A DNA stretch of 64,000 nt from a virus, in the IMG/VR virus record IMGVR_UViG_3300041809_000571, positions 243,841-307,840 of that record; one strand, 5' to 3'. Below are positions 1 through 64,000 of this stretch, piece after piece (within the stretch, counting starts at the first letter, position 1; each line of letters starts with the position of its first letter). The notes under the pieces are model-generated. The model was not told the origin of the DNA, did no database searches, and saw nothing but the letters and a program-made list of their open reading frames with translations. The position numbers and the translations under genes were made by a program.

Positions 1-462
1 ACCGTTGGGATAATGGGAGAAGATGAAGTGAAATTCCATCTGCTGGAACCCTTGGTCAATGGTGCGTTCAATGGCGTCGATATCCAGATGGGTATATTGC
101 TCATCGCAATCCGGCATGGATACCACATCATTGCTCGCCATGGTAGCAGAGTAGTTACGAGCGGCAGCGTAGTCAAAAAGTTTATCACCAGCGGCAACAA
201 TGGGGGTTTCAGGAGGTACGACAAACTGATTGTTGATGGCCTTGGCAAGATTCTCCGGGATGGTGAAGATAAATTTCTCCCCCACCTCAAAAACCGTGAA
301 GCCCAAAGCACGGGCTACAGCCGGGGTATTATCGGTGGACCCAGTGTCCACGAGGACCACCTCGCCGTGAAGCTTCTGAAATTCTTTGAGGGACTTGTGG
401 ATTCTCCAGAGGTTCGGAGCTTCATTTCTTGCTATGAGACAAACCGAAAACTTTACGCCCAT
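1..462 (-). CDS. Glycosyltransferase family 2 (GT-A fold), N-terminal part; gene continues beyond window start
   Basis: Minus-strand translation from ATG at 462 gives MGVKFSVCLIARNEAPNLWRIHKSLKEFQKLHGEVVLVDTGSTDNT...DCDE, the classic GT2 N-terminal signature plus DxD-like motif. The listed plus ORF 13..501 is its shadow. Confidence 0.55.
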   Translation of the reverse strand, partial: MGVKFSVCLIARNEAPNLWRIHKSLKEFQKLHGEVVLVDTGSTDNTPAVARALGFTVFEVGEKFIFTIPENLAKAINNQFVVPPETPIVAAGDKLFDYAAARNYSATMASNDVVSMPDCDEQYTHLDIDAIERTIDQGFQQMEFHFIFSHYPNG

Positions 463-582
463 GATTCTCCATTAACCGGGTTTGGACCGGTTATGGAATA
501 ATACTGTCTTTTGCCCGTTTTGTTTGGCCGCTGTTATTCGGTCCATTCCATGCCCCGGAATAGGCTGCTGTGCGGTGTTACC

Positions 583-1776
583 CTATAAACGTTGCCTATC
601 CACAATGGAGATTGAGGAGACTCCGGGGGAACCCGGTATGTAGTCTACGTACATCCCCATGAAGTCCACATCCACCATCTGGCTATTTGCATCAGTCTTG
701 CGGACCGCTACCGTGGGTGCCCCTAGAAAATCAACCCCTGTCGGGGATGGAAAACAAGGACCTAAATTGTGGGACCAGCCAACTTGGAAATTATTGATAG
801 CGGCTAGACCTTCATTATATCCAAATTCAAAACTTTGTCCACCTGCCACTTGGGAAGGGTTGGAGTCAACCCATACTCCTCCTGCCCGTGCAGTGAGTGT
901 GGGGGTTCCATCGTTGACCACAGCCTGCATGGCATTTATGGTACAGCTTCCGTCTATCTTAGCGGAGGTATAGGAGTTACATACAGCCTTATAATCCTGA
1001 TTTCCCGAGGCACTGAAATTATGTATCTGGCTTGTATTCGTAGCATTGGCATCCGACTTTCCTGCCGGGGGGATATTCTTGACCGCATTGAACAGGTTGG
1101 TTGCTCCTCCCCCTCCTGCCAGCCAAGAACCGGTGGATGAGTCTGCCGCAGCCGGGAGGAGGACAGAACCCCCCGCACCGAGGGTGACAGAAGAGTTGTC
1201 AACCAGTATGTCATCATAGTATGCTTCGAACCCGCCTACAGTGTCTGCGCTGGAACTACCGACGTTGAAAAGTGTCCCGTTAGAGGGGATAATAACTCCC
1301 GTAGTCTGCGAGGCCCATAGTACCCCGTCCACGAATACCTGTGCCCCATTTCCTGCGTTGTACCCAGCGTTCACGGCCATCAGATGCCAACCCCCATCCA
1401 CAGTCATGGCATTAGTGCTGTTGGCGGAATTGAGGGAACCAGCACGGACATAGAGAGTGCCGTTGGGGTTCATGCTCAAGGCTGCCACAGTTGGGCTACC
1501 CACTATAAATAGGTTCACAGCCGTGCCGGGGAGATGCAGCAGCTTGAAATAAAACCGGAAACTCTGGGCAAAGGCTCGTGGAGTTAAGGAGGAATCATAG
1601 AGAAAGTGTTGAGTGAAACCCAACTTTCCCGCTGGCAACTGGATGTGCATCCCATAGTTTCCAGTCCTTGCAGCGGCGGGTATTGCCTCAAGGGTCCCCG
1701 AGCTACCCGTTGTTGACCGTGCGGAACACTCGTAGATGCTTCCCAATTCCCAGCCAAGGATGTAGGTGTTGGACAT
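583..1776 (-). CDS. ConA/LamG-like jelly-roll domain protein (putative fiber accessory/receptor-binding protein)
   Basis: 397 aa. DGGWHLMAVNAGYNAGNGAQVFVDGVLWAS resembles the LamG/concanavalin-like core. Start abuts the stop of the fiber gene, consistent with co-transcription. Confidence 0.45.
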   Translation of the reverse strand: MSNTYILGWELGSIYECSARSTTGSSGTLEAIPAAARTGNYGMHIQLPAGKLGFTQHFLYDSSLTPRAFAQSFRFYFKLLHLPGTAVNLFIVGSPTVAALSMNPNGTLYVRAGSLNSANSTNAMTVDGGWHLMAVNAGYNAGNGAQVFVDGVLWASQTTGVIIPSNGTLFNVGSSSADTVGGFEAYYDDILVDNSSVTLGAGGSVLLPAAADSSTGSWLAGGGGATNLFNAVKNIPPAGKSDANATNTSQIHNFSASGNQDYKAVCNSYTSAKIDGSCTINAMQAVVNDGTPTLTARAGGVWVDSNPSQVAGGQSFEFGYNEGLAAINNFQVGWSHNLGPCFPSPTGVDFLGAPTVAVRKTDANSQMVDVDFMGMYVDYIPGSPGVSSISIVDRQRL

Positions 1777-4700
1777 TTACGCCTTCACGATGAACAAGTC
1801 AAGGTTCAGCCTTGTGACAGTTCCCGCAGAGTCTAGGTTGAACTCCAAGACATCTCCCGCCAAAAGAGAGGTGGTCCATGTCCCGATGTTAGTGCTGGTA
1901 TTAAACTGTTGAGGTCCTGTTAGATTTGGCGGGGCAGAAGCTACGATGCTGACAGTAGTAGGGAGCGATGCATAGGCACACTTCTTGACGGTAATCTGAG
2001 CAGTGCCGGAGGCATTCGCCAGCATAGTCCACCCAGTTATCGTGGCATTGTAAGGAACCTGTATGTACCCATACGAACCCGTTGAGGGGACTGACCCCTT
2101 CCCGTCGATAGTGAGCGTGATGATTTGATTCTGTGGAGAATATATCAGGACCACATTCTGCCAAGTCAACCCCGCAATGGTGGAGCCTGCAAAGCTGGAG
2201 ACATTGGCAATATCTTGAGCAATCCGCTGGGAAGGACCAGCCTCAAAAGCCATGCCGAGAATCGTTATCACTGGGGTTGTATTTGCGCAGTAAACTCCCG
2301 CAATCACGTTATCTGAACCGTCGCTATTGTTGAAGACCGTATTCCCGACGAGCTTTGTGTTCGAAGCGGCGGCAGCGATGTACCAACCATATTCCGTGGG
2401 GCTGTCAGCGTAGCAATTAGTCCAAGTACTGAATTGAGAGTTGTCGTAGAAACAAACAGCCATGGGGTTGGCGCTGGCCGGTGCTCCACCATAGGCATGG
2501 ATGTCGGTAAACCAGCAAGCACCTGTGTCGGTTCTGACACCCGTGGCGCATCCTACAATGACAGCAGTGTCAACACGATTGTCGGTAATAGCCCCCGTAC
2601 AGTATACTCCCGCACCAGCAGCGGTAGTCGCTGCATAAACATGGACATTTTCCAAATAGCATTCGAATCCACCCGACCCGTGAACCGGGAAGTCCGTAAT
2701 GTCCCCAATCAGGAAGCCATTGGTCGTTGGGTACTTAACGTAGGTGTCTTTGATGGTGAAGTGCCTGCACGAGCGTACATATACCCCATTTGCGGCCAAG
2801 GCATTGCAATTAATCACGCCCCCGACCATGTTTGTACCCGGAAGGTTGACTGCTACCGTAGGCCCGACGATTAGGACTGCGTCCATAGCAGAGGAAGCAA
2901 TGAGTTGTGCTCCGGGGTCCATGACTAGGTTAACATTGTAAGGTATGATGATATGACTGGCCAGCAGGAATTGACCGGCTGGGACATAGACAGTACCACC
3001 TGAACTGAATGCCGCTGCCGCTGTCATAGCTGCATTGAATGCGACAACGTTATCAGTGCTTCCGTTCCCCACAGCCCCGTAATTCAAGACGTTAAATGGG
3101 TAGTCTACGAGGGGGCCATTTGGCCCCGTCCACCCGGTGTAGCCTGTATATCCTGTGGGTCCGGTATAACCGGTAACTTGAGGTCCCGTATATCCTGTGT
3201 ATCCACTGATTCCCATAGGTCCCGTATAACCCGTGGGTCCGGTTCCTCCCGGTCCTGTCGGACTGGTATAACCCGTGGGTCCGGTTCCTCCCGGTCCTGT
3301 CGGACCGGTATATCCGATGTATCCTGTATAACCGGTATACCCGGAGTAACCGGTTGGTCCTGAGTAACCCGTGGCTCCGGTATAACCTGTGTAGGCTCCG
3401 GGTCCTGTATACCCGGTATAGCCTGTAAATGCTCCGGGGCCAGTGGGACCGAGGGGTCCAGTATATCCTGAATAACCAGTATAACCAGAGGTACCTGTAT
3501 ATCCAGTATAACCTGTAAAGTTACCGGGACCGGTGGGACCCGTTGGACCGGTGTAACCAGTAACACTCGGGCCTGTGTATCCGGTGTACCCACTCTGACC
3601 CGTATAACCGCTCGGACCTGTGAAACCTGTGCTGCCGGGTCCTGTGTACCCCGTAAAACCAGTGAAGTTGCCTACACCCGTGGGACCCGTGTAACCCGTG
3701 GCTCCATCCGCTCCTTGATGCCCGATAGGTCCGGTGTAACCGGTGTCGCCTTGGAATCCTCGATAACCGCTATAACCCGTGTATCCGGTGAAACCCGTAA
3801 AGTTACCGGGACCAGTTGGACCGGTTGAACCCGTGTACCCCGTAACGGCGGGTCCGGTGTAGCCAGTCGGCCCACTCGGGCCGGTGGGGCCGGAATACCC
3901 CGTATACCCTGTAATGGTGGGTCCAGTGTATCCGGTCGGTCCAATGGGTCCAGTCGGCCCTGAATACCCCGTAAAAGCTCCGGGGCCGGTAAATCCCGTG
4001 TATCCCGTAAAACCCGTGAAATTGCCCGGACCGGTGGGTCCGGTCGTACCTTGCGGTCCCGTGTACCCCGTCCAGCCTGTAAAGTTGCCGGGGCCGGTAT
4101 AGCCCGTAGCTCCACTATAGCCGGTGAATCCTGTGAAATTACCCGGACCGGTTGGACCGGTTGTACCAGTCGGTCCAGTATACCCCGTTATCGAGGGTCC
4201 AGTGTATCCTGTGTAACCGGTTCTTCCGGTGTAACCGGTGTAACCCGAGTAACCGGTAAAATTGCCCGGACCGGTTGCTCCCGTATATCCGCTGTATCCC
4301 GTAGCTCCCGTGAAATTCCCCGGACCGGTAGGTCCTGTAGCCCCCGAATATCCCGTAAATCCTGTGAAATTTCCGGGTCCAGTCGGACCGGTGTAGCCGC
4401 TCGTTCCCGTGTAACCCGTATAACCTGTAAATGCTCCGGGACCAGTGTATCCCGTATATCCAGTGATACTGGGGCCGGTGTAACCGGTGACCCCCGCCGT
4501 CCCGGCTCTGCCGGTGTACCCGGTAGCTCCCGTGGGTCCCTGAAAACCTTGATACCCGCTGTAACCTGTGGCTCCCGTGGCTCCGGTATAACCCGTAAAA
4601 TTACCGGGACCCGTGGGGCCGGTTGCCCCGGTCGGTCCCAAATTTCCGCTATAGCCGGTATAGCCCGTGAAATTACCGGGACCCGTCACCCCCGTGTACC

Positions 4701-5556
4701 CTGTAAACCCTGTGAAATTCCCCGGCCCGGTGGGGCCGGTGAACCCACTGGCTCCCGTAAAACCCGTATACCCGGTTGCTTGTGGTCCCGTATAGCCCGT
4801 GAAGCCTGTGTACCCCGTGCTCTCAGGTCCAGTATAGCCGGTATACCCAGTTGGCCCAATCGGTCCTGTATACCCTGAATATCCGGTAAAATTGCCCGGA
4901 CCGGTGGGTCCCTGCTGACCGGTGTACCCGGTCATTCCGGTGTAACCCGTGTCCCCGCTATAACCTGTAAACCCTGTGTATCCAGTGAAGTTCCCCGGTC
5001 CCGTGGGTCCAATTGAACCAACAGGCCCGGTGTACCCAGTAAAACCCGTGAAGTTTCCGGGGCCAGTGGGGCCGCTGTCCCCCGTATAGCCCGTGAAACC
5101 GGTAAAATTGCCCGGTCCAGTAGGTCCGGTCGTTCCTGTATATCCTGTTATGCCGGGTCCAGTAGGTCCGGTCGGCCCAGAATCACCCGTGTAGCCGGTC
5201 GGACCCGAATATCCGGTAAAATTGCCCGGACCGGTGTAACCCGTGAAACCGCTGGGGCCGCTGTAGCCGGTATACCCTGTAAAGTTTCCCGGTCCTGTGG
5301 CACCGAGCGGGCCGGTGGGTCCGGTCGTGCCGGTCACACTTTGGGCAATAAGACCCCACCACGTGGAGCCGACGAAGGGGGTGTTACCCCGGTTGTTGTT
5401 CTGGAGAGAAATCCACGAGGAACCGTTGTAAGTGAGGGCGTTGCCAAACTGATAGGTGATGGTATTATTCCACGGCTTCACATACGTGACGAGGATGCCG
5501 TCGATAGTGAAAACGGAGTTGGGGCTGACCGGGTCTATGACTCTGATAGCTGGCAT
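1777..5556 (-). CDS. Collagen-like repeat tail fiber with C-terminal pectate-lyase-like right-handed beta-helix (putative depolymerase fiber)
   Basis: 1259 aa. About 780 aa of G-X-T triplets ([13 protein letters not shown] units), then a C-terminal [42 protein letters not shown] stretch typical of the Pectate_lyase_3 / tailspike beta-helix. The nucleotide sequence is highly repetitive (ccggtaaaattgcccggaccggt units). Confidence 0.8.
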
Positions 5557-6119
5557 TATCTCAGTCGGGGAGGCCAGTGAATCCGCTTGCTCTTCTTTTC
5601 AGCAAGCGAGGGGTAGTCGTTCTCCGCCTCCCAGTCCCTTGTAAGATTTGTCGGGTTTTTCACATTCTGGTGCTGCTCGAACGGCTCTGCCGTGTCGTCA
5701 ATGTTCTTCTGGTTCTCCCGATTGGCAATCGCCTCTGAACCGTTGAAAATCTCTCCCTGCGTCTGCCCCGAGACATCGTACCCGTATGCCTTCTTGCTGC
5801 GCTGGAGGGCCGCTACGACGTTCTGGAGCTTCCAGACGGCGTGTAGCTGGCTATCCGCCGCTGCGCCCCAATCTCCCGACTTGGCGAAGGCATTAGCGGT
5901 CTCCATATCCCAGCGAGCAAAGCGGATATCTCTGGTCAGCCGACTCTTGGGGGGAATCTTTGCCGATACGGTATTGATGGCGGAGCCAAGATGCTGACGG
6001 GCTTCGAGATAAGCGGCACGGTCGTTTCTTGTGTCACCCGAGAGAAGGGAGTAGAGGGATTCCAGATAACCGGGTTCAGTCAGGACAGCCGTCTTCGGAC
6101 ACAACAGCGGGTTGCGCAT
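5556..6119 (-). CDS. hypothetical protein
   Basis: 187-aa ORF. Stop overlaps the ATG of the fiber gene (ATGA-type overlap). No recognisable motif. Confidence 0.4.
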
Positions 6120-6162
6120 AGTTTTCCCTCTAAATAGAATCTGAAAAGACGGAACTTACTGG

Positions 6163-6519
6163 TTAGGCTTGGGGTGGGGGAGTAGCGGAGGAGGCAACAT
6201 CTACAAGTGTCTGAAAGATTGGGTCTTTCGACAGTGGCTCGGGAGCCGGGGTGGAGGGCGGTTCAGGAGGGGGAGCGGGGGGAGCTTTCACGATGGGGTT
6301 ACCCTCAAGGTCGGTCACCGTGGCGGTGATGTCAATGACCTGTGGGCGTTGAAGCAAGCGGAGGACGACCCCATTACGTTGCAGGTCTTGATACTCACGT
6401 ATCCCGGAGCCGGGCGGAATGGTCTGCACCTCGGCGAGAGAAACGAAAATTTCATACTCTCCCCCGGCGAGGTGGGTTCCATATTTCTTGATGATAGCAG
6501 CGACCGTGGCGGGGTTCAT
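6163..6519 (-). CDS. hypothetical protein, Pro-rich C-terminus
   Basis: 118-aa ORF; 4-nt overlap with the downstream metallophosphoesterase ORF. Confidence 0.4.
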   Translation of the reverse strand: MNPATVAAIIKKYGTHLAGGEYEIFVSLAEVQTIPPGSGIREYQDLQRNGVVLRLLQRPQVIDITATVTDLEGNPIVKAPPAPPPEPPSTPAPEPLSKDPIFQTLVDVASSATPPPQA

Positions 6520-7262
6520 CTCTCGAACACCACTGGAGGGTAGGGACCCATCTGCTTGCGCTCGTGGGGGTAGCCATAAGGGTTACAAACCACGGGCGTT
6601 TCTACGAACATGGTTCGATTGGGAAGGTGGGTATGTCCGTAGACCCACAGGGCGGGCTGGGCGATGCCAATGACGGGGTCCATGTTACAGACGAAAAACC
6701 GGTTGAGGGCGTCTCCTTGGAATACAGGAGCGACGGCGGTGTAGGAGGGGACATGGTGCGTGAGGACGACGGTGTCTCTCTTGATATGATTTTTTGCGGC
6801 TTCCACAAAATAGGAGTTGCTGGCGTATACCCATTTTTTGAACCCCTTGATGACGAGAAAATCAGACAGACCGTCTTCGTACATGAGGTTGCGGGAACTG
6901 TAGGGAAACCACATCGTACCGCCAAAGAAGTGCTGACCGTCGATGGTCACAGAGGTGTCCCGGAGCCAGTGGAAGTTGGAAGGCAGAGCGGCTTCAATGA
7001 GTGCCTCCACCGTCTCCTTGTCTCCATGGTAGTACTCGTGGTTACCGGTCACATAAAGCACATGCCGGGCCTTGCTGCCGAGGAATTCAAAGATGTCCCG
7101 GATGGTGGTCTTGCTTTTAGGAAAGGGCTTGGAGCAGGGGACTACGATGTCGCCGGGGAGGAGTAGGAAATCAAGGTCCGGCTCGAACGTCAGCTTCTCA
7201 AGCATTTTGAGAGGGAAGGCGTGGAACTCGGTGTGCAGGTCGGACATCAATTGAAATTTCAT
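6516..7262 (-). CDS. Calcineurin-like metallophosphoesterase
   Basis: Motifs LLLPGDIV, VTGNHEYY, VLTHHVPSY and YGHTHLPN match the MPP signature (GDxxD / GNHE / GHTH). Confidence 0.8.
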   Translation of the reverse strand: MKFQLMSDLHTEFHAFPLKMLEKLTFEPDLDFLLLPGDIVVPCSKPFPKSKTTIRDIFEFLGSKARHVLYVTGNHEYYHGDKETVEALIEAALPSNFHWLRDTSVTIDGQHFFGGTMWFPYSSRNLMYEDGLSDFLVIKGFKKWVYASNSYFVEAAKNHIKRDTVVLTHHVPSYTAVAPVFQGDALNRFFVCNMDPVIGIAQPALWVYGHTHLPNRTMFVETPVVCNPYGYPHERKQMGPYPPVVFER

Positions 7263-7454
7263 CGTCTGCCTTATAATACTGAAAAACGTAGGTGTTTATT
7301 GCTTGCAACCTATACCAGTCTCCCGTGTGGGCGGCTATTTTACGTTCCTCCAAAATGGTGGACCACGGGGTATCTTCAAGGAGATTAAAGTTTTCTTGCG
7401 TCATGAAAGGCAGGAGACAGTCGGGGATTGTATCCACATATTGCATTGGATAGT

Positions 7455-7531
7455 TGGAGCGGGCGATGGGATTTGAACCCACGACATCCAGCTTGGGAAG
7501 CTGGCGTTCTACCGGACTGAACTACACCCGC
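7455..7531 (-). tRNA. tRNA-Gly(CCC), solitary, CCA encoded
   Basis: Hand-folded cloverleaf: acceptor GCGGGUG/CGCCCGC, D-stem GUUC/GAAC, anticodon arm CCAGC-UUCCCAA-GCUGG, T-arm GUGGG-UUCAAAU-CCCAU, U73, CCA. Confidence 0.7.
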
Positions 7532-7540
7532 ATATATAAG

Positions 7541-7572
7541 GGTTCGGTAGCCTGTCTATACAAACAGGCTAC
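7541..7572. other. 9-bp stem-loop (GTAGCCTGT / ACAGGCTAC) followed by TGTTTTG on the plus strand; possible terminator or processing hairpin between the vWA gene and tRNA-Gly
   Basis: Perfect 9-bp inverted repeat with an 8-nt loop, read directly from the sequence. Confidence 0.35.
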
Positions 7573-8204
7573 TGTTTTGCCGCCTTCCGTTGGGCGGAAG
7601 TGAACGACGCCTTGAGACCACGCCGGACGGCGCTGGTGTTGGCGCTTACGGCGAGGTACACTTCCTGAGTGGAAGCGGAGTTGTTGTTGTAGGTCATGGA
7701 GGTATCGGCGGAGATGTTGAACCCCTTGGCGGTCAGAACGGCGTCCTGATTGGCTCCCAAGAAGATGAAGGTCCAGTTGTACTTCTCTGTCTGGTGCTTC
7801 ACCATGTTCGCCACATTTTCCTTCGTGAATTCCTTGCTGGCGTTCTCATGACCATCCGTGAGGATGACGATGATGACTTTCTCCGGGCGCTCCTCTTCCG
7901 GCATCTTTTCCAGCCGCTCACCAACCTCGATAATCGTCCACCCCATGGCGTCATGCAGGGGGGTGTTCTCCCGTGGGGAGAAGGTGTCCTTGGTCAGATT
8001 TGGAACGTCCGCCAAAGGTGCGTCGATGACGATTTCGTGGGGGTCAATGGAGTCAAACTGGACCAACAGGAGATGGGCTTCGCCGGGCTGCTGCTTCTGC
8101 CCATTGATGAACTCGTTGAAGCCGTCGATGGTCGCATCCTTGACGATGCTCATGGAACCGGAACGGTCTAAAACTACGGCGATAAATGCGGAATCGGATT
8201 TCAT
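7569..8204 (-). CDS. von Willebrand factor type A (vWA) domain protein
   Basis: MIDAS-like DRSGSMS near the N-terminus and IIVILTDGHEN in the vWA fold. Strong RBS AAGGAGG upstream of the ATG at 8204. Confidence 0.7.
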   Translation of the reverse strand: MKSDSAFIAVVLDRSGSMSIVKDATIDGFNEFINGQKQQPGEAHLLLVQFDSIDPHEIVIDAPLADVPNLTKDTFSPRENTPLHDAMGWTIIEVGERLEKMPEEERPEKVIIVILTDGHENASKEFTKENVANMVKHQTEKYNWTFIFLGANQDAVLTAKGFNISADTSMTYNNNSASTQEVYLAVSANTSAVRRGLKASFTSAQRKAAKQ

Positions 8205-8615
8205 ATGCCTCCTTGAATTTGGACGGGGACCAACAAGTCAGCGTCGTGGGTCCTAATCAATAATCGCAACAACAGCGACCACAAACGACCAATCACAACT
8301 ACCAACTAAAGTAAGGTTCGACCCGATAGGGTAGCCTTGTTCACCATCCTACAATCTTTATCGTCGGCGGAATTGGAAGTGAGCCGACTATCCGCACTCT
8401 TCTTGCGGCCCCCGGTAACTAATACTGCTGGAGAACCTCATAGAGCTTGTTGCAGAGGTTCTCCAGCTTGCCTCGATTGGAATGAGAAGGGGCGGGAACC
8501 TGTGGTCGGGTTGCGTCCAAGATAAACTGCAAGCACGAATGGCAACCCGCTGCCTCTTCCCTATCGAGAGTGATGGTAACCGACTTCCTGAGTTTGACGG
8601 TCAACGTAGCCTCCG

Positions 8616-8955
8616 TTAACGTCGCTTTTTCGGAACACTGCTGACGCCCACGGCGGGGGTAAGCTCGCCGAGGACATCCTCATCCATCTCGTAACCAATG
8701 ACCGGAGTCTCTGCGTTGGTCGCCTTGATGGCGGCGTCCAGCTTGCGCAGTTCACGGGACAGGTGGGAAATCAGGCTGTCCAGAGCCACGACATCGTAAA
8801 GCGGATTGACTGTCTCTGGGGTGTCACCCTTGAGGCCACGATAACTGGTCCGGCTGGCAGAATTCTCGTTGCGCAGACTGATGAGTTCCTGATGCCGCTC
8901 TTGCAGGGTCTTCTTCCAAGTCAATGCCTCATTGATGGTGATTTGCTTTGTTGCC
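8616..8955 (-). CDS. hypothetical protein (113 aa)
   Basis: Internal start MATKQITINE... is preceded by AAAAGGAGAACCA. The longer 203-aa ORF to 9227 has an implausible low-complexity N-terminal extension. Confidence 0.45.
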
Positions 8956-9696
8956 ATTGGTTCTCCTTTTGAGTTGGTGCGTGACTCACGTTCTAACGCC
9001 ACGGCGTAGTGAGCGCAAACAGAGGGAGTTGCCGCCCGCTCCAGTGGCTCGGTAAAAGAGTTACTAGCTCGGCTCCCATTGCTGAGTAAATCCGTGGTCA
9101 AGCAGCGCTGATTCGCATCACGCACCAAGCTATAATACTGAAAATTTTGTGGACCTATAAGCGGAGTTCTGTGCCTCTTGCGAGGTGACAACCATTCGTC
9201 TAGGGCGGCCATTACTGGACGCCTCAAGCTCTCAACCCGAGGGTTATAGCGAACCGAGCAGGTTCATCCCCTCCTATTCGAGATTGCTCCCCGTGAAGAT
9301 TGCCCGTTTCACCCGGACTTAACCGGCTCGTCTCTGTTGCTCTAATTGTCGCAGTATTGCTACTGCGCCGGGGCGTTACCCCGCACGGTGCTCTGTGTAG
9401 CTCCGACTTTCCTCTCCCCCTTGCGGGGCAGTAGTTGTCCAGTCCACAAACTTTTTCCAAACTTAGGGTTATTGGGAGCGAAGATTCCCTTGGAGCCATC
9501 CGGGTCAAGGGCCTTCAAGGTCAGATAATAACTCATGCTCCCAATGCTCACGCCGTCACCTTACACCCACAAGGTTCATAATCCTGTTGCCAGCCGGGCG
9601 GTATACTCTTCATCCACCCCTTGACCTTGACCCTTACGGTACATGGCTTTTTGTGCTTACGGTGTTTGCATTTAGAACATTTGGCGGAGGCCATAC

Positions 9697-9909
9697 TTAC
9701 CCACCCAACGGTTCAGCCCCTAAAGACATTGCAAGGGCTGTAATTTTATTAACCGTCAACGTCGCCAAGTCCAAAGTTTTACCCATCATCTCAATTTGGG
9801 CTTGAGTCCACGTGGATGCATCAACGGCGTCGTTATTCCAAGAGATTTGGAGTTTACCCCTTGCTGAAACTAATTGCTTACGAACCTCTAAGATTCCTTC
9901 TAACGTCAT
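9697..9909 (-). CDS. small hypothetical protein
   Basis: ATG at 9909 (MTLEGILEVRK...) lies about 25 nt downstream of the GGTGGTATTATATAG promoter-like motif. The listed GTG start at 9939 overlaps that motif. Confidence 0.3.
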   Translation of the reverse strand: MTLEGILEVRKQLVSARGKLQISWNNDAVDASTWTQAQIEMMGKTLDLATLTVNKITALAMSLGAEPLGG

Positions 9910-9971
9910 TTGAAACCCCCAAGACAAAAGTACCCACACTATATAATACCACCGAGAGTCAAAAATGATGG

Positions 9972-10640
9972 TTATTTAATTTCTCTTGCTTTTTCATAGA
10001 CCGCTCGAATGCTCGCAAAGCGTTCTCTGGTAGACAGGGTATGCGGGTGGTAGGTGATGATATCGTTTTCCGGGAGGGGCATCCTCCCCTCCGTCATACT
10101 ATAACGGTCGTCATGCTCCGTGGGGCAGACGCTATTGAACGATAATGTTGCCCATACCCACCAGTCCTCGACATTGTAACAACGGGTGTCCCTTGAACAA
10201 GGCGCTGAGGCGAGGAACTCCAACGCCCTCCTGCTAAGCCAGTACCCGGAGCCTCCATAGGGCTGGTTGTTTCCCCCCACTCCCCGTTGTCCTATATGGT
10301 CATGCCCCTCGAATCCCGAGCGGAGCAGACGGGGAACGCAGGCATAGGTGTCAACATCACATTTGAAAGCGTGGTCATAGCCGTGGGCTACCACCCACTG
10401 GTATGCAGCTTGGACCTTGGACGAGAGGTCCGCATACGTGTCGGAAACATCTAATGAGACCTCATCGTCATCTGCATTCTCTAGTCTAGGATTACCTAGA
10501 AAAAAGCGATAATCAACTGGGCACCCCATCAACCATGTTTCCCTGAGTTGCTGCTGCCAATGACGATGGGCATGGCAACTCATGATGGATATCAGCGGTT
10601 GCAACTGCTCACCCCCACCCTTAAGTGGTTTCCATACCAA
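9972..10640 (-). CDS. Putative Fringe-like (GT31-type) glycosyltransferase
   Basis: Acidic DxD-like ADDDEVSLDVSD plus PYGGSGYWLSRRALEFL resembling the Fringe GGAGFCISR motif. Weak, motif-level only. Confidence 0.4.
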   Translation of the reverse strand: MVWKPLKGGGEQLQPLISIMSCHAHRHWQQQLRETWLMGCPVDYRFFLGNPRLENADDDEVSLDVSDTYADLSSKVQAAYQWVVAHGYDHAFKCDVDTYACVPRLLRSGFEGHDHIGQRGVGGNNQPYGGSGYWLSRRALEFLASAPCSRDTRCYNVEDWWVWATLSFNSVCPTEHDDRYSMTEGRMPLPENDIITYHPHTLSTRERFASIRAVYEKAREIK

Positions 10641-10643
10641 ACC

Positions 10644-11066
10644 CTATGCGCTTCCTACGGCAAACACATTCAAGTAGGCACGATAAATCTCGTAAGCGGC
10701 ACTGTTACCACTCGTACATCTTACACGAAGGTCATAAACGTCTCCTTCGTTCATGATGTCAAGACCCCCTACGGAAATGGGGAACCCTGTGGGGTCAGAG
10801 TTCTCAGCAATCAGATAATTCATCAAACTGCCATTTTTGAATACGGCCAATTGAAAATCCCCACTTCCAGTAACCGCCGTTACAAAAACAGCAATCATTA
10901 CGGGAACCGCAAAAGACACGGTTGAAGTAAGGGAACCCGTCGTGGTGTTCCCAGTCATTCCTGAGTTTTGAACGACGGTCCACGAAGCCTGCTCAAACTG
11001 ATACCACGTATCTTCCGTGTCCAAGGAAAGAGTCTGATACCCTGTAGCTGTCTCACCGTATGTCAT
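10644..11066 (-). CDS. hypothetical protein (possible beta-sandwich fiber-tip protein)
   Basis: 140-aa ORF with no clear motif. Confidence 0.35.
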   Translation of the reverse strand: MTYGETATGYQTLSLDTEDTWYQFEQASWTVVQNSGMTGNTTTGSLTSTVSFAVPVMIAVFVTAVTGSGDFQLAVFKNGSLMNYLIAENSDPTGFPISVGGLDIMNEGDVYDLRVRCTSGNSAAYEIYRAYLNVFAVGSA

Positions 11067-11156
11067 AAAATTCCCCCTTAAAATAAATTCTTCTTCCTAT
11101 AACCACTTTGAAAGTCTAAACTTTCAATCTCTTTGGACAGGAGGCATATCAGACCT

Positions 11157-11606
11157 ATGTCCAAAAGATTAACCTACGCTTATACGGCAGGACTCATTGA
11201 CGGCGAGGGGACCATATCTCTCGTTTACAAGTACAAAAGCAATCCCTACCGCTGGCCGACCATAACCGTGCCAAGCTGCACAAAGGAACTCACCGACTTC
11301 CTGAAAAATCAATTTGGCGGGTGTATCTCCAACAAGAGGCCGGACAAGGTGGGACATACACCCTCAAAGACATGGCGACTCGCCGGGGACAAATCCTTAG
11401 CACTTCTTAATCTACTCCTTCCTTACCTTAAGGAACCCGATAAGATAAGGCGGGCAAAGTTGCTGATTGATAAATACAAGAGGTTGACGCCAAGGAATGG
11501 AAGGTACACTACGGAACAACGTATCAAAAAGTTGGAATTCGAGCATCAGTTCTTGGAGGGAGGAAAGACGAGCCGACAGACCACCCGTATACGCTGGGCA
11601 AGTTAG
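11157..11606 (+). CDS. LAGLIDADG homing endonuclease (single-motif, I-CreI-like size)
   Basis: LTYAYTAGLIDGEGTISL motif. ATG at 11157 follows GGAGG; the ORF-track start at 11133 is TTG. The stop lies 2 nt from the tmRNA 3' end on the opposite strand. Confidence 0.75.
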   Translation: MSKRLTYAYTAGLIDGEGTISLVYKYKSNPYRWPTITVPSCTKELTDFLKNQFGGCISNKRPDKVGHTPSKTWRLAGDKSLALLNLLLPYLKEPDKIRRAKLLIDKYKRLTPRNGRYTTEQRIKKLEFEHQFLEGGKTSRQTTRIRWAS

Positions 11607-11607
11607 T

Positions 11608-11961
11608 TGGTGGAGGCGACGGGGAGTTGAACCCCGTGTCCGAAAAGTGTCACAACAAGAAGACTACACGCTTATCCTGCTTCGTACTGCTCTTTGCCAT
11701 GACTCTGCTGAAACAGGCATATCAGAACCACGGTGCAAGCCTTCATCTCGCCGGATATCGGCTACATCCCCGGTCGCAGCCTCTCTATCGGCGCTTGGCC
11801 TCTACCCGACAGGCTAAAGCAGAGCAAGCGTGCCTAATCTAGCGATTAAGCAAATGCATATTGCGCTGTGGCAATTGCGTTGTTAACCCTTGTTACGGGC
11901 AGGGTAACCTCCCGGCGTGCCTTCCTGTAATGAGCGCTCCCGTCGAAACCAGAACGCCCCC
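11608..11961 (-). ncRNA. ssrA: tmRNA (ssrA-like transfer-messenger RNA), about 354 nt, CCA encoded
   Basis: Minus-strand 5' end GGGGGCGUUCUGGUUUCGACGGGA matches the tmRNA consensus GGGGnUGAUUCUGGAUUCGACGGG. The 3' end GGACACGGGGUUCAACUCCCCGUCGCCUCCACCA is a tRNA-Ala-like T-arm/acceptor with G3:U70, A73 and CCA. A candidate internal tag frame reads AAC AAC GCA AUU GCC ACA GCG CAA UAU GCA UUU GCU UAA (...NNAIATAQYAFA*). Confidence 0.8.
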
Positions 11962-11963
11962 AC

Positions 11964-11980
11964 ACTTACATAATACCACC
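11964..11980 (-). promoter_or_regulatory. Extended -10-like promoter motif GGTGGTATTATGTAAGT, 3 to 19 nt upstream of the tmRNA 5' end
   Basis: TGG-TATTAT sits immediately 5' of the mature tmRNA 5' end, and the same motif family recurs at other gene starts. Confidence 0.5.
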
Positions 11981-12006
11981 AACTACGAGCTTTCGTTGGT
12001 TTTTAC

Positions 12007-12100
12007 TTGGTCCCGGTGTTGGGAGTCAAACCCAATCCATGCCCTAATCTGGGGCTTATGCAGTTTATAAGACTGCTCGTTCGGTCGCAAACTTCACCGG
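12007..12100 (-). tRNA. tRNA-like, type II (long variable arm), isotype undetermined (anticodon loop CUUAUAA, UAU?)
   Basis: Acceptor CCCGGUG/CACCGGG, T-arm UUGGG-UUUGACU-CCCAA, A73-CCA, variable arm GCCC-CAGAUUA-GGGC, anticodon stem GCAGU/ACUGC. The D-arm folds poorly by hand. Confidence 0.4.
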
Positions 12101-12104
12101 GGAA

Positions 12105-12181
12105 TTGGCACCGTGGACGGGACTTGAACCCGCTAATGACCGGCTTGAAGGGCCGGTGACTCGGCGCTTTGTCTTCCACGG
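12105..12181 (-). tRNA. tRNA-Glu(UUC)-like (anticodon loop CCUUCAA, C at position 33)
   Basis: Acceptor ACCGUGG/CCACGGU, T-arm GCGGG-UUCAAGU-CCCGU, G73-CCA, anticodon stem CCGGC/GCCGG. Confidence 0.5.
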
Positions 12182-12185
12182 TATC

Positions 12186-12260
12186 TTGGTAGCCCTGCCG
12201 GGACTCTAACCCGGTTCCGCTGGTTGAAAGCCAGCCATCCTAAACCATAGACGACAAGGC
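12186..12260 (-). tRNA. tRNA-Glu(UUC)
   Basis: Acceptor GGCCUUG/CAGGGCU (two G-U pairs), anticodon arm GCUGG-CUUUCAA-CCAGC, T-arm CCGGG-UUAGAGU-CCCGG, A73-CCA. The D-arm resembles E. coli tRNA-Glu. Confidence 0.6.
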
Positions 12261-12412
12261 CAGAAATTTGAGGCTGCGAAATATCCACGTTTGGGAGTAC
12301 AAGGACCGGTAGCAGCCTCGGTTTATCGGTACCCACTACGTGGCTCAGTTTAGACCGCCGTCCTGATACGACCACGATTGAAACCTGCGGTCAAGGTGTA
12401 TCGTGGCCTCGC

Positions 12413-12487
12413 TTGGAGCACCCGGAGAGAATCGAACTCCCGCATAAAGGGTTTGCAGCCCTCTCCCTTCCCACTTGGGTACGAGTG
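12413..12487 (-). tRNA. tRNA-Cys(GCA)
   Basis: Acceptor GCACUCG/CGGGUGC, anticodon arm GAGGG-CUGCAAA-CCCUU, T-arm GGGAG-UUCGAUU-CUCUC, U73 (Cys identity element), CCA. Confidence 0.7.
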
Positions 12488-12570
12488 CAAATTTGGCTCG
12501 CCTACCACTCTCTCAGTGGCTTTGAACCGTGCGGGCAGCTTTCACCGCCGCAGGCTATCTGGCTCGCAAT

Positions 12571-12645
12571 GTGGAGCACCTGAACGGAATCGAACCGTTG
12601 CATAGCTGTTTTGCAGACAGCCGCCTTTCCACTTGGCGACAGGTG
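12571..12645 (-). tRNA. tRNA-Cys(GCA), second divergent copy
   Basis: Acceptor GCACCUG/CAGGUGC, anticodon arm GCUGU-CUGCAAA-ACAGC, T-arm AACGG-UUCGAUU-CCGUU, U73-CCA. Confidence 0.7.
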
Positions 12646-12647
12646 CG

Positions 12648-12881
12648 TTATTCTTCTTCCTCAGCCGACTCCTTACTTAGGTCCACCGGCTGGCGAATCT
12701 TGGCAATCTTTCTTTCGGTGGATACGGAGAGTCTCACGTACTCCACTCGTGCCCAATGGACGGTGTGAACCGCCATCCACCCGACCACCACCCATTTAGA
12801 AAAGATGGTGAAAATCCTGTCGGGGTTGATGCTTATAAACCAAAGCACCACGCACATAAACCAATGCCACAAAGAAATCAT
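12648..12881 (-). CDS. small hydrophobic protein (2 predicted TM helices) embedded in the tRNA array
   Basis: 77-aa ORF MISLWHWFMCVVLWFISI...FTIFSKWVVVGWMAVHTV with a GGGAGG RBS 4 nt upstream. It sits exactly in the gap between tRNA-Cys and tRNA-Glu. Confidence 0.35.
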   Translation of the reverse strand: MISLWHWFMCVVLWFISINPDRIFTIFSKWVVVGWMAVHTVHWARVEYVRLSVSTERKIAKIRQPVDLSKESAEEEE

Positions 12882-12931
12882 CTAGCCTCCCGTCATGCAG
12901 TGTGTTCCCCCAAAGCATGGCGGGGGTGAAA

Positions 12932-13008
12932 CTGGTAGCCCCGGTGGGATTCAAACCCACGGTCTCCGCCTTGAGAGGGCGGCGTCCTTGGTCGCTAGAC
13001 GACGAGGC
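12932..13008 (-). tRNA. tRNA-Glu(CUC)
   Basis: Acceptor GGCCUCG/CGGGGCU, anticodon arm CCGCC-CUCUCAA-GGCGG, T-arm GUGGG-UUUGAAU-CCCAC, A73-CCA. Confidence 0.65.
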
Positions 13009-13079
13009 CATGTCTTAGCAGGGCACGACTGGCTACGATGAGTTTATGTCAGCGGGAAGCCTGATTCTGTGCCCTAAGT

Positions 13080-13155
13080 TTGGTGGACGGGAAGGGAGTT
13101 GAACCCTCAGTCTCTCGGGTGCGAGCCGAGCGCTTTCCCAGTTAAGCTACCTGCC
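13080..13155 (-). tRNA. tRNA-Ala(CGC)
   Basis: Acceptor GGGCAGG/CCCGUCC with G3:U70 (Ala identity) and one A5-C68 mismatch, D-stem GCUU/AAGC, anticodon arm CUCGG-CUCGCAC-CCGAG, T-arm GAGGG-UUCAACU-CCCUU, A73-CCA. Confidence 0.65.
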
Positions 13156-13160
13156 CAAAT

Positions 13161-13290
13161 GCAATCGTGGAGGGAATCGAACCCTCTCTCCTGTTGCAGC
13201 CTGCAAGCCGCTACAGTTCTTCCCCCCGTTACTTCCAAAGCCAGACAGCCTTCGGTCTTGCAGGACCTATTGCCATCTCGGGGGCTGAAA
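13161..13290 (-). ncRNA. Unresolved structured RNA with a perfect tRNA T-arm (GAGGG-UUCGAUU-CCCUC at 13169..13185) but no identifiable 7-bp acceptor partner or encoded CCA
   Basis: The T-arm is seen directly. Searches for a 5' acceptor strand complementary to CACGAUU failed, so this may be a type-II, intron-containing or degenerate tRNA. Confidence 0.3.
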
Positions 13291-13291
13291 C

Positions 13292-13367
13292 TTGGTGCGC
13301 CGAGCAGGACTCGAACCTGCGACCTCTTCCGTGTCAGGGAAGCGCTCTAACCACTGAGCTACCAGCG
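13292..13367 (-). tRNA. tRNA-Val(GAC)
   Basis: Acceptor GCGCUGG/UCGGCGC, D-arm GCUC-AGUGGUUA-GAGC, anticodon arm CUUCC-CUGACAC-GGAAG, T-arm GCAGG-UUCGAGU-CCUGC, A73-CCA. Confidence 0.7.
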
Positions 13368-13468
13368 CAAACGCATGGATTTCCCTACGGTCGCCTAGAC
13401 CCCGTCTGTTTATGTACTGCTTTGCGGGGCACTGCTACTGGTTAGCTCGCTACTAGGGCCATGCGTAA

Positions 13469-13546
13469 AATGGCGGTCCATACGGGATTTGAACCCGTGG
13501 TCTTCTCCGTGACAGGGAGACGAGGACTCCAGACTCCTCCAATAGA
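13469..13546 (-). tRNA. tRNA-Asp(GUC)
   Basis: Acceptor GGUCUAU/AUGGACC, D-stem GAGG/CCUC, anticodon arm UCUCC-CUGUCAC-GGAGA, T-arm ACGGG-UUCAAAU-CCCGU, G73 (Asp-type), CCA. Confidence 0.7.
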
Positions 13547-13552
13547 CCGAAA

Positions 13553-13631
13553 CTTGGCGGTGAGTACGGGATTTGAACCCGTGTTTCTACCGTGACAGGG
13601 TAGTGTCTTAGGCCGGGCTAGACCAACCCAC
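13553..13631 (-). tRNA. tRNA-Asp(GUC), second divergent copy in tandem
   Basis: Acceptor GGUGGGU/ACUCACC, anticodon arm CUACC-CUGUCAC-GGUAG, T-arm ACGGG-UUCAAAU-CCCGU, G73-CCA. Confidence 0.65.
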
Positions 13632-13723
13632 CGTAATCGGACCCTATTAACCCGCTCATGGGCGGAGGCTTTCGCCGGGGCGGCACATAGCACAAATACT
13701 ATCCCGTTCGTATGCCGCTAAAC

Positions 13724-13798
13724 TTGGTGGACCTAAAGGGAATCGGACCCTTGACCTCTCGGCTGCCGACCGAGCGCTCTCCCGCTGAGCTACAGGCC
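13724..13798 (-). tRNA. tRNA-Ala(GGC) (C at position 33)
   Basis: Acceptor GGGCCUG/UAGGUCC with G3:U70, D-arm GCUC-AGCGGGA-GAGC, anticodon arm CUCGG-UCGGCAG-CCGAG, T-arm AAGGG-UCCGAUU-CCCUU, A73-CCA. Confidence 0.55.
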
Positions 13799-13960
13799 CA
13801 CAAAAATTCGGGACAACCGGCTGGTTAGGCTAGTCATCCGCAGGTTCTACTGCTCGGGGTCCCTTTTCAGGGGAACCACCACAGTCCCCCTTACTGAGGG
13901 ACCCTGCTGGTAGAACCTCGCCACTCGTCAGCTTCGACAGCCCTTAGAGTGACTACAATC

Positions 13961-14034
13961 TTGGAGCGGGTGACGGGACTCGAACCCGTCTCTACAGCTT
14001 GGAAGGCTGCGGCACAACCTCTATACCACACCCG
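13961..14034 (-). tRNA. tRNA-Gly(UCC)
   Basis: Perfect acceptor GCGGGUG/CACCCGC, anticodon arm GCAGC-CUUCCAA-GCUGU, T-arm ACGGG-UUCGAGU-CCCGU, U73-CCA. Confidence 0.7.
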
Positions 14035-14125
14035 CAAATCTTGTGAGGACATTGACGCAGCCCCCTGTTTACGTTGACCGGCGTGTCAGAGCCGGTGTCC
14101 TGCCGCTGGACCTCAGCGGACTTAC

Positions 14126-14199
14126 TTGGTGGAGCTACGGGGATTTGAACCCCGATTCCTTGCGTGCAAGGCAAGTGTCCTGCCGTTAGACGATAGTCC
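14126..14199 (-). tRNA. tRNA-Ala(UGC)
   Basis: Acceptor GGGACUA/UAGCUCC with G3:U70 and one A4-C69 mismatch, anticodon arm CUUGC-CUUGCAC-GCAAG, T-arm CGGGG-UUCAAAU-CCCCG, A73-CCA. Confidence 0.55.
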
Positions 14200-14204
14200 C
14201 AAAC

Positions 14205-14279
14205 TTGGAGCGGGCGGTGGGGTTCGGACCCACGACCTCTTCCTTGGCAAGGAAGCATTCTACCACTGAACTACGCCCG
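14205..14279 (-). tRNA. tRNA-Gly(GCC)
   Basis: Perfect acceptor GCGGGCG/CGCCCGC, D-arm GUUC-AGUGGUA-GAAU, anticodon arm CUUCC-UUGCCAA-GGAAG, T-arm GUGGG-UCCGAAC-CCCAC, U73-CCA. The overall sequence closely resembles E. coli tRNA-Gly(GCC). Confidence 0.75.
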
Positions 14280-14351
14280 CAAACCGCCAAGTAGGTTCTT
14301 AACCAATATGCATCGGGTCTTGGACCGTTCCTGCATTACCCTTGGCGAAAT

Positions 14352-14430
14352 ATGGTGCGCCGTGAAGGAATTGGACCTTCGACCTCTCGCTTGTGGAGCG
14401 AGCGCTCTAAACCGGGCTGAGCTAACAGCG
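14352..14430 (-). tRNA. tRNA-Val(CAC) (C at position 33; long D-loop)
   Basis: Acceptor GCGCUGU/ACGGCGC, D-arm GCUC-AGCCCGGUUUA-GAGC, anticodon arm CUCGC-UCCACAA-GCGAG, T-arm GAAGG-UCCAAUU-CCUUC, A73-CCA. Confidence 0.55.
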
Positions 14431-14438
14431 CATCGAAC

Positions 14439-14513
14439 TTGGTACCCACTGAGAGAATCGAACTCCCGACATCCTCCTTGTAAGAGAGGCGGTCTTCCAC
14501 TGGCCTAAGCGGG
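14439..14513 (-). tRNA. tRNA-Val(UAC)
   Basis: Acceptor GCCCGCU/AGUGGGU (two G-U pairs), anticodon arm CCUCU-CUUACAA-GGAGG, T-arm GGGAG-UUCGAUU-CUCUC, A73-CCA. Confidence 0.6.
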
Positions 14514-14526
14514 CAAATCTTGTACT

Positions 14527-14558
14527 AAAAACAAAAAAGGCGGCTTTTCAGCCGCCTT
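14527..14558 (-). terminator. Intrinsic (rho-independent) terminator on the minus strand: GGCGGCU-GAAA-AGCCGCC followed by UUUUUUGUUUUU
   Basis: GC-rich 7-bp stem with a 4-nt loop and an 11-nt U-tract, read on the reverse complement. It lies 13 nt upstream of the first tRNA of the array. Confidence 0.7.
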
Positions 14559-14686
14559 CGGGGGTCCTTGCTTGGATTTTCTATCCAAGCCCTCCCGAAG
14601 GCGAGGTATCGCCTCCCTCACACACTGCGGCGACCGCTTCTATCAAGTCAACCGGGTTTGTGATGGCCGTTTTCATGTTCATCTCG

Positions 14687-14706
14687 CTTCTATATAATAC
14701 TGTCGG
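14687..14706 (-). promoter_or_regulatory. Promoter-like motif CAGTATTATATAG (minus strand), one of two recurring motifs between the NADAR-region genes and the tRNA array
   Basis: Member of the recurring AGTATTATA motif family listed in the findings. Confidence 0.4.
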
Positions 14707-14882
14707 TAGTTCAAAAACTTCAAAAATTTGCGATAGACTTGACGGCGGCTCACTTGCGGGCGTGCAACCAAAGCTGCCTTGGTCTCCCGGTTGGCTCCGG
14801 TCTCACATTCTTATCTGCGAGTCTCCCCTACCAAGTTCCCTTGGCTTCATCCGGGGTATCTTCGGCCCCGACTACGGAGCCT

Positions 14883-14902
14883 CCGTCAAGTCTCTCACTT
14901 AC
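14883..14902 (-). promoter_or_regulatory. Extended -10-like motif CGTGGTATAATGTAAGTGAG (minus strand)
   Basis: TGG-TATAAT, nearly identical to the motif upstream of the tmRNA and of the 9909 gene. Confidence 0.45.
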
Positions 14903-14917
14903 ATTATACCACGAAAT

Positions 14918-15229
14918 TCAGGATTTTGAGGAAAAAAGTTTTCCTTCCTTCGCCCGGATGACATGCTCTCGGAGGTCATTCACCCTGTAGACCCCATACA
15001 TCCACAAAACACCTTGAATAAACCCTATCCACCGATTGACCTTAGCCTCATCATAATGCTCGGCTTTAGTGCCGTTGGCGTAGTTGAACATCTCCTCCAC
15101 CATCCACGCAGCGTGACGGGCCTGCTCGATACCGGGGTGAGGGCTTTTCGGCTCACCCTCAAGCCGTTGGGGCAATATCCACAATCGTTGGAACTCGCTC
15201 CGGTAGAACTCTAACAATTGGTATTCCAC
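14918..15229 (-). CDS. hypothetical protein
   Basis: 103-aa ORF. Its N-terminal 70 nt overlap the NADAR gene, so the true start may be the internal Met (MVEEMF...) near 15103. Confidence 0.35.
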   Translation of the reverse strand: MEYQLLEFYRSEFQRLWILPQRLEGEPKSPHPGIEQARHAAWMVEEMFNYANGTKAEHYDEAKVNRWIGFIQGVLWMYGVYRVNDLREHVIRAKEGKLFSSKS

Positions 15230-15683
15230 CCTGTGCCTCCGCTCGTATGAGCATCAAAATCTTACCTAAGTAGTTGTATTTCTGTTTCTTAGCACACTTG
15301 GCACAAAGGCAAATGCCCCAAAAATTATCGTGCCAATAATTGGTTTCCTCCAACACCATATAGCCGGTTCCCACCAGCTTGAGAAGGAGGAAAGTGTTCC
15401 TAAACTTCTGCCGGACGAGTTCCTCCATGATGTTAATGTTTACACTGTACCAAAGCGGCCACAGATGCCCAGCTTTGGTCAGTTTTTTGGCGAGCTTCTT
15501 TGCTTCGCCGGGGGTCATCCCGACAGCCCGGAACTGCTCCCGGATAGTGGGGTCAAGGAACTTGGCGGCTTGATAGGCGTGCTCTACCGAGGCGTACTCC
15601 AGCCCGTACAGATACACCGGGCAGGGGTAGTAGAAATTGGAACAGAAATCGAGAACCCCGGAGAACGCTATATCACGCCACAT
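15159..15683 (-). CDS. NADAR-domain protein (YbiA/DUF1768 family)
   Basis: Diagnostic NADAR motifs: FCSNFYYPCPVYLYGLEYASVEHAYQAAKF and EETNYWHDNFWGICLC...KYNYLGKILMLIRAE. Confidence 0.8.
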   Translation of the reverse strand: MWRDIAFSGVLDFCSNFYYPCPVYLYGLEYASVEHAYQAAKFLDPTIREQFRAVGMTPGEAKKLAKKLTKAGHLWPLWYSVNINIMEELVRQKFRNTFLLLKLVGTGYMVLEETNYWHDNFWGICLCAKCAKKQKYNYLGKILMLIRAEAQGGIPIVRVLPERVPTIVDIAPTA

Positions 15684-16227
15684 CCTTGCCCTCCTCGTTC
15701 AGTATCAGATAAGGCTTGCGCACATGGGCGCTGAAATACGTCGCCGCCATGAGCGCTTTTTCCAGCCGGGGCTTGGCGGAATCATCAGGGGTGACACTGA
15801 GCGCCCCGAGAGCATAAGGGCTTCCGCAGCCGATTGCCTCAAAGCCATCTACCCGCTCGAATACTTGAAAGTCTCCCTCAAAGCGGAAGATATGCCCCTT
15901 GAAGGCCACGAGGAATATCCCGGTGCTGCTATGCTCATCCTGTTGTGCCATGAAGCCGCCCACATTGAACGTCCGGCGCACCGCCTCAATAAACTCGGTT
16001 GCCATGAACTTTATCAGTGGGACCTTGGGGTCCTTATAGACAGGGGGTTCCAGCTTGTATTGAAGAAGCTGTGTCATACGCATCGACCCCACTGCTCCAA
16101 TCAAGTAGGGTCCATTAAAGAATGCCTTCCTGTTGGTGAGAGTCACCATATCCTCACCATCAGAGGCCGCAGAATCAGCGCCCATCCAAACCTTTCCGTT
16201 CTCAACCACGGCTGCTACACAAGACAT
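15673..16227 (-). CDS. HslV/proteasome-beta-like Ntn hydrolase (peptidase T1 family)
   Basis: MSCVAAVVENGKVWMGADSAAS aligns to the HslV N-terminus [21 protein letters not shown], and IGCGSPYALGAL aligns to HslV IGSGGPYAQAAA. Ser2 (after Met removal) would be the N-terminal nucleophile. Confidence 0.6.
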   Translation of the reverse strand: MSCVAAVVENGKVWMGADSAASDGEDMVTLTNRKAFFNGPYLIGAVGSMRMTQLLQYKLEPPVYKDPKVPLIKFMATEFIEAVRRTFNVGGFMAQQDEHSSTGIFLVAFKGHIFRFEGDFQVFERVDGFEAIGCGSPYALGALSVTPDDSAKPRLEKALMAATYFSAHVRKPYLILNEEGKDVA

Positions 16228-16694
16228 TGCTTCTCCTTTGGGACGCCGACGAAGGCGACTTGCCGAGCTATTTTACTCGGAGGCCACTCTAGGTTAATAC
16301 CAGATAATCGGAGAGTCTGAGTGACATTCACCCCCTCCGCCTCGGGACAGAAATCAGCGACATAATCCTCATGCTCCACGAGAAACGCCGTAACCTTGGC
16401 AGCGAGTTTCTTGCGTGCCCCGGTCTGCCAGTACAGGCAACACCGAAGTTGCCGTTCCGACCACTGCGGATGACGCAACTTCATCCTTCGCATATGGTTT
16501 GCTAAGTCGAATTCATTGATTATAGCGTAAACGGGTTGGGAGGTATCTATCTTATCAACAAACCGAATGCACTCCGGGGGGCACCCTACTTTATGTCCGT
16601 AACATGGACAGCCCTTTGGATGACCGGGGTACGGGAGCAGACAAAGCTTCCCTGAGTCAGGATATAGTGCGATTTGACGCAATTCCACGACCAT
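16215..16694 (-). CDS. hypothetical Cys-rich protein (CxC...C...C cluster, possible Zn-binding)
   Basis: 159-aa ORF with PKGCPCYGHKVGCPPEC and no assignable family. Confidence 0.4.
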   Translation of the reverse strand: MVVELRQIALYPDSGKLCLLPYPGHPKGCPCYGHKVGCPPECIRFVDKIDTSQPVYAIINEFDLANHMRRMKLRHPQWSERQLRCCLYWQTGARKKLAAKVTAFLVEHEDYVADFCPEAEGVNVTQTLRLSGINLEWPPSKIARQVAFVGVPKEKQCLV

Positions 16695-16702
16695 AAGCTC
16701 AC

Positions 16703-16957
16703 CTAAGAGTAATACTTCGCATAACCCCGATTCAGAACCCGCAAATTGCGGTGCCTCTGCTGATTGCTTTTGAGAAAAGAAATCAAGTTGGTCTTAACAC
16801 TGCGGATGTTGTGAATGGGGAAAGGTCCTGCTTTGATGTGATGCAGAAGAAGTATGGCAGTGCCATCCTGTCCAACTTTTTGAATGTCCGCCACAGCTTC
16901 ATCCTTAGAGCGGGGGCAGCATGGCCCCGGATACCGGCAGTTACACTCCGCCTGTCG
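16703..16957 (-). CDS. small Cys-rich hypothetical protein
   Basis: Start placed at the second Met (MRQAECNCRYPGPCCPR...), which follows GGAGGATTTT. The TGGTATACT motif lies immediately upstream. Confidence 0.4.
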   Translation of the reverse strand, partial: RQAECNCRYPGPCCPRSKDEAVADIQKVGQDGTAILLLHHIKAGPFPIHNIRSVKTNLISFLKSNQQRHRNLRVLNRGYAKYYS

Positions 16958-16969
16958 CATAAAATCCTC

Positions 16970-16989
16970 CACTCTCAGTATACCACGTG
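16970..16989 (-). promoter_or_regulatory. Extended -10-like motif CACGTGGTATACTGAGAGTG (minus strand)
   Basis: TGG-TATACT, the same family as the tmRNA promoter, 10 to 25 nt upstream of the RBS and ATG. Confidence 0.45.
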
Positions 16990-17071
16990 CGGGATGGACG
17001 CCGAAGGAATTTTTAGCTTCCGGCAGCGTCCATCGGGGGGCGGGGTACGATAGGGGACTCTACTACGGGGC

Positions 17072-17362
17072 TTAGCCGAGGGTGATTTTACGGATATTAT
17101 CGGCAGCGTTCCCCGCTATTTTGGCATCAAGACTTGTGGCAAGGGTGACTTTAGGAAGCTCCACCTCTACCATGGCGATTTGACTCGCCGCAATGAGCAC
17201 AAACTTGTTCTCCTTTTCCAACTTCTTGAGGAGACCCACACTGGCATACTGCACAATCGCCTGCATGGCGAGAGCCTCAGCATGTTCAGATGGGACGGGT
17301 AACTCCTGCACCTCCGTAGTACCATCCACGAAAGTCAGAACGAACTTAAGAATTGTTTCCAT
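17072..17362 (-). CDS. hypothetical protein
   Basis: 96-aa ORF with AAAGGA upstream of the ATG. Confidence 0.4.
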   Translation of the reverse strand: METILKFVLTFVDGTTEVQELPVPSEHAEALAMQAIVQYASVGLLKKLEKENKFVLIAASQIAMVEVELPKVTLATSLDAKIAGNAADNIRKITLG

Positions 17363-17385
17363 GTGTATCCTTTCAATAACTAATA

Positions 17386-19290
17386 CTACAAGTCACACGA
17401 GCCGTTGGAACAGGCGACTTCCTTCATCGCCGTGGTGTGGTCGTCTTTCTCAAACTCAGGAAGCTTCGACCAGTCAATTTCCGGCATCTTGAGATTTGCC
17501 GCCCGGTACTCCACTTCGGATATCTCCGTGTAGGGAGCCTGCTTGTAGATGTGATTAGTGAACGGCAGGAAGGCTATCCCGCCGATTTGGTCAAAGTGCT
17601 TGTAGACCCATGTAGCCACTTCCAGCCATTCATGGTCCCGGACATAGATGGTCGTACTGGGGTTATGTTCGGTCCAGTGCTGACGGTAAGTGAGGTAGAG
17701 TTCAAGCTGTTCGATAGCGGTCAGCTTGTTCCGAGTGATGGACCCCTCGGGGGAGGCCAAGGGGAAGAAGAATACATCCACATCGTTGGGCTTCGTGACA
17801 TCCGGCTCATTGGGAACTCCACAAGCCTTGAGGAATGCTCCGATGGGATTCTTACGGTCTTCCCGGATAGCCCGCATGAGGTATTCGCTAAACCTCGTGT
17901 GAATGCCCGGCGAGCAGTTGACAAGCTGGCTCACAGTGCCGGACGGCTTGACGCAGGTGACGGCGACACTGGGGGTGATGCCCAACCTTTCCGCCCATTC
18001 CACGTTGGTAGCAACGGCATGTAGACGAAGGTGGTCAAGAAGAACGGTAAGCTCCTTGCCGTTGGTGGAAAGCAGTGGATTGTCCATAATACCCGAGAGT
18101 GAAACGCCCAATAGGCGCTCCTCCTCGGCGTTTTTCTGCCAGTCCTTACGCAGGTACCTAAATTCCGTTAGCGTCGATTGTAGGGTGCCTAGAATCGCCG
18201 CAAGGCGTATTTTACGTTCAAGGCTGGCGGCGTCGTCGGATGGACGGCAGACAACTTCGGTGAGGTTGCACAACCCCTTCGACCGGAGGATGATTTCGCC
18301 GCAAGGGTTGATTCCAAACTCAATACCCTCCCACTTACGGCGACCTACGGACTTGGCTTTCTTGACGGCAGCATCCCGGTTGTAGATGCCCCGTTCCCCG
18401 GACCGGCTCTCACAGAGTGACAACCACTCCCGGATGAAGGTGACCATCTCTGGTTTTTCGGTGTAAACGGCGGAGTTGTTGGCTAAGGCCCGTTGAGGAT
18501 TTTCAATCCACCACTGACCGTTCTTAGCGTTGCGCATCCGGTCATCGGATAGGTTGGAGAGGGATATCATTGCCGACCGGCGCACACCACCTGAAACCAC
18601 GATGTCGGCTACCATACACATGAGGTCATGACATTCGAGGGACGTGAGCTTGCGTCCGGCTGCATTCTTGAAAAGTTGGACAGTGAATTTGAAGAGACGG
18701 TCTAGCGGCCCCGGCCCGGATGCTCTGCCGCCGAAAGTCTTAAGCGGCATACCAGCCGGGCGGACAGAGGAGAGGTCCCATTGTGGAATTGAACCACCGT
18801 AGAGCAAGGCGATGAGTTGGCGGAAACCAGAAGCCCAGCCAATTTTTGAATCACGAATCTTGATGATGGTATCAACGGGGTAGAAGTTCTCGGCAACGGT
18901 AGGAAGTTGGTTTACATATTGGCGCTCTACGGAGAAACCTAAGCCTGCACCGCACATACTGATATACATGGCTTCGTCAAATGCACGGGGGTCATCAATG
19001 GCAAGATAAGAGCAGTTATAGGCGGCGACTTCGTCTTTTTCAAGTGCCTTCCCAGCGGTCACCATGGCTCGCATAGAGGGCATTACTTCCAGATTAAGAA
19101 TAGCGTTTTCCAACTCTTTTGAAGTCTCTTCTCGAATATCAGTGGGGATTCTTTTGGATATAAATTCGATGTATCTGTGGACGGTTTCTGACCAGTCTTC
19201 CCGGCGACCCTTTTCGGGAATCCAACGGGCGTAGCGGGATTTGAAAATGTAATTCTGAAACGGCGTAACGGCACCACTCTTCAAAGTCAT
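17386..19290 (-). CDS. Ribonucleotide reductase, single-chain (class II adenosylcobalamin-dependent-like)
   Basis: 634 aa with the RNR active-site region NPCGEIILRSKGLCNLTEV and an overall RNR large-subunit-like sequence. The class assignment (NrdJ-like rather than class I) is inferred from size and single-chain nature. Confidence 0.75.
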   Translation of the reverse strand: MTLKSGAVTPFQNYIFKSRYARWIPEKGRREDWSETVHRYIEFISKRIPTDIREETSKELENAILNLEVMPSMRAMVTAGKALEKDEVAAYNCSYLAIDDPRAFDEAMYISMCGAGLGFSVERQYVNQLPTVAENFYPVDTIIKIRDSKIGWASGFRQLIALLYGGSIPQWDLSSVRPAGMPLKTFGGRASGPGPLDRLFKFTVQLFKNAAGRKLTSLECHDLMCMVADIVVSGGVRRSAMISLSNLSDDRMRNAKNGQWWIENPQRALANNSAVYTEKPEMVTFIREWLSLCESRSGERGIYNRDAAVKKAKSVGRRKWEGIEFGINPCGEIILRSKGLCNLTEVVCRPSDDAASLERKIRLAAILGTLQSTLTEFRYLRKDWQKNAEEERLLGVSLSGIMDNPLLSTNGKELTVLLDHLRLHAVATNVEWAERLGITPSVAVTCVKPSGTVSQLVNCSPGIHTRFSEYLMRAIREDRKNPIGAFLKACGVPNEPDVTKPNDVDVFFFPLASPEGSITRNKLTAIEQLELYLTYRQHWTEHNPSTTIYVRDHEWLEVATWVYKHFDQIGGIAFLPFTNHIYKQAPYTEISEVEYRAANLKMPEIDWSKLPEFEKDDHTTAMKEVACSNGSCDL

Positions 19291-19541
19291 AGGACTCTCC
19301 TGTAGTTTAGCCTGCGGTCCTTCTGTCGGGATTTGGAACGTCTGCGGTCATACTTGCGGCTGTTTATGGGTCCGGTAGTGAAATTGCAAAATTACTTGCA
19401 AACTTCTCCGGGCACAAAAAAATCACAACACCAATGGGGATTTCGAGGAGTGGGGAAAATTGAAGTCAATAGTGGGTTTGAAGTAGTCATGAAAAATATT
19501 TTTTGGGTTCCGGTCACAAGCCCCGGAATAGAATAATACTG

Positions 19542-20012
19542 CTATTTCCAGCAATCACAAAACTCTCTATCGGTAGCAAGACTGTTGGGGTCTCGCCTAT
19601 CTTTCCAGCCTATACCCAAGCACTTTTTGCAGTGCTTATCCGGCTGAGGAACATGCGGGGTATCCCACGGATGGTCTTTGGGGTTGTAGTCGGGTGGTGT
19701 ATCTTCCACCATCCGCCGCCCGTTCCGGCGTACAAACCTAACTGTAAGAACTTGCTCTTTGTACCACTGGTCACACCCCTTGAAGTTGGGGTTAAACAAG
19801 CAGTGGATAGCCCGCCGAATCTCTCTCTGCGGAATGGGTTCATCATCATCCTCATTCCAATCCCCAACCCAAATTTTCCATTTAGCGGAGGGAGAGAATT
19901 TCTGCGTCGGAGAGGAAACAGGGGAATTCACCGGAGAGGAGACAGGAGGAGCAGGTTTCTCTTCCCCCAAAACTTTGAACGTGTTGCTAAGGTCAAACGG
20001 TTGCTGCGCCAT
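19542..20012 (-). CDS. hypothetical protein
   Basis: 156-aa ORF with Cys pairs near the C-terminus (CKKC...CDC). Confidence 0.4.
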   Translation of the reverse strand: MAQQPFDLSNTFKVLGEEKPAPPVSSPVNSPVSSPTQKFSPSAKWKIWVGDWNEDDDEPIPQREIRRAIHCLFNPNFKGCDQWYKEQVLTVRFVRRNGRRMVEDTPPDYNPKDHPWDTPHVPQPDKHCKKCLGIGWKDRRDPNSLATDREFCDCWK

Positions 20013-20019
20013 GTATCTC

Positions 20020-20655
20020 CTATTTCCAGTTTTCTTCTTCCACGGGGGAAGCCGGAACAGCAGATGTTTCCGGTTCTTGCTTTGGTTCTGGTTCTACCCG
20101 CCGAGCCGACTTCCCTTCGGTTCGGTTCGGTTCGGTTATATTAGATTCGGTTGTCCCGAGCGGAAGTGAGTAAGTCACGTCTTTTCTATAGTTTCGGAGT
20201 TTCAAGTTGTACCCGCTCACTGCCAGTTTAGTGCAGGTACAGTACCAGTTCGCTGCCAGACAACTGCCCGGACACTGCCGGACCAGTGCCAGCTTACTGC
20301 CAGTTCGCTGCCCTTTCACTGCCACATGGTCCTTAACCTTATGACCCCATTTGGGGTTCCACAAGATTCCGTTGCAGTCGTTGCACCTGAAAAGGTGGGC
20401 ATACTTGTACAACCACTGGGTGAGCGTCCGGTACCTAACCCCGATGAGTTGCGCTAGCTCCCAAGCATCAGTTGGGAAGGTGCCCAAATACCACTGTTTG
20501 AGGAGCAGGCGAAAGTAGATAAGCTCCGCCTCTTTCTGACGGTCTTTCCGCATCTTTTGAACGTGTAAATCCCCCTCCCAATCCGCCCAATTGATGGGCA
20601 TAATGGGGGGCACTGAGTCTTCGATGGAGTACTTAGCCAAACAACCTCCTATCAA
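20020..20655 (-). CDS. Putative replication initiator / replisome organiser (HTH-like N-terminal region, Cys-rich C-terminal region) containing a phased iteron array
   Basis: 211 aa, directly upstream of the DnaB-like helicase. Its coding region carries about 10 direct repeats of an 11-bp unit. Similarity to the lambda O-type arrangement is inferential. Confidence 0.4.
   Translation of the reverse strand: MIGGCLAKYSIEDSVPPIMPINWADWEGDLHVQKMRKDRQKEAELIYFRLLLKQWYLGTFPTDAWELAQLIGVRYRTLTQWLYKYAHLFRCNDCNGILWNPKWGHKVKDHVAVKGQRTGSKLALVRQCPGSCLAANWYCTCTKLAVSGYNLKLRNYRKDVTYSLPLGTTESNITEPNRTEGKSARRVEPEPKQEPETSAVPASPVEEENWK
20220..20330. repeat. Iteron-like array: about 10 phased 11-bp direct repeats (TGGCAGYR-type on the minus strand), plus (CGGTT)4 at 20118..20137 and an AT-richer stretch at 20138..20210
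   Basis: CTGCC cores start at 20220, 20253, 20264, 20275, 20286, 20297, 20309 and 20320, giving an 11-bp (one helical turn) period. Confidence 0.6.
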
Positions 20656-20684
20656 TAACTTGAGTATATGTTACCTTGATATAT

Positions 20685-22280
20685 CTAAAGTGTATCAGCC
20701 ATCTCGGAATCAATGTTTCTTACCTCCTGAATCACCTGCTTCAACTCCGTGGTCAGGGGGCGTTGTTCTGAGGCGGCAGCACCCTTACGGACGAATGCAC
20801 CTGTCCAAGGAGATATTACCGCAATTTGCGCCAAAGGTTGTGCTCCGACACGCTTTTTTACGCATCCAATTTCAATTTCGTTGCGTTCCGGTGCCTTCAT
20901 TTCGATGTCCGACCATACCGTGAGGATGACATCCATGTCATCTTTCAGTTCGGAAAAAGTGCGGATAGCATCCAGTGTGTAGTGCCCGATTCCCTCTTTG
21001 AAGTCCCCCTTCATAGCTTCCTTGTAGGACTCCTTGGTAATTTGCACGGGACTCATGACGATGATGCCCCGGCTCTCGTCAAACTGGCGGGTGAACTTCT
21101 GGATGCGGTGAATGAGTTCCTTCATCCCTTGGTCTTTCCACCGGGGGTCACCGGGAATCTCCAGCCGGGTGATGTAGTCCAAAAGCAGGAAGTCATAGTG
21201 GTTCTTACTGTGATAGAGCTTGAGCCAGTCTTCAATGGAATCCCAGTCACGATTGGGGAACTCTTTGACTTCGAGCTTGCCCGGCAGGTTCCTTCCATTT
21301 TCGATGTCGAAGCAGATGTCCTGCATGTGCCGGATGTGTTCCGAAGTGACGTTCCGGTTTTCCCACTCTTTGGTGGGAGGGAGGACAAGCTCACCATAGT
21401 CCGGGTGAGAGGAATGCAAGTAAGTCATCACGTCCCAAATTCGCTTGGACGTGTGCTCAGTGGAAACATATAGACCGTTGAATCCTTGGCGTAACCAGTT
21501 GTAGACTATGTAGTTGGCAAGTGTGGTTTTGCCATCATTTGCCTGCCCGACGATGCCGATGAAGCGGTTGTCTGTCTGCTTGCCAATGACCACGCACTTG
21601 TCAACGTTGTCCAGACCAAGCAGCATCCGACCGTTTTCATTCTGCTCGTTCATCAGGTTGGCAAAACCCTCCCGGACTACCTGCATGTTCTGGTGCAGGA
21701 ATCCATCTACAGGCGGTGTATCGTCGGTGTAGTCTTCCAACCACTTCATGCGCAGCCAACGCATGGCAGGAGCGGGACCCCGCTCTTCTTTCTTTTCCCC
21801 CTTCTCAAACCACTTGAAGGAGTCCATACCGTTGGCAATTTTGGAGTATTGGTTAGCAGCGACAGAGTGCCAAGCTCCTCGGACCTTGGAGAAGGCATTC
21901 TCCAGAACCATGAGGGATTCCAGCCCCCGGACAGATTCCGTGGGGGGATTCCATGTGGTCAAGGTATCAAGCTGTTGCAGGGTTTCCGTGGTTTCATCTT
22001 TTTCACCATCCTCACCCCCACGAGAGAACTCCTTGATGTGGTCGGGGTTGGTGACGATGTACCCCTTAACGTCCTGCGGACCCACGGGCAGGCGTTTGAA
22101 GCGGGTGATGTATTTCCATATAGCCTTCATGGTTCTGCTGGTAACCACTTCATCGCTATCTGGCATGTAGTCGATGGTGAAGGAGTACTTGATGGTCCAC
22201 ATCAATTTCTTCTTGTTTTGTAGGACAAATGGGTACAAATCCTGCGTGCAAAGACGCCGGGCAAGCTCAGTAAGATACAT
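20685..22280 (-). CDS. DnaB-family replicative helicase (SF4)
   Basis: Walker A GQANDGKTTLA, Walker B-like FLLLDYITRL and RecA-like IIVMSPVQITKES match DnaB-type motifs. Confidence 0.7.
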   Translation of the reverse strand: MYLTELARRLCTQDLYPFVLQNKKKLMWTIKYSFTIDYMPDSDEVVTSRTMKAIWKYITRFKRLPVGPQDVKGYIVTNPDHIKEFSRGGEDGEKDETTETLQQLDTLTTWNPPTESVRGLESLMVLENAFSKVRGAWHSVAANQYSKIANGMDSFKWFEKGEKKEERGPAPAMRWLRMKWLEDYTDDTPPVDGFLHQNMQVVREGFANLMNEQNENGRMLLGLDNVDKCVVIGKQTDNRFIGIVGQANDGKTTLANYIVYNWLRQGFNGLYVSTEHTSKRIWDVMTYLHSSHPDYGELVLPPTKEWENRNVTSEHIRHMQDICFDIENGRNLPGKLEVKEFPNRDWDSIEDWLKLYHSKNHYDFLLLDYITRLEIPGDPRWKDQGMKELIHRIQKFTRQFDESRGIIVMSPVQITKESYKEAMKGDFKEGIGHYTLDAIRTFSELKDDMDVILTVWSDIEMKAPERNEIEIGCVKKRVGAQPLAQIAVISPWTGAFVRKGAAASEQRPLTTELKQVIQEVRNIDSEMADTL

Positions 22281-22381
22281 GGAAACCCTTCTCGGTGGTG
22301 TGACTGCTGATTTTCATTGCGTATATTCTAAATACCATTTCGATAGTGATTCTACGAAAGATGGCTTCATAGGCCGTTCAT

Positions 22382-22882
22382 ATGGGCAAGCAAACCGACA
22401 CCCCGGACCTCGTGAACGTGGAACTACTGCACTACAAGTTTCAGTTCAAAAAACTCACATGGAGGGAAGAAATGGCTATCCATGTTGACAAGGACAAAGA
22501 CCCCCTCCGGGATATACTGTCCTACGCCTTGGTGCAAGTGTCGGGTTTACTCCCCGTTTCCATAGAAGAATCCAAAAAGGTGATAGCGGCCATTCCAGAG
22601 CCTATCATGACCCGAGTTTGGAAGGTCTACAGAGGGTTGTTACCACCCGCCAAGAAGTTTTCCACCATAGACTTATATCAGGCCCCCAAACCCTCCGCTT
22701 TTATGGGTAAGGTGATGGAGGACGACAACAAGGAAGAGAGCACCCATGATAAGATGGTCCGAGAGATGGAGGCCCGCTTTGGTAAGGCAGAGGTAGCTGA
22801 TGAAGCGGAGTTGAGTCGGAGACTGCTGGAACAGGCCCGTAAAGAAAGACGGATATTTGAAAAGGCTACACCCGATGGCTAA
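22382..22882 (+). CDS. hypothetical protein
   Basis: 166-aa ORF, the first gene of the rightward block after a divergent AT-rich intergenic region. Confidence 0.4.
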   Translation: MGKQTDTPDLVNVELLHYKFQFKKLTWREEMAIHVDKDKDPLRDILSYALVQVSGLLPVSIEESKKVIAAIPEPIMTRVWKVYRGLLPPAKKFSTIDLYQAPKPSAFMGKVMEDDNKEESTHDKMVREMEARFGKAEVADEAELSRRLLEQARKERRIFEKATPDG

Positions 22883-24023
22883 AGAAGACATATCGGCTGC
22901 GGTTTTGGGAACCTCTCCCGCTGGTAGGTGGTTGGGCGGTGGTAGGGATACAGGCGGGGGTAAGACTACCTTGGGGGTGGAGCTTGCTAAGAAGTTGGGT
23001 GAGGGTATCATCAACCGGGCACCCACTCAATATGTGCAAGAGGTACGGGATAAAATCACGGAAGCCTGCGGGGAGCTTATCAGTGTGGGAGCAAGGATAC
23101 GTCCCCTGATGATTGACGGCAAGCAGTGCGGGTGGGTCCGGGGATTTCACGATACGGAGAAGAACCTCCTCAAGCGATGGGTGCCTGACCAGCTTGAGTT
23201 CGTGTCCCAATGCCTCCTTCTCAGCACCACTCTCACCGAGGAGGAGCTAGATTCCCTGTCCTCGATAGAGATACACCGGCTGGTAAAGCTCGTTACAGCG
23301 ATGAGCGACCGGGACGCTTCCCTGTTTCCCTATTTGTCGGCATTCTCCACTACGAGAACTTCCGAGATGCTTTGGCATGGGCACGATAATGCCTTATTCT
23401 CTGATAATCGTTCCATACTTATGCCGAATGGGAGGACGATGCGGATTATGTCGCCGTCCAATCACACCCGGCTTTGGTCAACACTGTGCGTTTACAGGGA
23501 GCAGGCTAAAAAGCGTTTGGATGAGTCTTGGAACGCTGTCATGATTATGCGCCCATGGACGGGAAAGTCTGCGGATGGGCTAGTAGGAGAGCTTAAGGAG
23601 GCCACAAAGCGAATGCGGGTGGATGCTTTGGAGCCATGGGAGGTAGTTGTGGAAACACCGGCTGATAAAGTTCTTGATGATGGGTGGGCACACCTTGAAA
23701 ACATGGAAACGAAAGAAGGCATGATTAAGGAACTCCATGGGATGCTATCCAACGACCGGCACGAGCAGTTGATGACGAGGTTTGAACATCAGCAAATGGA
23801 AGCCGCCGAGCGCCGAAAGCGGGAGATAGAGGGCCTGATTTCCAAGCGGGGAGGAATTGGGATAACCAGTGAGACCATCAGGATTGAGACAGAGGAACAG
23901 GTCATCAAACGGGAGAGAGACCTTATGATGGGTAGGGTGACCCCGGCCCCCGCCAACAGGGAGAAGTCCGACCCCTCTCCCATGGATGTTCGAGAGCGGA
24001 TAAGGAAGTATCAGGAAAGCTGA
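22857..24023 (+). CDS. hypothetical protein
   Basis: 388-aa ORF with no clear motif. Confidence 0.4.
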   Translation: MKRLHPMAKEDISAAVLGTSPAGRWLGGGRDTGGGKTTLGVELAKKLGEGIINRAPTQYVQEVRDKITEACGELISVGARIRPLMIDGKQCGWVRGFHDTEKNLLKRWVPDQLEFVSQCLLLSTTLTEEELDSLSSIEIHRLVKLVTAMSDRDASLFPYLSAFSTTRTSEMLWHGHDNALFSDNRSILMPNGRTMRIMSPSNHTRLWSTLCVYREQAKKRLDESWNAVMIMRPWTGKSADGLVGELKEATKRMRVDALEPWEVVVETPADKVLDDGWAHLENMETKEGMIKELHGMLSNDRHEQLMTRFEHQQMEAAERRKREIEGLISKRGGIGITSETIRIETEEQVIKRERDLMMGRVTPAPANREKSDPSPMDVRERIRKYQES

Positions 24024-24796
24024 GCCAATCCCCGAGCGACCATCAATGCTCTCCTGAAATCATCCAGCCAGAAGGGGTTGTTCCCAAATTTGTAGGAGGC
24101 TTCGGCTCGCTTGACTGCGTTTGCCAGCAGTCCCACCCGTTTCTGATTCAGGGATTGATAGGCATCGTCCGCCGCCTCAAACTTCCTTTCGACCAACCCC
24201 TGTCGCATATTTTCGGATATATTGTCAACCTCCAACTTTGTCACATACGCCTCTTCCATCAGGGTCTTGGCATGGTGTTTGATACCGGCTGCACAGAGGC
24301 AATTGCCGAGCACCATCGCTGCCACAGAGGATGAATAGGTATACTCCGGGGGATGACCGGGGAATAAGGTGTGACCCGTCAATAGGAAGGCTGCAACCAA
24401 TGCCCACCATAGAACCGACAGGAGGCAGGGGGTGAATTTGTAGGTGTGCCGGATTGCCGTCAAGAGGGAAACCACTGCCATCATCAAGGCCCCTATGCCC
24501 AACATACATTCCGGGCCGACCATGGCTCCGAAGATGGTACAGAACATCAGGGTTGAGGTCCGGGGGGAAATCATAATCAGAGGGATGGAGCAGATTGCCA
24601 TCTGCCAACCCGCAGCAAGCACAGGACTTATTGGTTGTCCGGTGATGAACAGATAGACGGGGACCGTCAAGAGGACCAAGAAGAAGAATATGAACATGAG
24701 GCTTGCTTCTATAGCATTGATTACAAGCCTGATGGGTGTCAGTAAGGCATGTAGAGTGCGGGAATCCGCCTGTTGAAGTTCAATGGCCGTTTGCAT
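24011..24796 (-). CDS. integral membrane protein (about 5 TM helices plus a soluble C-terminal domain)
   Basis: Hydrophobic segments are visible in the translation. The second Met (MQTAIEL) follows GGAGGGG, and the GAGGTATACT motif lies upstream. Confidence 0.45.
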   Translation of the reverse strand: MQTAIELQQADSRTLHALLTPIRLVINAIEASLMFIFFFLVLLTVPVYLFITGQPISPVLAAGWQMAICSIPLIMISPRTSTLMFCTIFGAMVGPECMLGIGALMMAVVSLLTAIRHTYKFTPCLLSVLWWALVAAFLLTGHTLFPGHPPEYTYSSSVAAMVLGNCLCAAGIKHHAKTLMEEAYVTKLEVDNISENMRQGLVERKFEAADDAYQSLNQKRVGLLANAVKRAEASYKFGNNPFWLDDFRRALMVARGLAQLS

Positions 24797-24804
24797 ATAC
24801 CCCT

Positions 24805-24822
24805 CCACTTCTAGTATACCTC
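24805..24822 (-). promoter_or_regulatory. Extended -10-like motif GAGGTATACTAGAAGTGG (minus strand)
   Basis: Same motif family as the tmRNA promoter. Confidence 0.4.
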
Positions 24823-24905
24823 AAACTCACGCCGTTTGGGGAGATTTTTTAATGACTGGTGATTTTTACATATTCGACTTTTCTCCTAACTATCAGGGAG
24901 GAACT

Positions 24906-25508
24906 ATGGAAGATACAGTGAAGTCAGCCGGACCCACCCCCAAGACCCTCGAAGACGTAATAGCGGGCCTCCGGGGATTCGGGATTGAAGAGAATATGGA
25001 GATTGTCACGTTTCGGTCTCCCAAAGGAGAAGAAGTGCATCTCCGCCTCGTCAACCTCCCGGTTGATGCCGAGGTAAAGGCTATCATCGCCTGCGAAGAA
25101 CTTAAGGGGTACGCTTGGGTGCAGAACCTTCGAGTGGAGATATTGTCCCGCTCCATCTGCTGGATTGATGGACATGACCTGCTGACCCTGACCCCCGAGC
25201 AACGCATCGTCAAGGACCCCACGGACGGAAAACAGAAGGACATTCAGGTGGTGTTGCGGAACATCATCCGGGATAGTTGGGGACGGGAGATTACCTCCAC
25301 CCTGTGGAAGATTCTGATGGTGCATTCTGACAAGATTGAGAAGCGGCTGCAAGGAGAGTTTCCCGACTCCATGATTATGACCGATGTGGAGCGCCGGTTC
25401 ACTGAGTCGGTAATGCGGGAAATCGAGGCATCCAACAACGTGGTAATCGCCGACACCATTGAAAAGGTCTTTTCGGATAACGAACCGCAAGAAGAGAAAA
25501 AGGCGTAA
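24906..25508 (+). CDS. hypothetical protein
   Basis: Start MEDTVKSAG follows CAGGGAGGAACT. The upstream part of the listed ORF (from 24783) lacks an RBS. Confidence 0.4.
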   Translation: MEDTVKSAGPTPKTLEDVIAGLRGFGIEENMEIVTFRSPKGEEVHLRLVNLPVDAEVKAIIACEELKGYAWVQNLRVEILSRSICWIDGHDLLTLTPEQRIVKDPTDGKQKDIQVVLRNIIRDSWGREITSTLWKILMVHSDKIEKRLQGEFPDSMIMTDVERRFTESVMREIEASNNVVIADTIEKVFSDNEPQEEKKA

Positions 25509-25512
25509 TTGA

Positions 25513-28500
25513 ATGGCTACACCGCCCAACCTAGACCATCTCGTTGATACCCTCAACAAAGTGGATACCATCCTGTCCGCTACCATGACTATGATGGCGG
25601 AGAAGGGTAAGAATTTGGAAACGGTGTTTGACACCATCGGTGAACGAGTCAAAGCGATGGAGGATGACGCAAAGAAGTTTGCTGATGGGGTAGAGGGAAT
25701 CAAGGAGCGGGTCCGGGCGGTTAACGAACTTTTCAAGGATATCAGCAAAAACATGAAGACCTTTAGGACCGCTGAGGATGCCGAAAAGCATCTGAGCCGG
25801 GTCAAGAAGATGGCGGAAGATATCCTCGCCAGCAATAAGGCCACGGTTTCCGAGCAGATATATTTCACCCGAGTGGTTAAAGAGGCTACAGACGCCCTCA
25901 AGAAACTCAATCAACTGGAGAGGTCCCAAAGGGATGACCTCCAGAAGAACGCCGAGCTTGTAGAGAGAATGGCAAGGGGGATGGAGGGCGTATACAACTG
26001 GGCGGAGAAGGCGGGCAAGAGCGTCAAGGGCTTTACCGTGGGTCCAGTCTTGAAGTCCGTCATGGACATCAACCGGATGCTGGGGCGTTCCGGTAGAGTG
26101 GAACAGTTTACCCGGATGGCTCAAGACGCCTATGATACCAAGCAAATTCTTAAGGAGCGGCAGGGCATAAACAAAGAGGAGTTTATGCAGAGGAAAGCCG
26201 CCCTCATCAAGCAGTTTCAAACCACAGGACAGACACAATTTCTTACCCCCGAGGGAGACTTGGATGTCAAGGCCCTCAGTAAGTCTCGTATCGGTCGGAA
26301 GCAAGCAGCCAGCGCTCTATCAGGCCCCAATGCCGGGGTGCTTGACCGGGCCTTACTCAACACTGGGCTTAAACTGGGGGGATTGGACCTCGGTGAAGAA
26401 GGTATGCTCGCTAAGGGAGGTGGTTCTCTCTTGGAGGCCGGGGGTGCAACGGCTGTAGAGGGTGCCGCTACCGGGATGGAGGCGTTTGCAGGTCCAATAG
26501 GGGTCGCTGTCGCCGCCGCTGATATGGTCCGGGGCGTATTCGATGGGGTAATCAAACAGAATCAGGAGATTGAAAAGAAGTTCGGCAGGAGCGGAATCTT
26601 CCTCAATAAGGGGGTATCTCCCCTACAAGCTTTTGCTAATATTAAGAAGAACATGTCAGCCTTTGGAGTCAACACCCTTGGCATCACCAGCGAGCGTCAG
26701 TTTGGGATTGCTCAAGCCATGGCGGAAAGCGGCGTCAACGTGGGGCAGATGGCGACCGCAGGAGGACTCAAGGGGACGGGGGCGGGCCGAGTATCGGATA
26801 TAGTGTTCAAGCAAGCCCGAGGACTCGGGATGGAAGACACGGAATCCGTCAAACTCAGCATGAAGCTTTTGCAGCAAATGCATGTCACGCTGGCAAGCAC
26901 CCAGTCGTTTTTCCAGACTATCGGCAGGGACACCGTGGCCTCCGGTATTGGTATGGAAAAGTACGTCCAGATAATTGACGAGATTACGGGAAAATTCGAC
27001 AACATGGCGAAGTCCTTGGAAGACACAACCACGCTCCTGCGTAGACTGGGAGAGGAGGGCACCAACTCTGCGGAGATGATGAAGGATGCGACCGACTTCC
27101 TTGTTGGCGGGCAGAAGTCGCTTGAGCAGAAAGCCTTCCTGTATACGAGGATGCAGCAACAAGGTGGTATGGGGGCCTTGACCGGCTCATTGGCATTCTC
27201 AGCGAGGTCAGCCGGGAGGGATGTGAAGCAACAGCTTCTTGATGCGATGGAGGAGGTTCTCCCCGCTGCTGATGACCCCGAGGTGAAGGCAAGTCGGCAG
27301 GGATTTGTAGACAGGCTGAACTCTCTTAACTTCTCCAGCGCCGAAGGTGTGGAAGCTGCCGTACAAGCATTTGGTGCTTTGAGGAAGACCCGAGCGGCAG
27401 GACTCAGCAGTAGCAAAATTGGTATGCTGGAAGCAAGGGCTTTGGGGGCGATAACCCTAGCACAGGCTTCAAGGGGTAATGCCGTAAACTTCGCTGCCAT
27501 GAGTGAATTCGTGGAGCCGGGTTCGCCACAAGCCTTGGCACTTCAAATGGCAGCCTTGGGTTCGGGAGCACAGTACGCCGGATTGGGAGGAAAGAAGGGG
27601 GATGCCTTGGGTGACCTTATTGCTCACCCGGAGAAGTTGGCAAAGGGTGTCTCTGCGGCGGTCTTGCATATGGGCGGCGGTACCATCGGGTTGACTGACC
27701 AGAAGAAGATGTTTCAAGGAATCACCGCCATGGGAGAAGCCTCCGATAGTTTGGTTAACCAACTTTTTGAAGGACTCCATCTCACTGACCAGCAGAAACA
27801 TGAACGTCAAGGTGAGCTTAATCATCTCTATGACACGGTATCGGATGTAGCCGAGCAAGCGGGGCTTATGAAGACCGTTAAGGGAGAGACCCCCGAAGAT
27901 AGGAGACAGCGACTCCAGAAAGAGGTTTTATCCGACAGAACGAAACAGAATGATTTGGCTACGGCTTTCAGGGAAACCAGTGGCAAGCACTTGGACATCC
28001 TCACCGGAACGCTGGACAAGAGCAGCGTTGAGAACCTCTCCTTGTTGAACGACAACAAAGAGACCATGGATGAGATGGTCAAGCGCACCGAGGGTGTGGT
28101 AGCCAACACCAGAACTACCAACGATTACCTGTCTGGCATAACCGATGCCTTGAAACTCAAGGGGGCGGGACTCCTTGGTACATTGGTGGATGAGTTTGAA
28201 AAGGTTAACGCCGGTATTCTCAATAAGATAAAAGGACCCACCGATATCAATGCTCCGCTCTCTGGCTCCGACTGGACAAAGTTTGGGGATTTGATGCTGG
28301 GGACCCACGGCAGAGGAAGAGCCGGTGGACCGGGTGGGGATATTGAGAAACTGATGGCGGCTCGTGAAGCCTTGAAGCGGAAGATAGCCGGGCAGGAAGC
28401 GGGTCTCGTTACAGATTTTACAGCAGAGGGGTATCAATCCTCTCATGATGCCTTGGATGAATCCAAGAAACAGTTGGCGGAGCTAAACACCACCATTAGT

Positions 28501-28899
28501 GAAGGAACTGATGCTTGGAATGATGCTTCTGCCGCTGTCCAGAAGTATGGTCAAACGGGAGCCGTTCCCACCTCAGTTGCCAATAGAACGATGGGCAAAT
28601 TGGCGGCGGTTGGAGACTTGGCGGGCAGTGACGCCATCAACAGTCTCCTTCGGGATAAGAGCCTCACCACTCCGCCTAAAGCCCCCACCGTGGAATCAGG
28701 AGCCGTAGCGACCAGCCCCGCTGCTGAGGAGACCGGAGAGAAGGCCGATGAGGGCAAGGGGGCAAAGACAGAGACCCCCGTGGGAGGTGGGGATGAGTAT
28801 AATAGCTACTATGGCCTGAACTATCAAAGCGTTCCCACTTCAAATAGTATGACTTATGGCAATGAGGGCGTCCCCGCTAGCTTGCCGGGTGGGAGGTAA
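25513..28899 (+). CDS. Putative tape-measure / large internal virion protein
   Basis: 1128 aa with a helical, coiled-coil-like N-terminal third and Gly/Ala-rich segments (GGATAVEGAATGMEAFAGPIGVAVAAAD). It lies directly upstream of the SLT-domain protein. Confidence 0.45.
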   Translation: MATPPNLDHLVDTLNKVDTILSATMTMMAEKGKNLETVFDTIGERVKAMEDDAKKFADGVEGIKERVRAVNELFKDISKNMKTFRTAEDAEKHLSRVKKMAEDILASNKATVSEQIYFTRVVKEATDALKKLNQLERSQRDDLQKNAELVERMARGMEGVYNWAEKAGKSVKGFTVGPVLKSVMDINRMLGRSGRVEQFTRMAQDAYDTKQILKERQGINKEEFMQRKAALIKQFQTTGQTQFLTPEGDLDVKALSKSRIGRKQAASALSGPNAGVLDRALLNTGLKLGGLDLGEEGMLAKGGGSLLEAGGATAVEGAATGMEAFAGPIGVAVAAADMVRGVFDGVIKQNQEIEKKFGRSGIFLNKGVSPLQAFANIKKNMSAFGVNTLGITSERQFGIAQAMAESGVNVGQMATAGGLKGTGAGRVSDIVFKQARGLGMEDTESVKLSMKLLQQMHVTLASTQSFFQTIGRDTVASGIGMEKYVQIIDEITGKFDNMAKSLEDTTTLLRRLGEEGTNSAEMMKDATDFLVGGQKSLEQKAFLYTRMQQQGGMGALTGSLAFSARSAGRDVKQQLLDAMEEVLPAADDPEVKASRQGFVDRLNSLNFSSAEGVEAAVQAFGALRKTRAAGLSSSKIGMLEARALGAITLAQASRGNAVNFAAMSEFVEPGSPQALALQMAALGSGAQYAGLGGKKGDALGDLIAHPEKLAKGVSAAVLHMGGGTIGLTDQKKMFQGITAMGEASDSLVNQLFEGLHLTDQQKHERQGELNHLYDTVSDVAEQAGLMKTVKGETPEDRRQRLQKEVLSDRTKQNDLATAFRETSGKHLDILTGTLDKSSVENLSLLNDNKETMDEMVKRTEGVVANTRTTNDYLSGITDALKLKGAGLLGTLVDEFEKVNAGILNKIKGPTDINAPLSGSDWTKFGDLMLGTHGRGRAGGPGGDIEKLMAAREALKRKIAGQEAGLVTDFTAEGYQSSHDALDESKKQLAELNTTISEGTDAWNDASAAVQKYGQTGAVPTSVANRTMGKLAAVGDLAGSDAINSLLRDKSLTTPPKAPTVESGAVATSPAAEETGEKADEGKGAKTETPVGGGDEYNSYYGLNYQSVPTSNSMTYGNEGVPASLPGGR

Positions 28900-28901
28900 T
28901 C

Positions 28902-30461
28902 ATGCCAGCAAATGCCACGCTTGTTGATACGAACGGGTATTTGAGTGCGGGTAATCCCCAGAAGGTTCCCCCCCAGACTCTCCAGAACATTGTCTATACC
29001 GCTGTAGACTCTTATAACAAAGCTAATGGCACCAACATTCCTCCTGCGGTCATGCTGTCAATAGTTCAGAGTGAGTCCAGTGGGGTTCAGAATGCCGTCA
29101 ACCCCAACGACAAGGATTATGGAGCCAACACTGATTATGGTCTTGCTCAAGTTAATCCCACGCAAAACCCCAATTTACTGGTAGATGGTAAACACCTTGA
29201 CCCCAACCAACTGCTTGATAACCCCGACTATAACATCAAGGCCGCTTGTGCGATTTTGAACAACAACATAAAAGCAGCCAATGGAAACGTGGCTCTCGGA
29301 CTTGTTGGATACGCCAGAGGACCTACGGTAATGGCGCAGGCAGCGAGGGGAGATTACACCAATGTTCCACAGGGGACCAAGAATGAGATAGCTAAAATTC
29401 CTCCCGGTACGCCGGGATATGGCACTGACACTTCCAATGCCGCCTCTACTACTTCCGATGGGGGAAACCAGACTCCTCTCAACCACCTTGTCTCTCCGTA
29501 CAACCCTGTCAATTTACAGTCTCCAAGCGTAGACTACACGGCTCTATTCCCGGATGCCATCATCAACACCAACCTCAACAACCTTCCGTGGTATAAAGAT
29601 ACTGGACTTATCACCGGTAACCCCAAGGTCAGGAACTCTATCACCCCCGTGATATTCGAGGTGATGTTGCACGACCGGCAGGATGTGTTTCTTCCCACCT
29701 CCCCTGCGGGGGCAACATCTTCACAGAACTATGCTCCATTGCAGGTCCAGCTTAACGCTTCCATGAAGACCTTCACGGTAAGTTCCAAGCACGTCACCGT
29801 TCCCAAGCGGACCCGGACCGGCTGGCACATCACTATGTGGGGAATGCAAGCGGATGTGATTGAGGGAAACTGCACGACCGGTGTCTTCATGAATCAGTTT
29901 GGACTCACCGACTTTTTCAGCACAGCGTACCCCAGCCCTGACATCTTGCAGGTCCTTTTATCCGGTCTCAATCTTACCAATCTCGGAGGAACACTGCTGG
30001 AGTCCGCCATATCTCCTACAGGCACCCTGCCAAGCTCCTCAGTTAACAATCTCGTCGCTACCAAGACGGGGAGCCAGAATACTCAGGATGCCTTCCGTGT
30101 AGCCGCACAAGACGCCTTTGTGGAGTTTTTGTATCTGTTCAAGATGAACGGAATAAGGTGGTTCTACAACAAGATTAACGAGACGGCTACGGGCACTTCC
30201 GGCAAGCTGGGGTCCCGAGACCAAGTGGATATTGATGCATGGTCCCCCGAACTGGGGATAACTGCTACCCAGCAGAATGGGCGTCTCAATGACGTGATGA
30301 GCCGAGGCTCCGTGCTTATGAAGTTTAAGGGAACCACGTACATGGGATACTTTAAGACCCTTAGTTGGCAGCAAGATGCAGCAAACCCGTTTCAATGGAC
30401 TTTCAATTTCGTCTTTCAGGTGGAGAAAACTTTAGGGTTCGTTTTCAACCCCAGTGCATAA
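28902..30461 (+). CDS. Virion-associated lytic transglycosylase (SLT domain) protein
   Basis: MLSIVQSESSGVQNAVNPNDKDYGANTDYGLAQVN matches the SLT catalytic E-S...GLMQ/AQ motif pattern. Confidence 0.6.
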   Translation: MPANATLVDTNGYLSAGNPQKVPPQTLQNIVYTAVDSYNKANGTNIPPAVMLSIVQSESSGVQNAVNPNDKDYGANTDYGLAQVNPTQNPNLLVDGKHLDPNQLLDNPDYNIKAACAILNNNIKAANGNVALGLVGYARGPTVMAQAARGDYTNVPQGTKNEIAKIPPGTPGYGTDTSNAASTTSDGGNQTPLNHLVSPYNPVNLQSPSVDYTALFPDAIINTNLNNLPWYKDTGLITGNPKVRNSITPVIFEVMLHDRQDVFLPTSPAGATSSQNYAPLQVQLNASMKTFTVSSKHVTVPKRTRTGWHITMWGMQADVIEGNCTTGVFMNQFGLTDFFSTAYPSPDILQVLLSGLNLTNLGGTLLESAISPTGTLPSSSVNNLVATKTGSQNTQDAFRVAAQDAFVEFLYLFKMNGIRWFYNKINETATGTSGKLGSRDQVDIDAWSPELGITATQQNGRLNDVMSRGSVLMKFKGTTYMGYFKTLSWQQDAANPFQWTFNFVFQVEKTLGFVFNPSA

Positions 30462-31647
30462 TATGGCAGACCCAGCAGCAGTAACGACGCCCGCAGTCAC
30501 ACCTCCCGGAACGGCGATAACCACACCCACGGGCGGTTCTATCCCACAGTCTGCCCAAACCAACATCAATGATATGAGCGACATATACGCCGCTCGTCCG
30601 GCATCCTCGGGGATTCCGTCCCAACTTCTTCCTATTCGGGCGGAGAAGCGTTACATCACCAACAATCCCACTCAGAGTATCAAGACCACGGCGGCTAATG
30701 CAACTTCGAGTTCCACCAAAGGGGGTAGCAGGCCGGTGGTCCCCGCTACCAAGGACTTTTACACCACCGCTGCCAAAAGCACGTTTGTAGACTATGTGGT
30801 GGTGAGGATTCCTCACCGAGGGTTGGATACCAACGGGCATTTCAGTCCTCAACTGACCGCCGAGTACCGGTTCCTCATTAACCCCCAGACGGCGACAGTC
30901 TCTCGTAATGCCGAAGATGCCCAGACCTTTGCCCGTGGAGGATGGCAGTTCGGTGTGTGGGGAGAAAGCCTTACGACTATTGCCATGAACGGTCACACCC
31001 CCGGTCAGTACTGGACCTACGGCCTGACCGATGGCTTTGCCTATTTCACAGAGTCTTGGCGCAACCTTCAACAGCTTAACCTGTTCGTGGAGAACAATGG
31101 GTATTGGTTTGAGGGAGAGGAATACAACGAGGGTCCTCTCGCCCCCGGCTACACCCGTAGGCGCATCAAGAAGCACCAAGATGTGCAACTCATCGTGGGA
31201 AACTTCATCTGGCTCGGGATGTTTCAGGATTTCAGTTACACCCTTGATGCCGAGCACCCCTACCGGGCGGTATTCAACTTCACCTTTTTGGCGTGGAAGG
31301 AACGGTTCAGGAACACCTCTCCTTACAATGTGGGACTACCTCCTAATAATGTCGAACGAGGGCACTCTTATGGAGCGTACTCCAATATCGTTACAGAGCA
31401 AAAGCCCAAGGCCCCGGCTGGCACCGCCAATGGGACATCGTTGACATCCGCCCCCGTGACCCAATCTACATCAGCTAGTCCGTCAATCAATCCCAATACA
31501 CCGGGGAACGCTACTGCCCCCGCTACGAATTCGTTTAAGTTTCTCAATCTTAGTGACACTTCGCTGTTTCCCGCTAACTCCTATTCCCCAAACTTGGCGA
31601 ATGGGCTTATACGCAGTTCAGTTTTTAACACGACGGGGAGCGCATAG
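30454..31647 (+). CDS. putative virion structural protein
   Basis: 397-aa ORF in the structural block. Confidence 0.4.
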   Translation: MHNMADPAAVTTPAVTPPGTAITTPTGGSIPQSAQTNINDMSDIYAARPASSGIPSQLLPIRAEKRYITNNPTQSIKTTAANATSSSTKGGSRPVVPATKDFYTTAAKSTFVDYVVVRIPHRGLDTNGHFSPQLTAEYRFLINPQTATVSRNAEDAQTFARGGWQFGVWGESLTTIAMNGHTPGQYWTYGLTDGFAYFTESWRNLQQLNLFVENNGYWFEGEEYNEGPLAPGYTRRRIKKHQDVQLIVGNFIWLGMFQDFSYTLDAEHPYRAVFNFTFLAWKERFRNTSPYNVGLPPNNVERGHSYGAYSNIVTEQKPKAPAGTANGTSLTSAPVTQSTSASPSINPNTPGNATAPATNSFKFLNLSDTSLFPANSYSPNLANGLIRSSVFNTTGSA

Positions 31648-31655
31648 GAGGAAAA

Positions 31656-34613
31656 ATGGCAGACGCAAATTTACCTAGAATCGTCACACCTCCTATCACC
31701 GTGAAATCCGGGCCACTGCCACAGGCTTCTCTGGAGTCAGTGGAGCCGTCTTCCAGCCCCGTAAACATCCAAGAACTTCCACTTACCCAGCGGTCCCAGA
31801 GTGACATCGCCTCGCTTACACCCGCTACAAGAACGAATCAAATCAGGAACATTCTCCAGACAGCGGCAGAGAGGGACATCGTAAAGACCGCACCCGACAT
31901 CGTGGTGTATATCGAGGGGCGTCCCTACCTCATCAACTACTTTATCAATTCTCAGGATGCTAAGAATCAGTCGGACGGAAATTACACCATAGTGAACTTC
32001 AACGACTTCATAGACTCCTTCGCCGTCTCTTATGACGTTGACAACCTTATCCCCTCCGGTTCCATTTCCATGTTCGTTCCCAACAATTTTAAGCGGCTGT
32101 TCCAAGCTCCAGCGGGAGGGGAGAACATCCTTGAAACCATGATGGAGGTGCAGGTCTTCGCCAAGGGGTATTTCCCTTCACCTCGGGGCAACACACTCTA
32201 CTACCGGGTATTCAAGGGGATGATTTCTAACATTGTCTACAACGACATGGGAACACACTTGGCAATCTCCATCAGCATAGCGGGAACCATGCGCTTCCTT
32301 GAGCTTATGCAGATTGACCTCGCCCCGGCAATCACCAGCAACTCGCCGCAGAACTACCTCACCGCCTTCCAGAACAGCATGGCGGGAATGGACCCCTATA
32401 AGCAGCTTGCTGACGTTTTCATGCGGTCCGTCACCCCCGCAGGGTTCCAGTTGAACTCCATTCAGCAGGCCACGCTTAAGACCGGGCAGGCCAACACCTC
32501 CGACTGGGCGAAGGTTGTACACGATGACTACATCCTCCGCTGGCAGGCACGGCTGGTGAATATCGTCCGGGATGTCCGTATCCTCGGATACGACATGAAG
32601 CATTCTCCTATCACCACCACGCAAGACCCCTATCTCCTCCCCAATGTTCTTTCCATACAGGAGGCTGATGCCAAGGGAAACTTGGACCCCGACCTTATCC
32701 GGCAGCGTGGCGACCGCATGACCAAGGAAGCACCCGGAAAGACCCGCTCCGACCCCAATATGTTCATCAACATTATGCGGCGGTATCTTCCCGATATGCA
32801 GATAGGCTCCATCAAACTCTTGGATGGGAAGATAACCTCCCGTATAGACAGAATTCGTGTCCTGCTCAACCTGATTCTCTTTGAGGGATTTCAGGACATG
32901 GATGGTGCCATTGTTTTCAAGCCGCCGTTCTACAACTTGGATGTCACGAATGTTGGTAATCTTAACCCCAACACGCCCGCTCCCAACGCCTCGTATTACT
33001 TTACTGATACCACTAACCCCTTTGTGGTTTATTTGAGTGAGATAGAGTCGGAGACAGAGACCGAAGACGAGCATGGCATCAAGGCTACCCGTGTGGCATT
33101 CCGGGGAGACTGGCTGACTAATTTCCATTTCAACTCGGAGACTGGGGCTACGTTGATGCCCACGGTGGACCATATCGACATCGCCAAGCTCATTAAGTTT
33201 GGGCTTCGAGAGGAACCTGCCCGGCAGATACCCTTCGTGCAATCCAACGACACGAAGACACTTTATGCTTATGCGACCTCGGAACTCAACCGGGCTAATC
33301 GAAGCTACCGGACTTACTCCATCACCATCCCCCTGCGCCCGGAATTACATCTGGGCTTCCCCATGTACTTCCCGCATAAGGACATGTATGGGTATATCAA
33401 ATCAATCAGCATTAACTATCAACAGTCTTCTGCCGCTACGATGTCGGTTACACTAGATACCATCCGCAAGCGTCCCATGATTCCCTCGGTTCGGACGGTG
33501 GGAAACAAACATCTGACTTCCTATACCAGCCAACCCAACCTCGTGTTCCAGTGGACTACTCCGCCAGCATCAACCGTTGGTGCTGTCAATCCTCCCAACT
33601 GGGCCTCCCAAAACGCTGTTCAGCCTTCCACGGGATTGGGTGCGGGGGGGAACAACTCCAACAGTTCACAAGTGGCGCTTAATGGGAATACTGTCACGGG
33701 TCGTCAGCCGCAAGACACCCCGTTTTCGAGCGATGAGTGGGCCTACATCAAACACCAAAAGGAGACCATCGGAAATCTGTGGTCCACCCGGTTTGACACT
33801 CTGAACAAGTGTTTCAGAATTCAGAACGATAGTGCTTCCTCCAGTGATGTTTCGGAGTACAATAAGATAGCCGCCGCTAATGGTGGGATGATTCCGATGA
33901 CCGCCAACAAGCCCTATTTTGACGCCAAATACTGGCTTCCCAAAGGCATCAACTCCGCTTATTACCACAAGATTCTCAACACTCAGCCCTACACCGATGA
34001 GAAGGGGTATGAACTCGTATCTCCTTTCCCATGGGGAAGATGGGCAACACTCACCGATGCATTTAACCAGAGCCGGTTAGGGATACTTACTAATTACGCC
34101 GCTTCTTCCTTTGGGATTGCTAGCGCCAACACCACCGTCAACACCTTCTTGTTTGCGGGCATGGTCTCTCCTGATGACCCAAGTATCGCCGGACAGATGC
34201 TCGCCAGTTTCCCCACTCCTACGCCTAACAGTTTTACTCCCGAGGAGAATGCGGCCATTGCTAACGGTGCTGAGACCGCTTCGCAGGCGGCACAGAACAA
34301 GATAGTGAACTCTCTCTTTGACACGGTTACACAGGATGCCGTCATTGAATTGGTGACACCGCAGCCTAACTACCCCGGCACCGACAGCAGCCTTACTCAA
34401 AACCTCCAGCCGGACCTCCAGCAGGCGCAGACGGCGTTGACAGGTGACCTTGCAACCATCCAGAACGAGGTATCCGTGTTCATCACGGGCGGAGTGGGTA
34501 CCTCCAACACCCAGAACATAAAGCAGTTGAGTGGAACTACGGTCAATCCTAAGACCCCAACACCTTCTTTGCCTCCTTTTCTTAAAAAAGCTTTGAACGG
34601 AGGTAATAGTTAG
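31656..34613 (+). CDS. putative virion structural protein (985 aa)
   Basis: Long ORF with an RBS; no motif identified. Confidence 0.45.
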   Translation: MADANLPRIVTPPITVKSGPLPQASLESVEPSSSPVNIQELPLTQRSQSDIASLTPATRTNQIRNILQTAAERDIVKTAPDIVVYIEGRPYLINYFINSQDAKNQSDGNYTIVNFNDFIDSFAVSYDVDNLIPSGSISMFVPNNFKRLFQAPAGGENILETMMEVQVFAKGYFPSPRGNTLYYRVFKGMISNIVYNDMGTHLAISISIAGTMRFLELMQIDLAPAITSNSPQNYLTAFQNSMAGMDPYKQLADVFMRSVTPAGFQLNSIQQATLKTGQANTSDWAKVVHDDYILRWQARLVNIVRDVRILGYDMKHSPITTTQDPYLLPNVLSIQEADAKGNLDPDLIRQRGDRMTKEAPGKTRSDPNMFINIMRRYLPDMQIGSIKLLDGKITSRIDRIRVLLNLILFEGFQDMDGAIVFKPPFYNLDVTNVGNLNPNTPAPNASYYFTDTTNPFVVYLSEIESETETEDEHGIKATRVAFRGDWLTNFHFNSETGATLMPTVDHIDIAKLIKFGLREEPARQIPFVQSNDTKTLYAYATSELNRANRSYRTYSITIPLRPELHLGFPMYFPHKDMYGYIKSISINYQQSSAATMSVTLDTIRKRPMIPSVRTVGNKHLTSYTSQPNLVFQWTTPPASTVGAVNPPNWASQNAVQPSTGLGAGGNNSNSSQVALNGNTVTGRQPQDTPFSSDEWAYIKHQKETIGNLWSTRFDTLNKCFRIQNDSASSSDVSEYNKIAAANGGMIPMTANKPYFDAKYWLPKGINSAYYHKILNTQPYTDEKGYELVSPFPWGRWATLTDAFNQSRLGILTNYAASSFGIASANTTVNTFLFAGMVSPDDPSIAGQMLASFPTPTPNSFTPEENAAIANGAETASQAAQNKIVNSLFDTVTQDAVIELVTPQPNYPGTDSSLTQNLQPDLQQAQTALTGDLATIQNEVSVFITGGVGTSNTQNIKQLSGTTVNPKTPTPSLPPFLKKALNGGNS

Positions 34614-34614
34614 T

Positions 34615-36981
34615 ATGCCAGTTCCCTCGCTCCAACAGCATATGTACAAGGACATGCCCTCTGCTCCAACCAAGATGTCGGAGCAGTTTCAGGTGTTCCT
34701 TGCGACGGTACAGACCGTGGACTATGAACGGCAGATGTGTACCATCATGGACATGCGGACCCGGCAGGTATATTCCGAAGTTGCCGTCATCCCCTGTACT
34801 TATAGTTCTTACGAGTCTACCGATGTATCTATGCCCGAGAAGGGGTCAACTTGCATTGCCGTGCCCTTGTTCTACATGGGTGGTCATACCCAAATGGCAA
34901 TCCTCACGTGGGCTATGTCCCATATCGCCCGTGCGCAGGATGCCATCGCCATGCGGGAATTAGAAGGCGTAGCGGGAATGAATGAGCGGCGGCGGGGAAA
35001 CTACCGCACGGCGTACCCCGGTCAGCGGACGGCCTCCTTCTCGCAGGGATATACGGAGCGAACCAACCCCGGCTGGGACAAGGCAACCGGTGGATTCGAC
35101 CGGGAGAACGTCAACTCATATAGCCGGACGTGGAGTACCGTCACCTCCCGTCATGTGCGTTATTCCGATGCCGGTCTGAGCTTCGAGGGACCTGCCGTGC
35201 GCCCGGCTGCCAGCAACATTCCCAATCCCACCATCCTGCCGGATGGCACTCGGGATTATTCTCTCTTCCTCCAGCCGGAAGTTCCGCTTTCCTCCCGTTA
35301 TCTCAGCGGTCAGCAGGATGTCACACCGTTTACGGAGAACACCACCCGTGTGCAGGAGTTCGCCCTTGACTATCCGCTGCCCCCCGAGGTGTTGCAGACA
35401 GACCTACTGGATAACGTCCTCGGTACCACGGCTAATCCATGGATACGCACCACGGTCAAGACACAAGGGAAGTTCCAAGTTGACAATGAGACCTACTTTG
35501 CTAATCAGGATTTCGACCACCCCACTGACCCTAATAGCAAGGGATTGGTCGGTCCCACTCTGAATGAAGGCCCTACACCCGCCCGCAAGGGATTTATCGT
35601 AGAGCACAGTGAAGGGACGCTGGTGGGATATAACCTATTTGACGACAGCACCTATGGTCAGGTGCTCAAGCCGGTCCTTTCGGAACTCACTACCAATGCC
35701 GCCCCTAACGGAGGCGGGAGGTTCGGAGCGAATTTTGAGAGTGGATATAACCCCGTGGTGGACAGTACCGACCACATTGAAGCCCGTGTCGCCGCCAGTT
35801 GTTATTCCACCCGGTTCCCCACCGAGTACAACACCACCCGTTGGGATGTGAGCAAGGAAGGGATGCTCATCTTCGAGGTGGGAAGCTCTCTACCCAAGGA
35901 GAATAACCAATTTCAACCTCTCAATGGCTATGAGTATCCTCACGGGGCCGGACGGAGCGTTGAGGGGCACCTTGTAGGCTCATTAAAGCTAGTCGTAGGA
36001 AAAAACCGTGATGAAGAGGACGCCATTGACCTCCAAGCTCTCGGACAATCTATCCTACGACTCGGATGTGACGATACCACGCTCCCCAACTCCGGGAGAA
36101 GCGTGCAGACGCAGATACGAGGTAGTCAGGACGCCGTACAGAATCGGACCCTCCAGTATTGGGATGCCGCCCACCGTAAATTGCAGGGCATCGGCGACTG
36201 CGGTACGCTGACTAACAAGCTGGCGGCGGAAGCCATCAGTCTGCGCATGGCTACAGACGGAGCGGCGGTAGTCCGGCTGGGGGCACGCCGGGACAACGAC
36301 GGAGTAAAGCGGAAGCACATCATCAACGGGTACTCAGATGGACCCGGAAAGCAGTTTGACCCCACGGTTGTTAACTCGCACAGCCCCGGACGGCCTATGT
36401 ATACGCCCAGCGGAGATGCGACTTTCCAATTCCATGATTTGACCACCGCAGGAGCGCCGACCGGCAACAACGGTATGCCCATGGTGCCCTACAACTCTTG
36501 GCTGGGTAACCCCGTTCCCAATGGAATGGATGCTCATGGACAGTCCTTGGACCTCCACGCTGTCCGGGATGTCCTCCTCCGCATTGGTGCCAACAAGAAC
36601 TCCGGGCAGTCTCTCCTTTTGGATTTGGATGGCGGAGTCGTCATAACAACTGGAGCGGATAAGCAAGGCAGGTCACTTACCGGGGCCTTGGCAGGCGGGG
36701 TGGAACTCACCATTGGTCAAAGCTCCGCTAAGAAGGGACTCAGGCTGGAAATCAACGGTGACGTGGATATGATGGTTTACGGTAACATGCACCAACACGT
36801 AACCGGTACTTACACGTTGGAGTGCGCCCAGTTCCGGGGCGTGACAATGACTGAGCATGTTCAGACTGCTCAAAGAATTATTGAGGCGGCACTAGCCCGC
36901 CACACGACCGAGGCTCCTGATATTGTGCATAATCAGGGAAGCTACATCTCGGGAGTCAACGATACGGTGTCAACAGGATAA
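34615..36981 (+). CDS. putative virion structural protein (788 aa)
   Basis: Long ORF tightly coupled (2-nt gap) to the upstream gene. Confidence 0.45.
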   Translation: MPVPSLQQHMYKDMPSAPTKMSEQFQVFLATVQTVDYERQMCTIMDMRTRQVYSEVAVIPCTYSSYESTDVSMPEKGSTCIAVPLFYMGGHTQMAILTWAMSHIARAQDAIAMRELEGVAGMNERRRGNYRTAYPGQRTASFSQGYTERTNPGWDKATGGFDRENVNSYSRTWSTVTSRHVRYSDAGLSFEGPAVRPAASNIPNPTILPDGTRDYSLFLQPEVPLSSRYLSGQQDVTPFTENTTRVQEFALDYPLPPEVLQTDLLDNVLGTTANPWIRTTVKTQGKFQVDNETYFANQDFDHPTDPNSKGLVGPTLNEGPTPARKGFIVEHSEGTLVGYNLFDDSTYGQVLKPVLSELTTNAAPNGGGRFGANFESGYNPVVDSTDHIEARVAASCYSTRFPTEYNTTRWDVSKEGMLIFEVGSSLPKENNQFQPLNGYEYPHGAGRSVEGHLVGSLKLVVGKNRDEEDAIDLQALGQSILRLGCDDTTLPNSGRSVQTQIRGSQDAVQNRTLQYWDAAHRKLQGIGDCGTLTNKLAAEAISLRMATDGAAVVRLGARRDNDGVKRKHIINGYSDGPGKQFDPTVVNSHSPGRPMYTPSGDATFQFHDLTTAGAPTGNNGMPMVPYNSWLGNPVPNGMDAHGQSLDLHAVRDVLLRIGANKNSGQSLLLDLDGGVVITTGADKQGRSLTGALAGGVELTIGQSSAKKGLRLEINGDVDMMVYGNMHQHVTGTYTLECAQFRGVTMTEHVQTAQRIIEAALARHTTEAPDIVHNQGSYISGVNDTVSTG

Positions 36982-39900
36982 TGGGAGCACCTTTCACATC
37001 AGCGCTGCAACAAGCCCAAACGTGGCCCATCAAGGCCCAAGGGGCGGTACAAAGGTTCAAACCCTTCGGTGACCCGAAGATTGAGAACTTCTACCATAAG
37101 TCTCTTGAAGATGGGCGGCAATTGGAGAAGTCTGTCACCGATGCCAACAACTGGATGATGGAAAAACGGGATATCATCCAAAAGCACATTCAACAGGCAT
37201 TCAACCAAGTTAAGTTGGCGACGGATGGTAAGCTGGACAACCCACCTCGGGCGATAAAATATGGCTATGACATCATCACTTTCATGCAGCAAGTCAATCA
37301 GTTTCAGAGTGAGATTATTGGCCTCGTCAGTGCGGCTACCAAGAACATCGGTATCCTTAGTAGCATGGAGCAGAACATCCTCCAGATGGTACAGGCAAAC
37401 CTCAACGCCATAGCCTCCATGCTTCACGATATTTGCAACTGGGCATTACCAGACCTACCCGCCATCCCCAACCTGTTCTCCGATACCATTTGGAAGTGGA
37501 ACGGGTTTAAGTTCTTTCCCCTAGCGAGCTTTATTCCGCACCCGAACTTCGATACCAACTTTGCTTTTGGGCAATGCCAATTGCACGTTCCAAATGTCAA
37601 CATCCTGCGGAATTTCCCCACCACTAATCAAACCTACAACGGGGTTACATTTGGTACACCACTCTTTGTTCCACCTCTTGGTGGTGTCATACCGAACACG
37701 GGAGTCAATCTTTCTGACCCAGTGTTCATCCAGCAGATGAAGAACACAACCACGGTTCCCGTCTACACGCCGGACCAGAGCTACCCCAATTACTTCAACC
37801 CTCAATCATCAATGCAGGGTAGTTTGCCCAACCCGGCGACGGTCATCAGCAACTATCAGATGCCCCCGGCGACCTATGCGGCAAACATTGTCAGCACCGT
37901 GCCCGCCCTAGCGGGTGATGTTATCGAGCCGACCGACCCGGATTACAGCAACCCCAACCTTCCCGTGCGGCAAGCGACCCTTCGTCAGGACCTCACTCGT
38001 TATGTGACTTTGGGGAATGTGGTGGACAGCAACTTTGACCCCAATCTTACCAGCGCATGGGTATTCTATCTTAGCAGTACTCGGAGTGGGCGTGCCGGTC
38101 AGTGGTTGACCAACTTCGAGGCGGCGTATCAAACCTTTGTTCAGCCGTCCGTGGATTACCTTGCCGCCAATCCCATTCCATGGAATCAAGTATTGCCCGG
38201 AGATGTGCTCAATTCCGGCCCGGCAACCTTGCCTCTCATCGTTTCGTTGATGCCCGCAGGCTCGCCCCCGGTACTCACGGAGACACAGGGTAACACCCTT
38301 TGGAGATTGTCTTATGTCGAAGCCGCCGTGCTCGGATATGTTAGAAACACTACGTGGGATGGGTATGCGGATAATAACTACGTTGGGAGTTTCACCCAAA
38401 CGGATTTGGATTATCAGTCCATCCCCACATCCAGTGCTGCTGGAACCACCACAATTTTACTGGGAGAAGGGGAAGCTGACTACCCTGTTTCCTGTACATT
38501 CCCTACTTCAATCGGTAAAAATCTCCTGTCTGTCATTTCGTTAGCGGATACTCGTATCCAGCTTGACACGAAATACCAGAGTGTCCACCCGCAGTATCGC
38601 TACACCTACGACCAGTTCGCTATTGCCAAGCAGGTGGACCGCTTCACGCAGTTCTGGCGGGACTTCAATGCCAACCTCCAGACACTCCTCGTGCAGGACC
38701 CCTACATCATCGGATTTGTGTGTGCCTACGTTGCCAGCTTAGACTCTGCTATTGACCCACTGGGTAACCCAACTGATTACAACACCGTGCTGACCGACGC
38801 CAGCACCCGCAGCCGGACATGGTCTCCGGGTTTCCCGCTTCTCCCCATTCCGACCGCCCCTATCGTTACCTACTCTCAGAGTGCTTTGCAAGACCCCAAT
38901 CAGACCGGCTGGTACGGCACAACGTTGGACCCGGTTGCCTATCTGTCCCGGCCTGACATACAGGGGCAGACCATCCCCGTACAGATGGCGATGCTCTCTT
39001 GCAATCAGTCCGCCGCCAGCCTCATGGCATATAAGGCAAACATTCAGCAGGCATTCTCCGATGCCATTACCACGGTGCAACAGCAGATTCAGGGAGCACA
39101 GAACTTTGGATTTCAGGTGGAGTCAAACGCTGCTTACACGCTCGTCCCCACAGGAGTCTATGGGGCTGAGGTGGTGTTTGACCAAGTGGACTTCGACCTG
39201 ACGGGGTACGTCTCCCTCAGCCCACCCGTTTATACCATCACAGCGCCGGGTGCTTACGCCGTCACGGGGCAGCTTAATTGGGAGGCGGGGGACGCCGGGA
39301 TTAGAACAGTCACCGTTTACGTCCAATATGCCTCTGGGTCTCCTCCGACGCCGGTTGCCATTATTACCGAGTCTTCACCCCTCAATCAAACGGGTCCATT
39401 CATCCTGCCGTTCAGCGGGACCTTCAATTTTAACGTGGGGGATATCTTGACGGTGGTTGCTACCCACGGATTGTCCACTCCCCAGCAGGTGGGACCGGGC
39501 AGCCTGTTCAGTGCTGTCATCTATCAGAACACACCGGACAATACCCCGGTTGCCCCGCCCTCGCCCACCTCGGGAGGAACTCAGACATTGACGGCGGATG
39601 CCGATATGGCAATGCTGACGGCGGTCTACGTGGACGGCTCGGGAGGAGTCGTACCGGTTGACCCCACGGGTGTGACGCCGGGGCCGTCTCTGTCCCCGCC
39701 GTTCTTCTACGATGTGTACCCGTATATCGACGGTGTAACTTTAGCTGATGTCACCACCGGTAACACGGTGACTATCGCTGTGGGCTATGGTTCGGCATTC
39801 CAAATCCCCGGTGCAAACTTCATTCCCGGAGGACTTCTATACGCTGGACCCGGAGGCGTGCTATCTCAAGATTTTAATGATGTTATACTATCTGACTGCA

Positions 39901-40016
39901 AGTGGATAATCGTTGCCGGACGGGCGCTGGACAGTCAGACTTTCCTTTATGAACCTCATATCCCCACAAGGACAATCTTCGCCGACCCCCCGGCTAGCCC
40001 CCCGTTTTCATTTTAG
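36981..40016 (+). CDS. putative virion structural protein (1011 aa)
   Basis: Long ORF with a start/stop overlap to the upstream gene. Confidence 0.45.
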   Translation: MGAPFTSALQQAQTWPIKAQGAVQRFKPFGDPKIENFYHKSLEDGRQLEKSVTDANNWMMEKRDIIQKHIQQAFNQVKLATDGKLDNPPRAIKYGYDIITFMQQVNQFQSEIIGLVSAATKNIGILSSMEQNILQMVQANLNAIASMLHDICNWALPDLPAIPNLFSDTIWKWNGFKFFPLASFIPHPNFDTNFAFGQCQLHVPNVNILRNFPTTNQTYNGVTFGTPLFVPPLGGVIPNTGVNLSDPVFIQQMKNTTTVPVYTPDQSYPNYFNPQSSMQGSLPNPATVISNYQMPPATYAANIVSTVPALAGDVIEPTDPDYSNPNLPVRQATLRQDLTRYVTLGNVVDSNFDPNLTSAWVFYLSSTRSGRAGQWLTNFEAAYQTFVQPSVDYLAANPIPWNQVLPGDVLNSGPATLPLIVSLMPAGSPPVLTETQGNTLWRLSYVEAAVLGYVRNTTWDGYADNNYVGSFTQTDLDYQSIPTSSAAGTTTILLGEGEADYPVSCTFPTSIGKNLLSVISLADTRIQLDTKYQSVHPQYRYTYDQFAIAKQVDRFTQFWRDFNANLQTLLVQDPYIIGFVCAYVASLDSAIDPLGNPTDYNTVLTDASTRSRTWSPGFPLLPIPTAPIVTYSQSALQDPNQTGWYGTTLDPVAYLSRPDIQGQTIPVQMAMLSCNQSAASLMAYKANIQQAFSDAITTVQQQIQGAQNFGFQVESNAAYTLVPTGVYGAEVVFDQVDFDLTGYVSLSPPVYTITAPGAYAVTGQLNWEAGDAGIRTVTVYVQYASGSPPTPVAIITESSPLNQTGPFILPFSGTFNFNVGDILTVVATHGLSTPQQVGPGSLFSAVIYQNTPDNTPVAPPSPTSGGTQTLTADADMAMLTAVYVDGSGGVVPVDPTGVTPGPSLSPPFFYDVYPYIDGVTLADVTTGNTVTIAVGYGSAFQIPGANFIPGGLLYAGPGGVLSQDFNDVILSDCKWIIVAGRALDSQTFLYEPHIPTRTIFADPPASPPFSF

Positions 40017-40041
40017 ACAAATAGCCTGATTGTTTTAACTT

Positions 40042-40055
40042 TTTGCCCGAGATGC
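40042..40055 (+). promoter_or_regulatory. Promoter-like motif ATGCAGTATTGTCC (plus-strand version of the CAGTATTAT family) upstream of the lysis cassette
   Basis: About 107 nt upstream of the RlpA-like gene, in the first sizeable intergenic gap of the structural block. Confidence 0.3.
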
Positions 40056-40161
40056 AGTATTGTCCAACTATGGAATGTAAAACTGTATGCACTCTAGTCA
40101 GCCCGTCTGGACGGAAAGGAGAGTAAGAAAAGGCGGAATTTCGTAGTAAAAAGGAGGAAAT

Positions 40162-40896
40162 TTGAGCAGAATCACTCTATTTCTACTCGTCCTCTTGACG
40201 CTTTCGGGCATTGCCTTGCCAGCTATGCCACAGTCTGCCGAGATAAAATGGGATTCACTCGGACAGGCGTCTTCCTATGGGAAAGAACGTCAAGGGAAAC
40301 TTACTTCCAGTGGGGAAGTGTTTGATTATCACAAACTTACCGCAGCACACCGTACCCTGCCTTTCGGGAGCATCGTGCTCGTAACCAACCTGCGCAACAA
40401 CAAACAGGTGAAGGTGAGGATTAACGACCGTGGACCGGGGATACCCAAGCGCATCATTGATGTCTCCACGGCGGCTGCGAACCGGCTCGGCTTTGACGGA
40501 TTGACAGATGCCAAAATCGAGGTCCTCTATTACGGAGAGGTTACACCGGATTACTTTTACCTCGCTTTGAATTGTAGGGCGGGGCAGCCGGATTGGAAAC
40601 CGTGTGCGTCTCGCTTAACAAGACCACCCGGAGACAGTATTAAACCACAGGAGAGATTTCATGAGAATCCTAGTCTTGCAGGACGACCTGCACAAGTACC
40701 TAGCGTTCGTGGTGGAGTCCTACGCTCGGCGGGGAATCGACCCGGAGGAAGGACAGTCGCTCTTCTATCTTCACAAAGCCATCGGAGCCGCCCGGTTGAT
40801 ACCCGACGACCAAGTAGCCAAAGTGGGCGTCAACGACTCGGGGAACGCCACGTTGTCAGTAGAATCGAAGAACGGGGAGACGGTAGAGGGGGGTAA
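40162..40896 (+). CDS. RlpA-like double-psi beta-barrel (DPBB) protein with a signal peptide (endolysin/lytic accessory)
   Basis: TTG start after AGGAGG. MSRITLFLLVLLTLSGIALPA is signal-peptide-like, and GEVFDYHKLTAAHRTLPFGSIVLVTNLRNNKQVKVRINDRGPG closely matches the RlpA DPBB domain. The C-terminal third is low-complexity and overlaps the next ORF, so the true stop or a frameshift is uncertain. Confidence 0.65.
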   Translation: MSRITLFLLVLLTLSGIALPAMPQSAEIKWDSLGQASSYGKERQGKLTSSGEVFDYHKLTAAHRTLPFGSIVLVTNLRNNKQVKVRINDRGPGIPKRIIDVSTAAANRLGFDGLTDAKIEVLYYGEVTPDYFYLALNCRAGQPDWKPCASRLTRPPGDSIKPQERFHENPSLAGRPAQVPSVRGGVLRSAGNRPGGRTVALLSSQSHRSRPVDTRRPSSQSGRQRLGERHVVSRIEERGDGRGG

Positions 40897-40927
40897 ACCC
40901 CCCGTAGGTGTTACGGAGGTTGACTAA
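40661..40927 (+). CDS. small hypothetical protein (overlaps the 3' part of the RlpA-like ORF in another frame)
   Basis: 88-aa ORF with a good RBS CAGGAGAGATTTC-ATG. Confidence 0.35.
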   Translation: MRILVLQDDLHKYLAFVVESYARRGIDPEEGQSLFYLHKAIGAARLIPDDQVAKVGVNDSGNATLSVESKNGETVEGGKPPVGVTEVD

Positions 40928-41250
40928 TGGGATGCAGTGACCGTTGGGATGACCCTTCGCCGGAAGAACTGGCGAAGGAGAAAAAGGAAGAAGAGTTCCA
41001 AGAATTGGTTGGCGCTCTTCATGGCAGAATCCTAAAGAAGAACTGCGCCACTTTCAGTGCTGAGGAGTTACGGCGGCTTATCAACATGCCCTCGTGCCCC
41101 TTTGCCTACTCCGTTCCCAAGTACACGGAGGTTGACCGGGCTTTCCTGCTACGCATGGAAAAACGGCACGTGGGGGTCATGAGCATGGACCATGAGGCAT
41201 GGATGCGTGACCAAAAGAAAAAGGACAGAGGGTGTCCGGGGATAGGCTAA
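40927..41250 (+). CDS. hypothetical protein
   Basis: 107-aa ORF. Confidence 0.3.
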   Translation: MGCSDRWDDPSPEELAKEKKEEEFQELVGALHGRILKKNCATFSAEELRRLINMPSCPFAYSVPKYTEVDRAFLLRMEKRHVGVMSMDHEAWMRDQKKKDRGCPGIG

Positions 41251-41445
41251 TGGGTGAATTCAAAGACCGATTCGGTTTGGGATGGATGAAACCTCAGCAC
41301 AGACCCACGGTAGAGAAGTGTGTGAAATATCACCTTCCCAGTGGGGATTTGATTATCGCCTCGGAGGCGTGCGGCGGCGTGGTAGAAACCAACATGCGCA
41401 CGGGCAAAAACACCTACGTTGCAGCCACTCTCGGAGATTACATCG

Positions 41446-41901
41446 TTAGGCTGACTGGGGTGATTGAGGTGTGTCCGGTGTCTTGAACTCCGCCTCCTCC
41501 GCTAACCGCCGCCGTAGCAAACCGGCCACTACTTGACTGTTGACGTGGTCCCACTTCTCGAACTCGGCAGCGGCATGAGCGAAGTCTCCCGTGTTGACTA
41601 ACTTTAGCAGGGTTGACACCCGGAGATTTCCCACGCCGCAGTTGAAGGCAAAATCCACCAAGGCATCATACTCACCCTGCGTCAGGGGAATTTTCACCAA
41701 GGCTTGTACACCCGTCTCGGCTACCGCCATATCAGTACGGAGCCAGATTTCTGCCTGTTCCTGCGTGCAGGTCATCCCCGGCCCCACGAGGTGGGTATGA
41801 CCGTATCCTATGGTCCACACACCGCCTGTGTCTTGGTAAGAGGTGAGCCTGCATCCTTCAAACCCCTCTGTAAGCTGTATTCCCTTTTTAGAGTATTGCA
41901 T
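41446..41901 (-). CDS. Phage lysozyme, glycoside hydrolase family 24 (T4 e-like)
   Basis: MQYSKKGIQLTEGFEGCRLTSYQDTGGVWTIGYGHT carries the catalytic Glu in the EGFEG context plus D and T, the canonical GH24 N-terminal signature. Confidence 0.8.
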   Translation of the reverse strand: MQYSKKGIQLTEGFEGCRLTSYQDTGGVWTIGYGHTHLVGPGMTCTQEQAEIWLRTDMAVAETGVQALVKIPLTQGEYDALVDFAFNCGVGNLRVSTLLKLVNTGDFAHAAAEFEKWDHVNSQVVAGLLRRRLAEEAEFKTPDTPQSPQSA

Positions 41902-41917
41902 TTTTCCTCCTCAATTC

Positions 41918-42472
41918 CTACACGGCTATGTCTAAATACGCCGTATCTTGAGTAAAATCTATGTGTACCACCATATGGCTGGCGGAACCCATGGGGGGCG
42001 AAAGCCCAATATCCTCTGCCCCTGCATCCGGCACATACGTCACCGAGATGATTCCATTGGCATAAGCCAGCTTGGAGGGGGTGTACCCTATCAAAGACGA
42101 GGGAAAGTTGGGGTTATTTAGTGCGAAGTTGTTGGTAAGAAGTAAGTTATCCCCCAGAAGAAACGTCATCCACAGCGCCAGAGCCGGGCTGCTCTCATCA
42201 AGAATTGTCAGGTTGGCTCTCCCGAGAAGGACCAGACCGTAGGCCGGGAAGGCCCCAGCCACTCCCCGGTAGGGGCCTGAACCCTCAGAGTACCAAGAAG
42301 CAACAGTGGGAGGCGATAAATCCTCTACGCCGTTCGTATAATGGGAGCCGTTGAAGGCAAAGCCATTGTGCCCGTTCTGCTCGGGAAAGTAAAAAGAGTC
42401 GCTGTTCGACTGCTGGATGAGGGCAGTGGCGACGATGGGTTGAGAAATGTAACCGTATGGGACGACAGCCAT
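41918..42472 (-). CDS. hypothetical protein
   Basis: Start at the internal Met with AAGGA 7 nt upstream. The longer form to 42637 would overlap the tailspike gene start. Confidence 0.35.
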   Translation of the reverse strand: MAVVPYGYISQPIVATALIQQSNSDSFYFPEQNGHNGFAFNGSHYTNGVEDLSPPTVASWYSEGSGPYRGVAGAFPAYGLVLLGRANLTILDESSPALALWMTFLLGDNLLLTNNFALNNPNFPSSLIGYTPSKLAYANGIISVTYVPDAGAEDIGLSPPMGSASHMVVHIDFTQDTAYLDIAV

Positions 42473-42530
42473 TTGAAATCCTTTGACTTTGCTCCTACTA
42501 ATTAGATGGAAAGTCTCGGCGTAGGTGCCT

Positions 42531-45500
42531 ATGTTTGAATATCCTTCGGTGGTTTCCAGAACGTTAGACCCGACCGGCAAAAGTCTTTTGACCGTCGTCG
42601 GATTGCATGACCATGAGATTTCGGACGCCGATGTCAACCTGATACAGGACCTTCAAAGGTTGCAGCGCCAACAGCTTGTAAAGGACAGTCCCGTTACCTC
42701 TGGATTCCTCACATGGAGTCCCATGGTTTTCAATACCACGGTTGCCAACACCTTCACTGTTCCGCAAGCGGATGTTCTCTTCAACGGAGAGGTGGTCACC
42801 ATGACCGGCTCCCTGTCCGCCAATCAGGCCCTTAACCAAGTGGTCCTGCCTGCCCCCCTCTTTTGGACTACCTACACGGCGGATGAACCGGCGAGAATCT
42901 ACGTCGTTTTTCTGGAGCTTTGGTATCAATCACTTGACCCCACGACCGGAGTTGGATACTATGTTGACCCGACCACGAATCTGAATTATTTCTACCCCTA
43001 CGGTTGCGTGACACCCAACGCCGCTTTCCTCGAATCCATCCCGGATGACTCAGTGGACGTATTCAACAACGGACTCTACACGACCCAGCGTGCCCAGATA
43101 CAGTGGCGGCTTAATGTCCAGCGAGTCGGACTTTCCTATGACTTTACCCGTTTCCGTTACGGCATTGACCCCTCGGGTGCCGGAACCAATCAGGCTGTTT
43201 ATGCACAAGCCAGCTTGGCCTCCCCCGTCACCGGCAATACTACCTTCCAATTTCAGAATCTTGGAACCGTGACGGGAGACACTGGCATTTGGCGGGCAGG
43301 AGATGGAGACCCCACCAACCTGTTGGGCACCATGGACGGCTACAGCTACGCTATGCCGGTTGCCGTGGTCTTCCAACGCAACTCTGGTCCCTTCTCCTTG
43401 GGAAGCAACATCTTCGGGTGTGCCAATGCCCTCAACGCCAACTCCGGTCTCATCGTTTATGGTCTCTCGGGACGGTATGATTCTCGTCTGGCAGACCAGA
43501 TATTCGCCGACGATACTGTGGATACACGCCAGTCGGTAAGCCAAGATAGCTGGGACTACGAAAAGCTCATCGGTGAGGGATTCGTGGACCTCATCAGCGG
43601 TAACCTGCGGAGCACTATCGGCAGAGGACAATCGCCCGGCATGAGCGTCTCCGCTCTCGGGTCCACGCTTGACTACTACGTCTCCATGGCCCCCAGTGTA
43701 ATCATCGGTAGCAATACCGTGGGAGCTTGGGATGGTTTCTCCAACGGATTTAGCAGTGACGCTCGGACCTTCTATGTAACCAAGCAAATCAGCATAAACG
43801 GTACTGCCAGCACCCCCGCTAATCCGAATGGCACCTCGGGGACCATCGGTAAGTCCGTGGGTACACCGGGAGCGGCATGGGCGCAGAATGATGCCTTCAC
43901 TGTCAGCCTCCCGGCAAACACCGTGGCAACCATCACCTCAGCCTTTGTGCAGGGATTTAACCTTGTGGGAGGAATCAAGAATTCCATCAACCTTCTTTCC
44001 GGGCAGATTCTCATCACCGGCCTGAACTCAAAGACCATCATCGTATCATTCCCGAACAACCTTTACGGGACACCCTTCGACCCCGGAGCGAACAACCTTT
44101 ACGTTACCCTCGGCATCAGTTACCCGGCTGGCGGAGCGGCAAACCTTATCCAGACTCCCTTCGCTGTGGACGGCGGTATCCTGTATGACTATACCAGTGG
44201 CACGACTCTTCCCGTCTACGGCGTGTCGGAGTACTCCATTCAGACACAGCAAATCTCTTCGGAGGCTTATCAGGTTTGGACATTCAACCCCGAGTATTCT
44301 AACGTAGCCTTCGGGACCCGCATCTATGTGCAGGTCGCCGGTTCCTCGGGAACTCAGCAGACCGTGGCGGGTAGCCCCGTTACAACTTTCATTGTCCCCA
44401 ATCAGAATCTCAATGGGGCTGTCAATGGGTTGTACGTCGTGTCGGCGTTTGACCTCGCCTCGGGCCTATCTTATGCCATCACCTCTCGTACCATAAGCGG
44501 CACCAACTGCATTGTCACCATTCAGGGGGCTGTATCCCTCACCAGTACCGTGGTCATGTCCTTCATGGCGCAGAATACGGCGCAGGCGGCATTCAATGCC
44601 CCGGTGAAGGGCATTACGGAAATCGAGGAGACCGTCCTTTTCGGTAATCTTCCCCCCGCTCTTTCCACTCTCAGGATGGACCCGAGGGTGGTTGTAGAAT
44701 CCATCTCTTACAGCAATGTCACGAATGTCAGCACAGTGGTTCTCGCCGCCAAGGGATGTACCATTAAGGGAATCTCTGGGGATGATGTTATCAAGATGGT
44801 ATGGGCGGTGGGACAATCCAACAACCTTAACGCTGTGCCCATCTCCACGGCAGATTTCAACAACGGTCTGGTCATCATCACCATACCGGGAGTTAACCTT
44901 GACCCGAACAATGGAGGAGCCTACTCTTTCTTTGTCGGCTCCATCCTTCCCGCTTTCGACCCCAACTCCACCTTCACGGTGGAAGAGCGGTATGTTCCCT
45001 ATCAGGGGGAGGGGGTTTTGACTCGTCAGTACGAAATCCTCTACACCATTGATAACGCCCTCATCACTACCAACGGTGCCGGGGCGGCTCCGCAGGTCGG
45101 ACTCTCGGATGTGTACCCGTATAACCGGGAGTTACCCGTTGCCATTCCGCTACCGAGGTTGGTCAGTTGGCCGGATTCCGGTCTCGCCAATATTCCGTTG
45201 GCAACCTTCTTCGATAGCAACTATGTGGCAATGCGGCAGAATAACGTGGAGACTACCTTCGAGGCCCCGCTGCATACTAACGATTTCATCCTGCCCATGA
45301 ACAAGGATATCAGGAAGGTCGTTACCCTCCTACAAGGTGGGACAGGCGGCAGAGGGTTTGGGCAGTCTAATCCCCATGTCGGGTTTGCCATTGCCCCGCC
45401 AACTCCGAAGACGGTACTTGGTCAGAACTTGCAGGCGACCGTTGCTCCCATCGTTCTGTATGTGAACAATGTAAGCGGCAACGACTCCAATGATGGTCTG

Positions 45501-46346
45501 GACCCGACTACGCCGAAGCTCACCATCACAGCGGCAGTAAACAGCCTGCCTCCGGTCCTCCGTCACCCCTGTTCCATTCAACTCATCACCACGGGTATAG
45601 CGTATAACATAACTAGCCTCGCTTCCACTTTGCAGGTAATCGCTCTTGGTGATGGAACACTTCGCACCGCCAAGTGGTACGCTCTTGCTAATCTCGCCTT
45701 CTCCATTCAGGAAGAGGGACGTATCGTCATCACTAGCACGGCGAGTGCTACCAGTCCTATTGTCATCGACGCCACAGGATTCAGTGGGTTCGGCGATGGG
45801 CCGACTTCGGCGTTCTTCGTAGACAACAGCCGGGTGTTGTTCAACAACATCCAGTTCCAAGGATTTGTCAATCCCGCTGTTTACGGTATTGACTCCGATA
45901 TAGAGTTTGTGTCCTGTGTGTTTATCAACAATGCACAGGCGGGTGGGTTCGAGCAGGGATGCGGCGTTATTATGACTGGAGGTTCGGTCAGCTTGCCGAC
46001 TTCCGGCACCGGCTTTGTCTTGTCCCAGTCGGAGCTTACTGTATCCGGTGTGGCCCTTGCCGTAGCGGTCGGGGCTACCCCCGGAGCTTTCTTCATCGCA
46101 GAGCGGTCCTCCTGCACCAACCTATCTATGCACGGAACCGGAGCCGGTCAGGAGACAAACATTGCTCCCAGTACGGTTGTGGCTTACGCTCAGCTTAACT
46201 CCACCATCGTGGCGGACAGCACTTTCCAGACCGCAGGTGCAGCTAATCTGACGGCAAATTCGATATTGTCTCGTTCTGTGACTATCGACCCGTTCAATGG
46301 AGGAATTACCACGGACTCTACTTCGTCAGTGGTTACCCAGATATAG
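42531..46346 (+). CDS. Tailspike-like protein with a C-terminal right-handed beta-helix (putative depolymerase)
   Basis: 1273 aa. YVNNVSGNDSNDGLDPTTPKLTITAAVNSLP is the typical entry motif of pectate-lyase-like beta-helix domains. ATG at 42531 with AGGTG upstream; the track uses GTG at 42525. Confidence 0.5.
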   Translation: MFEYPSVVSRTLDPTGKSLLTVVGLHDHEISDADVNLIQDLQRLQRQQLVKDSPVTSGFLTWSPMVFNTTVANTFTVPQADVLFNGEVVTMTGSLSANQALNQVVLPAPLFWTTYTADEPARIYVVFLELWYQSLDPTTGVGYYVDPTTNLNYFYPYGCVTPNAAFLESIPDDSVDVFNNGLYTTQRAQIQWRLNVQRVGLSYDFTRFRYGIDPSGAGTNQAVYAQASLASPVTGNTTFQFQNLGTVTGDTGIWRAGDGDPTNLLGTMDGYSYAMPVAVVFQRNSGPFSLGSNIFGCANALNANSGLIVYGLSGRYDSRLADQIFADDTVDTRQSVSQDSWDYEKLIGEGFVDLISGNLRSTIGRGQSPGMSVSALGSTLDYYVSMAPSVIIGSNTVGAWDGFSNGFSSDARTFYVTKQISINGTASTPANPNGTSGTIGKSVGTPGAAWAQNDAFTVSLPANTVATITSAFVQGFNLVGGIKNSINLLSGQILITGLNSKTIIVSFPNNLYGTPFDPGANNLYVTLGISYPAGGAANLIQTPFAVDGGILYDYTSGTTLPVYGVSEYSIQTQQISSEAYQVWTFNPEYSNVAFGTRIYVQVAGSSGTQQTVAGSPVTTFIVPNQNLNGAVNGLYVVSAFDLASGLSYAITSRTISGTNCIVTIQGAVSLTSTVVMSFMAQNTAQAAFNAPVKGITEIEETVLFGNLPPALSTLRMDPRVVVESISYSNVTNVSTVVLAAKGCTIKGISGDDVIKMVWAVGQSNNLNAVPISTADFNNGLVIITIPGVNLDPNNGGAYSFFVGSILPAFDPNSTFTVEERYVPYQGEGVLTRQYEILYTIDNALITTNGAGAAPQVGLSDVYPYNRELPVAIPLPRLVSWPDSGLANIPLATFFDSNYVAMRQNNVETTFEAPLHTNDFILPMNKDIRKVVTLLQGGTGGRGFGQSNPHVGFAIAPPTPKTVLGQNLQATVAPIVLYVNNVSGNDSNDGLDPTTPKLTITAAVNSLPPVLRHPCSIQLITTGIAYNITSLASTLQVIALGDGTLRTAKWYALANLAFSIQEEGRIVITSTASATSPIVIDATGFSGFGDGPTSAFFVDNSRVLFNNIQFQGFVNPAVYGIDSDIEFVSCVFINNAQAGGFEQGCGVIMTGGSVSLPTSGTGFVLSQSELTVSGVALAVAVGATPGAFFIAERSSCTNLSMHGTGAGQETNIAPSTVVAYAQLNSTIVADSTFQTAGAANLTANSILSRSVTIDPFNGGITTDSTSSVVTQI

Positions 46347-46355
46347 GATAAACCC

Positions 46356-49300
46356 ATGAGTCTACCACTTCTTCCAGTATCGCCGACCGTCGCCAACATT
46401 GACCAGAACCTTTTGCTGACGGTAAACTGGACTCCGCCCAAGGTCAATGGCGGATACACGCTCTACTCCGGGTGGAACATCTACCTTGCTACCCCGCCGA
46501 ATGCTTCTCCGACTTCCGTCTTCACCACCGGTTTGAGTTTTGGGGGAACGGTAAGCAGTCCGTCCTTTGAAGAGACCTTGCAGGTGGGCGATTATGCCAT
46601 GAGTATGGTTGCAGTATCCTCCGACCTTACTCAATATCAGGACAGCCCCTTCTGGGATGTGTATCACACCTTCCCACCCGCCTTGACCAGCAGTCTCGTG
46701 GCTTTTGACAACAGCACCCTCCTCCTCGGGCAGACCTTAACCATTACTCTCAGCAGCCTTTATGACGGCTCGAATTCAAGCTCATGGCAGGTTTTCTATC
46801 AAGATGGCAGCAGTTCCGGTCCTCTCCCCTTGAGCAACCGGGTAGTCACCAAGATTTTCACTACACCGGGCACCCAGACCATCGTTGTGCAAGTGCTTAA
46901 CGATTTCAGCCTCAACTCCCCACCGGTCAAACTTACCCGGTCCTTCGCTTTTAGCGTCTACGTGATGAACCAGCAGTACAGCGCTGCCCCGGAAACCTCC
47001 ATCACTGGTACCCTCGGTGTCGCCGGGGAACAGGGATTTGAGATTGTCAACAACACCTCCGTGCTGACCGCACCTCAGCCTTTTGAGGTCATTGTCCGCA
47101 GCCTCGTCCGGGACATGATAACGAACGAACTCAAGCTTCTCGTTGCTACAAGCCGTTACAGCAATGCCAGCAGCCTCCTTGGCACCATGGCGCTGGACGT
47201 GTTCCCATTCTCAGGACGCCCGCAAGCACAGGAGCTTTTGGAGCCGTTGACAGAGGTTGTTCCCAGCACAGGCACACTGTCTCCTGTCAGCATCCAAACT
47301 GCCTCCCTACCCAGCAACTCTTATGTTGGTATCCCCATGCTGGATTTCAAGATGGCGGCAGCGGGTGGTAATGCCCCTTATAGTTGGTTTGCGGACGGGC
47401 TTCCTCCCGGCCTCAAGATGAGTATCGACGGAACCATAAGTGGTACTCCCACACAACTAGGCAACTTCACCGTCAACATCTCCGTGATGGATAGCACCAC
47501 ACCGGCATTTATCGCCGAGGGGACATTCACTTTCACTATCCCCACTAATCTTACCATCACTACAACGTCCATTGCTAATGCGACGGTTCTTACTCCTTAC
47601 ACCCAGCAAATGGTGAACACCGGGGGATTGCTGCCATTTACATGGTCCATTCAGGGAGGAGCGTTGCCGGTTGGTCTCACCATCAACCCCGCAACCGGAT
47701 TGATTTCCGGCGTTCCTTGCACCTACAGTCTCACAGACTTTAGCAACCTGTTCTCCGTTACGATACAGGTTCAGGATGCTGTGGGAGCGCTGGCCTCCAG
47801 TACTTTTACGCTAACACTATCTCGTGCGGCCCTTACGGTTGGGAATCCCGACCAATCCGTTATCTACGCCGGGCAGAGTTTCAGGATTGATGTCCCGGTG
47901 TTTGGAGGAGTCCCACCCTACACTCTCAACTCTCCCTCCGATGACCTTAGCTTGGCTTCTTTCAGCCTCATCGACGGAGTAGTGGAAGCGCAGATAACCG
48001 TCCCCAACAACAAGCTGGGAGTACACTACCTGACTATCCCCGTGACGGACAGTGCTACCCCCTCACCCGCTACCGTTGTTGCCAAAGTTTACTACACGGC
48101 TCAGACCGAAGTCAGCAACATTCTCGATACCGCAGCGGCATTCGACCACATCTGGGGATATGCGGAAACCAACCCCCTGACAGAGGCGATATCCGGCACC
48201 TTCCAAGGTTTCGTTCTCAATCAGAATAACAACTTCCCCGTTCCCGGTGGTGACTTTGTCAACCCCAATGGGTTGGCTGTAACAGTCTGCCCAATCACCT
48301 CCGTCAGTCCTCAGTCTCCTCCGGTCGCCGGTCCACTTATCGAAGTCTCTGGCCCGCCTACGAGCTATGGCAACACCGAAGCAGATGTCCCCATCATTCT
48401 TACCAACGGGGTAAATACGGTAGCAACCATTATCCGTACTTTCTCACTCCTCTCCCACAATGACATTGCCTCCTTGGGAGACATCGGAGTGGTGACCAAC
48501 TTTGCCCGTCCTTACATCATCGGGGATGCCGTGGGCCTTAATCCTCAACGTCCATACTTCAATTCCCCACTACTTCCTGCTGGTAGTCCGCCCGAGTCTA
48601 CCTTCACTGTCAGGCTCAAGTTGGGTTCCGCTTTGCCGACAGGTTTGTCTTTGGACCAGATTACGGGCCTAGTCTACGGAAACCTGCTCGCCACATACGC
48701 CCCGGCAACCGTGTTTGAGTACATTGATGCCTCCTCCAACGTTCATGGCACCATCACCGTCAACTGGAATACGGTCCCCAAGGGCAACTCGTTGACTTCT
48801 CATCTCGGAACGGGTAAACTCACAACCTCGTACACGGGGACCATTGTTACCTCCGGTTCGGCTCCCTTGGTATCTGCCACGGTGTATCGTGGTCATCTCC
48901 CGGCTGGCTTAAGTTTTGCTGTTGCCGGTAACACCGCTACTTTGAGTGGGACTCCCACCGAAGCTGGGTATTTTGATTTGTGGATTCAGCTTACCGACAC
49001 ATCGGGGTCTTCTTCCTATCTCTATCAGCGGCTCGCCATTCAATACATCACCCCGCTCACAATCCTGACGAGCACTTTGCAGCCCATCGTAGAGACCGTT
49101 GCCTACTCTCAGACACTTATTGGATACGGGGGAGTTCCTCCTTACACGTGGTCCAGCGATATATTGACCAGTGCCGCTCCCTTGTCTCCTTACATCACTC
49201 TCAATGCTTCTACGGGAGTGCTTTCCGGGACCGTTCCCAACACATTCCCCGAGCCATACAGCGCCAACGTCACTTTTACGCTCACTGATAGCAACAGTAT

Positions 49301-52094
49301 TGTGACTCACAGGGTGATTACTCTCACAGTCAACAGTGCCCTGACTATCACCACCACATCCATTGCTCCCATCACCGCCGCAACCCCGTACACATTCCAG
49401 TTACAGGCGATAGGTGGGATTGCTCCTTACACGTGGCAGCCAGCCGCTCCACTCCCGACCGGCATTACCTTCAACAGTTCTGGCGTACTTTCTGGGACCA
49501 CTACGGATATTGCCTACGGAAGTCAGTCCGTAACTTTTACGGTCCAAGACTCCGTTGCCAACTCCACCAATAATACACTCACTGTTACGGTGGGCGTGCT
49601 TTCTGGTATGACCATTGACTCCAGCGGGGTAGTGCCCATCAACCGGGGAGTAAACTATCTTGGTACCCTCGCAGTTCAAGGCAGCTTCACCACCCTCGTA
49701 TCATGGACAGTGATTGCTGACCCCAACAATCTCTTTGTGGGAGAGGGTGGACCTCTCACCCTTACACCCAGTTCCTCTGATAGTGGAACAACCGCTCGTA
49801 TCACCGGCCTTTATACCGGTGCGCCATTTGCTTCTGACTCCGTTACTTTCCAAGCGGTAGACCTCGGGGGACACTTGGCAACCGCCGTAGTCAATATGTC
49901 TGCTATCACCAATATCGCCATCACCTCCACCTCACCCCTGCCACAGGGGCTTATCAACATTGCTTACAGTCAGCAGCTAACTGCTACCGGAGGAGGCTCG
50001 CCCACAGGTGGTGCGCCCGTGTACACGTGGTCGTCTACGGGTCTTCCGGGAGGTTTCAGCTTGAGTGCTGGGGGCCTCCTAACCGGTACTTCTCCTTCGG
50101 CAATTAACACGACATTCAACGCCACAGTCTCCGATGGAATGTCACCGGCAGACTCCGTTACCGCTCCCTTGCAGTTGGTCATTTCCGCCAGCACACTCGC
50201 TATCACCAACTCTTCTCCTCTACCGGGAGCTACAGCCGGGGTCACTTACTCCAACACCTTCAATGCTTCGGGAGGTTCCGCTCCGTATAACTCTTGGACT
50301 GTTGTCGCCGGGGCCTTGCCTAGCGGCCTGACTCTCAACTCCTCCACGGGAATACTTTCTGGAAAAACCACGGCACCGGGAACCTACACGTTCACCGTTC
50401 AGGTTACGGACAACGCTGGTTCTACTACCCAAAAGCAGTTCAGTCTCACCGTGGCTGTCGGTCTCACCCTTAAGACCGGTATCGACTACGTTAATGGTCT
50501 ATCACTCGGCTCTCTTGGTTATGTGGCAAACGGCAACGTTGACACCATCAATCCCCGTACAAACAAGTCGTTCTACGTTGTGGCCCTTGGGGTCATTGCG
50601 ACACAGACCAGTCAGCTTAGTGCCACTCCTCCCGCAGGATACACTTATGTGGTGGAGTCGGTAAGTGGCGGAGTGGCATTTATCCGCCTGAGTGGACCGT
50701 TCTCTTCGGGAAGTGGCAGCTTCCCCATCACTGTAACCGATGTGGGAGGGGTTAACGCCTCCGCTACATTTACCTATACGGTCTACACCAATGGGGCACT
50801 TCGTACCACTGTAACCAGCGGCAGCATTCCGTCTTACGGCGTACCGCTCTTGCAGGGGGTTAGCGCCACACTGCCCATCTACAACAACCCCAGCAGCCCG
50901 GAGTTTGACTTCCAAGCATACAACAGTCAAACCCCCGATGCCGCTACCGCCGCCACGACAGACTTTACTCTGTCCGGGGATAACAACAACTATCAGGGAC
51001 TCATCAGTTTTGGGTACACCAATCCGAATTTCCAACTCTCTTACAATGGAGGAACTCCGGTATCCGGTTCGGCGGGAAACTCCATGACGCTATCCGACCA
51101 AGACATTGCTTGGTATCAGGGCAGCAACAAATCCTTCGACCTGTTTGCTGTGGGAGGCTCCGGTGGAGGCAAGCAGTTGGGACTTAATTTCCTCTACTTC
51201 TGTAAGCCCACAGTGTCCTCTGTCAGCCCGATTTCGGTCACCATTCCACCTTTGAATTACACCACCAACACGGGTGGTCCTTTCCTGCCTCACTCGGAAG
51301 TGGAACAGACTAATGTTTCCGGCGACGTGGGGTGGATAACTTATGGAAATCTCGGCTCTGGTGGGCAAGACACCATCACCCTCTACAGTTCTAATAACAG
51401 CAATGCCCACATCGCCAAGAACCTGCTCCTGACCAATCTTGGGTTCAATATTCCGAGCAACGCTACCGTCACTAATGTGGATGTCAGCGTTTACCTCACT
51501 CAATCAGCCGGAACGAGCGGGGCTTACACCACCATAAACCTTTTGGGGTGGGCGGCTTCTACCATCAATCAGACCCAAGAAGGTGCGAATGTTGTTCACG
51601 ATTTCAGCTTCTACAGCCCCGCAGGGCTTACCCCGGCAATCGTCAATAGTGCAGGTTTCGGAGCCATTCTATACCTATCCTGCACGCAACAGCCGGGAAC
51701 CGGTGCAGTTCTGCAACTTCAAAGTGTTAATATCTCGGTTACCTATACGGTCCCGAACTATAACAACTTTGTGGTGACCCTCAGTCAGCCCATCTCTCCG
51801 CAGCAACAGGGGGGAAGTGGGGTAGCCTCCTCAATAGGGGTTTCAAGCTGTTCGTTCACCAACGGTGTCTCGGTTATTGCCGTCAATCCAAACTATGGTA
51901 CGGGGGCACTCGCCGGTTGGCTCACAGGGTGGACGATTCAGGCCCAATTCCCGAGTGGAACGGGGACTATCTCCACGGTGCTGAGTATGACGGTCAACGG
52001 CAACTCCACCATTCTAAATGGGACCAGTATCGTTAGCCAGCCCGTCACTTACATCAGTGGCAATGTGGCTACGATAACCGGAACCTACAGTTAG
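46356..52094 (+). CDS. Giant adhesin-like fiber protein with at least 6 tandem putative Ig (He_PIG / cadherin-like) repeats
   Basis: 1912 aa with repeated units such as YSWFADGLPPGLKMSIDGTISGTPTQLGNFTVNISVMD, FTWSIQGGALPVGLTINPATGLISGVP and YTWSSTGLPGGFSLSAGGLLTGTSP, which fit the LPxGL...TGxISGTP pattern of the PF05345-type Ig domain. Confidence 0.55.
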   Translation: MSLPLLPVSPTVANIDQNLLLTVNWTPPKVNGGYTLYSGWNIYLATPPNASPTSVFTTGLSFGGTVSSPSFEETLQVGDYAMSMVAVSSDLTQYQDSPFWDVYHTFPPALTSSLVAFDNSTLLLGQTLTITLSSLYDGSNSSSWQVFYQDGSSSGPLPLSNRVVTKIFTTPGTQTIVVQVLNDFSLNSPPVKLTRSFAFSVYVMNQQYSAAPETSITGTLGVAGEQGFEIVNNTSVLTAPQPFEVIVRSLVRDMITNELKLLVATSRYSNASSLLGTMALDVFPFSGRPQAQELLEPLTEVVPSTGTLSPVSIQTASLPSNSYVGIPMLDFKMAAAGGNAPYSWFADGLPPGLKMSIDGTISGTPTQLGNFTVNISVMDSTTPAFIAEGTFTFTIPTNLTITTTSIANATVLTPYTQQMVNTGGLLPFTWSIQGGALPVGLTINPATGLISGVPCTYSLTDFSNLFSVTIQVQDAVGALASSTFTLTLSRAALTVGNPDQSVIYAGQSFRIDVPVFGGVPPYTLNSPSDDLSLASFSLIDGVVEAQITVPNNKLGVHYLTIPVTDSATPSPATVVAKVYYTAQTEVSNILDTAAAFDHIWGYAETNPLTEAISGTFQGFVLNQNNNFPVPGGDFVNPNGLAVTVCPITSVSPQSPPVAGPLIEVSGPPTSYGNTEADVPIILTNGVNTVATIIRTFSLLSHNDIASLGDIGVVTNFARPYIIGDAVGLNPQRPYFNSPLLPAGSPPESTFTVRLKLGSALPTGLSLDQITGLVYGNLLATYAPATVFEYIDASSNVHGTITVNWNTVPKGNSLTSHLGTGKLTTSYTGTIVTSGSAPLVSATVYRGHLPAGLSFAVAGNTATLSGTPTEAGYFDLWIQLTDTSGSSSYLYQRLAIQYITPLTILTSTLQPIVETVAYSQTLIGYGGVPPYTWSSDILTSAAPLSPYITLNASTGVLSGTVPNTFPEPYSANVTFTLTDSNSIVTHRVITLTVNSALTITTTSIAPITAATPYTFQLQAIGGIAPYTWQPAAPLPTGITFNSSGVLSGTTTDIAYGSQSVTFTVQDSVANSTNNTLTVTVGVLSGMTIDSSGVVPINRGVNYLGTLAVQGSFTTLVSWTVIADPNNLFVGEGGPLTLTPSSSDSGTTARITGLYTGAPFASDSVTFQAVDLGGHLATAVVNMSAITNIAITSTSPLPQGLINIAYSQQLTATGGGSPTGGAPVYTWSSTGLPGGFSLSAGGLLTGTSPSAINTTFNATVSDGMSPADSVTAPLQLVISASTLAITNSSPLPGATAGVTYSNTFNASGGSAPYNSWTVVAGALPSGLTLNSSTGILSGKTTAPGTYTFTVQVTDNAGSTTQKQFSLTVAVGLTLKTGIDYVNGLSLGSLGYVANGNVDTINPRTNKSFYVVALGVIATQTSQLSATPPAGYTYVVESVSGGVAFIRLSGPFSSGSGSFPITVTDVGGVNASATFTYTVYTNGALRTTVTSGSIPSYGVPLLQGVSATLPIYNNPSSPEFDFQAYNSQTPDAATAATTDFTLSGDNNNYQGLISFGYTNPNFQLSYNGGTPVSGSAGNSMTLSDQDIAWYQGSNKSFDLFAVGGSGGGKQLGLNFLYFCKPTVSSVSPISVTIPPLNYTTNTGGPFLPHSEVEQTNVSGDVGWITYGNLGSGGQDTITLYSSNNSNAHIAKNLLLTNLGFNIPSNATVTNVDVSVYLTQSAGTSGAYTTINLLGWAASTINQTQEGANVVHDFSFYSPAGLTPAIVNSAGFGAILYLSCTQQPGTGAVLQLQSVNISVTYTVPNYNNFVVTLSQPISPQQQGGSGVASSIGVSSCSFTNGVSVIAVNPNYGTGALAGWLTGWTIQAQFPSGTGTISTVLSMTVNGNSTILNGTSIVSQPVTYISGNVATITGTYS

Positions 52095-52102
52095 GGGAGG
52101 AT

Positions 52103-52843
52103 ATGGCAGCCGTAGCACCTGTTAAATACTCATACGCCGGACCACCCTTTCATTGGCTGGGGAACTTCGCTCTCTCCCAGTGGCAGTCCTTTCAAAAGTG
52201 GGTCAACAACCGCACGGGGGATGTGGCGGCAATTTCTACCTTCCATCGTATCCGGGCGGAGCAACTTCGCAAAACGGCGGGGGTGCTTGAGCAGTACTAC
52301 TCCACCGTCTACCCCGAGGACCCAGCCTCTCACGACCAAAGTCTTGCCCCTACGTTTAAGAAGCCCATCTGGCAGCCGGGGCAGTATGGGCACTTTAACT
52401 ATTCGGTAGCCAATGACCATCTTCCCATGGTCATGGTCAGCCGGATAAAGAAGGGGGTGCAGCCCGCTCTCGAAAGGGAGTCCGACGCCGTCTACTACAT
52501 GAACCAAGTCCGCTGTCTCATTGAGAAGAATGAAGACGCCGCCCAGTTCTCCAACGACTTCTTGCAGGACCCACCTGCGGATAGCAGTGGAAGCAATCCA
52601 AGAACTCTAACGGAGCTTCTCACCAAGATTAACACCTATTTCAACAAACCAGAGTATCAGACCACTCTAATAGACGACGTGAATGCCGGTAACATGTACA
52701 AAGGACAGCCTTACGGTCGAACCAGTCAGGCTGATGATATGACCCAGTGGGAGTTGGAACAGGCGAATCACGGGCAGCCTGACGACCCCATCAACATCGT
52801 GGATACCGAGAGTATTGACCCCACGACGACTACGGTGACTTAA
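52103..52843 (+). CDS. putative virion protein
   Basis: 246-aa ORF. Confidence 0.4.
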   Translation: MAAVAPVKYSYAGPPFHWLGNFALSQWQSFQKWVNNRTGDVAAISTFHRIRAEQLRKTAGVLEQYYSTVYPEDPASHDQSLAPTFKKPIWQPGQYGHFNYSVANDHLPMVMVSRIKKGVQPALERESDAVYYMNQVRCLIEKNEDAAQFSNDFLQDPPADSSGSNPRTLTELLTKINTYFNKPEYQTTLIDDVNAGNMYKGQPYGRTSQADDMTQWELEQANHGQPDDPINIVDTESIDPTTTTVT

Positions 52844-53622
52844 TGAGCTATGATTACAATACCGGTCTCCAAGCGTGCCCACACACCATTTACGGGGAGA
52901 GGTATGTAATTGATACTACAGATTTTAGGACGCTTCATTATGCCGCCGACCCGGCGCTCAATATGCGTGCTCCTATCAACGGACAAGCAGTCGTGCAGAT
53001 TTTCATCAGCGGGGAAGTGGTTCAGCCCAATGACCCAACCTACGGATACTCCATCCTGTCGGACCCCAACCGGCTGGTGGGCACAACCGCCAACTTTTAC
53101 AAGATTGTCTTCAACAAGCCAGTGCGGTTTTTCATCCCGCTCATCGAAGTCAACTACATCACCTTGCAGGCGTTCTGTCTACGGTGCTCCGCCACGGGGC
53201 AACTCAATGACCTTGTGATTTCTTCCTCCGGGGCCATGCAAAAGGTGTGGGATACCAACAAGTTGACCCAGAAGGTTTTGAAGTTCGTCCTCACCTCCGT
53301 CTGTCCCTTTTATCCCCAGTTCACCTGTGCTATTCGCAGTTACATCGGGCAGAAGTTCGGGGTGACTATTACGGAAGAGGATGTATCCTCACAGATAATG
53401 GATGCTTTGCAGAGCATCAAGCAAGTACAGTCCGCCCAGCGCACCGTGCAGACTTTGAGTTTGCTGGAAATGCTTAAGGACATAGGGAATATCACCATAA
53501 CCATGCCGGACCCGACCAGCATCGTGGCCCAGTGCAGCGTGACTTCTTATGGAACTCCGGTGACCCCTTCATCGGTAACCTTCTCTATAACGTCTAACAG
53601 AAACTTAGTGGGGACTCAATGA
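52843..53622 (+). CDS. putative virion/baseplate protein
   Basis: 259-aa ORF, translationally coupled to the upstream gene. Confidence 0.4.
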   Translation: MSYDYNTGLQACPHTIYGERYVIDTTDFRTLHYAADPALNMRAPINGQAVVQIFISGEVVQPNDPTYGYSILSDPNRLVGTTANFYKIVFNKPVRFFIPLIEVNYITLQAFCLRCSATGQLNDLVISSSGAMQKVWDTNKLTQKVLKFVLTSVCPFYPQFTCAIRSYIGQKFGVTITEEDVSSQIMDALQSIKQVQSAQRTVQTLSLLEMLKDIGNITITMPDPTSIVAQCSVTSYGTPVTPSSVTFSITSNRNLVGTQ

Positions 53623-56600
53623 TACCGCCCAGCTTAGGAAACCCGCTCACGTTCATCGCCCCGGTCATCATGACCGGCAGCCCGCCCGTGCAGATTACTG
53701 CCATGTCGGTGGATAGCAGCATTCTGTCCTTTGTCGTCCAAGGGGAGATATCTTACATCCGCCTTGAGGTGTCCCTCTCCAACGAAGCACTGGTGGTATC
53801 AACCGCCTCCATTTCTGGGGGCATCGCTAACTTTTCGGGAAACGCTACCATCAATCTTGCGGGTGGGGATGTTCCCATTCAGTTTATAGCCCGCAACTAC
53901 GACCCCAGTCAAATAGGTTGGCAGGCAACCACCACCCGTGCCGTGGGGTATGTTTTTGTTGACGACAACGGACAAGTTCAAAAAGCCATAGCTTCCACCG
54001 GTTCCACGGGTAGCAACGAACCAACTGTATTCACGACTGCGGGCGCAAACGATGATTTGTCTGCTATCGTAACGGGCATCGCCATTGCTAATAATCTCCT
54101 CACGGTTACTTCAAACCATAACTTCTCCGTGGGGATGACGGTATCTTTCAACAACCTCCAGCAGGCAACATTCCTTAACGGCATATCCGTAATTGTAGCC
54201 TCGGTGACTCCCACCAGCTTTACCGCCATTTATGCTTATACGGGAAGCTATACCCAGTCCTCGCCGGAATCCGGTACCTCCGGGGTGGTCACACCTGATG
54301 GCAACGTGACGTGGCTCAATGTGGGGCCGTACACCATCTCCCCCACTGTCCAGTTTACCATCATTCCATTTCAGAGCGGGCTGGCCCCGGTCATCGGTCC
54401 TCCCTCGGGAGTAACCGCCTACAAATCGCAAGCAAGCTGTCGCATAGAGTTTCTCCAGCCGCCCTATGCAGGGGCTATCGGCACCAAGGTGATGCTCTCC
54501 ACAGACCCCGCTGGTGTTAATCCACCGTTCGTGCAGTATGGAGATGTCATCCCCCTGACTCAAATCAGCCGGGTAGCCACTCAGGTCACCACCACCAATC
54601 AGACCACCAACTATAACCCCGAGTCGGGTCAAGAGATAATCACTACCACCAACTCTGTCACCACCTACACCTACAACTACGTGGATATTCCTCCTGCTGA
54701 TGTCAATAACGTCACGCAGTTTTACGCCATGCTTTCCACAGTGGTGCAGGATACCACAGACAATGTGGTCTTTGAAAGTCAGCAGAGCGGCCCCGTGACT
54801 TGCGGATTCGTTAACCTGTCTCTCGCCAGCCCCACGGATTTCCTCGCTCTCCAGCGCCAACAGGACATCGCTTCCCGGCTTATCACCCAAATGATTAAGC
54901 TGTACCCCAGCCTTGACCTTACTCCTCGGTCGGAGATGCGGGACCTGCTCATCGACCCAGTTTCCATCGAACTCAGCAATATGAGCGTCCGGGAGTGGTT
55001 CTCTCGGTGCTCGCAATCCATCTCGGCAATAAGCCAGATAGATAATGCCAGTGGAAGTGGAGTCAGTGACCCCTTTGACTCTTCGCCCACCAAGCAACAG
55101 ATTGCCCGTGCTTATGGGTTGACTGCGGATGATACCCAGACTTTCATTGACCAGCAATTCGACCACTTGGCCCAGTCAGTGGGATTGACTCGGGGTGGGG
55201 CTACAAGCTCCGTAGTAACATTGACGTTTTACACCTATACTCAACCCACGACTACCAGCACTTTCCCCACGGGGATAATCTGCGCCACAACGGGAGATGC
55301 CTCCACACCCTCCATCACTTTCCAGACCACGGGTTCAGCATCTATAACCCCGTCTAGTGCGGCGTCCTTCTACAACCCGGTTTACGGATGGTGGGCGGTC
55401 AATGTTCCGGCCTCCTGCCAGACCACCGGCTCCAGCACCAACGTAGGGGCGGGCACCATCAATTCCATAAGCTCCAATGCCCCGGCAGGGTGGTCAGTCA
55501 CTAACCTTGCGGCGGCGGTGTTCGGAGTCGATGACGAAATCAACTCCCACTTTGCTGCTCGCATTGTCAACCGGCAGTTCACCGGAGTGGACTCAGGAAC
55601 TCGCAATGGGTATTACACCACGGCGGCAAGCACGCCGGGCATCGTGGCGGTAGAAGTAGTAGCAGCCGGGGACCTTGAGATGGTTCGTGATTGGGATAAC
55701 ATCCGGCAGAAGCATGTGTATGGATGCGTGGATGTTTATTGCCAAGGTACCTCTTCCTCCGAGGAGGACGACATTGTAGCGTTCGACTACGAGAACACTG
55801 GTGCTCCGGGAGTATACAGCACCTATCTCCCTCTCACACTTGTGTCGGCTACGAACAACCTGCTTAAGTTCCAAGTTGTTAACTCCAATTTCCAAGCCCT
55901 CAACTGGCCTTTGTACCAAGGGGTGGAGCTTATCGTTCAGGGGCTTTCCAACTCCTTCTTCCTTGATATCAGTGAAGCACAGTTCGACACCAACGGCGGT
56001 CACATCATCCTCAATCCCAGCGCCAATGCTTACTATATCTCCGGGAGTGGAGCAACACAGGTCAGAATTCCCTACCCCACGCTCGCCGCTCCAATAAGCA
56101 ACCTCGCCGCCGTGCAGGGTGTGGGATTCAACGGTACCTATCTGTTGAACGCCCGGCTCCAATCCCCGCTAACAGACACCCCCACTAATCAGCCTGTGAC
56201 CAACGTTAACTCAGTCATCGGGCAGACGGACTTTACCGGTACCATTCCCGAGGCGCTTCTTGACCTCGTACACACCTCTGACTTCCTGCTTAACGGTGGG
56301 TCTAATCAGGCGGGGGACATGGTTCAAGTGGTGTCCACTGCCACTACGCCGGTCACTGTGACCCTGACTGCCAGCACAACTACACCCGTAACCATCGGTA
56401 CCGCCATGGACATCACCGTTGACCCCAGTGGTGTTTTGGGGGATGTCCTCTCAGTCCGTTCTTCGGACCTGTCTACCCTGTATGTCAACGGGTCTGATTA
56501 CACCTTGGTGCCAGAGCCGTCTCCTTACGGCACCCCCGCAGGGCCTTATGTCGGCTGCTACGCTACCTACGGCCTTAAAACACTCACCGTGTCCAAGACC

Positions 56601-58085
56601 ATTACAGGTATCTCCATCTCCAACAACATCCTCACCGTAAACTGCATCAACAGCTTTGGAGCAGGAGCGCCTCTCACACTCGCCGGGCTTACATCCGCTT
56701 CTTTCCTCAACGGTCAGAATGTGACCGTGGCGAGTTCCAACGGAACACAGTTCACCACTGTTTACAACCACAACGATTATGCCTTTGCTTCCGATACAGG
56801 AACGGCTACAGGAAGCTCCATCCAGAACAACCAGCAAGTCGTGGTGGGTTTCAATCAGTTTATCCTGCACGAGAACCTCAGCTTCGCTTCCATGGAGCCT
56901 CAGACCCTTAATGGCAGCGTTGCAAACTCCCTTGATAACAACGGGTTTGTGTATAATACGTGGCTTCCCGAGAGTTATGGCCGGTTTGATTTGACGTTGA
57001 ATGGGGCAGCATACAATACGGATGGGACCATCAACCTCACCAACTCCACCGGACTGGTGGGAGCGGGAGTTCCTCATGACAGCCGCTATATCGAAGTCCT
57101 CTATCAGACCAGCGTCAGCCTGCCCGCCTACGAGGTCATGATTGAGAACGTGGACTTTGTTCTTAACGTGGACACGACATCCGGCGCAGTGACCATTGCC
57201 CGCAATCTCGGCACCAATGCGACCAGCCGTATCCCAGACGGTGGGCAGGTGTTGGTGTCTTACTTCTACACCGAAGCATTCACCACGGCGACCGAGTATC
57301 CTTCGTTCGTTCCCATCTTGGTTAACCAGATAAACATCACCAAGGCAGCGGGTGCGAGCGTCCTTGTCAAGGCCATGGTTGCCAATCCTATCGACATCAC
57401 TTTGACGGTGACTCTCAATAGTGGCATCTCGCCGGATACGGTAGACTCCGCTGTGCGCACCGCCATTGACCAAGCGTTGGACAGCGCTACGGGAACTCTG
57501 TATCAGTCCAGCATCGTTTCATTGGTGCAGGCGATAAGTGGCGTCAAGTCGGTGGGAATCCCCCTCATCAAGTGCGCCAAGTCAGATGGTTCTTACGATA
57601 TCGGCTTTGTCATTCCCACGGGCACGCTGTGGACTCCTCTGACGAATGACCCGGCCTTTAGCGGACAAGCGGTGCCCGCCCACAGCTTCATCACCACCGT
57701 TCCCATTCTACCGGATAGCACGGTGCCCAGTGGCGGACCCGCCGAAGCATTTGTGGGATTGCTCTACGAGGGTCAGGCTTACGCCCGTACCTCTTCAATA
57801 AGCAACTTCCTGTCTACCGCTGCCACGCCCTTGGTTTCGTCACAGAACGGTTCTTTCTACATCATCGGTACCAACGACCCCGGCCTTGCTGTGCAATACC
57901 AAAGTGCCTATGCTCAAAAGGTCATCATCACCATCCCTGCGGATACCACTTCCCCTTCTTTGAAGTCTTACTTTGTCACCTTCCAAGTCTTTGGGGAAAG
58001 CTCGGCTAAGGATGTAAATCTATCCAGCACTGAGTATTTCACAGCAGGGCGTGTGACCATCAACTATGTCACGACGGGGAGCTAA
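53619..58085 (+). CDS. giant putative tail/baseplate-associated protein (1488 aa)
   Basis: Long Thr/Ser/Val-rich ORF with no confident domain call. Confidence 0.45.
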   Translation: MIPPSLGNPLTFIAPVIMTGSPPVQITAMSVDSSILSFVVQGEISYIRLEVSLSNEALVVSTASISGGIANFSGNATINLAGGDVPIQFIARNYDPSQIGWQATTTRAVGYVFVDDNGQVQKAIASTGSTGSNEPTVFTTAGANDDLSAIVTGIAIANNLLTVTSNHNFSVGMTVSFNNLQQATFLNGISVIVASVTPTSFTAIYAYTGSYTQSSPESGTSGVVTPDGNVTWLNVGPYTISPTVQFTIIPFQSGLAPVIGPPSGVTAYKSQASCRIEFLQPPYAGAIGTKVMLSTDPAGVNPPFVQYGDVIPLTQISRVATQVTTTNQTTNYNPESGQEIITTTNSVTTYTYNYVDIPPADVNNVTQFYAMLSTVVQDTTDNVVFESQQSGPVTCGFVNLSLASPTDFLALQRQQDIASRLITQMIKLYPSLDLTPRSEMRDLLIDPVSIELSNMSVREWFSRCSQSISAISQIDNASGSGVSDPFDSSPTKQQIARAYGLTADDTQTFIDQQFDHLAQSVGLTRGGATSSVVTLTFYTYTQPTTTSTFPTGIICATTGDASTPSITFQTTGSASITPSSAASFYNPVYGWWAVNVPASCQTTGSSTNVGAGTINSISSNAPAGWSVTNLAAAVFGVDDEINSHFAARIVNRQFTGVDSGTRNGYYTTAASTPGIVAVEVVAAGDLEMVRDWDNIRQKHVYGCVDVYCQGTSSSEEDDIVAFDYENTGAPGVYSTYLPLTLVSATNNLLKFQVVNSNFQALNWPLYQGVELIVQGLSNSFFLDISEAQFDTNGGHIILNPSANAYYISGSGATQVRIPYPTLAAPISNLAAVQGVGFNGTYLLNARLQSPLTDTPTNQPVTNVNSVIGQTDFTGTIPEALLDLVHTSDFLLNGGSNQAGDMVQVVSTATTPVTVTLTASTTTPVTIGTAMDITVDPSGVLGDVLSVRSSDLSTLYVNGSDYTLVPEPSPYGTPAGPYVGCYATYGLKTLTVSKTITGISISNNILTVNCINSFGAGAPLTLAGLTSASFLNGQNVTVASSNGTQFTTVYNHNDYAFASDTGTATGSSIQNNQQVVVGFNQFILHENLSFASMEPQTLNGSVANSLDNNGFVYNTWLPESYGRFDLTLNGAAYNTDGTINLTNSTGLVGAGVPHDSRYIEVLYQTSVSLPAYEVMIENVDFVLNVDTTSGAVTIARNLGTNATSRIPDGGQVLVSYFYTEAFTTATEYPSFVPILVNQINITKAAGASVLVKAMVANPIDITLTVTLNSGISPDTVDSAVRTAIDQALDSATGTLYQSSIVSLVQAISGVKSVGIPLIKCAKSDGSYDIGFVIPTGTLWTPLTNDPAFSGQAVPAHSFITTVPILPDSTVPSGGPAEAFVGLLYEGQAYARTSSISNFLSTAATPLVSSQNGSFYIIGTNDPGLAVQYQSAYAQKVIITIPADTTSPSLKSYFVTFQVFGESSAKDVNLSSTEYFTAGRVTINYVTTGS

Positions 58086-59566
58086 TGGCGACCAATAACA
58101 ATCCCGACCTTCTCTACCTGCTACCGAGGGAATCACTCCTCCTGTTCGAGGATGCCCGTCTGCTCGGCCTGTTGCAGGCTACCGCCAATTACTATCTTCC
58201 GAGGAATGACCAGCCGCAGTGGGGATATCTCCTTCGAGTGATAGCGCAGGAGCTTGCCAAGCTCGAATACGATTATCAGTATGACATTCAGGGGATTCAA
58301 CCACAGTACCTCACTCCTCCCGATATCAAGCGCCGGGATGCCGCCTCCCTTCAAATCAAGAGTGCCTACCCCTACCCGAATCAGTTTGACAAGGGAGATT
58401 TCACCGGATTCGGGGCGTTAGACAACCCCGTGGGCTACCGGGATATGCTCGTTGACCTCATCAATGCTTACGGCATGGGGGCGACCGCCGCAGCTATCGC
58501 CGCCGTCATTTACGCCTACACGGGCAAGACCGTGCAAGTGGTGGAGCTTTACAAGCTCATCGGGCAGGGGGTTTATGACCAGTCCGACCGTAACGCCATT
58601 CAGGTATCGGTGAACGTGGGGGGAAACAATCCTCTGAACAATGTTCTCAGCCTCACCCAGTTGCAGGAGATTGTACAGAATCTATATGGGGCTATCGACC
58701 TAGCCAAGCCCGCTCATGCGGGTTTGGAGTTCACCACAGTATTCACCGAAGCGGAGAACGTCAGTCTCAACATCAATGATATCCTGCGCATTATCATCCT
58801 CCAAGTGGAAAATCCTCCGCTCAGCCCCATGCTGTGGGTAGCACCCCTGTTCGACCCCAAGCACCCCAAGACCACCTTGGCGGCATACGGCAGACATCTG
58901 ACCCCAACACTTTCCCAAGCGGATTGGGAGGCACTCTACTATGTCCCCACTTCCCCGCCAACCCTACTCCCGGCTGAGTGGAACAGTGGAATGACCTATG
59001 CTCGGGGGGCCTTGGTGCAGTACTCCACCTCCAGTCCTCCCGTTCCCAGCTACCAGATGTATCGGGCACTTAAGCGCAACACCAATCAACCGCCGACCAT
59101 TGGTGCGAGTAATGCTTATTGGAAGCTGTTGCCTTCGCCTGCGGTGTGGCAGGCATACTACAGAAACACCTTTGGCATGTACACGGTGGGTATCGCCCCA
59201 TGGACAGCACTGACCACCTATTACACCGGTCAGTTCATCATCGACCCAAACGGTAATCTCCAGATTGCTATAGTAGGGGGAGTTAGTGGAATGACCGCCC
59301 CGGCCTTCTCTACCACGCAAGGGGGAACGGTAACTGATGGTACGACCAGCCCGCCGACCGCCGTGACGTGGGAGTGCCTCGGGACCAACTATCTTGTGGA
59401 TCCCAGTCAGTGGATTCAAATCGGTTGGGTTGCTGGCGGCGTATTCACCCCCACGGGAGAGGTTGCCAATTGGAATGTCAATAACCCCATGGGCCTGCTT
59501 GCCCCGAGGGAGAACACGGTGTGGGAGGTGAAGAGCGATACGCTCAACATCTTCAACGAGGATTAG
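58085..59566 (+). CDS. putative tail protein (493 aa)
   Basis: ORF coupled to the upstream gene. Confidence 0.4.
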   Translation: MATNNNPDLLYLLPRESLLLFEDARLLGLLQATANYYLPRNDQPQWGYLLRVIAQELAKLEYDYQYDIQGIQPQYLTPPDIKRRDAASLQIKSAYPYPNQFDKGDFTGFGALDNPVGYRDMLVDLINAYGMGATAAAIAAVIYAYTGKTVQVVELYKLIGQGVYDQSDRNAIQVSVNVGGNNPLNNVLSLTQLQEIVQNLYGAIDLAKPAHAGLEFTTVFTEAENVSLNINDILRIIILQVENPPLSPMLWVAPLFDPKHPKTTLAAYGRHLTPTLSQADWEALYYVPTSPPTLLPAEWNSGMTYARGALVQYSTSSPPVPSYQMYRALKRNTNQPPTIGASNAYWKLLPSPAVWQAYYRNTFGMYTVGIAPWTALTTYYTGQFIIDPNGNLQIAIVGGVSGMTAPAFSTTQGGTVTDGTTSPPTAVTWECLGTNYLVDPSQWIQIGWVAGGVFTPTGEVANWNVNNPMGLLAPRENTVWEVKSDTLNIFNED

Positions 59567-59604
59567 TAAAACAACTTTCTACCCCTTAATCAGGGAGGAA
59601 GTTT

Positions 59605-60537
59605 ATGTTCATTTATCTTATCGTTAATCACGAGACCGGCAAATACTATGTCGGTCAGCACAAAGGAAGCAATCTTAAGAAGTATCTTCAACAGAAGTTT
59701 CACCATGCTCAGAGGGGAATTTCCGAACGGTCCCATCTTTACAATTCAATGCGAGCGCACCCAGACCCCAAGGTCTGGTCTATTCATGCTCTCCGGTCGG
59801 ATATCCAGACCCGAGAAGAACTTGATGAGACCGAGCGGGACTTCATCAAATTTCTTAGGGCAACTGACCCTGAATATGGCTACAACATCTGCCGGGGAGG
59901 GGAAGGGTTTACCGGACCGCATTCTGCCGAAACCCGTAGGAAAATATCCAAAGCTGGCAGAAAATGGGCATTGGACCCGGCTAATGAAGAAGCTAAAAAG
60001 CTTCGTATAATGCGGTTACATGAAGCAAGAAAGAAGCATAAACGCCCCTCTGAGAATAAAGTTTGCCCGGTATGTCATACTCCATTCTCTGTTCCATTTG
60101 GTTGGAAAAATAGGATATATTGCTCACGATTTTGTTCTCTTCAACGATTAAGAACCACTGAATTTGAACAAGAACGATTGAACAGTCTTCGACAATCCCT
60201 TAAACTACCCAAGTCTCGTATTAATATGTCTACGGCTCAAGCTGTTAGACGAAAAGCGGAAAGAGAACGGGGAGTGAAACCCACCCCGCATATTTGGACT
60301 CAACAGGAACGAATCATACAAGCAGAACGAATGCGGTCCGTTGGTCATAAAAATAAAGGACGTACTTTATCGGACTTTCATAAACATACTATTTCTAATG
60401 CATTAAAAGGGTTAATGCGTGATGAAAAACGGAAAAACTCTCTCGATAAAGGCAGACACACTCGTTGGCATTCCTCACGAGGAGTTGTTAGTAAAGACTG
60501 CCGATTTTGTTTGGAGGGACTTTCCAAGCCTAATTAG
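59605..60537 (+). CDS. GIY-YIG homing endonuclease with a C-terminal Zn-finger / DNA-binding region
   Basis: MFIYLIVNHETGKYYVGQ (GIY...YVG), R...E and YNICRGGEG match GIY-YIG catalytic motifs; CPVCHTPF...YCSRFCS is a zinc finger. RBS AGGGAGGAAG. The ORF is inserted between tail genes and the ART-Nudix gene. Confidence 0.7.
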   Translation: MFIYLIVNHETGKYYVGQHKGSNLKKYLQQKFHHAQRGISERSHLYNSMRAHPDPKVWSIHALRSDIQTREELDETERDFIKFLRATDPEYGYNICRGGEGFTGPHSAETRRKISKAGRKWALDPANEEAKKLRIMRLHEARKKHKRPSENKVCPVCHTPFSVPFGWKNRIYCSRFCSLQRLRTTEFEQERLNSLRQSLKLPKSRINMSTAQAVRRKAERERGVKPTPHIWTQQERIIQAERMRSVGHKNKGRTLSDFHKHTISNALKGLMRDEKRKNSLDKGRHTRWHSSRGVVSKDCRFCLEGLSKPN

Positions 60538-63069
60538 ATGAGTGTAAAGACCAAGACAGCCTACATTTCGCCGACGTTTGCTACGCTGGAGATTTCAGCG
60601 ATGCACACAGGTTTGTCTCCCACCGCTTCCATTGTCCTCGATTTAGGAATCCCCAAGTTCACCACGTTCTCCATCAAGTTCCCCATCCCCGAGGAGACCC
60701 AAGCTTTTCAACAGGTCGCCAGTGAGGCACTGGGGGTTATGTTGGATGAGATGACCGCCTTCATGATATCGGTGGGCTACAAGAAAGAAGTCATCGCCAA
60801 GATTTATGCCCTCACGCTAGCCTGCTACAAGGATTTGGTCGCCAATGACCACCCGGAGAATCGGGAGAAGGACCCCAGTATTGGCTCCGTGCGGGGAGAG
60901 TTTCAAATCCCTGCGGACTTCATCAATGAGACCCAGCGGTATGTGGTGACAGCGGGTAAGAAGGTAGACCGCAGCCCCCGGCAGCGCCGGGTGGAGATTG
61001 TCCCCAAGCGTCCGGTCAACCCCTCCAAGAACGATGTTCTCAAGGCTATCCGGCGCTATCGCTTCCAAAGCATTAAGAGTCAGCCGTTCCCCTTATACCT
61101 CGTGGTCTATGACAACATGGGACAACCCAAGGGTACGCTGACACTGGGGCCGGGCTTCCACAATGAGCTTTTGAAGATGCAGTACAAAAAGAAAGGGGCT
61201 GACCAAGACCCCAACCAAGCCTACAAAGACGCTGTAAGGGCCGGTGGAGGCGTTTGGAAGGGCATCGGAGAGAACGGTCTTGGCGGGTGGATGGTTTATT
61301 TCGATAACGCTGCTACCCGGTCAACCCTCACTTTGGATACCACGGAAGTGACGCCCGAGGCGGTCGCAGCCAAAATTAAGTTGAATCAGGATGCCACGGA
61401 TGAACGAAGGAAGAAAATGGCCGGTCAGTGGGGACCTCGTTCCTATGATGGTGATTCTATTCACGATATATTAGACAGGCATCGGCCCGGATATGACGAC
61501 GTGGGAGACCGGGAGCATTTGGGTTTTGATGAACCCATCCCCGAGGAGCAGTTGCCGTCCCTGTACAAAGAGATTGAGGCACTGGACCTCAGCCAGCCGG
61601 ACATGATGCAGAACTACGTGGGCGTGGTAGTGTTTCTCATAGAGCATGGCACGCTGGTCCCCGATACTCTTCGCCACAAAGCGGCAGAGCTTGCCACGGC
61701 ACTTCTCACCGGCACCAAAGGCGGCGGGCCGGGCGGAGCCGACGAGCGGGGGTGGAAGCTTTGGAAAGACCCAGAGGAGCGCAAGCAGCGGCTTCGGGAG
61801 GAGATTGCCCTCTTGAGCAAGGGTTCTCTCGCCAAGGAAGCACGTTTCCTCCGCATTGATGAGATGCAGGCTTGGGGGACGGGCAAACAGGATGAGTATT
61901 ATGCTCAACACCCGGAGCTTGGCAGTCCGGGAAAGAAGCTGAATCTCATGGTCACCGAGCCGGACGGAACCTCCACTCCGTTAGCTAAAGCGGTGAAGGC
62001 GGACTACGGCCCTGACGCCCGGCGCTGTCCTGAGTGTGGCTCCTCCAATGTTCATACGGTCCCGCACGTGCGAGGCGATGTGACGCATTGTGACGATTGC
62101 CAGCACGAGGCCCACACCTCGTGGTTTAAGGGAGCGGCGGTTCACCCGGAGTATGGGGATAACACCGCTGCCGTAGAAGCCAACCGGCCTTTAGTCGCCA
62201 AGACAAACCTCGAACTTGCGGCGAAGGAGGGTATTGAAACTAAGGGGGAAAGCCTTGTTCTTTACCATGGCACCCGGAGCGCAATCAAGATACGGAATTC
62301 CGGGGTATTTCCCATCGGCACGTACTTTGCCACGACGGAAAAGGAAGCATGGCAGTGGGCTTTGTCGGCTTCCCCGCAGAAGAACCGGGCGGTAGTGCTG
62401 AAAGTCTTGGTGCCAGCGGGCACGGTGTTCCCCAGTGGAGGTGGTGTGAGGTATTTCAGCACTAACGAGCAGATTCCCTACCGTCCCATAGGGGAGCCTA
62501 AGACCGCCGACTATTACGACGAGCAGGGTTTCTGGGCCGGTGAGGGCGGCGGAGCCTCGGGGATTCTCCCGGTCTGCACTACAACGGGTCGTATTTGCTT
62601 TGCATGGCGGTCTCCCGAGGTCCAACAGGGTTCCTGCTGGGGAACTATCGGCGGAGCCATCCAGAGGGGTATGCAGCCCGGTGAGAGCGCCAAAGAGGAA
62701 CTCTGGGAGGAGACGGGGTACAGCGGAGGCATGACCCTCCATCCCGCCTACGTGTTCCAAAGTGGGACATTTCGTTACTTTAACTTCATCGGTGAGACGG
62801 CACAGGAATTCGACTTCCAGCCTCAAAGTGATGCCGTATGGGAGACCGAAGGATTAGAGTGGTTTACACTCCCGCAGGTCCGGGAGTACATGGCAAAAAG
62901 TCCCCATGAGTTTCACAGTGGGGTAATAGCCCTGTTCAAGAATTCGGGGAAGCTTATCGAGCAGATTTGTGCGAAGGCAGCCCCCAAGAAGGGAAAAGGC
63001 GATGGAAAACCAAGCAAGGTTAGAGAGTCCAGCACTGGTAAAGCTCCGGGAGCAGGCGGCACAGCTTAA
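60538..63069 (+). CDS. Multidomain protein: N-terminal unknown region, Zn-ribbon, PARP/diphtheria-toxin-like (H-Y-E class) ADP-ribosyltransferase domain, C-terminal Nudix-like domain
   Basis: LVLYHGTRSAIKIRNSGVF (the H-G-T/S motif of H-Y-E ARTs), GTYFATTEKEA (the Y-F-A motif, compare PARP GIYFADMVSKSANY) and VRYFSTNEQIPY (compare PARP YNEYIVY catalytic Glu) lie at about 62230..62500. The Nudix-like box GGAIQRGMQPGESAKEELWEETGY (REUxEExGU-like, R replaced by E) lies at 62651..62722, and the Zn-ribbon CPECGSS...HCDDCQ at about 62020..62115. Confidence 0.5.
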   Translation: MSVKTKTAYISPTFATLEISAMHTGLSPTASIVLDLGIPKFTTFSIKFPIPEETQAFQQVASEALGVMLDEMTAFMISVGYKKEVIAKIYALTLACYKDLVANDHPENREKDPSIGSVRGEFQIPADFINETQRYVVTAGKKVDRSPRQRRVEIVPKRPVNPSKNDVLKAIRRYRFQSIKSQPFPLYLVVYDNMGQPKGTLTLGPGFHNELLKMQYKKKGADQDPNQAYKDAVRAGGGVWKGIGENGLGGWMVYFDNAATRSTLTLDTTEVTPEAVAAKIKLNQDATDERRKKMAGQWGPRSYDGDSIHDILDRHRPGYDDVGDREHLGFDEPIPEEQLPSLYKEIEALDLSQPDMMQNYVGVVVFLIEHGTLVPDTLRHKAAELATALLTGTKGGGPGGADERGWKLWKDPEERKQRLREEIALLSKGSLAKEARFLRIDEMQAWGTGKQDEYYAQHPELGSPGKKLNLMVTEPDGTSTPLAKAVKADYGPDARRCPECGSSNVHTVPHVRGDVTHCDDCQHEAHTSWFKGAAVHPEYGDNTAAVEANRPLVAKTNLELAAKEGIETKGESLVLYHGTRSAIKIRNSGVFPIGTYFATTEKEAWQWALSASPQKNRAVVLKVLVPAGTVFPSGGGVRYFSTNEQIPYRPIGEPKTADYYDEQGFWAGEGGGASGILPVCTTTGRICFAWRSPEVQQGSCWGTIGGAIQRGMQPGESAKEELWEETGYSGGMTLHPAYVFQSGTFRYFNFIGETAQEFDFQPQSDAVWETEGLEWFTLPQVREYMAKSPHEFHSGVIALFKNSGKLIEQICAKAAPKKGKGDGKPSKVRESSTGKAPGAGGTA

Positions 63070-63739
63070 TGCCGCTGCACGGGGAAAGTGGGGGGAGAAA
63101 GTTCCTCCTCCGATAAAGAAGGGGAACATCACCGTCTACCGCCCGGACACCGGAGAGGTCCTTTACTCCGAGCGCAATATCATCACGTCCATATCCAGTT
63201 GGCTCTTTGCCCAGTTCATGGCGTGTGCCTCCCCCTTGAACCTCTCCCCACCACAGACTCAACCGGTCAGCATCGCTGCTACAGAACCGGCGTGGGGCGT
63301 CTGGGGGTTGGCTCTGGGCGCTGGCAGCCCCACGTGGGCACCAACTACTCAACCCGTGGAAACGGCCACTCAGGTAGAACTCATTCAACCGCTCGCCCGT
63401 GTGCAGTTGAGCCGGGTGAACTTCGTCACTCAGGACAGCAGCGGTAACTGGAACCCGCAGGCGGTGTTGACCACCAACGTGGAGTTTCAGACCACGGTGA
63501 ACAGCACGACCAACAACATCAATCAAGGCATCCGGGAAATGGGCCTCATTGGCGGCGGTATCGCCAACATGGGCAGCTATACCATGTTGACTGCTCCATA
63601 CTTCAACGGCAACCCGTCTTCCTATGCCACGGTGCAGGCCAGTCAGCAAACGGTCATTCTTTTGAATTACAAGACTTTGCCGCCACTGCTTCTGCCGCCC
63701 GGCATCGACATCATTTTCAGTTGGATATTCCAATTCTAG
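63002..63739 (+). CDS. hypothetical protein
   Basis: Start MENQARLES follows AAGGGAAAAGG; the listed longer ORF from 62969 overlaps the upstream gene. Confidence 0.35.
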   Translation: MENQARLESPALVKLREQAAQLNAAARGKWGEKVPPPIKKGNITVYRPDTGEVLYSERNIITSISSWLFAQFMACASPLNLSPPQTQPVSIAATEPAWGVWGLALGAGSPTWAPTTQPVETATQVELIQPLARVQLSRVNFVTQDSSGNWNPQAVLTTNVEFQTTVNSTTNNINQGIREMGLIGGGIANMGSYTMLTAPYFNGNPSSYATVQASQQTVILLNYKTLPPLLLPPGIDIIFSWIFQF

Positions 63740-63748
63740 GAGATTCAT

Positions 63749-64000
63749 GGGGAACATCTTAGCGGTGCAGTTGGGAGAATGGCAGGAGTTGTCGGATGGC
63801 GTAGTTGACACCGGCTATCGTGTCGTTCTCTCTACGCAACGTGTCCAGATGAATGTTCAGACCACCACTTTTTGGGGACAACAGATTCTCATGGCGACTG
63901 GCTCCCCATGGGGGGTGGGAACCGTGGACATTGGCTCCCTTTCGGTCATCGCCCAGTTTAACCTGTTCCTCAATCAGTTCGTAGGCAAGCGCCGGGGATG
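63749..64000 (+). CDS. hypothetical protein, 5' partial (continues beyond window end)
   Basis: ATG follows TAGGAGATTC. The reading frame is open from 63749 (MGNILAVQLGEW) to the window end with no stop; the ORF track omits it because it lacks a stop. Confidence 0.35.

Follow-up and report, generated by a model that had tools for sequence, protein, structure and literature searches.

The window analysed here is a 64,000-nucleotide stretch of viral DNA (IMG/VR record IMGVR_UViG_3300041809_000571, positions 243,841 to 307,840), the first part of which encodes a collagen-like fibre, a LamG protein, a C1q/TNF-like protein and two glycosyltransferases (Table 1). As the preliminary description had stated, the glycosyltransferase genes, the LamG gene and the gene for the G-X-T fibre lie on the same strand; in fact, every gene in window 1..11066 is on the minus strand. 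The GT2 gene runs off the window, and only part of the first GT2 domain of its 1227-aa product falls inside it. The full gene (L001:11315-14998) was read from L001, a 364-kb contig of the same phage (99.95-100% nucleotide identity), where it lies directly between the fibre-LamG pair and a second collagen-like gene, all on one strand. The LamG gene has its start codon directly after the fibre stop codon and is followed after 120 nt by the GT2 gene, whose ATG at 462 has a GGAGAA ribosome-binding site 4 nt before it. The preliminary picture of two glycosyltransferases bracketing the fibre is loose, and does not really apply to the GT31 gene, which lies 4.4 kb from the fibre on the side opposite GT2, with five protein genes, a tRNA-Gly gene and an RNase P RNA gene in between.

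The mechanically called ORF 9224..9508 and the N-terminal part of 8616..9227 overlap the RNase P RNA and were rejected as genes. In a scan of positions 1-12500, the promoter and terminator counts were no better than those of shuffled sequence and did not define operon boundaries. The codon usage of the fibre is not notably different from that of other genes, so there is no sign that the nearby tRNA-Gly serves the fibre specifically. Sugar-nucleotide synthesis genes, which the preliminary description had proposed to look for beyond position 1, turned up neither in the 10 kb beyond that position nor among the about 30 window ORFs scanned, and no oxygenase was found near the fibre of the window.

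Table 1. Features of the locus (window nucleotides) and domains of the 1227-aa enzyme (residues of the full product)
Feature	Position	Strand	Size	Basis or remark
Start of multi-domain glycosyltransferase	1..462	-	first 154 aa of 1227-aa product	runs off window
LamG/concanavalin-A-like lectin protein (N-terminal domain)	583..1776	-	397 aa	PF13385, 27.7 bits (cut-off 27.6)
Collagen-like fibre, proposed glycosylation substrate	1777..5556	-	1259 aa	Pfam Collagen, 164.8 bits
GT31-family (Fringe / beta-1,3-galactosyltransferase-like) GT-A glycosyltransferase	9972..10640	-	222 aa	profile and fold match
Stand-alone C1q/TNF-like jelly-roll protein	10644..11066	-	140 aa	blastp and Foldseek
1227-aa enzyme, domain 1, GT2	residues about 1-235			Pfam match at 6-58 and beyond
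1227-aa enzyme, domain 2, TPR	residues about 235-395			match at 264-309
1227-aa enzyme, domain 3, Methyltransf_24	residues about 400-575
1227-aa enzyme, middle part	residues about 575-800			weak GT-D match
1227-aa enzyme, GT32-like Caps_synth/Gly_transf_sug domain	residues about 800-1000
1227-aa enzyme, probable second GT2	residues about 1000-1227

Collagen-like fibres and associated proteins

The fibre consists of an N-terminal domain of 75 aa, a collagen region spanning aa 76-816 (nt 3109..5331), a pectate-lyase/tailspike-like domain from aa 821 (PF12708, 51.4 bits on the C-terminal part) and a C-terminal domain of about 110 aa, and it matches tail-fibre, tailspike and virion-structural PHROG families. 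Its triplets are mostly G-X-T (72%) and G-X-S (15%), including 63 GYT and 33 GPT, and the motif GPGNFTG occurs 17 times, whereas Lys is almost absent. Between the window and L001, the repeat number of the fibre differs by 18 aa. The second collagen-like protein (764 aa), encoded just beyond the window start, has the N-terminal domain of the fibre as well as GPGNFTG repeats, and in the triple-helical regions of both proteins nearly every Y position is Thr or Ser. GPGNFTG contains an N-X-T sequon with Asn at the glycine position, and one may speculate that it provides a second, N-linked attachment site or an enzyme-docking site; the number of GNFTG motifs in neighbouring collagen genes showed no clear correlation with the accessory domains of the glycosyltransferases.

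The LamG protein, a 59% identical homologue of which occupies the same position in three other loci (L008, L009 and L011), is probably an adhesin associated with the fibre or a partner in its assembly. Homology links the 140-aa protein to two domains inside the second collagen-like protein (blastp against collagen protein 2 of L008/L009, 32-35% identity, E 2e-13). The AF2 model of the 140-aa protein is of modest confidence (pLDDT 63), because only two homologues were found, and in Foldseek this model matched the BC2L-C N-terminal lectin, gC1q, the NC1 domain of collagen X and the C-terminal domain of BclA (E 7e-5 to 7e-4). As modelled, the protein resembles the globular head domain found in BclA and in collagens VIII and X. 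The fibre itself shares with BclA the long G-X-T region but not the C-terminal C1q/TNF-like trimerization domain on the same chain, as it ends in the pectate-lyase-like part; the C1q/TNF-like domains sit elsewhere, namely within the second collagen protein and as the stand-alone 140-aa protein.

A multi-domain enzyme with a GT2-TPR module

The GT2 assignment at the start of the window, made in the preliminary description, passed the profile searches: window 1..462 matches PF00535 (Glycos_transf_2) with 48.1 bits against a cut-off of 23.3, and the full 1227-aa protein does so with 46.0 bits. The same fragment resembles PHROG 13126 ('beta-1,4-glycosyltransferase', E 1.3e-13) and contains all of the residues D39, S42, D44, D118, D120 and E121 (nucleotide-binding and DxD), which are invariant in 25 homologues. 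The solved structures nearest to the GT2 domain by sequence are GmaR and SunS, with weak similarity (E 5e-4 to 6.5e-3). A protein search found 271 homologues of the 1227-aa enzyme, and a scan of viral contigs confirmed 550 matching stretches, many of which match the methyltransferase domain alone. Among GenBank phages, megablast of window 1-11100 gave no match, and tblastn with the GT core retrieved only GT2-TPR genes of 24-28% identity, namely from DSL-LC01 and from the jumbo phages PaBG, Lu11 and Erwinia phages.

Outside the viruses, residues 3-375 of the phage enzyme align end to end with a 363-aa GT2-TPR protein from a Clostridia MAG (30% identity, E 2e-41), where the GT2-TPR gene is followed after 4 nt by a BclA-like GPT collagen gene. 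The link to C. difficile SgtA runs via such Clostridia MAG proteins, which match SgtA in size, architecture and synteny, and not via the SgtA sequence itself. SgtA is a protein of 358 aa, with GT-A at 1-260 and TPR at 262-358, which puts beta-O-GlcNAc on Thr of the BclA3 collagen repeats in vitro (PMC7157674).

Gene neighbourhood of GT2-TPR homologues

A same-strand collagen-like ORF was found within 10 kb of 48 of the 64 GT2-TPR loci, as compared with 2 of the 95 control loci. In IMG/VR, such an ORF accompanied 38 of 50 GT2-TPR loci (38/38 on the GT strand, 34 within 3 kb) versus 1 of 29 control loci that match the methyltransferase domain only (Fisher p = 9e-11, a value that overstates independence, as the compared loci are phylogenetically related); on genome contigs, it was present at 10 of 14 loci versus 1 of 66 controls. 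When the GTs are grouped into lineages at 60% identity, 29 of 40 show the association, often with only 17-40 nt between the collagen ORF and the GT2-TPR gene, and it is also seen in Actinomycetia phage DSL-LC01 and in L003, a 60-kb contig of an unrelated phage. Even Clostridia homologues of 28-30% identity retain it, their partner being a BclA-like spore protein. Twelve of the 50 viral loci, among them a syntenic relative of 52% identity (L010), lack a collagen ORF within 10 kb, and none was found within 8 kb of the GT2-TPR gene in Pseudomonas phage PaBG.

GT2-TPR enzymes can use other protein substrates, as GmaR does with flagellin. With a quarter of the GT2-TPR loci devoid of a nearby collagen gene, the phage enzymes might instead act on capsid, tail, LamG or host proteins, and their proximity to collagen genes might simply reflect a shared variable fibre region of large phage genomes. 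In fact, the L003 cluster lies between portal and major capsid genes, and the known glycosylation of phage virions affects capsid and tail-tube proteins (mycobacteriophages, cited in PMC12619734). However, we consider this explanation unlikely, as the association is collagen-specific, always on the GT strand and often at very short distance, control loci of the same collections have almost no collagen ORFs, and the Clostridia homologues are paired with a spore protein and not with a phage fibre region.

The preliminary description had offered as an alternative that the glycosyltransferases modify host surface polysaccharide. Alteration of the host surface (O-antigen or capsule seroconversion, superinfection exclusion) or synthesis of a free polysaccharide would agree with the customary reading of fibre-region glycosyltransferases in pelagimyophages (PMC7029224), with the PHROG families matched by the GT2 fragment ('moron/auxiliary' and, weakly, 'GtrB-like O-antigen conversion', PHROG 841, E 0.0016) and with the match of the GT32-like domain to the capsule-synthesis family PF05704. 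However, this alternative gained no specific support and appears very unlikely. We found neither an N-terminal signal sequence nor a GtrB-like multi-span membrane region in the 1227-aa enzyme, whose hydropathy maximum (1.73, 19-aa window) is internal, at residue 745, with no terminal transmembrane region. The locus does not have the composition of Gtr-type systems, in which a membrane-anchored bactoprenol glucosyltransferase is accompanied by GtrA and GtrC, and no flippase, polymerase, GtrA or GtrC was seen within 10 kb. Moreover, a protein is the more likely acceptor in view of the TPR domain and of the SgtA-type protein O-glycosyltransferases to which the enzyme is homologous, the genes belong to an apparently lytic jumbo phage with no adjoining integrase, and a host-surface function would leave the collagen association unexplained. 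The latter is also true for hypermodification of phage DNA with sugars, the classical role of phage glycosyltransferases and the default in reviews. This role is extremely improbable here, as no genes of a hydroxymethyl-pyrimidine pathway are present in the ORFs scanned, and neither GT2-TPR nor GT31 is among the known DNA glycosyltransferase families.

The GT31 enzyme

As a single sequence, the 222-aa protein gave a Pfam match below the cut-off (PF01762 Galactosyl_T, 18.8 bits versus 23) and nothing useful against PDB and NCBIfam, and a profile was needed. The PDB matches of a 10-sequence profile are GT31 enzymes only (C1GalT1, E 1.6e-10; B3GALT6, 4.5e-8; then B3GLCT, B3GNT2 and B3GALT5). The AlphaFold (AF2) model (pLDDT 81.6, pTM 0.84) retrieved GT31 catalytic domains at Foldseek ranks 1-34, and its matches include Manic Fringe (2j0a, E 1.4e-6) and the capsid-glycosylating A64R of PBCV-1 (E 1.6e-6). 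Judged by profile and predicted fold, the name 'Fringe-like' given in the preliminary description is correct at the family level, the nearest matches being beta-1,3-Gal/GlcNAc transferases. The DxD motif is D95-V-D97 in 'FKCDVDTY', of which D97 is invariant; the P0007-P0009 subgroup has lost the first Asp. The gene has a TTG start at 10640, 4 nt past the upstream stop codon; the start must precede the internal ATG, because the first beta-strand is formed by aa 15-20.

The GT31 protein is a candidate glycan-extending enzyme. A GT31 domain homologous to it is fused inside the big enzyme of one relative, L012 (hhalign probability 99%, E 7.6e-18), and in one other phage lineage (L003/L193/L195/L201/L202) GT31 is clustered with collagen genes and a GT2-TPR gene. 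L003-type clusters also hold sugar-modifying enzymes and a prolyl-hydroxylase-like 2OG-Fe(II) oxygenase, which adjoins the GT31 homologue in L003. Overall, 8 of the 35 GT31-homologue loci in IMG/VR have a collagen neighbour, about ten times the control rate, whereas within 10 kb of the other 27 there is no collagen ORF and no GT2-TPR gene. The recurrent neighbours are instead an NAD-dependent epimerase/dehydratase and gene families that, from their sequences, are putatively portal and major capsid protein. The contexts of GT31 homologues P0003 and P0005, on contigs of only 3.6-4.7 kb, are uninformative. Together with the distance to the fibre in the window and the unrelated genes in between, including that for RNase P RNA, the frequent lack of a collagen neighbour makes it possible, though short of an even chance, that the collagen fibres are served by the big GT2-TPR enzyme alone and that GT31 is a mere neighbour with another acceptor, such as a virion protein or a glycan. 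The L012 fusion, the joint cluster of the L003 lineage and the raised rate of collagen neighbours speak against this separation. In any case, the link of GT31 to the fibre, based on that fusion and that co-clustering, is weaker than the link of GT2. The fibre glycosylation module envisaged in the preliminary description has, then, strong comparative support for the GT2 gene, in its architecture, SgtA-type homology and neighbourhood, but would extend to GT31 with less assurance.

Discussion

In this study, we have established which domains the locus encodes, that its big enzyme is homologous to SgtA-type enzymes, and that the gene neighbourhood is conserved. On the strength of these comparisons we take the locus, with a probability of roughly 0.55, to be a phage version of the BclA/SgtA system of spore formers, by which the phage probably glycosylates its own collagen-like fibres. 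No report on the glycosylation of collagen fibres in phages was found in the literature. Our inferences on the acceptor, on the sugars, on the sequence of steps and on what the phage may gain from fibre glycosylation are as follows. Late in infection, the phage would make very long collagen-like fibres, i.e., the 1259-aa fibre and the 764-aa second protein. The GT2-TPR module of the soluble 1227-aa enzyme would bind the collagen repeats via its TPR domain and, still in the cytoplasm, move the first sugar from a host nucleotide-sugar to hydroxyls of Thr/Ser, in the manner of C. difficile SgtA acting on BclA3. The methyltransferase, GT32-like and second GT2 domains, possibly with the separate GT31, would then extend and O-methylate the glycan. 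The likely effects are that the hydroxyproline-free triple helix, about 210 nm long, would be stabilized and that the fibre would be covered against proteases or recognition.

More tentatively, and at less than even odds, many large phages may share this self-glycosylation, using an SgtA-like GT2-TPR initiator of common origin with BclA/SgtA and variable 'assembly-line' domains to coat Thr/Tyr-rich fibres with methylated oligosaccharides, GPGNFTG possibly being an N-linked or docking site. The methyltransferases, the GT32-like and GT31 domains and the second GT2 might be such assembly-line domains, a role that we assign to them with the same reserve. If so, these phages would be 'hairy', glycoprotein-clad particles like Bacillus/Clostridium spores or Mimivirus.

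If the phage does glycosylate its fibres, the receptor-binding structures of many uncultured large phages would carry glycans that are ignored by sequence-based predictions of host range and structure, and the glycosylation of virions by virus-encoded enzymes would extend to a widespread group beyond the chloroviruses, mimiviruses and mycobacteriophages from which it has been known. A Thr-glycosylated, hydroxyproline-free collagen of about 200 nm would be a new natural example of a glycan-stabilized triple helix, the fused enzymes would be compact soluble tools to glycosylate collagen-like biomaterials, and the BclA/SgtA biology of spore surfaces would be tied evolutionarily to phages. The locus also offers a concrete, testable alternative to the usual assumption of O-antigen modification for fibre-region glycosyltransferases.

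Several known systems resemble the one proposed here. Listeria GmaR and SPbeta SunS are likewise GT2 protein or peptide glycosyltransferases with helical-repeat substrate-binding domains that glycosylate polypeptides in the cytoplasm, but their substrates are flagellin and a bacteriocin peptide, and their similarity to the phage GT2 is weak. L230 of Mimivirus/Marseillevirus is a collagen lysyl hydroxylase-glucosyltransferase acting on a virus-encoded collagen-like protein (PMC9614988). There, a virus enzyme glycosylates virus collagen, and the related phage locus L003 carries the prolyl-hydroxylase-like oxygenase; however, the acceptor of L230 is hydroxylysine, whereas the window fibre is nearly Lys-free, and the enzyme families differ.

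The preliminary description held that self-glycosylation of a phage fibre would be unusual; glycosylation of phage virions is rare but has a precedent, as mycobacteriophage glycosyltransferases glycosylate the phage's own capsid and tail-tube proteins (Freeman et al. 2023, as cited in PMC12619734). In contrast to the phage enzyme studied here, those are single-domain glycosyltransferases, and their targets are the C-termini of capsid and tail-tube subunits. Chlorovirus A064R is a fused GT-GT-methyltransferase enzyme that builds the virion glycan (PMC9614988). Like PBCV-1 A064R and A111/114R, the builders of the capsid N-glycan, the big phage enzyme is a virus-encoded, soluble, cytoplasmic multi-domain enzyme with GT and methyltransferase domains that apparently decorates a structural protein of its own virus (PMC9614988 for the chlorovirus, sequence comparison for the phage), and domain 1 of A64R is among the fold matches of the GT31 model. 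However, homology between A064R and the big phage enzyme is not detectable in their sequences, and A064R elongates an N-glycan that sits on the major capsid protein of a virus of eukaryotes, whereas the phage enzyme has as its likely acceptor Thr/Ser of a collagen-like fibre and includes a presumed initiating module.

The phage system differs from SgtA/BclA3 of C. difficile in being encoded by a jumbo phage and not serving a spore coat. Its GT2-TPR module fronts a fused protein of 1227 aa in which a methyltransferase and two or three more GT-like domains follow, its repeats are Tyr-rich (GYT), with periodic GPGNFTG interruptions, instead of GPT, and its fibre ends in a pectate-lyase-like domain. 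Nevertheless, both systems have the GT2 (GT-A) domain followed by TPR within about 360 aa, both place the gene beside a same-strand G-X-T collagen gene, the phage gene being flanked by two collagen-like genes, and both have C1q/TNF-like globular domains in their collagen-like proteins.

Genomic context and the collagen-like proteins

Within window positions 1..11066, every gene is encoded on the minus strand with tight packing, which bears out the preliminary description in placing the glycosyltransferase genes, the LamG gene and the fibre gene on one strand. Elsewhere the window encodes a ribonucleotide reductase, a DnaB-like helicase, a Baseplate-J protein and a lytic transglycosylase, together with many very large proteins without a family match, a gene content that fits a highly divergent jumbo phage. 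Upstream of the 1488-aa Baseplate-J protein lies a run of such large proteins that gave no Pfam match and a single weak PHROGs match, in the 1912-aa protein (phrog_38322, unknown function); this scarcity of family matches shows how far the phage lineage has diverged. A homing-endonuclease-like gene is located within the structural block.

Features of the cluster in transcription order, followed by further features of the window
Feature	Position	Strand	Remarks
140-aa protein	10644..11066	-	first in transcription order
222-aa protein (GT31)	9972..10640	-	
RNase P RNA gene	9142..9450	-	Rfam RF00010, 191 bits, model positions 1-367
Small gene	about 8670..9011	-	
VWA-like protein	7569..8204	-	
tRNA-Gly(CCC)	7455..7531	-	between VWA and metallophosphoesterase genes
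Metallophosphoesterase	6516..7262	-	
Two function-unknown proteins	6163..6519 and 5556..6119	-	
1259-aa collagen-like fibre	1777..5556	-	
Collagen region of the fibre	3109..5331	-	aa 76-816
397-aa LamG-domain protein	583..1776	-	begins at stop codon of fibre gene
GT2 gene start	462..1	-	120 nt past LamG; continues off window
tmRNA	11608..11961	-	Rfam RF00023, 124 bits
Array of 14 tRNA genes	12187..14514	-	Gly x2, Ala x3, Val x3, Asp x2, Glu x2, Cys x2
NADAR-domain protein	15159..15683	-	PF08719, 62.9 bits
Run of very large proteins	25513..52094	+	788 to 1912 aa
Homing-endonuclease-like gene	59605..60537	+	PHROG 314

The collagen region of the fibre would form a triple helix roughly 210 nm long, by our own estimate at about 0.29 nm per residue. 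Its triplets are mainly G-X-T (72%) and G-X-S (15%), with mostly Tyr at X (63 copies of GYT). The motif GPGNFTG, in which Asn replaces the triplet glycine and generates an N-X-T sequon, occurs 17 times in the fibre and recurs both in the second collagen-like protein of the phage (gene L001:15035-17329) and, in up to 13 copies, in many collagen ORFs beside glycosyltransferase homologues elsewhere; a kink, an enzyme-docking site and a glycosylation site are candidate roles. The C-terminal part of the fibre is pectate-lyase/tailspike-like and matches virion-structural PHROGs.

The second collagen-like protein has an N-terminal domain of the fibre kind and, like the fibre, repeats punctuated by GPGNFTG; two globular domains in its interior are homologues of the 140-aa protein, whose gene adjoins the GT31 gene. 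The AlphaFold model of the 140-aa protein (pLDDT 63, modest confidence) matches TNF/C1q-like jelly rolls, namely the BC2L-C lectin N-domain, gC1q, collagen X NC1 and the BclA C-terminal domain. These coherent matches fit a predicted jelly roll, and such a fold suits a protein related to globular domains in the second collagen-like protein.

The 1227-aa glycosyltransferase

The GT2 assignment of the gene fragment at the window start proved correct, with a PF00535 score of 48 bits against a cut-off of 23.3 and with the invariant Asp residues and the DxD-E motif retained. A metagenomic contig of 364,142 bp, located through an exact look-up of the LamG protein, comes from the same phage; its locus L001 is 99.95-100% identical to the window DNA except for one repeat-number difference in the fibre gene (L001:6167-10000). 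There an 18-aa (54-nt) block in the collagen repeats and two substitutions distinguish the assemblies, and the block reflects either true repeat-number variation or an assembly artefact.

The complete GT2 gene encodes a 1227-aa protein whose initial GT2 domain and TPR repeats are followed, in order, by Methyltransf_24, a middle stretch with no more than a weak GT-D match, a GT32-like domain (Caps_synth/Gly_transf_sug) and a probable second GT2 domain. It is followed directly by the gene for the second collagen-like protein (764 aa), and as LamG and the fibre lie on its other side, the large enzyme is encoded between two collagen-like genes. The preliminary description suggested looking beyond position 1 for further sugar-nucleotide genes; a search for nucleotide-sugar synthesis genes in the next 10 kb of L001 found none. 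By sequence, the closest solved glycosyltransferase domains, albeit weak matches, are those of GmaR and SunS, which glycosylate flagellin and the sublancin peptide, respectively. The preliminary description had also considered that the glycosyltransferases might modify the host surface; this explanation lacks support, since no membrane anchor was found in the large enzyme and no Gtr or Wzx/Wzy partners within 10 kb. DNA glycosylation is unlikely given these enzyme families.

Association of GT2-TPR genes with collagen-like genes

The enzyme family is large, with 271 matches in a protein search and 550 confirmed matching stretches in an IMG/VR scan, many of them to the methyltransferase domain alone. 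Loci matching only that domain served as controls, and an ORF counted as collagen-like when runs of at least 6 G-X-Y triplets accounted for 45 aa or more of it. The flanks scanned reached up to 10 kb to either side of a locus. On IMG/VR viral contigs, such an ORF was present at 38 of 50 loci encoding the GT2-TPR module (the front end of the 1227-aa enzyme) and at 1 of 29 controls (Fisher's p 9e-11, which overstates independence because the loci have common ancestry). The corresponding figures on genome contigs were 10/14 and 1/66. All 38 viral collagen ORFs are on the strand of the glycosyltransferase gene, 34 within 3 kb and seven within 40 nt of it, and after clustering of the modules at 60% identity a collagen neighbour was found in 29 of 40 clusters. 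Thr occupies the Y position in 0.45-0.93 of the triplets in the collagen partners of phage enzymes, most of which are Tyr-rich at X.

The pairing also occurs in an unrelated 60-kb phage contig (L003) and, by its GenBank record, in Actinomycetia phage DSL-LC01, where two collagen genes, a YHYH protein gene and a halogenase-like gene precede a 358-aa GT2-TPR gene; the DSL-LC01 paper does not mention this collagen-glycosyltransferase pair. The halogenase-like gene (L088:6433-8004; tryptophan-halogenase family, PF04820, 171 bits), located with the YHYH-domain gene between the collagen-like and GT2-TPR genes, could encode another fibre-modifying enzyme. No collagen gene was found within 10 kb at 12 viral GT2-TPR loci, including the syntenic relative L010, or near the GT2-TPR gene of phage PaBG. 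That the enzymes act on other virion proteins is a serious alternative.

The GT31 gene

The 222-aa protein, described preliminarily as a Fringe-like glycosyltransferase, falls just under the Pfam Galactosyl_T cut-off on its own. A profile built from it and nine homologues matched only GT31 enzymes among solved structures (best C1GalT1, E 1.6e-10), and GT31 catalytic domains rank first for its AlphaFold model (pLDDT 81.6), with Manic Fringe, the PBCV-1 capsid-glycosylating A64R domain and the collagen galactosyltransferase COLGALT1 lower in the list. Together with a DxD motif (D95-V-D97), these results uphold the assignment at the family level.

In a relative (L012) whose large enzyme is 70% identical, the middle slot of this fusion protein holds a GT31 homologue of the window protein (hhalign probability 99%, E 7.6e-18), which is a gene-fusion link of GT31 to the fibre system. 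A GT31 homologue also lies in a cluster flanked by portal and capsid genes in L003 and in four or five viral contigs like it. The same cluster encodes several collagen-like proteins together with a GT2-TPR enzyme, a sugar epimerase/dehydratase, a C-methyltransferase, a DUF4422 protein and a 2OG-Fe(II) oxygenase. In the unrelated phage L003, the gene for this prolyl-hydroxylase-like oxygenase (PF13640; L003:10645-11397, and L201/L202:11632-12618 in other viral loci) comes immediately after the GT31 homologue; three collagen-like genes share the cluster, which portal and capsid genes enclose. The oxygenase hints at collagen hydroxylation in phages.

Across viral GT31-homologue loci, a collagen ORF was found within 10 kb in 8 of 35 (10 when counted by sequence homology); other recurrent neighbours are epimerases and families read from sequence as portal and capsid. 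The evidence tying GT31 to the fibre system is real, but thinner than for GT2-TPR, and a separate job for the GT31 gene is a serious alternative. Of the proposal that phage glycosyltransferases modify the fibre, comparative genomics thus supports the GT2-TPR part, and the GT31 part is plausible.

RNA genes

The RNase P RNA encoded within the range of the glycosyltransferase/fibre cluster of this 364-kb phage contig is full-length and of bacterial class A. Because of this gene, the mechanically called ORF 9224..9508 and the N-terminal part of 8616..9227 are considered spurious. The 'huge phages' paper mentions tmRNAs and never RNase P RNA (PMC7162821), and finding the latter gene in a phage may therefore be unusual. 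ARAGORN gave no tmRNA at the Rfam-detected tmRNA locus. The window contains 15 tRNA genes, the lone tRNA-Gly(CCC) and an array that, apart from Cys, reads only GNN codons; no obvious match was apparent between these tRNAs and the codon usage of the fibre.

Proposed mechanism and comparison with known systems

Most likely, the TPR domain would recognise the collagen-like repeats, and the GT2-TPR module would attach the first O-linked sugars to Thr/Ser in the cytoplasm, drawing on nucleotide-sugars of the host. Elongation and methylation of the glycan may then fall to the fused domains, with the GT31 enzyme possibly assisting. The fibre would likely benefit through stabilisation and shielding. 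In work on Riftia cuticle collagen, glycosylated Thr at Y reportedly stabilises hydroxyproline-free triple helices.

We found no report in the literature tying phage collagen-like fibres to dedicated phage glycosyltransferases, and our support for such a pairing comes solely from comparative genomics. Virus-encoded virion glycosylation is known in chloroviruses and mimiviruses (PMC9614988) and, by a citation in PMC12619734, in mycobacteriophages. The proposed mechanism has a parallel in the chlorovirus protein A064R, which carries two glycosyltransferase domains and a methyltransferase domain and builds a capsid glycan (PMC9614988).

GT2-TPR O-glycosylation of collagen repeats is already known in C. 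difficile (PMC7157674). There, SgtA (358 aa; GT-A 1-260, TPR 262-358) is encoded immediately upstream of bclA3, and the recombinant enzyme depends on Mn2+ in transferring beta-O-GlcNAc onto collagen-repeat peptides, at Thr and additionally at Ser (PMC7157674). When we scanned prokaryotes with each species represented by one genome, GT2-TPR relatives turned up in Clostridia MAGs. One of these, a 363-aa GT2+TPR protein, aligns end-to-end with the phage enzyme at residues 3-375 of the latter (30% identity, E 2e-41); a gene for a BclA-type GPT collagen protein of 510 aa starts 4 nt downstream. SgtA shares its size, architecture and gene order with this Clostridia protein, a likeness drawn from the published description, with the homology to the phage enzyme running via the MAG proteins.

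What the first reader, a model, noticed from the sequence alone, without database searches (positions are those of the whole stretch)
7266..40055. Recurrent promoter-like motif family (GTGGTATAMT... and CAGTATTATA...) immediately upstream of the tmRNA and many genes, mostly with minus-strand polarity
A conserved extended -10-type element (TGG-TATAAT, TATTAT or TATACT, followed by GTAAGTG or GAGAGTGG) lies 5 to 30 nt upstream of:
- the tmRNA 5' end (11964..11980)
- the 9909 gene (9935..9953)
- the Cys-rich gene (16970..16989)
- the membrane protein gene (24805..24822)
- the tRNA-array leader (14883..14902)
A second variant, CAGTATTATA or TATAATACTGAAAA (identical 14-mer at 7271..7285 and 9131..9145), occurs at 7268..7285, 9128..9144, 14687..14706 and 19529..19546, and as a plus-strand form at 40042..40055. 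The lack of a conserved -35 suggests recognition by a phage-modified or phage-encoded sigma, analogous to T4 late TATAAATA promoters. This is a candidate regulon map.
Basis: seen in the sequence. Interest (0 to 1): 0.6.

Follow-up and report, generated by a model that had tools for sequence, protein, structure and literature searches.

The report
Phage −10-type promoter motif family
A short AT-rich signal (G-TAT-W-M-T) recurs just upstream of most gene and RNA-gene starts in this roughly 364-kb uncultivated phage and is conserved in its relatives; it is best read as an ordinary "−10 only / extended −10" promoter of the kind the bacterial housekeeping RNA polymerase recognises, so the gene-start map is useful but the mechanism is not new.

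Summary
The pattern RGTATWMT lies 10 times on the transcribed strand in the 4.8 kb of non-coding DNA of the window, against 0.5 expected. Pieces of it are the most enriched 6- to 8-mers in intergenic DNA. It always points the way the downstream gene points.

It sits 8 nt upstream of the tmRNA 5' end and, in several genes, 5–6 nt upstream of the ATG, a leaderless layout. It is invariant at orthologous positions in phage lineages whose proteins are only 45–70% identical.

It also predicted sites out of sample. It appeared in 7 of 10 new intergenic gaps in 16 kb of the same contig outside the window, on whichever strand the genes lie.

There is no −35 element. The 'TGG' class (GTGGTATWMTGTAAGTG) fits the classical TRTGnTATAAT extended −10. 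The same 17-mer occurs in unrelated phages, where it pairs with TTGACA at 16–18 bp more often than chance.

The promoter reading is therefore supported. The analogy with T4 late promoters and a phage sigma is not: TATAAATA is absent, and the genes served are mostly non-structural or RNA genes. The polymerase cannot be identified from sequence alone.

In passing: the phage carries a full-length RNase P RNA, and so do many other huge-phage contigs.

The parts
498..506 (-). CAGTATTAT promoter-like site (hexamer 498..503), 35 nt upstream of the ATG (462) of a large glycosyltransferase/methyltransferase gene that runs off the window start
7272..7285 (-). TTTTCAGTATTATA site (hexamer 7273..7278), 10 nt upstream of the ATG (7262) of the metallophosphoesterase gene that heads the operon with the collagen-like tail-fibre genes
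   Evidence: The L011 ortholog reads CAATATTAT.
9131..9144 (-). TTTTCAGTATTATA site (hexamer 9132..9137), directly after the 3' end of the RNase P RNA and upstream of the DUF6847 gene (ATG 8957)
   Evidence: It is 100% conserved in L011 although an HNH gene is inserted upstream there.
9937..9953 (-). GGTGGTATTATATAGTG site (hexamer 9943..9948), 33 nt upstream of the ATG (9909) of a 70-aa ORF that is followed by the RNase P RNA
   Evidence: The site-plus-ORF cassette is absent in the L011 lineage.
11963..11980 (-). GGTGGTATTATGTAAGTG site (hexamer 11970..11975); the tmRNA 5' end (11961) lies 8 nt after the hexamer
   Evidence: It is not conserved in L011, where the tmRNA follows tRNAs.
14694..14710 (-). 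ACTACCGACAGTATTAT(ATAG) site (hexamer 14694..14699), upstream of a 33-codon ORF, a strong terminator and the tRNA array
   Evidence: Alignment A1: ACTACCG..GTATTATATAG is invariant in 4 lineages. A paralogous site lies before the second tRNA array (L098 17378).
14896..14912 (-). GTGGTATAATGTAAGTG site (hexamer 14903..14908), upstream of a candidate structured RNA of about 170 nt
   Evidence: The ortholog in L011 (2757) heads a small ORF instead.
16970..16986 (-). GTGGTATACTGAGAGTG site (hexamer 16977..16982), then GGAGG and an ATG (16960) 16 nt after the hexamer. It heads the operon of the Cys-rich protein, an HslV-like peptidase and a NADAR protein.
   Evidence: Alignment A2: GTATA.T is invariant in 4 lineages.
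19533..19541 (-). CAGTATTAT site (hexamer 19533..19538), 34 nt upstream of a conserved 32-codon ORF and the class II ribonucleotide reductase gene
   Evidence: Alignment A7: L005 has GGTATTAT at the aligned position.
24806..24821 (-). AGGTATACTAGAAGTG site (hexamer 24813..24818), then GGAGG and an ATG (24796). It lies in a divergent junction, where a promoter is required.
   Evidence: Alignment A3: GTATA.T plus TGGAGG is invariant in 4 lineages although mean column identity is 46%.
40055..40063 (+). CAGTATTGT variant (hexamer 40058..40063), about 100 nt upstream of the TTG start (40162) of an RlpA-like lytic transglycosylase gene
   Evidence: The motif travels with the gene in L021 (GGTATTCT) and L020 (CAGTATTGA).
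22329..22336 (-). GGTATTTA variant (candidate site), about 45 nt upstream of the helicase-like ATPase gene (ATG 22280). A TAGAAT / TATAGT / TAGTAT hexamer overlaps it in three lineages.
   Evidence: Alignment A8; single occurrence in the window
11608..11961 (-). tmRNA gene served by site 11963..11980
   Evidence: Rfam RF00023, 124 bits
9142..9450 (-). RNase P RNA (class A), flanked by sites 9937..9953 (upstream) and 9131..9144 (at its 3' end)
   Evidence: Rfam RF00010, 191 bits, full length
12187..14514 (-). Array of 14 tRNA genes downstream of sites 14896..14912 and 14694..14710

Best explanation
The motif is the −10 region of the promoters that head most transcription units of this huge phage. 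Across 18 sites in about 80 kb of one genome the consensus is g-[C/T]-[A/G]-G-TAT-[T/A]-[A/C]-T-[A/G]-t-A-a.

The hexamer TATWMT keeps the T(−12), A(−11) and T(−7) positions that region 2 of sigma-70-family factors recognises.

There are two main sub-classes:
- About half of the sites read (G)TGG-TATWMT. This is the classical extended −10 ('−16 region', TRTGnTATAAT), which lets the housekeeping-sigma holoenzyme open a promoter without any −35 contact.
- The other half read CAG-TATTAT. These are −10-only promoters.

Transcription would start 6–8 nt after the hexamer. That gives three layouts: RNAs that begin at or next to the mature 5' end (tmRNA), mRNAs whose leader is little more than a Shine-Dalgarno sequence (hexamer-N16-ATG), and leaderless mRNAs (hexamer-N5/6-ATG).

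The polymerase I think most likely is the host core enzyme with its primary sigma. It may be helped by a phage protein that disables −35 recognition, as in T4 AsiA or P23-45 gp39.

What is shown: existence, enrichment, orientation, position and evolutionary conservation. What is inferred: that the sites fire, where transcription starts, and which holoenzyme reads them. I put about 0.85 on 'these are promoters' and about 0.6 on 'read by the host primary-sigma holoenzyme'.
For: 1. Enrichment: 10 sites against 0.53 expected on the transcribed strand of non-coding DNA. The motif's pieces are the top intergenic k-mers.

2. Orientation always follows the downstream gene. It is minus in the minus-strand block and plus in the plus-strand region beyond the window.

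3. Out-of-sample prediction on the same 364-kb contig:
- 2 of 3 new gaps in L025 carry the motif.
- 5 of 7 new gaps in L098 carry it.
- 5 strict hits fall in about 1.6 kb of new non-coding DNA, against 4 in about 29 kb of coding strands.

4. Phylogenetic footprints. The motif is invariant while its flanks diverge in alignments A1, A2, A3, A7 and A8. It travels with the RlpA-like gene when that gene has moved. TGTATACT-N6-ATG sites occur in a lineage that is 45-47% identical in protein.

5. Position:
- 8 nt upstream of the tmRNA 5' end.
- A sharp hexamer-N5/6-ATG class in four lineages.
- A hexamer-N16-ATG class with GGAGG.
- Presence at divergent junctions, where a promoter must exist: window 24813..24821, and the L052 478/562 pair.

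6. The class A 17-mer GTGGTATWMTGTAAGTG occurs in 29 distinct contexts in unrelated viral contigs. Six of them have at least 5/6 of TTGACA at a 16-18 bp spacing, against 0.44 expected. This sequence is therefore what ordinary sigma-70-type holoenzymes read.

7. Extended −10 promoters without −35 are an established way for phages to use host RNA polymerase (P23-45 late promoter, T4 middle promoters; PMC4124052).

8. No sigma or RNA polymerase domain was found in the window proteins or in the annotated flanks.
Against: - There are no transcription start data.
- The host is unknown, so its own promoter consensus cannot be compared.
- The base adjacent to the hexamer (G at −13) is invariant in the 18 sites, and ATAG-like bases follow the hexamer. 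This is tighter than typical host sigma-70 promoters and recalls phage-specific single-element promoters. Part of this is selection by the search pattern.
- The CAG class has no TG and no −35. By E. coli standards it would be a weak promoter for an unaided holoenzyme.
- About 280 kb of the genome was not readable and could encode a sigma or a polymerase.
- Some sites are not conserved: the tmRNA site is missing in L011, and 40635 is not conserved.
- Several gaps lack the motif: upstream of 11066 and 8204, and L025 14999-15034.
Confidence: 0.6

Rival explanations
1. The motif is a single-element promoter read by a phage-encoded sigma factor that lacks region 4 (as phiEco32 gp36 reads tAATGTAtA, or T4 gp55 reads TATAAATA). 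Alternatively, it is read by the host sigma only after remodelling by a phage appropriator.
For: - There is no −35.
- The core is unusually tight, including G(−13) and the ATAG that follows.
- The core is conserved across lineages that are only 45-47% identical in protein.
- Relatives read TGTATA(CT), which overlaps the phiEco32 gp36 consensus tAATGTAtA; that promoter has its start site 6-8 bp downstream and no −35 because gp36 lacks region 4 (PMC8948821).
- A subset of sites has an AAAAyC(C) tract 13-20 nt upstream of the hexamer, reminiscent of an activator box.
Against: - No sigma-like gene was found in about 80 kb of this genome or in the relatives' flanks.
- The T4 late motif is absent.
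- The genes served are not the late structural block.
- The TGG class is indistinguishable from ordinary extended −10 promoters that carry TTGACA in unrelated phages.
Confidence: 0.2
2. The motif is the promoter of a phage-encoded multisubunit RNA polymerase of the phiKZ/AR9 type. Their virion-polymerase early promoters end in ...TATATTAT-N6-G(+1).
For: - The AR9 early consensus AAATATATATTAT-(6N)-G ends in the same TATTAT-N6-G as several sites here (PMC5312081).
- The genome is huge (364 kb).
- Many large proteins in the window have no family match.
Against: - phiKZ-type early promoters are long AT-rich elements. Here the bases from −17 to −13 are G/C-rich (35% AT) and only about 8-11 nt are conserved.
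- No RNA polymerase beta or beta' domain was found in any protein examined.
- No PHROG family shared with phiKZ-like phages turned up in the large proteins.
Confidence: 0.08
3. The motif is not a transcription start signal. It is instead an RNA-level or other DNA-level signal: an RNase E-type processing site between cistrons, an operator for a repressor, or a homing-endonuclease or recombination target.
For: - It is strand-specific and intergenic, as a processing site would be.
- It abuts the 3' end of the RNase P RNA and lies next to RNA genes that need processing.
- GTATAC is palindromic.
- Homing endonucleases are frequent in the relatives.
Against: - It occurs at divergent junctions, where no upstream transcript in that orientation exists.
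- The fixed 5-6 nt and 16 nt spacings to start codons and the 8 nt spacing to the tmRNA 5' end fit a start site, not a cleavage site.
- Only the TATACT subset is palindromic.
- The invariant positions are exactly those of a −10 hexamer.
- The same 17-mer pairs with TTGACA elsewhere.
Confidence: 0.05

Closest known systems
Extended −10 ('−16 region', TRTGnTATAAT / TGnTATAAT) promoters of the primary sigma factor, as used by phages without a −35 element (T4 middle promoters; Thermus phage P23-45 late promoter)
   Same: - The hexamer is TATAAT-like, with T(−12), A(−11) and T(−7).
- TG lies one base upstream of the hexamer in the TGG class.
- There is no −35.
- It is used by a phage to drive its own genes (PMC4124052).
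- The same 17-mer works with TTGACA in other phages.
   Different: - Half of the sites (CAG class) have no TG.
- G directly before the hexamer is invariant.
- No MotA-box-like element is established; only a weak AAAAyC tract appears in a subset.
- No AsiA/gp39-like protein has been identified.
- Activity is untested.
Single-element promoters of phage-encoded sigma factors (phiEco32 gp36: tAATGTAtA; T4 gp55: TATAAATA)
   Same: One short conserved AT-rich element, no −35, and a start site 6-8 bp downstream (PMC8948821).
   Different: - The sequence differs: TATAAATA is absent, and only TGTATA is shared with the gp36 motif, in relatives.
- No phage sigma gene was seen.
- The genes served are not a middle or late structural class.
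Virion-RNA-polymerase early promoters of phiKZ-like jumbo phages (AR9: AAATATATATTAT-N6-G)
   Same: TATTAT-N6-G core; a highly recurrent motif in a giant phage (PMC5312081).
   Different: - The upstream half is G/C-rich here, not AT-rich.
- The conserved stretch is shorter.
- No phage RNA polymerase genes were seen.
−10-only promoters of leaderless mRNAs (as described in Actinobacteria and Deinococcus-Thermus; from my own knowledge)
   Same: TANNNT followed by 5-7 nt and then the start codon, in several sites of four lineages.
   Different: The host phylum is unknown, and leaderless translation in this system is untested.

Membership tests
sigma-70-family −10 / extended −10 promoter | Hexamer of TATAAT type with T at −12, A at −11 and T at −7 | tested here: met
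   18 of 18 sites in this genome read TAT[T/A/C][A/C/G]T. Part of this is imposed by the search pattern. The orthologous alignments keep these bases independently.
sigma-70-family −10 / extended −10 promoter | TG at −15/−14, one base upstream of the hexamer (the extended −10) | tested here: inconclusive
   Present in 7 of 18 sites (the TGG class). The other sites read CAG, GAG or AGG.
sigma-70-family −10 / extended −10 promoter | Located upstream of transcription units, on the transcribed strand, and enriched in intergenic DNA | tested here: met
sigma-70-family −10 / extended −10 promoter | Transcription start 5-9 nt downstream of the hexamer | not testable with these tools
   Only indirect evidence: the tmRNA 5' end lies 8 nt after the hexamer, and ATG lies 5-6 nt after the hexamer in leaderless-type sites.
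sigma-70-family −10 / extended −10 promoter | Recognised by the primary-sigma holoenzyme | not testable with these tools
   Indirect evidence: the class A 17-mer is paired with TTGACA at 16-18 bp in 6 of 29 unrelated viral contexts, against 0.44 expected.
canonical −35/−10 sigma-70 promoter | TTGACA-like hexamer 16-18 bp upstream of the −10 | tested here: not met
   There is no information content upstream of −16. The consensus scan gives 15 sites against 12.9 expected, and only 2 motif sites have a weak −35.
T4-type late promoter (gp55) | TATAAATA at −10 | tested here: not met
   1 occurrence against 0.77 expected, inside a gene on the other strand.
T4-type late promoter (gp55) | Serves late (virion structural) genes | tested here: not met
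   The sites precede the tmRNA, the tRNA leaders, and the RNR, helicase, NADAR-operon and small genes. The 38-kb structural block has one variant site.
phiKZ/AR9 virion-RNAP early promoter | Extended, highly conserved AT-rich element of about 13 nt | tested here: not met
   Positions −17 to −13 are 35% AT, and conservation is limited to about −16 to −3.
phiKZ/AR9 virion-RNAP early promoter | Phage encodes split beta/beta'-like RNA polymerase subunits | tested here: inconclusive
   None were found in about 80 kb of the genome plus the relatives' flanks. About 280 kb was not examined.
phiEco32 gp36-type single-element promoter | Consensus tAATGTAtA and a phage sigma lacking region 4 | tested here: inconclusive
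   Only TGTATA is shared, and only in relatives. No sigma gene was seen in the parts examined.

The most novel reading that the evidence does not exclude
The motif is the dedicated single-element promoter of a phage-encoded sigma or RNA polymerase, or of a host sigma captured by a phage appropriator. That factor would be conserved across a clade of 340–365-kb phages. It would co-ordinate a phage-borne RNA-maturation and translation-rescue module (two tRNA arrays, tmRNA, RNase P RNA) together with a set of leaderless mRNAs.
Probability: 0.2. Interest if true: 0.55.

Novelty: new member of a known kind. Interest (0 to 1): 0.3.

Why it matters
The motif gives a ready-made map of transcription units for an uncultivated phage of about 364 kb and its relatives. 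It places likely start sites for the tmRNA, the tRNA-array leaders and many small ORFs, and it flags a set of probably leaderless genes.

It also suggests that this phage depends on a sigma-70-type holoenzyme working in a −35-independent mode. That is the mode phages such as T4 and P23-45 exploit to take RNA polymerase away from host genes. The mechanism is textbook. The value lies in annotation and in designing a 5'-end mapping experiment, not in a new principle.

Tried and rejected
- **GenBank phages:** megablast of 13 kb and blastn of the RNase P region found nothing.
- **Relatives via the 140-aa protein:** the search for loci found none.
- **Host assignment:**
  - The VWA protein's best named homologs are Terriglobales/Terracidiphilus, but only at 50-57% identity.
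  - The cluster look-up gave no names.
  - The one genome scan returned only 41-44% Firmicutes/Synergistaceae hits.
  - The host stays unknown.
- **Canonical −35:** rejected.
- **ACTACCG as a general upstream element:** not enriched overall, 8 against 5.7 expected. It does recur at three leader sites.
- **ATAAAC / CATAAC..ACTGTC as a second (late?) promoter motif:** it is conserved upstream of the first structural gene in relatives but does not recur in the window.
- **Site 40635 CAGTATTAA:** not conserved in relatives.
- **Site 8427 CAGTATTAG:** probably the end of a small ORF.
- **Sigma or RNA polymerase genes:** looked for in the window, the flanks and two relatives' loci; none found. This is inconclusive because most of the genome is out of reach.
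- **Exact look-up of the 843-aa NUDIX protein:** failed.
- **Rfam at relaxed threshold on 14500..14960:** gave only chance-level hits.

Full report
**What the window is.**
The 64-kb window comes from a huge uncultivated phage. The helicase-like ATPase at 20685..22280(−) sits on a 364,142-bp contig. Relatives with 45-70% protein identity lie on contigs of 339, 338, 155, 128 and 78 kb.

Genes from 1 to 24,796 are mostly on the minus strand:
- collagen-like tail fibres;
- a metallophosphoesterase and a VWA protein;
- tRNA-Gly;
- an RNase P RNA at 9142..9450 and a tmRNA at 11608..11961;
- 14 tRNAs;
- a NADAR/HslV-like operon, a class II RNR and the ATPase.

From 24,852 onward a tightly packed plus-strand structural block follows. 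It includes SLT and RlpA-like lysins, baseplate J and many large proteins of unknown function.

I found three small corrections:
- The identical 14-mers are at 7272..7285 and 9131..9144.
- The plus-strand site is CAGTATTGT at 40055..40063, not 40042..40055.

One exact site was missed: CAGTATTAT at 498..506.

The counts exceed chance:
- CAGTATTAT: 5 hits against 0.30 expected.
- GGTATWMT: 13 against 4.8.
- GGTATWMTNNNNGTG: 4 against 0.09.

I then built a gene map and checked it against gene calls on the same contig and on relatives. Non-coding DNA is 4,827 nt, or 7.5% of the window. The pattern RGTATWMT falls there 10 times on the transcribed strand. Dinucleotide shuffles of those same segments give 0.53 (maximum 4 in 2,000), and the pattern falls once on the other strand.

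An unbiased k-mer screen of oriented intergenic DNA ranks TATTAT, GTATTAT, CAGTATT, GTGGTAT and AGTATTAT first.

**Independent tests.**

*Out-of-sample prediction.* I fetched 9.4 kb beyond the window start (L025) and 6.5 kb beyond its end (L098) from the same contig.
- In L025, two of three new gaps carry the motif on the coding strand. They are CAGTATTAT-5 nt-ATG, and GTGGTATACTGTAAGTGAGGAG... before a DEAD/ResIII helicase.
- In L098 the genes are on the plus strand and so is the motif, in five gaps:
  - GAGTATTGT-5 nt-ATG;
  - GTGGTATACTGTAAGTG;
  - ACTACCGGTGGTATTATATAGAAGGAGG ahead of a second tRNA array;
  - CAGTATTAT;
  - TTTTCAGTATCAT.

The 'minus polarity' is therefore only gene orientation.

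*Phylogenetic footprints.* In alignments of orthologous intergenic regions from four lineages the motif columns are invariant while mean column identity is 46-64%:
- ACTACCG..GTATTATATAG (A1).
- GTATA.T (A2).
- GTATA.T plus TGGAGG (A3).
- GGTATTAT in L005 (A7).
- GGTATTTA (A8).

The plus-strand site travels with the RlpA-like gene even where that gene has moved 2 kb. A lineage only 45-47% identical in protein uses TGTATACT-N6-ATG, including a back-to-back divergent pair.

**Anatomy.**
The 18 sites in this genome give the consensus g-[C/T]-[A/G]-G-TAT-[T/A]-[A/C]-T-[A/G]-t-A-a, followed by a G-rich stretch. Nothing is conserved at −35. A subset has an AAAAyC(C) tract 13-20 nt upstream of the hexamer.

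Three sub-classes are visible:
- (G)TGGTATWMT followed by GTAAGTG or RRRAGTG. This class precedes the tmRNA, a candidate structured RNA, the NADAR operon, a membrane protein, the helicase and a 78-aa gene.
- (TTTT)CAGTATTAT.
- ACTACCGnnnGTATTATATAGAAG before both tRNA arrays.

The spacing to the downstream feature is informative:
- 8 nt to the tmRNA 5' end.
- Exactly 16 nt to the ATG, with GGAGG in between, in several class A sites.
- 5-6 nt to the ATG in eight sites of four lineages. This is the geometry of leaderless mRNAs.

These spacings put the start site 6-8 nt after the hexamer, as expected for a −10 element.

**Which polymerase?**
The TGG class matches the extended −10 or '−16 region' consensus TRTGnTATAAT. 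Such promoters do not need a −35. Phages such as T4 (middle promoters) and P23-45 (late promoter) exploit this while disabling −35 recognition (PMC4124052).

I searched IMG/VR for the 17-mer GTGGTATWMTGTAAGTG. It occurs in 70 stretches, which collapse to 29 distinct contexts from unrelated phages with 32-54% GC. In six of these a match of at least 5/6 to TTGACA lies 16-18 bp upstream, against 0.44 expected. This exact sequence is therefore the −10 half of ordinary sigma-70-type promoters elsewhere.

The T4 late motif is absent. The phiKZ/AR9 virion-polymerase motif is long and AT-rich (PMC5312081), whereas here the bases before the hexamer are G/C-rich. The phiEco32 gp36 motif tAATGTAtA (PMC8948821) shares only TGTATA.

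No sigma or RNA polymerase domain was found in any protein of the window, the flanks or two further loci of relatives. About 280 kb of the genome could not be read.

I therefore favour the host primary-sigma holoenzyme, possibly with a phage-encoded modifier. I keep a phage sigma at about 0.2 and a phage polymerase at about 0.08.

A processing-site or operator reading is unlikely. The motif sits at divergent junctions and keeps start-site geometry.

**Limits.**
- There are no RNA data, and the host is unknown.
- The invariance of G(−13), T(−12), A(−11) and T(−7) is partly imposed by the search pattern.
- Some sites are specific to one lineage.
- Several gaps have no recognisable site.
- What drives the 38-kb structural block remains unclear. 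A motif conserved upstream of its first gene in relatives is absent in the window.

**Verdict.**
The finding is a correct and statistically solid observation of a promoter family. The ordinary explanation, −35-independent sigma-70-type promoters, fits better. It is a new member of a known kind and is useful for annotation.

The most unusual thing in these coordinates is something else. The phage carries a full-length RNase P RNA next to its tmRNA and tRNA arrays. A quick scan showed the same in many other huge-phage contigs. Five literature searches and a term search within the P finder paper (PMC7191817) found no description of this.

Noticed in passing
window 9142..9450 (−); loci L042, L045, L052, L061, L072, L077, L084, L091, L094, L095 and others: The phage encodes a compact but full-length class A RNase P RNA (309 nt; RF00010, 191 bits) with the P4 core intact. 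It lies between the tmRNA/tRNA arrays and tRNA-Gly. An exact-pattern scan of IMG/VR with the P4 motif hit 65 viral contigs. Rfam confirmed RNase P RNA in 14 of 16 loci taken from contigs of 100-463 kb, nearly always inside tRNA arrays. No match was found in GenBank phages by blastn, and five literature searches plus a term search within the P finder paper found no report of a phage-encoded RNase P RNA.
   Followed up: partly
window 14712..14897 (−): Downstream of site 14903..14911 lies a candidate structured RNA of about 170 nt. A long closing helix (AGACTTGACGG / CCGTCAAGTCT) encloses several hairpins and is followed by T-runs. The minimum free energy is −73 kcal/mol, z = −4.1 against shuffles. 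There is no Rfam family, and the element is not present at the orthologous place in L011.
   Followed up: partly
window 14536..14682 (−): A conserved 33-codon ORF (MNMKTAITNPVDLIEAVAAVCEGGDTS...) is followed by a strong intrinsic terminator (14536..14559) only about 20 nt before the first tRNA. The tRNA array would need read-through or an unrecognised promoter.
   Followed up: no
window about 16990..17040 (−); alignment A2: A conserved hairpin (GATGGACGC ... GCGTCCATC) lies immediately upstream of site 16977..16985. L007 shows compensatory changes (ATGGGTGCC ... GGCACCCAG). There is no T-run after it, and its function is unknown.
   Followed up: no
window 19295..19498 (−); alignment A7: A conserved 32-codon ORF ending in VC(K/R) and a leader of about 110 nt (80% identical to L005) lie directly upstream of the class II RNR gene. 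The leader contains ACTACCGGACCCATAAACAGCCGCA. In L005 a 166-aa gene is inserted between the leader and the RNR gene.
   Followed up: no
L025 17336; L098 14647; L011 12316; L024 9235; L052 478, 562, 1858; L022 11810; window 7273..7278: Many sites have the start codon 5-6 nt (10 nt at window 7278) after the hexamer. This implies leaderless mRNAs in this phage clade.
   Followed up: partly
L098 18071..19055 (same contig, about 4-5 kb beyond the window end): A second tRNA array (Ile x2, Thr x4, Gln x2) is preceded by a near-copy of the promoter before the first array (ACTACCGGTGGTATTATATAGAAGG).
   Followed up: partly
L080 5070..5488 (IMGVR_UViG_3300009709_000001, 385 kb): A GOLLD RNA (RF02032, 212 bits) lies beside tRNAs in another huge viral contig that was picked up by the RNase P pattern scan.
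   Followed up: no
window 9696..9972 against L011 7950..8110: The promoter 9943..9951 plus its 70-aa ORF behaves as a cassette. It is present in the window but missing in the close relative L011. In L011 gene order around the tmRNA and RNase P RNA is rearranged, and HNH, GIY-YIG and intein genes interrupt synteny.
   Followed up: partly
window 4076..4099: The window and the 364-kb contig differ by a 54-nt length change inside the collagen-repeat tail-fibre gene. This is either repeat-number variation or an assembly ambiguity.
   Followed up: no
window 11608..11961 (−): ARAGORN did not report the tmRNA that Rfam finds at 124 bits.
   Followed up: no
L005 about 7560..7600, L006, L007, L002 (upstream of the ortholog of window gene 24852..25508): A conserved CA(C/G)ATAA(A/C)C.ACTG(T/C)C element lies about 25-35 nt upstream of the first structural-block gene in four relatives. 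It is absent at that place in the window and does not recur in the window.
   Followed up: partly
sites 14903..14911, L025 18094, L011 2757, L021 9049, L052 478/562/1858: A subset of sites has an A-tract element, AAAAyC(C), ending 13-14 nt upstream of the hexamer (about −31 to −25). This could be an activator or UP-like element. The sites are too few and not independent enough to judge.
   Followed up: partly

What the first reader, a model, noticed from the sequence alone, without database searches (positions are those of the whole stretch)
11608..11961. Phage-encoded tmRNA (ssrA) placed head-to-tail with a LAGLIDADG homing endonuclease and the tRNA array
The minus strand carries a textbook tmRNA. 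Its 5' end GGGGGCGUUCUGGUUUCGACGGGA matches the tmRNA consensus, and its 3' end has a tRNA-Ala-like T-arm, a G3:U70 acceptor and CCA. It is about 354 nt long and contains a candidate tag frame ...NNAIATAQYAFA-UAA. A virus carrying its own trans-translation RNA is uncommon. It implies that ribosome stalling on phage messages is a real constraint, for example the repetitive 1259-aa collagen-like gene or mRNAs cut by host nucleases. The tag ends in YAFA rather than the usual ALAA, which could change how tagged proteins are targeted by proteases. The gene has its own TGG-TATTAT promoter.
Basis: partly seen in the sequence, partly recalled or inferred. Interest (0 to 1): 0.8.

Follow-up and report, generated by a model that had tools for sequence, protein, structure and literature searches.

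The report
Huge-phage tmRNA with homing-endonuclease neighbour
A very large soil or peat phage carries a real ribosome-rescue RNA (tmRNA), which is already known for big phages; its tag lacks the usual degradation ending, and a selfish endonuclease gene whose relatives also sit beside tmRNA genes lies against its 3' end.

Summary
Window 11608-11961 (minus strand) is a full-length one-piece tmRNA (Rfam RF00023, 124.4 bits, E 4e-48). The acceptor stem, G3:U70, CCA end, PK1 and tag frame are all present. Five phage homologues show 36 compensatory base pairs.

- The tag starts at GCC (nt 90) and reads ATAQYAFA.
- The LAGLIDADG gene (11157-11606) is on the plus strand. It converges on the tmRNA 3' end with a 1-nt gap, so it is not head-to-tail.
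- The TGG-TATTAT promoter is unsupported.

Phage tmRNAs are already known from cluster C mycobacteriophages, Bacillus phage G and huge phages, so the core finding is a new member of a known kind.

Three points add interest:
- The tag matches Acidobacteriota-type tags (ANTQYAYAA) minus the last Ala, with Y changed to F. It ends in YAFA, which is the Mollicutes Lon-type ending.
- The endonuclease gene is absent from 98%-identical relatives. It coincides with a replaced, atypical 6-bp T stem, which makes default ARAGORN miss the gene. All seven of its homologues at 54% identity or more that have DNA context also lie beside tmRNA genes, one-piece or permuted.
- A bacterial-type RNase P RNA (9142-9450) lies downstream and is conserved across related huge-phage contigs.

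The parts
11608..11961 (-). One-piece tmRNA (ssrA) gene, 354 nt
   Evidence: Rfam RF00023 at 124.4 bits over the full model. ARAGORN -ps gives the same coordinates. Among 5 phage homologues 90.2% of cells are paired and 36 pairs show compensatory change, with 0/500 shuffles reaching this and slid controls giving 5-9.
11846..11872 (-). Tag reading frame GCC ACA GCG CAA TAT GCA TTT GCT TAA, encoding ATAQYAFA*, with resume codon G90
   Evidence: ARAGORN tag call. The Rfam alignment places the consensus resume GCa on GCC. A86, G90 and C91 are invariant in 5 homologues. Synonymous changes relative to L002 (CAA/CAG, GCA/GCG) keep QYAFA.
11886..11914 (-). Pseudoknot PK1, with S1 CGGG/CCCG and S2 ACCCU/AGGGU, just upstream of the tag
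   Evidence: A scripted H-type pseudoknot search finds the same architecture in L002 with compensatory changes, CGGU/ACCG and CCCAU/AUGGG. The Rfam alignment agrees.
11619..11637 (-). Atypical T arm ACGGGG-TTCAACT-CCCCGT (6-bp stem, 19 nt), a replaced patch relative to HEG-less relatives
   Evidence: Compared with L041, 10 of 21 columns differ here against 3 of 333 elsewhere, Fisher p = 1.2e-11. None of 128 related tmRNAs from the motif scans has a 19-nt arm. The Rfam score is 124.4 bits against 134.5 for the HEG-less allele.
11970..11978 (-). TGGTATTAT, an extended -10-like motif 9 nt upstream of G1. Promoter function is unproven.
   Evidence: Read from the sequence. The sigma-70 scan does not call it and there is no -35. 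The site is TATCAT in L016, and the upstream region is unrelated in the closest relative L041.
11157..11606 (+). Free-standing single-motif LAGLIDADG homing endonuclease gene (149 aa), convergent with the tmRNA. Its stop codon is 1 nt from the CCA end.
   Evidence: Motif YTAGLIDGEGT. phrog_5046 at 3e-19. Homologues carry PF00961/PF14528. A profile of 30 homologues hits I-CreI and I-MsoI at E 6.5e-7 to 5e-3. The gene is absent from 97.8%-identical tmRNA loci. Homologues lie beside tmRNA genes.
10644..11066 (-). ORF140 of unknown function, divergent partner of the endonuclease gene. It is present only in the endonuclease-bearing arrangement.
   Evidence: No Pfam or PHROG hit. The C-terminal 69 residues are 94% identical in L179, next to a 71%-identical HEG. 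A 148-aa ORF lies at the same 90-nt spacing in the P0002 contig. Absent from the L083-type relatives.
12187..14514 (-). Array of 14 tRNA genes directly upstream of the tmRNA on the same strand
   Evidence: ARAGORN and Rfam. A promoter-like site lies at 14723-14694 on the minus strand.
12012..12182 (-). Two further tRNA-like genes between the array and the tmRNA. One is at 12109-12182 (tRNA model, 39.9 bits). The other is at 12012-12101, has a long variable arm and a UAU anticodon, and is sub-threshold.
   Evidence: Rfam E-value search. ARAGORN at -ps80 calls a 94-nt tRNA-Ile(tat). It is conserved in L016 with compensatory changes.
9142..9450 (-). Bacterial type A RNase P RNA, on the same strand 2.2 kb downstream of the tmRNA. 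It is the likely 5'-processing ribozyme for the tRNAs and the tmRNA.
   Evidence: RF00010 at 191.2 bits, E 2.6e-60, full model. Homologues occur in 15 related viral loci, 430-460 nt after the tmRNA in L002 and L016.

Best explanation
Window 11608-11961 (minus strand) is a genuine one-piece tmRNA gene that belongs to a huge phage. The probable source is a 364-kb contig, and the likely hosts are Acidobacteriota.

The gene sits in an RNA-gene island made of a tRNA array, two odd tRNA-like genes, the tmRNA and, further downstream, a bacterial-type RNase P RNA.

Inferred mechanism:
1. The tmRNA is transcribed with or after the tRNA array.
2. RNase P trims its 5' end. The CCA end is encoded in the gene.
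3. Host AlaRS charges it with alanine through G3:U70.
4. Host SmpB and EF-Tu deliver it to ribosomes stalled on broken or stop-less mRNAs during infection.
5. Translation resumes at GCC (nt 90) and adds A-ATAQYAFA to the stalled polypeptide.

The tag is a host-type tag (ANTQYAYAA) that has lost the terminal Ala and now ends in YAFA. The phage version therefore probably frees ribosomes while sending tagged products to a different fate from the host's ClpXP route. They may go to Lon or escape degradation.

The adjacent 149-aa I-CreI-like LAGLIDADG gene is a separate, mobile passenger. It is a free-standing homing endonuclease lineage that travels with tmRNA genes. It probably cuts endonuclease-free phage genomes in or near the tmRNA 3' (T-arm/acceptor) DNA during co-infection. 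Repair then copies the endonuclease gene in, and this would explain the replaced 6-bp T arm in this allele.

What is shown: tmRNA identity, structure, tag frame, synteny, the presence/absence polymorphism of the endonuclease gene, the T-arm patch, and the recurrent association of endonuclease homologues with tmRNA genes.

What is inferred: expression, charging, tagging, protease fate and the endonuclease target.
For: tmRNA identity and structure:
- RF00023 at 124.4 bits over the full model.
- Covariation in the P2 helix, PK1, the T arm and the PK helices: 36 compensatory pairs, 0/500 shuffles reaching this, slid controls 5-9.
- The acceptor stem with G3:U, and A86/G90, are invariant.
- The tag is preserved through synonymous changes.

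Phage context:
- Baseplate_J, SLT, lysozyme and class II RNR in the window.
- The same order (RNR, tRNA array, tmRNA, RNase P RNA where detected) appears in eight IMG/VR contigs from four lineages.
- The source contig is 364,142 bp.

Host-type relation:
- The clade's 3' motif retrieves soil and peat bacterial tmRNAs with tags such as ANTQYAYAA.
- One such locus is Terriglobales-like.
- These bacterial tmRNAs are 55-66% identical to the phage tmRNAs.
- The codon-level tag alignment shows loss of the last GCC codon and TAT changed to TTT.

YAFA ending:
- It occurs in only about 80 of 185,579 species genomes, in Erysipelotrichales/Bacilli and Patescibacteria.
- NYAFA is the Lon-specific ending of Mollicutes tags (PMC9382460).

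Endonuclease gene:
- LAGLIDADG family membership.
- Absent from relatives whose tmRNA is 97.8% identical.
- T-arm patch with p = 1.2e-11.
- Homologues at 71, 66, 65, 55, 54 and 54% identity all lie within about 250 nt of a one-piece or permuted tmRNA gene. The permuted tmRNAs in L086 and L087 are confirmed by RF04321.
- LAGLIDADG genes inside tmRNA T-loop introns are known in bacteria (PMC11915505).
Against: - No expression, charging or tagging data exist.
- No smpB was found among the window ORFs that were scanned. The other 300 kb or so of the genome was not seen.
- This allele's T stem is 6 bp, giving a 13-bp acceptor/T stack. That form is absent from 128 relatives, lowers both the CM and ARAGORN scores, and could impair EF-Tu or RNase P handling.
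- No promoter or terminator specific to the gene was found.
- The protease fate of a YAFA-ending tag in Acidobacteriota is unknown.
- Permuted tmRNAs of other phages that also have an endonuclease neighbour keep AA endings, so degron loss is not general among phage tmRNAs.
- The endonuclease target was not determined. In permuted loci the gene lies on the other side of the T arm, 45-240 nt away.
- The permuted cases may share ancestry and so may not be independent events.
Confidence: 0.75

Rival explanations
1. The window allele is a damaged or decaying tmRNA. Endonuclease-associated gene conversion replaced the T arm with a 6-bp stem that no longer fits EF-Tu, RNase P or the ribosome. On this view the gene is a hitch-hiking remnant in this particular phage, even if its relatives' copies work.
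For: The T arm is 19 nt here and in none of 128 related tmRNAs. Rfam scores it 10 bits lower than the endonuclease-free allele. Default ARAGORN rejects it. From the literature as I recall it (Baron and Bock 1991, not checked here), a 13-bp acceptor/T helix is what keeps tRNA-Sec off EF-Tu.
Against: The extra positions form a Watson-Crick A-U pair, so the change is symmetric and keeps the helix and the 7-nt TTCAACT loop. Outside the T arm the gene differs from the L041 allele at only 3 positions. The same endonuclease protein (P0001) and gene neighbourhood are on record in at least two assemblies, but DNA for the tmRNA region was available only from the source contig. No other lesion is seen in the tag, PK1 or the acceptor stem.
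Confidence: 0.15
2. The phage tmRNA acts mainly as a competitor or decoy for host trans-translation, for example by titrating SmpB or displacing the host tmRNA so that tagged proteins are not destroyed. It would then not be a simple supplement to rescue capacity.
For: A phage TLD-only tmRNA (DS6A) inhibits host tmRNA (PMC4131195). All four phage lineages here have lost the C-terminal Ala-Ala of the related host-type tags. No smpB was seen in the window.
Against: The full mRNA-like domain, PK1-PK4 and a conserved tag frame with synonymous substitutions are maintained. A pure decoy would not need them. This reading overlaps with, and does not exclude, the best explanation.
Confidence: 0.1
3. The position of the endonuclease gene next to the tmRNA is incidental. 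Free-standing HEGs accumulate in intergenic gaps of hypervariable phage regions, and the T-arm differences arise from ordinary mosaic recombination, not from tmRNA-directed homing.
For: The whole stretch between the tmRNA and the RNase P RNA is mosaic among relatives. ORF140, ORF222, ORF80 and the 47-aa zinc-ribbon ORF are reshuffled. The upstream flank is also swapped. Relatives carry other mobile elements, namely an in-frame insert in RNR and a GIY-YIG ORF. In L179 a tRNA-Gly separates the endonuclease gene from the tmRNA.
Against: All seven homologues at 54% identity or more with DNA context lie beside a tmRNA gene, across two non-equivalent gene topologies and with different genes on their far side. 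More distant homologues at 43-50% do not. The divergence is confined sharply to the T arm.
Confidence: 0.3
4. The tmRNA is bacterial chromosomal DNA, either a host ssrA at a prophage junction or a mis-assembly, and not a phage gene.
For: tmRNA genes are common integration sites for mobile elements (PMC11915505). The gene resembles Acidobacteriota tmRNAs.
Against: The gene is complete and embedded between phage genes on both sides in a 364-kb contig. The same synteny recurs in eight IMG/VR contigs from four diverged lineages. No integrase or bacterial housekeeping gene was seen in the 64-kb window. Bacterial loci with related tmRNAs look quite different: they have no tRNA arrays and are flanked by housekeeping genes.
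Confidence: 0.02

Closest known systems
tmRNA genes of cluster C mycobacteriophages (Bxz1 and others), Bacillus phage G and metagenomic huge phages
   Same: A phage-encoded one-piece tmRNA that sits with a large tRNA gene set in a large myovirus-like genome (PMC4131195, PMC7162821).
   Different: No DNA similarity to any GenBank phage. The tmRNA is related to Acidobacteriota-type tmRNAs. The tag ends in YAFA instead of AA. This allele has a 6-bp T stem that default ARAGORN misses, and ARAGORN is the tool used in the huge-phage survey. An RNase P RNA lies downstream.
Acidobacteriota (Terriglobales-like) bacterial tmRNAs with tags ANTQYAYAA or ANTQFAYAA
   Same: Shared 3' motif AAGCRTGTAGTCT...TCGGAC...CGCCTCCACCA, 55-66% overall identity, and a tag that aligns codon by codon as ANxQYA.
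   Different: The phage tag lacks the final Ala codon and has F or M where the bacteria have Y or L. The phage genes sit after tRNA arrays and not in bacterial housekeeping contexts.
Mollicutes ssrA tags ending in NYAFA (Lon-directed degron; Gur and Sauer 2008, as reviewed in PMC9382460)
   Same: The identical C-terminal YAFA. In those organisms it marks a switch from ClpXP to Lon, and such tags largely escape E. coli proteases.
   Different: The tmRNA lineages are unrelated (best nhmmer score 35 bits against YAFA-tag bacteria). The phage tag is 8 residues and not about 27. The protease specificity in the phage's host is untested.
LAGLIDADG homing endonuclease genes inside group I introns in the tmRNA T loop of bacteria (PMC11915505)
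   Same: A LAGLIDADG-family HEG associated with the T-arm end of a tmRNA gene.
   Different: Here the HEG is free-standing, lies outside the RNA gene on the opposite strand, has no intron, and occurs in phages. Sequence relatedness to the intron-borne HEGs was not tested.
Phage T4 SegB, a free-standing GIY-YIG homing endonuclease in the T4 tRNA gene cluster (from my own knowledge: Brok-Volchanskaya et al. 2008)
   Same: A free-standing HEG embedded in a phage stable-RNA gene cluster that promotes inheritance of its neighbourhood by co-conversion.
   Different: A different nuclease family (I-CreI-like LAGLIDADG homodimer), and the neighbour is a tmRNA and not tRNAs. Activity has not been shown.

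Membership tests
tmRNA (Rfam RF00023, standard one-piece form) | Covariance-model score above the curated gathering threshold over the full model | tested here: met
   124.4 bits against 47, model positions 1-374 of 374, E 3.6e-48.
tmRNA (Rfam RF00023, standard one-piece form) | tRNA-Ala-like domain: 7-bp acceptor stem with G3:U70, discriminator A, 3' CCA | tested here: met
   GGGGGCG pairs with CGCCTCC, followed by ACCA. All 7 pairs, including G:U, are invariant in 5 homologues.
tmRNA (Rfam RF00023, standard one-piece form) | Canonical T arm (5-bp stem plus 7-nt T-psi-C loop) stacked on the acceptor stem | tested here: inconclusive
   The loop TTCAACT is canonical, but the stem is 6 bp (ACGGGG/CCCCGT). 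Relatives have 5 bp, and none of 128 related genes has 19 nt. The functional effect is unknown.
tmRNA (Rfam RF00023, standard one-piece form) | A long P2 helix in place of the anticodon arm, and PK1 immediately 5' of the resume codon | tested here: met
   P2 helices are 95-100% paired with 8 compensatory pairs. PK1 S1 and S2 show compensatory changes in L002.
tmRNA (Rfam RF00023, standard one-piece form) | A short tag ORF that starts at a GCN resume codon with a conserved A at -4 and ends at a stop codon in helix 5 | tested here: met
   GCC at nt 90 with A86 invariant, TAA in the helix-5 stem, and synonymous changes between lineages.
tmRNA (Rfam RF00023, standard one-piece form) | Works with SmpB and tags stalled polypeptides | not testable with these tools
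   No SmpB family hit among the window ORFs scanned. The rest of the genome was not available, and no biochemical data exist.
LAGLIDADG homing endonucleases (single-motif, I-CreI-like homodimers) | LAGLIDADG motif with a catalytic acidic residue near the N-terminus of a protein of about 150 aa | tested here: met
   YTAGLIDGEGT at residues 9-19. A11, G12, L13, D15, G16, E17 and G18 are invariant in 30 homologues.
LAGLIDADG homing endonucleases (single-motif, I-CreI-like homodimers) | Significant sequence match to curated LAGLIDADG models or solved structures | tested here: met
   A direct Pfam scan of the protein gave no hit at E <= 0.01. Homologues at E 1e-20 to 1e-34 carry PF00961/PF14528. 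The 30-sequence profile hits I-CreI variants and I-MsoI at E 6.5e-7 to 5e-3 over residues 3-106.
LAGLIDADG homing endonucleases (single-motif, I-CreI-like homodimers) | Mobility: presence/absence polymorphism between close relatives, with a co-conversion signature | tested here: met
   Absent from four contigs that share 93-98% identical flanks. The adjacent T-arm patch has p = 1.2e-11.
LAGLIDADG homing endonucleases (single-motif, I-CreI-like homodimers) | Site-specific double-strand cleavage of the endonuclease-free allele | not testable with these tools
   This needs a cleavage assay. The target is inferred only from the recurrent tmRNA neighbourhood.
Bacterial RNase P RNA, type A (RF00010); neighbouring feature | Covariance-model score above gathering, with the conserved P4 and core motifs | tested here: met
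   191.2 bits against 100 over the full model. GAGGAAAGUC and ACAGAAC...GCUUA are present, and about 43 nt of peripheral helices are missing. Relatives score 186-208 bits.

The most novel reading that the evidence does not exclude
A clade of Acidobacteriota-infecting huge phages carries a self-contained stable-RNA island, and a mobile endonuclease lineage tracks one of its genes. The island would consist of:
- a tRNA array;
- a tmRNA whose tag has been re-engineered from the host type (…YAYAA) to a ClpXP-evading or Lon-type ending (…YAFA or …YAMA);
- the phage's own RNase P ribozyme to mature these RNAs.

Separately, a lineage of free-standing I-CreI-like homing endonucleases would home specifically to tmRNA genes of both one-piece and permuted topology, remodelling the T arm as it spreads.
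Probability: 0.3. Interest if true: 0.75.

Novelty: new member of a known kind. Interest (0 to 1): 0.5.

Why it matters
Phage tmRNAs have been catalogued, but why phages carry them is not explained. This case gives a concrete, testable contrast. The phage tag is homologous to the likely host-phylum tag, yet all four phage lineages lack the C-terminal Ala-Ala that ClpXP reads. That suggests the phage wants ribosome release without the host's degradation outcome.

The case also shows that a standard pipeline (default ARAGORN, as used in huge-phage surveys) misses alleles with a remodelled T arm.

A family of free-standing LAGLIDADG genes appears to track tmRNA genes. This could provide new rare-cutting enzymes with a defined conserved target.

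The RNase P RNA conserved in the related contigs is a separate lead. I found no paper reporting a phage-encoded RNase P RNA.

Tried and rejected
- ARAGORN at default thresholds found no tmRNA on the whole window or on 11500-12100. This is explained by the 6-bp T stem, and -ps recovers the gene.
- Megablast of 9000-15000, and blastn of the tmRNA and of the RNase P RNA, against 50,697 GenBank phages gave no match.
- Pfam on the endonuclease ORF gave no hit. A single-sequence PDB search gave only non-significant LAGLIDADG hits. The question was settled with homologues and a profile.
- tblastn of the endonuclease protein against all 84 loci held at that point and the window found no second copy.
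- I tried to infer the host from bacteria that use YA[FLIM]A-ending tags. The hits were Erysipelotrichales/Bacilli and Patescibacteria with unrelated tmRNAs (35 bits or less), so I rejected them as donors. The clade-specific 3' motif scan pointed to Acidobacteriota instead.
- My first motif scan used a wrong gap length and found nothing. It was corrected.
- The sigma-70 promoter and terminator scan found nothing at the tmRNA.
- The supplements of PMC11915505 held no tag tables.
- Literature searches for a phage-encoded RNase P RNA found nothing. That is absence of evidence only.
- I did not build a custom covariance model, because the alignment is 368 columns and calibration would exceed the time limit.
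- No SmpB or RnpA family hit was found among the window ORFs scanned. Small ORFs and the remaining genome were not covered.
Full report
**1. Observation**

Rfam cmscan of the window finds RF00023 (tmRNA) at 11608-11961 on the minus strand. The score is 124.4 bits against a gathering score of 47, E 3.6e-48, and the whole model is covered (repeated).
- the 5' end GGGGGCGTTCTGGTTTCGACGGGA;
- a 7-bp acceptor stem with G3:U70;
- a TTCAACT T loop;
- an encoded ACCA end;
- a length of 354 nt.

ARAGORN at default thresholds reports 15 tRNAs but no tmRNA. With thresholds lowered to 95% it reports the same coordinates and the tag ATAQYAFA*.

**2. Structure and tag**

I aligned the window gene with four homologues from related phage contigs.
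- RNAalifold predicts 96 pairs, and 36 of them show compensatory changes.
- On that structure 90.2% of cells pair. With partners slid by 1-3 columns the figure is 39-46%.
- The slid controls give 5-9 compensatory pairs. None of 500 shuffles reaches the observed values.
- PK1 (S1 CGGG/CCCG, S2 ACCCU/AGGGU) recurs in L002 as CGGU/ACCG and CCCAU/AUGGG.

The resume codon is GCC at nt 90. The Rfam alignment puts the consensus resume codon there. A86, G90 and C91 are invariant. From my own knowledge, A86 at -4 is the key frame-setting base in E. coli tmRNA. The encoded tag is therefore ATAQYAFA and not NNAIATAQYAFA. Between the window and L002 the Q and A codons change synonymously while QYAFA is kept, which argues for selection on the coding function.

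**3. Context: a huge phage**

The window encodes Baseplate_J, SLT and DPBB lytic transglycosylases, a phage lysozyme, a class II RNR, NADAR, a GIY-YIG/NUMOD3 ORF and many very large ORFs with no family match. It has no near match in GenBank phages.

The endonuclease protein is found with 100% identity on an ENA contig of 364,142 bp, whose tRNA and tmRNA layout matches the window.

RNR-based retrieval from IMG/VR gave 80 loci. Eight contigs from four lineages carry a tmRNA downstream of the RNR gene and a tRNA array. Their tags are ATAQYAFA, ANMQYAFA, AKPLAMYAMA and AEPLSMYAMA. The gene is therefore inherited within a phage clade and is not a recent pick-up or an assembly artefact.

Phage tmRNAs are already documented in cluster C mycobacteriophages, Bacillus phage G and DS6A (PMC4131195) and in huge phages (PMC7162821). 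The core finding is a new member of a known kind.

**4. Origin and the YAFA ending**

A genome-wide pattern scan for one-piece tmRNAs with tags ending in YA[F/L/I/M]A* found only 82 stretches among 185,579 species. Almost all are from Erysipelotrichales/Bacilli and Patescibacteria (for example GNRTNYAFA). Their tmRNAs are unrelated to the phage's, with nhmmer scores of 35 bits or less.

A scan with the clade's own 3' motif retrieved 120 metagenomic stretches. Nearly all are bacterial soil or peat tmRNAs with tags such as ANQQMAYAA, ANTQYAYAA, ANTQFAYAA and GNSQLALAA. One of these (L192) is flanked by hopanoid and c-di-GMP genes. Its HpnI homologues at about 80% identity are labelled Terriglobales.

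Phage and Terriglobales-type tmRNAs are 55-66% identical, which is as close as the phage lineages are to each other. The tags align codon by codon:
- Terriglobales type: GCC AAC ACG CAG TAT GCC TAT GCT GCC TAA (ANTQYAYAA);
- phage L002: GCC AAC ATG CAG TAT GCG TTT GCT TAA (ANMQYAFA);
- window: GCC ACA GCG CAA TAT GCA TTT GCT TAA (ATAQYAFA).

The phage tag is thus a host-type tag without the last Ala and with Y changed to F. All four phage lineages end in YA(F/M)A.

A review states that tags commonly end in LAA and are degraded mainly by ClpXP. It also states that Mollicutes tags end in NYAFA and are recognised by Lon, and that such tags largely escape E. coli proteases (PMC9382460). It remains untested.

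**5. The LAGLIDADG gene**

The ORF runs on the plus strand from ATG 11157 to TAG 11604-11606. It converges on the tmRNA 3' end with one base between the stop codon and the CCA end. The evidence for the family is:
- the motif YTAGLIDGEGT;
- a match to phrog_5046 at 3e-19;
- 823 homologues, many of which carry PF00961/PF14528;
- a 30-sequence profile that hits I-CreI and I-MsoI at E 6.5e-7 to 5e-3.

It is a single-motif, I-CreI-like protein, presumably a homodimer.

The gene is absent from four IMG/VR contigs whose tmRNA is 97.8% identical to the window's. In those contigs a 47-aa zinc-ribbon ORF starts 9 nt after the CCA end. Those relatives carry other mobile elements that the window lacks: an in-frame insert of about 326 aa in the RNR gene and a GIY-YIG/NUMOD3 ORF.

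**6. T-arm patch**

Between the window and the endonuclease-free allele only 3 of 333 aligned columns differ outside the T arm, while 10 of 21 differ within it (Fisher p = 1.2e-11). The window has ACGGGG-TTCAACT-CCCCGT, a 6-bp stem. The relatives have CTGGG-TTCAAAT-CCCAG.

All 128 related tmRNAs recovered by the motif scans have 17-nt arms. The change costs 10 bits in Rfam (124.4 against 134.5) and explains why default ARAGORN misses the gene.

I read this as a co-conversion tract or a target-immunity change linked to the endonuclease gene. It could also reduce function, since it makes a 13-bp acceptor/T stack.

**7. The endonuclease lineage tracks tmRNA genes**

I looked up genomic contexts for homologues of the endonuclease.
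- P0004 (65% identity) lies 44-87 nt from a permuted tmRNA on contigs of 462 kb and 203 kb (RF04321 at 77.4 and 64.1 bits).
- P0006 (66%), P0010 (55%) and P0009 (54%) lie next to permuted tmRNAs called by ARAGORN.
- P0008 (54%) lies about 240 nt from a permuted tmRNA that I read directly from the sequence.
- P0003 (71%) has the arrangement tmRNA 3' end, 4 nt, tRNA-Gly(CCC), then the endonuclease stop codon just beyond the tRNA's CCA end, followed by ORF140-like and ORF222-like genes.
- More distant homologues at 43-50% identity have no convincing tmRNA neighbour.

Counting the window, seven of seven homologues at 54% identity or more with DNA context sit beside a tmRNA gene. They are always on the opposite strand and nearest to the T-arm/acceptor part.

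LAGLIDADG genes inside T-loop group I introns of bacterial tmRNA genes are known (PMC11915505). A free-standing, phage-borne counterpart is a plausible new variant, but the target has not been shown. One other endonuclease-adjacent tmRNA (L180) also has an odd, 16-nt T arm.

**8. Expression signals**

TGGTATTAT lies 9 nt upstream of G1, but there is no -35 element and the scan does not call it. The upstream flank resembles that of L016, where the site reads TATCAT. In the closest relative the flank is unrelated.

A promoter-like site lies upstream of the tRNA array at 14723-14694. No terminator follows the tmRNA. Co-transcription with the array, followed by processing, is at least as likely as a promoter of its own.

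**9. Neighbouring RNA genes**

- Between tRNA-Glu and the tmRNA lie two further tRNA-like genes. One at 12109-12182 scores 39.9 bits with the tRNA model. The other at 12012-12101 has a long variable arm and a UAU anticodon, and is conserved in L016 with compensatory changes.
- A type A RNase P RNA lies 2.2 kb downstream at 9142-9450 (191 bits).
- Homologues of this RNase P RNA occur in 15 of the related loci, from contigs up to 463 kb. In L002 and L016 they lie 430-460 nt after the tmRNA.
- I found no paper describing a phage-encoded RNase P RNA.

**10. Verdict**

The tmRNA itself is a new member of a known kind. The added value lies in three things: the host-type tag with its degron ending removed, the tmRNA-tracking endonuclease lineage with the remodelled T arm, and the adjacent RNase P RNA. 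All functional steps (expression, charging, tagging, protease fate, endonuclease target) are inferred and not shown.

Noticed in passing
window 9142-9450 (-); also L002 19864-20177, L016 19387-19693, L007 17591-17911, L017 16072-16370, L083 2428-2737: A full-length bacterial type A RNase P RNA (RF00010, 186-208 bits) is encoded in this phage. nhmmer finds homologues in 15 related IMG/VR loci, from contigs up to 463 kb, usually within or after the tRNA array. The RNA is 309 nt and lacks about 43 nt of peripheral helices. I found no paper reporting a phage-encoded RNase P RNA.
   Followed up: partly
window 12012-12101 (-) and 12109-12182 (-): Two tRNA-like genes that default ARAGORN and the first Rfam pass missed. 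One is a 94-nt species with a long variable arm and a UAU anticodon (tRNA-Sec model 30 bits, sub-threshold). It is conserved in L016 with compensatory changes, and ARAGORN calls a similar 93-nt tRNA-Ile(tat) in L088. The other is a second Glu-like tRNA (39.9 bits) with C at position 33.
   Followed up: partly
L086 3651-3914, L087 3701-3918, L088 2599-2933, L091 105-502, L092 636-1072, L180 about 60-380: Other large phage-like contigs (up to 462 kb) carry permuted, two-piece tmRNA genes with tags such as ANAPKALAMAAAA, AEPMAFAAAA and AETPQYAMAA. Each has a homologue of the window's LAGLIDADG gene divergently upstream.
   Followed up: partly
L041 10001-12883 and 12934-13692 (relatives of window 17386-19290): In the closest relatives the class II RNR ORF is 960 aa, against 634 aa in the window. 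The difference is an in-frame insert of about 326 aa that looks like an intein. A 252-aa GIY-YIG/NUMOD3 ORF follows the RNR gene. Both are absent from the window.
   Followed up: partly
window 9551-9694 (-): A 47-aa Cys-rich (CxxC...CxC) zinc-ribbon-like ORF is 94% conserved in relatives but sits in a different place. It comes directly after the tmRNA in the relatives and directly before the RNase P RNA in the window.
   Followed up: partly
window 59605-60537 (+): A second putative free-standing homing endonuclease ORF (310 aa) lies among the structural genes. Its GIY-YIG and NUMOD3 hits are weak.
   Followed up: no
window 15159-16227 (-): A NADAR-domain ORF (PF08719, 5.5e-17) and an HslV-family peptidase-like ORF (phrog_1040, 4e-20) lie between the RNR gene and the tRNA array.
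   Followed up: no
It has 25 runs of at least 5 G-X-Y triplets covering 549 residues, and 23% of its residues are Gly.
   Followed up: yes
window 11950-12110 compared with L041 and L016: The 150 nt upstream of the tmRNA match L016, a distant lineage, and not L041, whose tmRNA is 97.8% identical. Both flanks of the tmRNA are therefore mosaic.
   Followed up: partly
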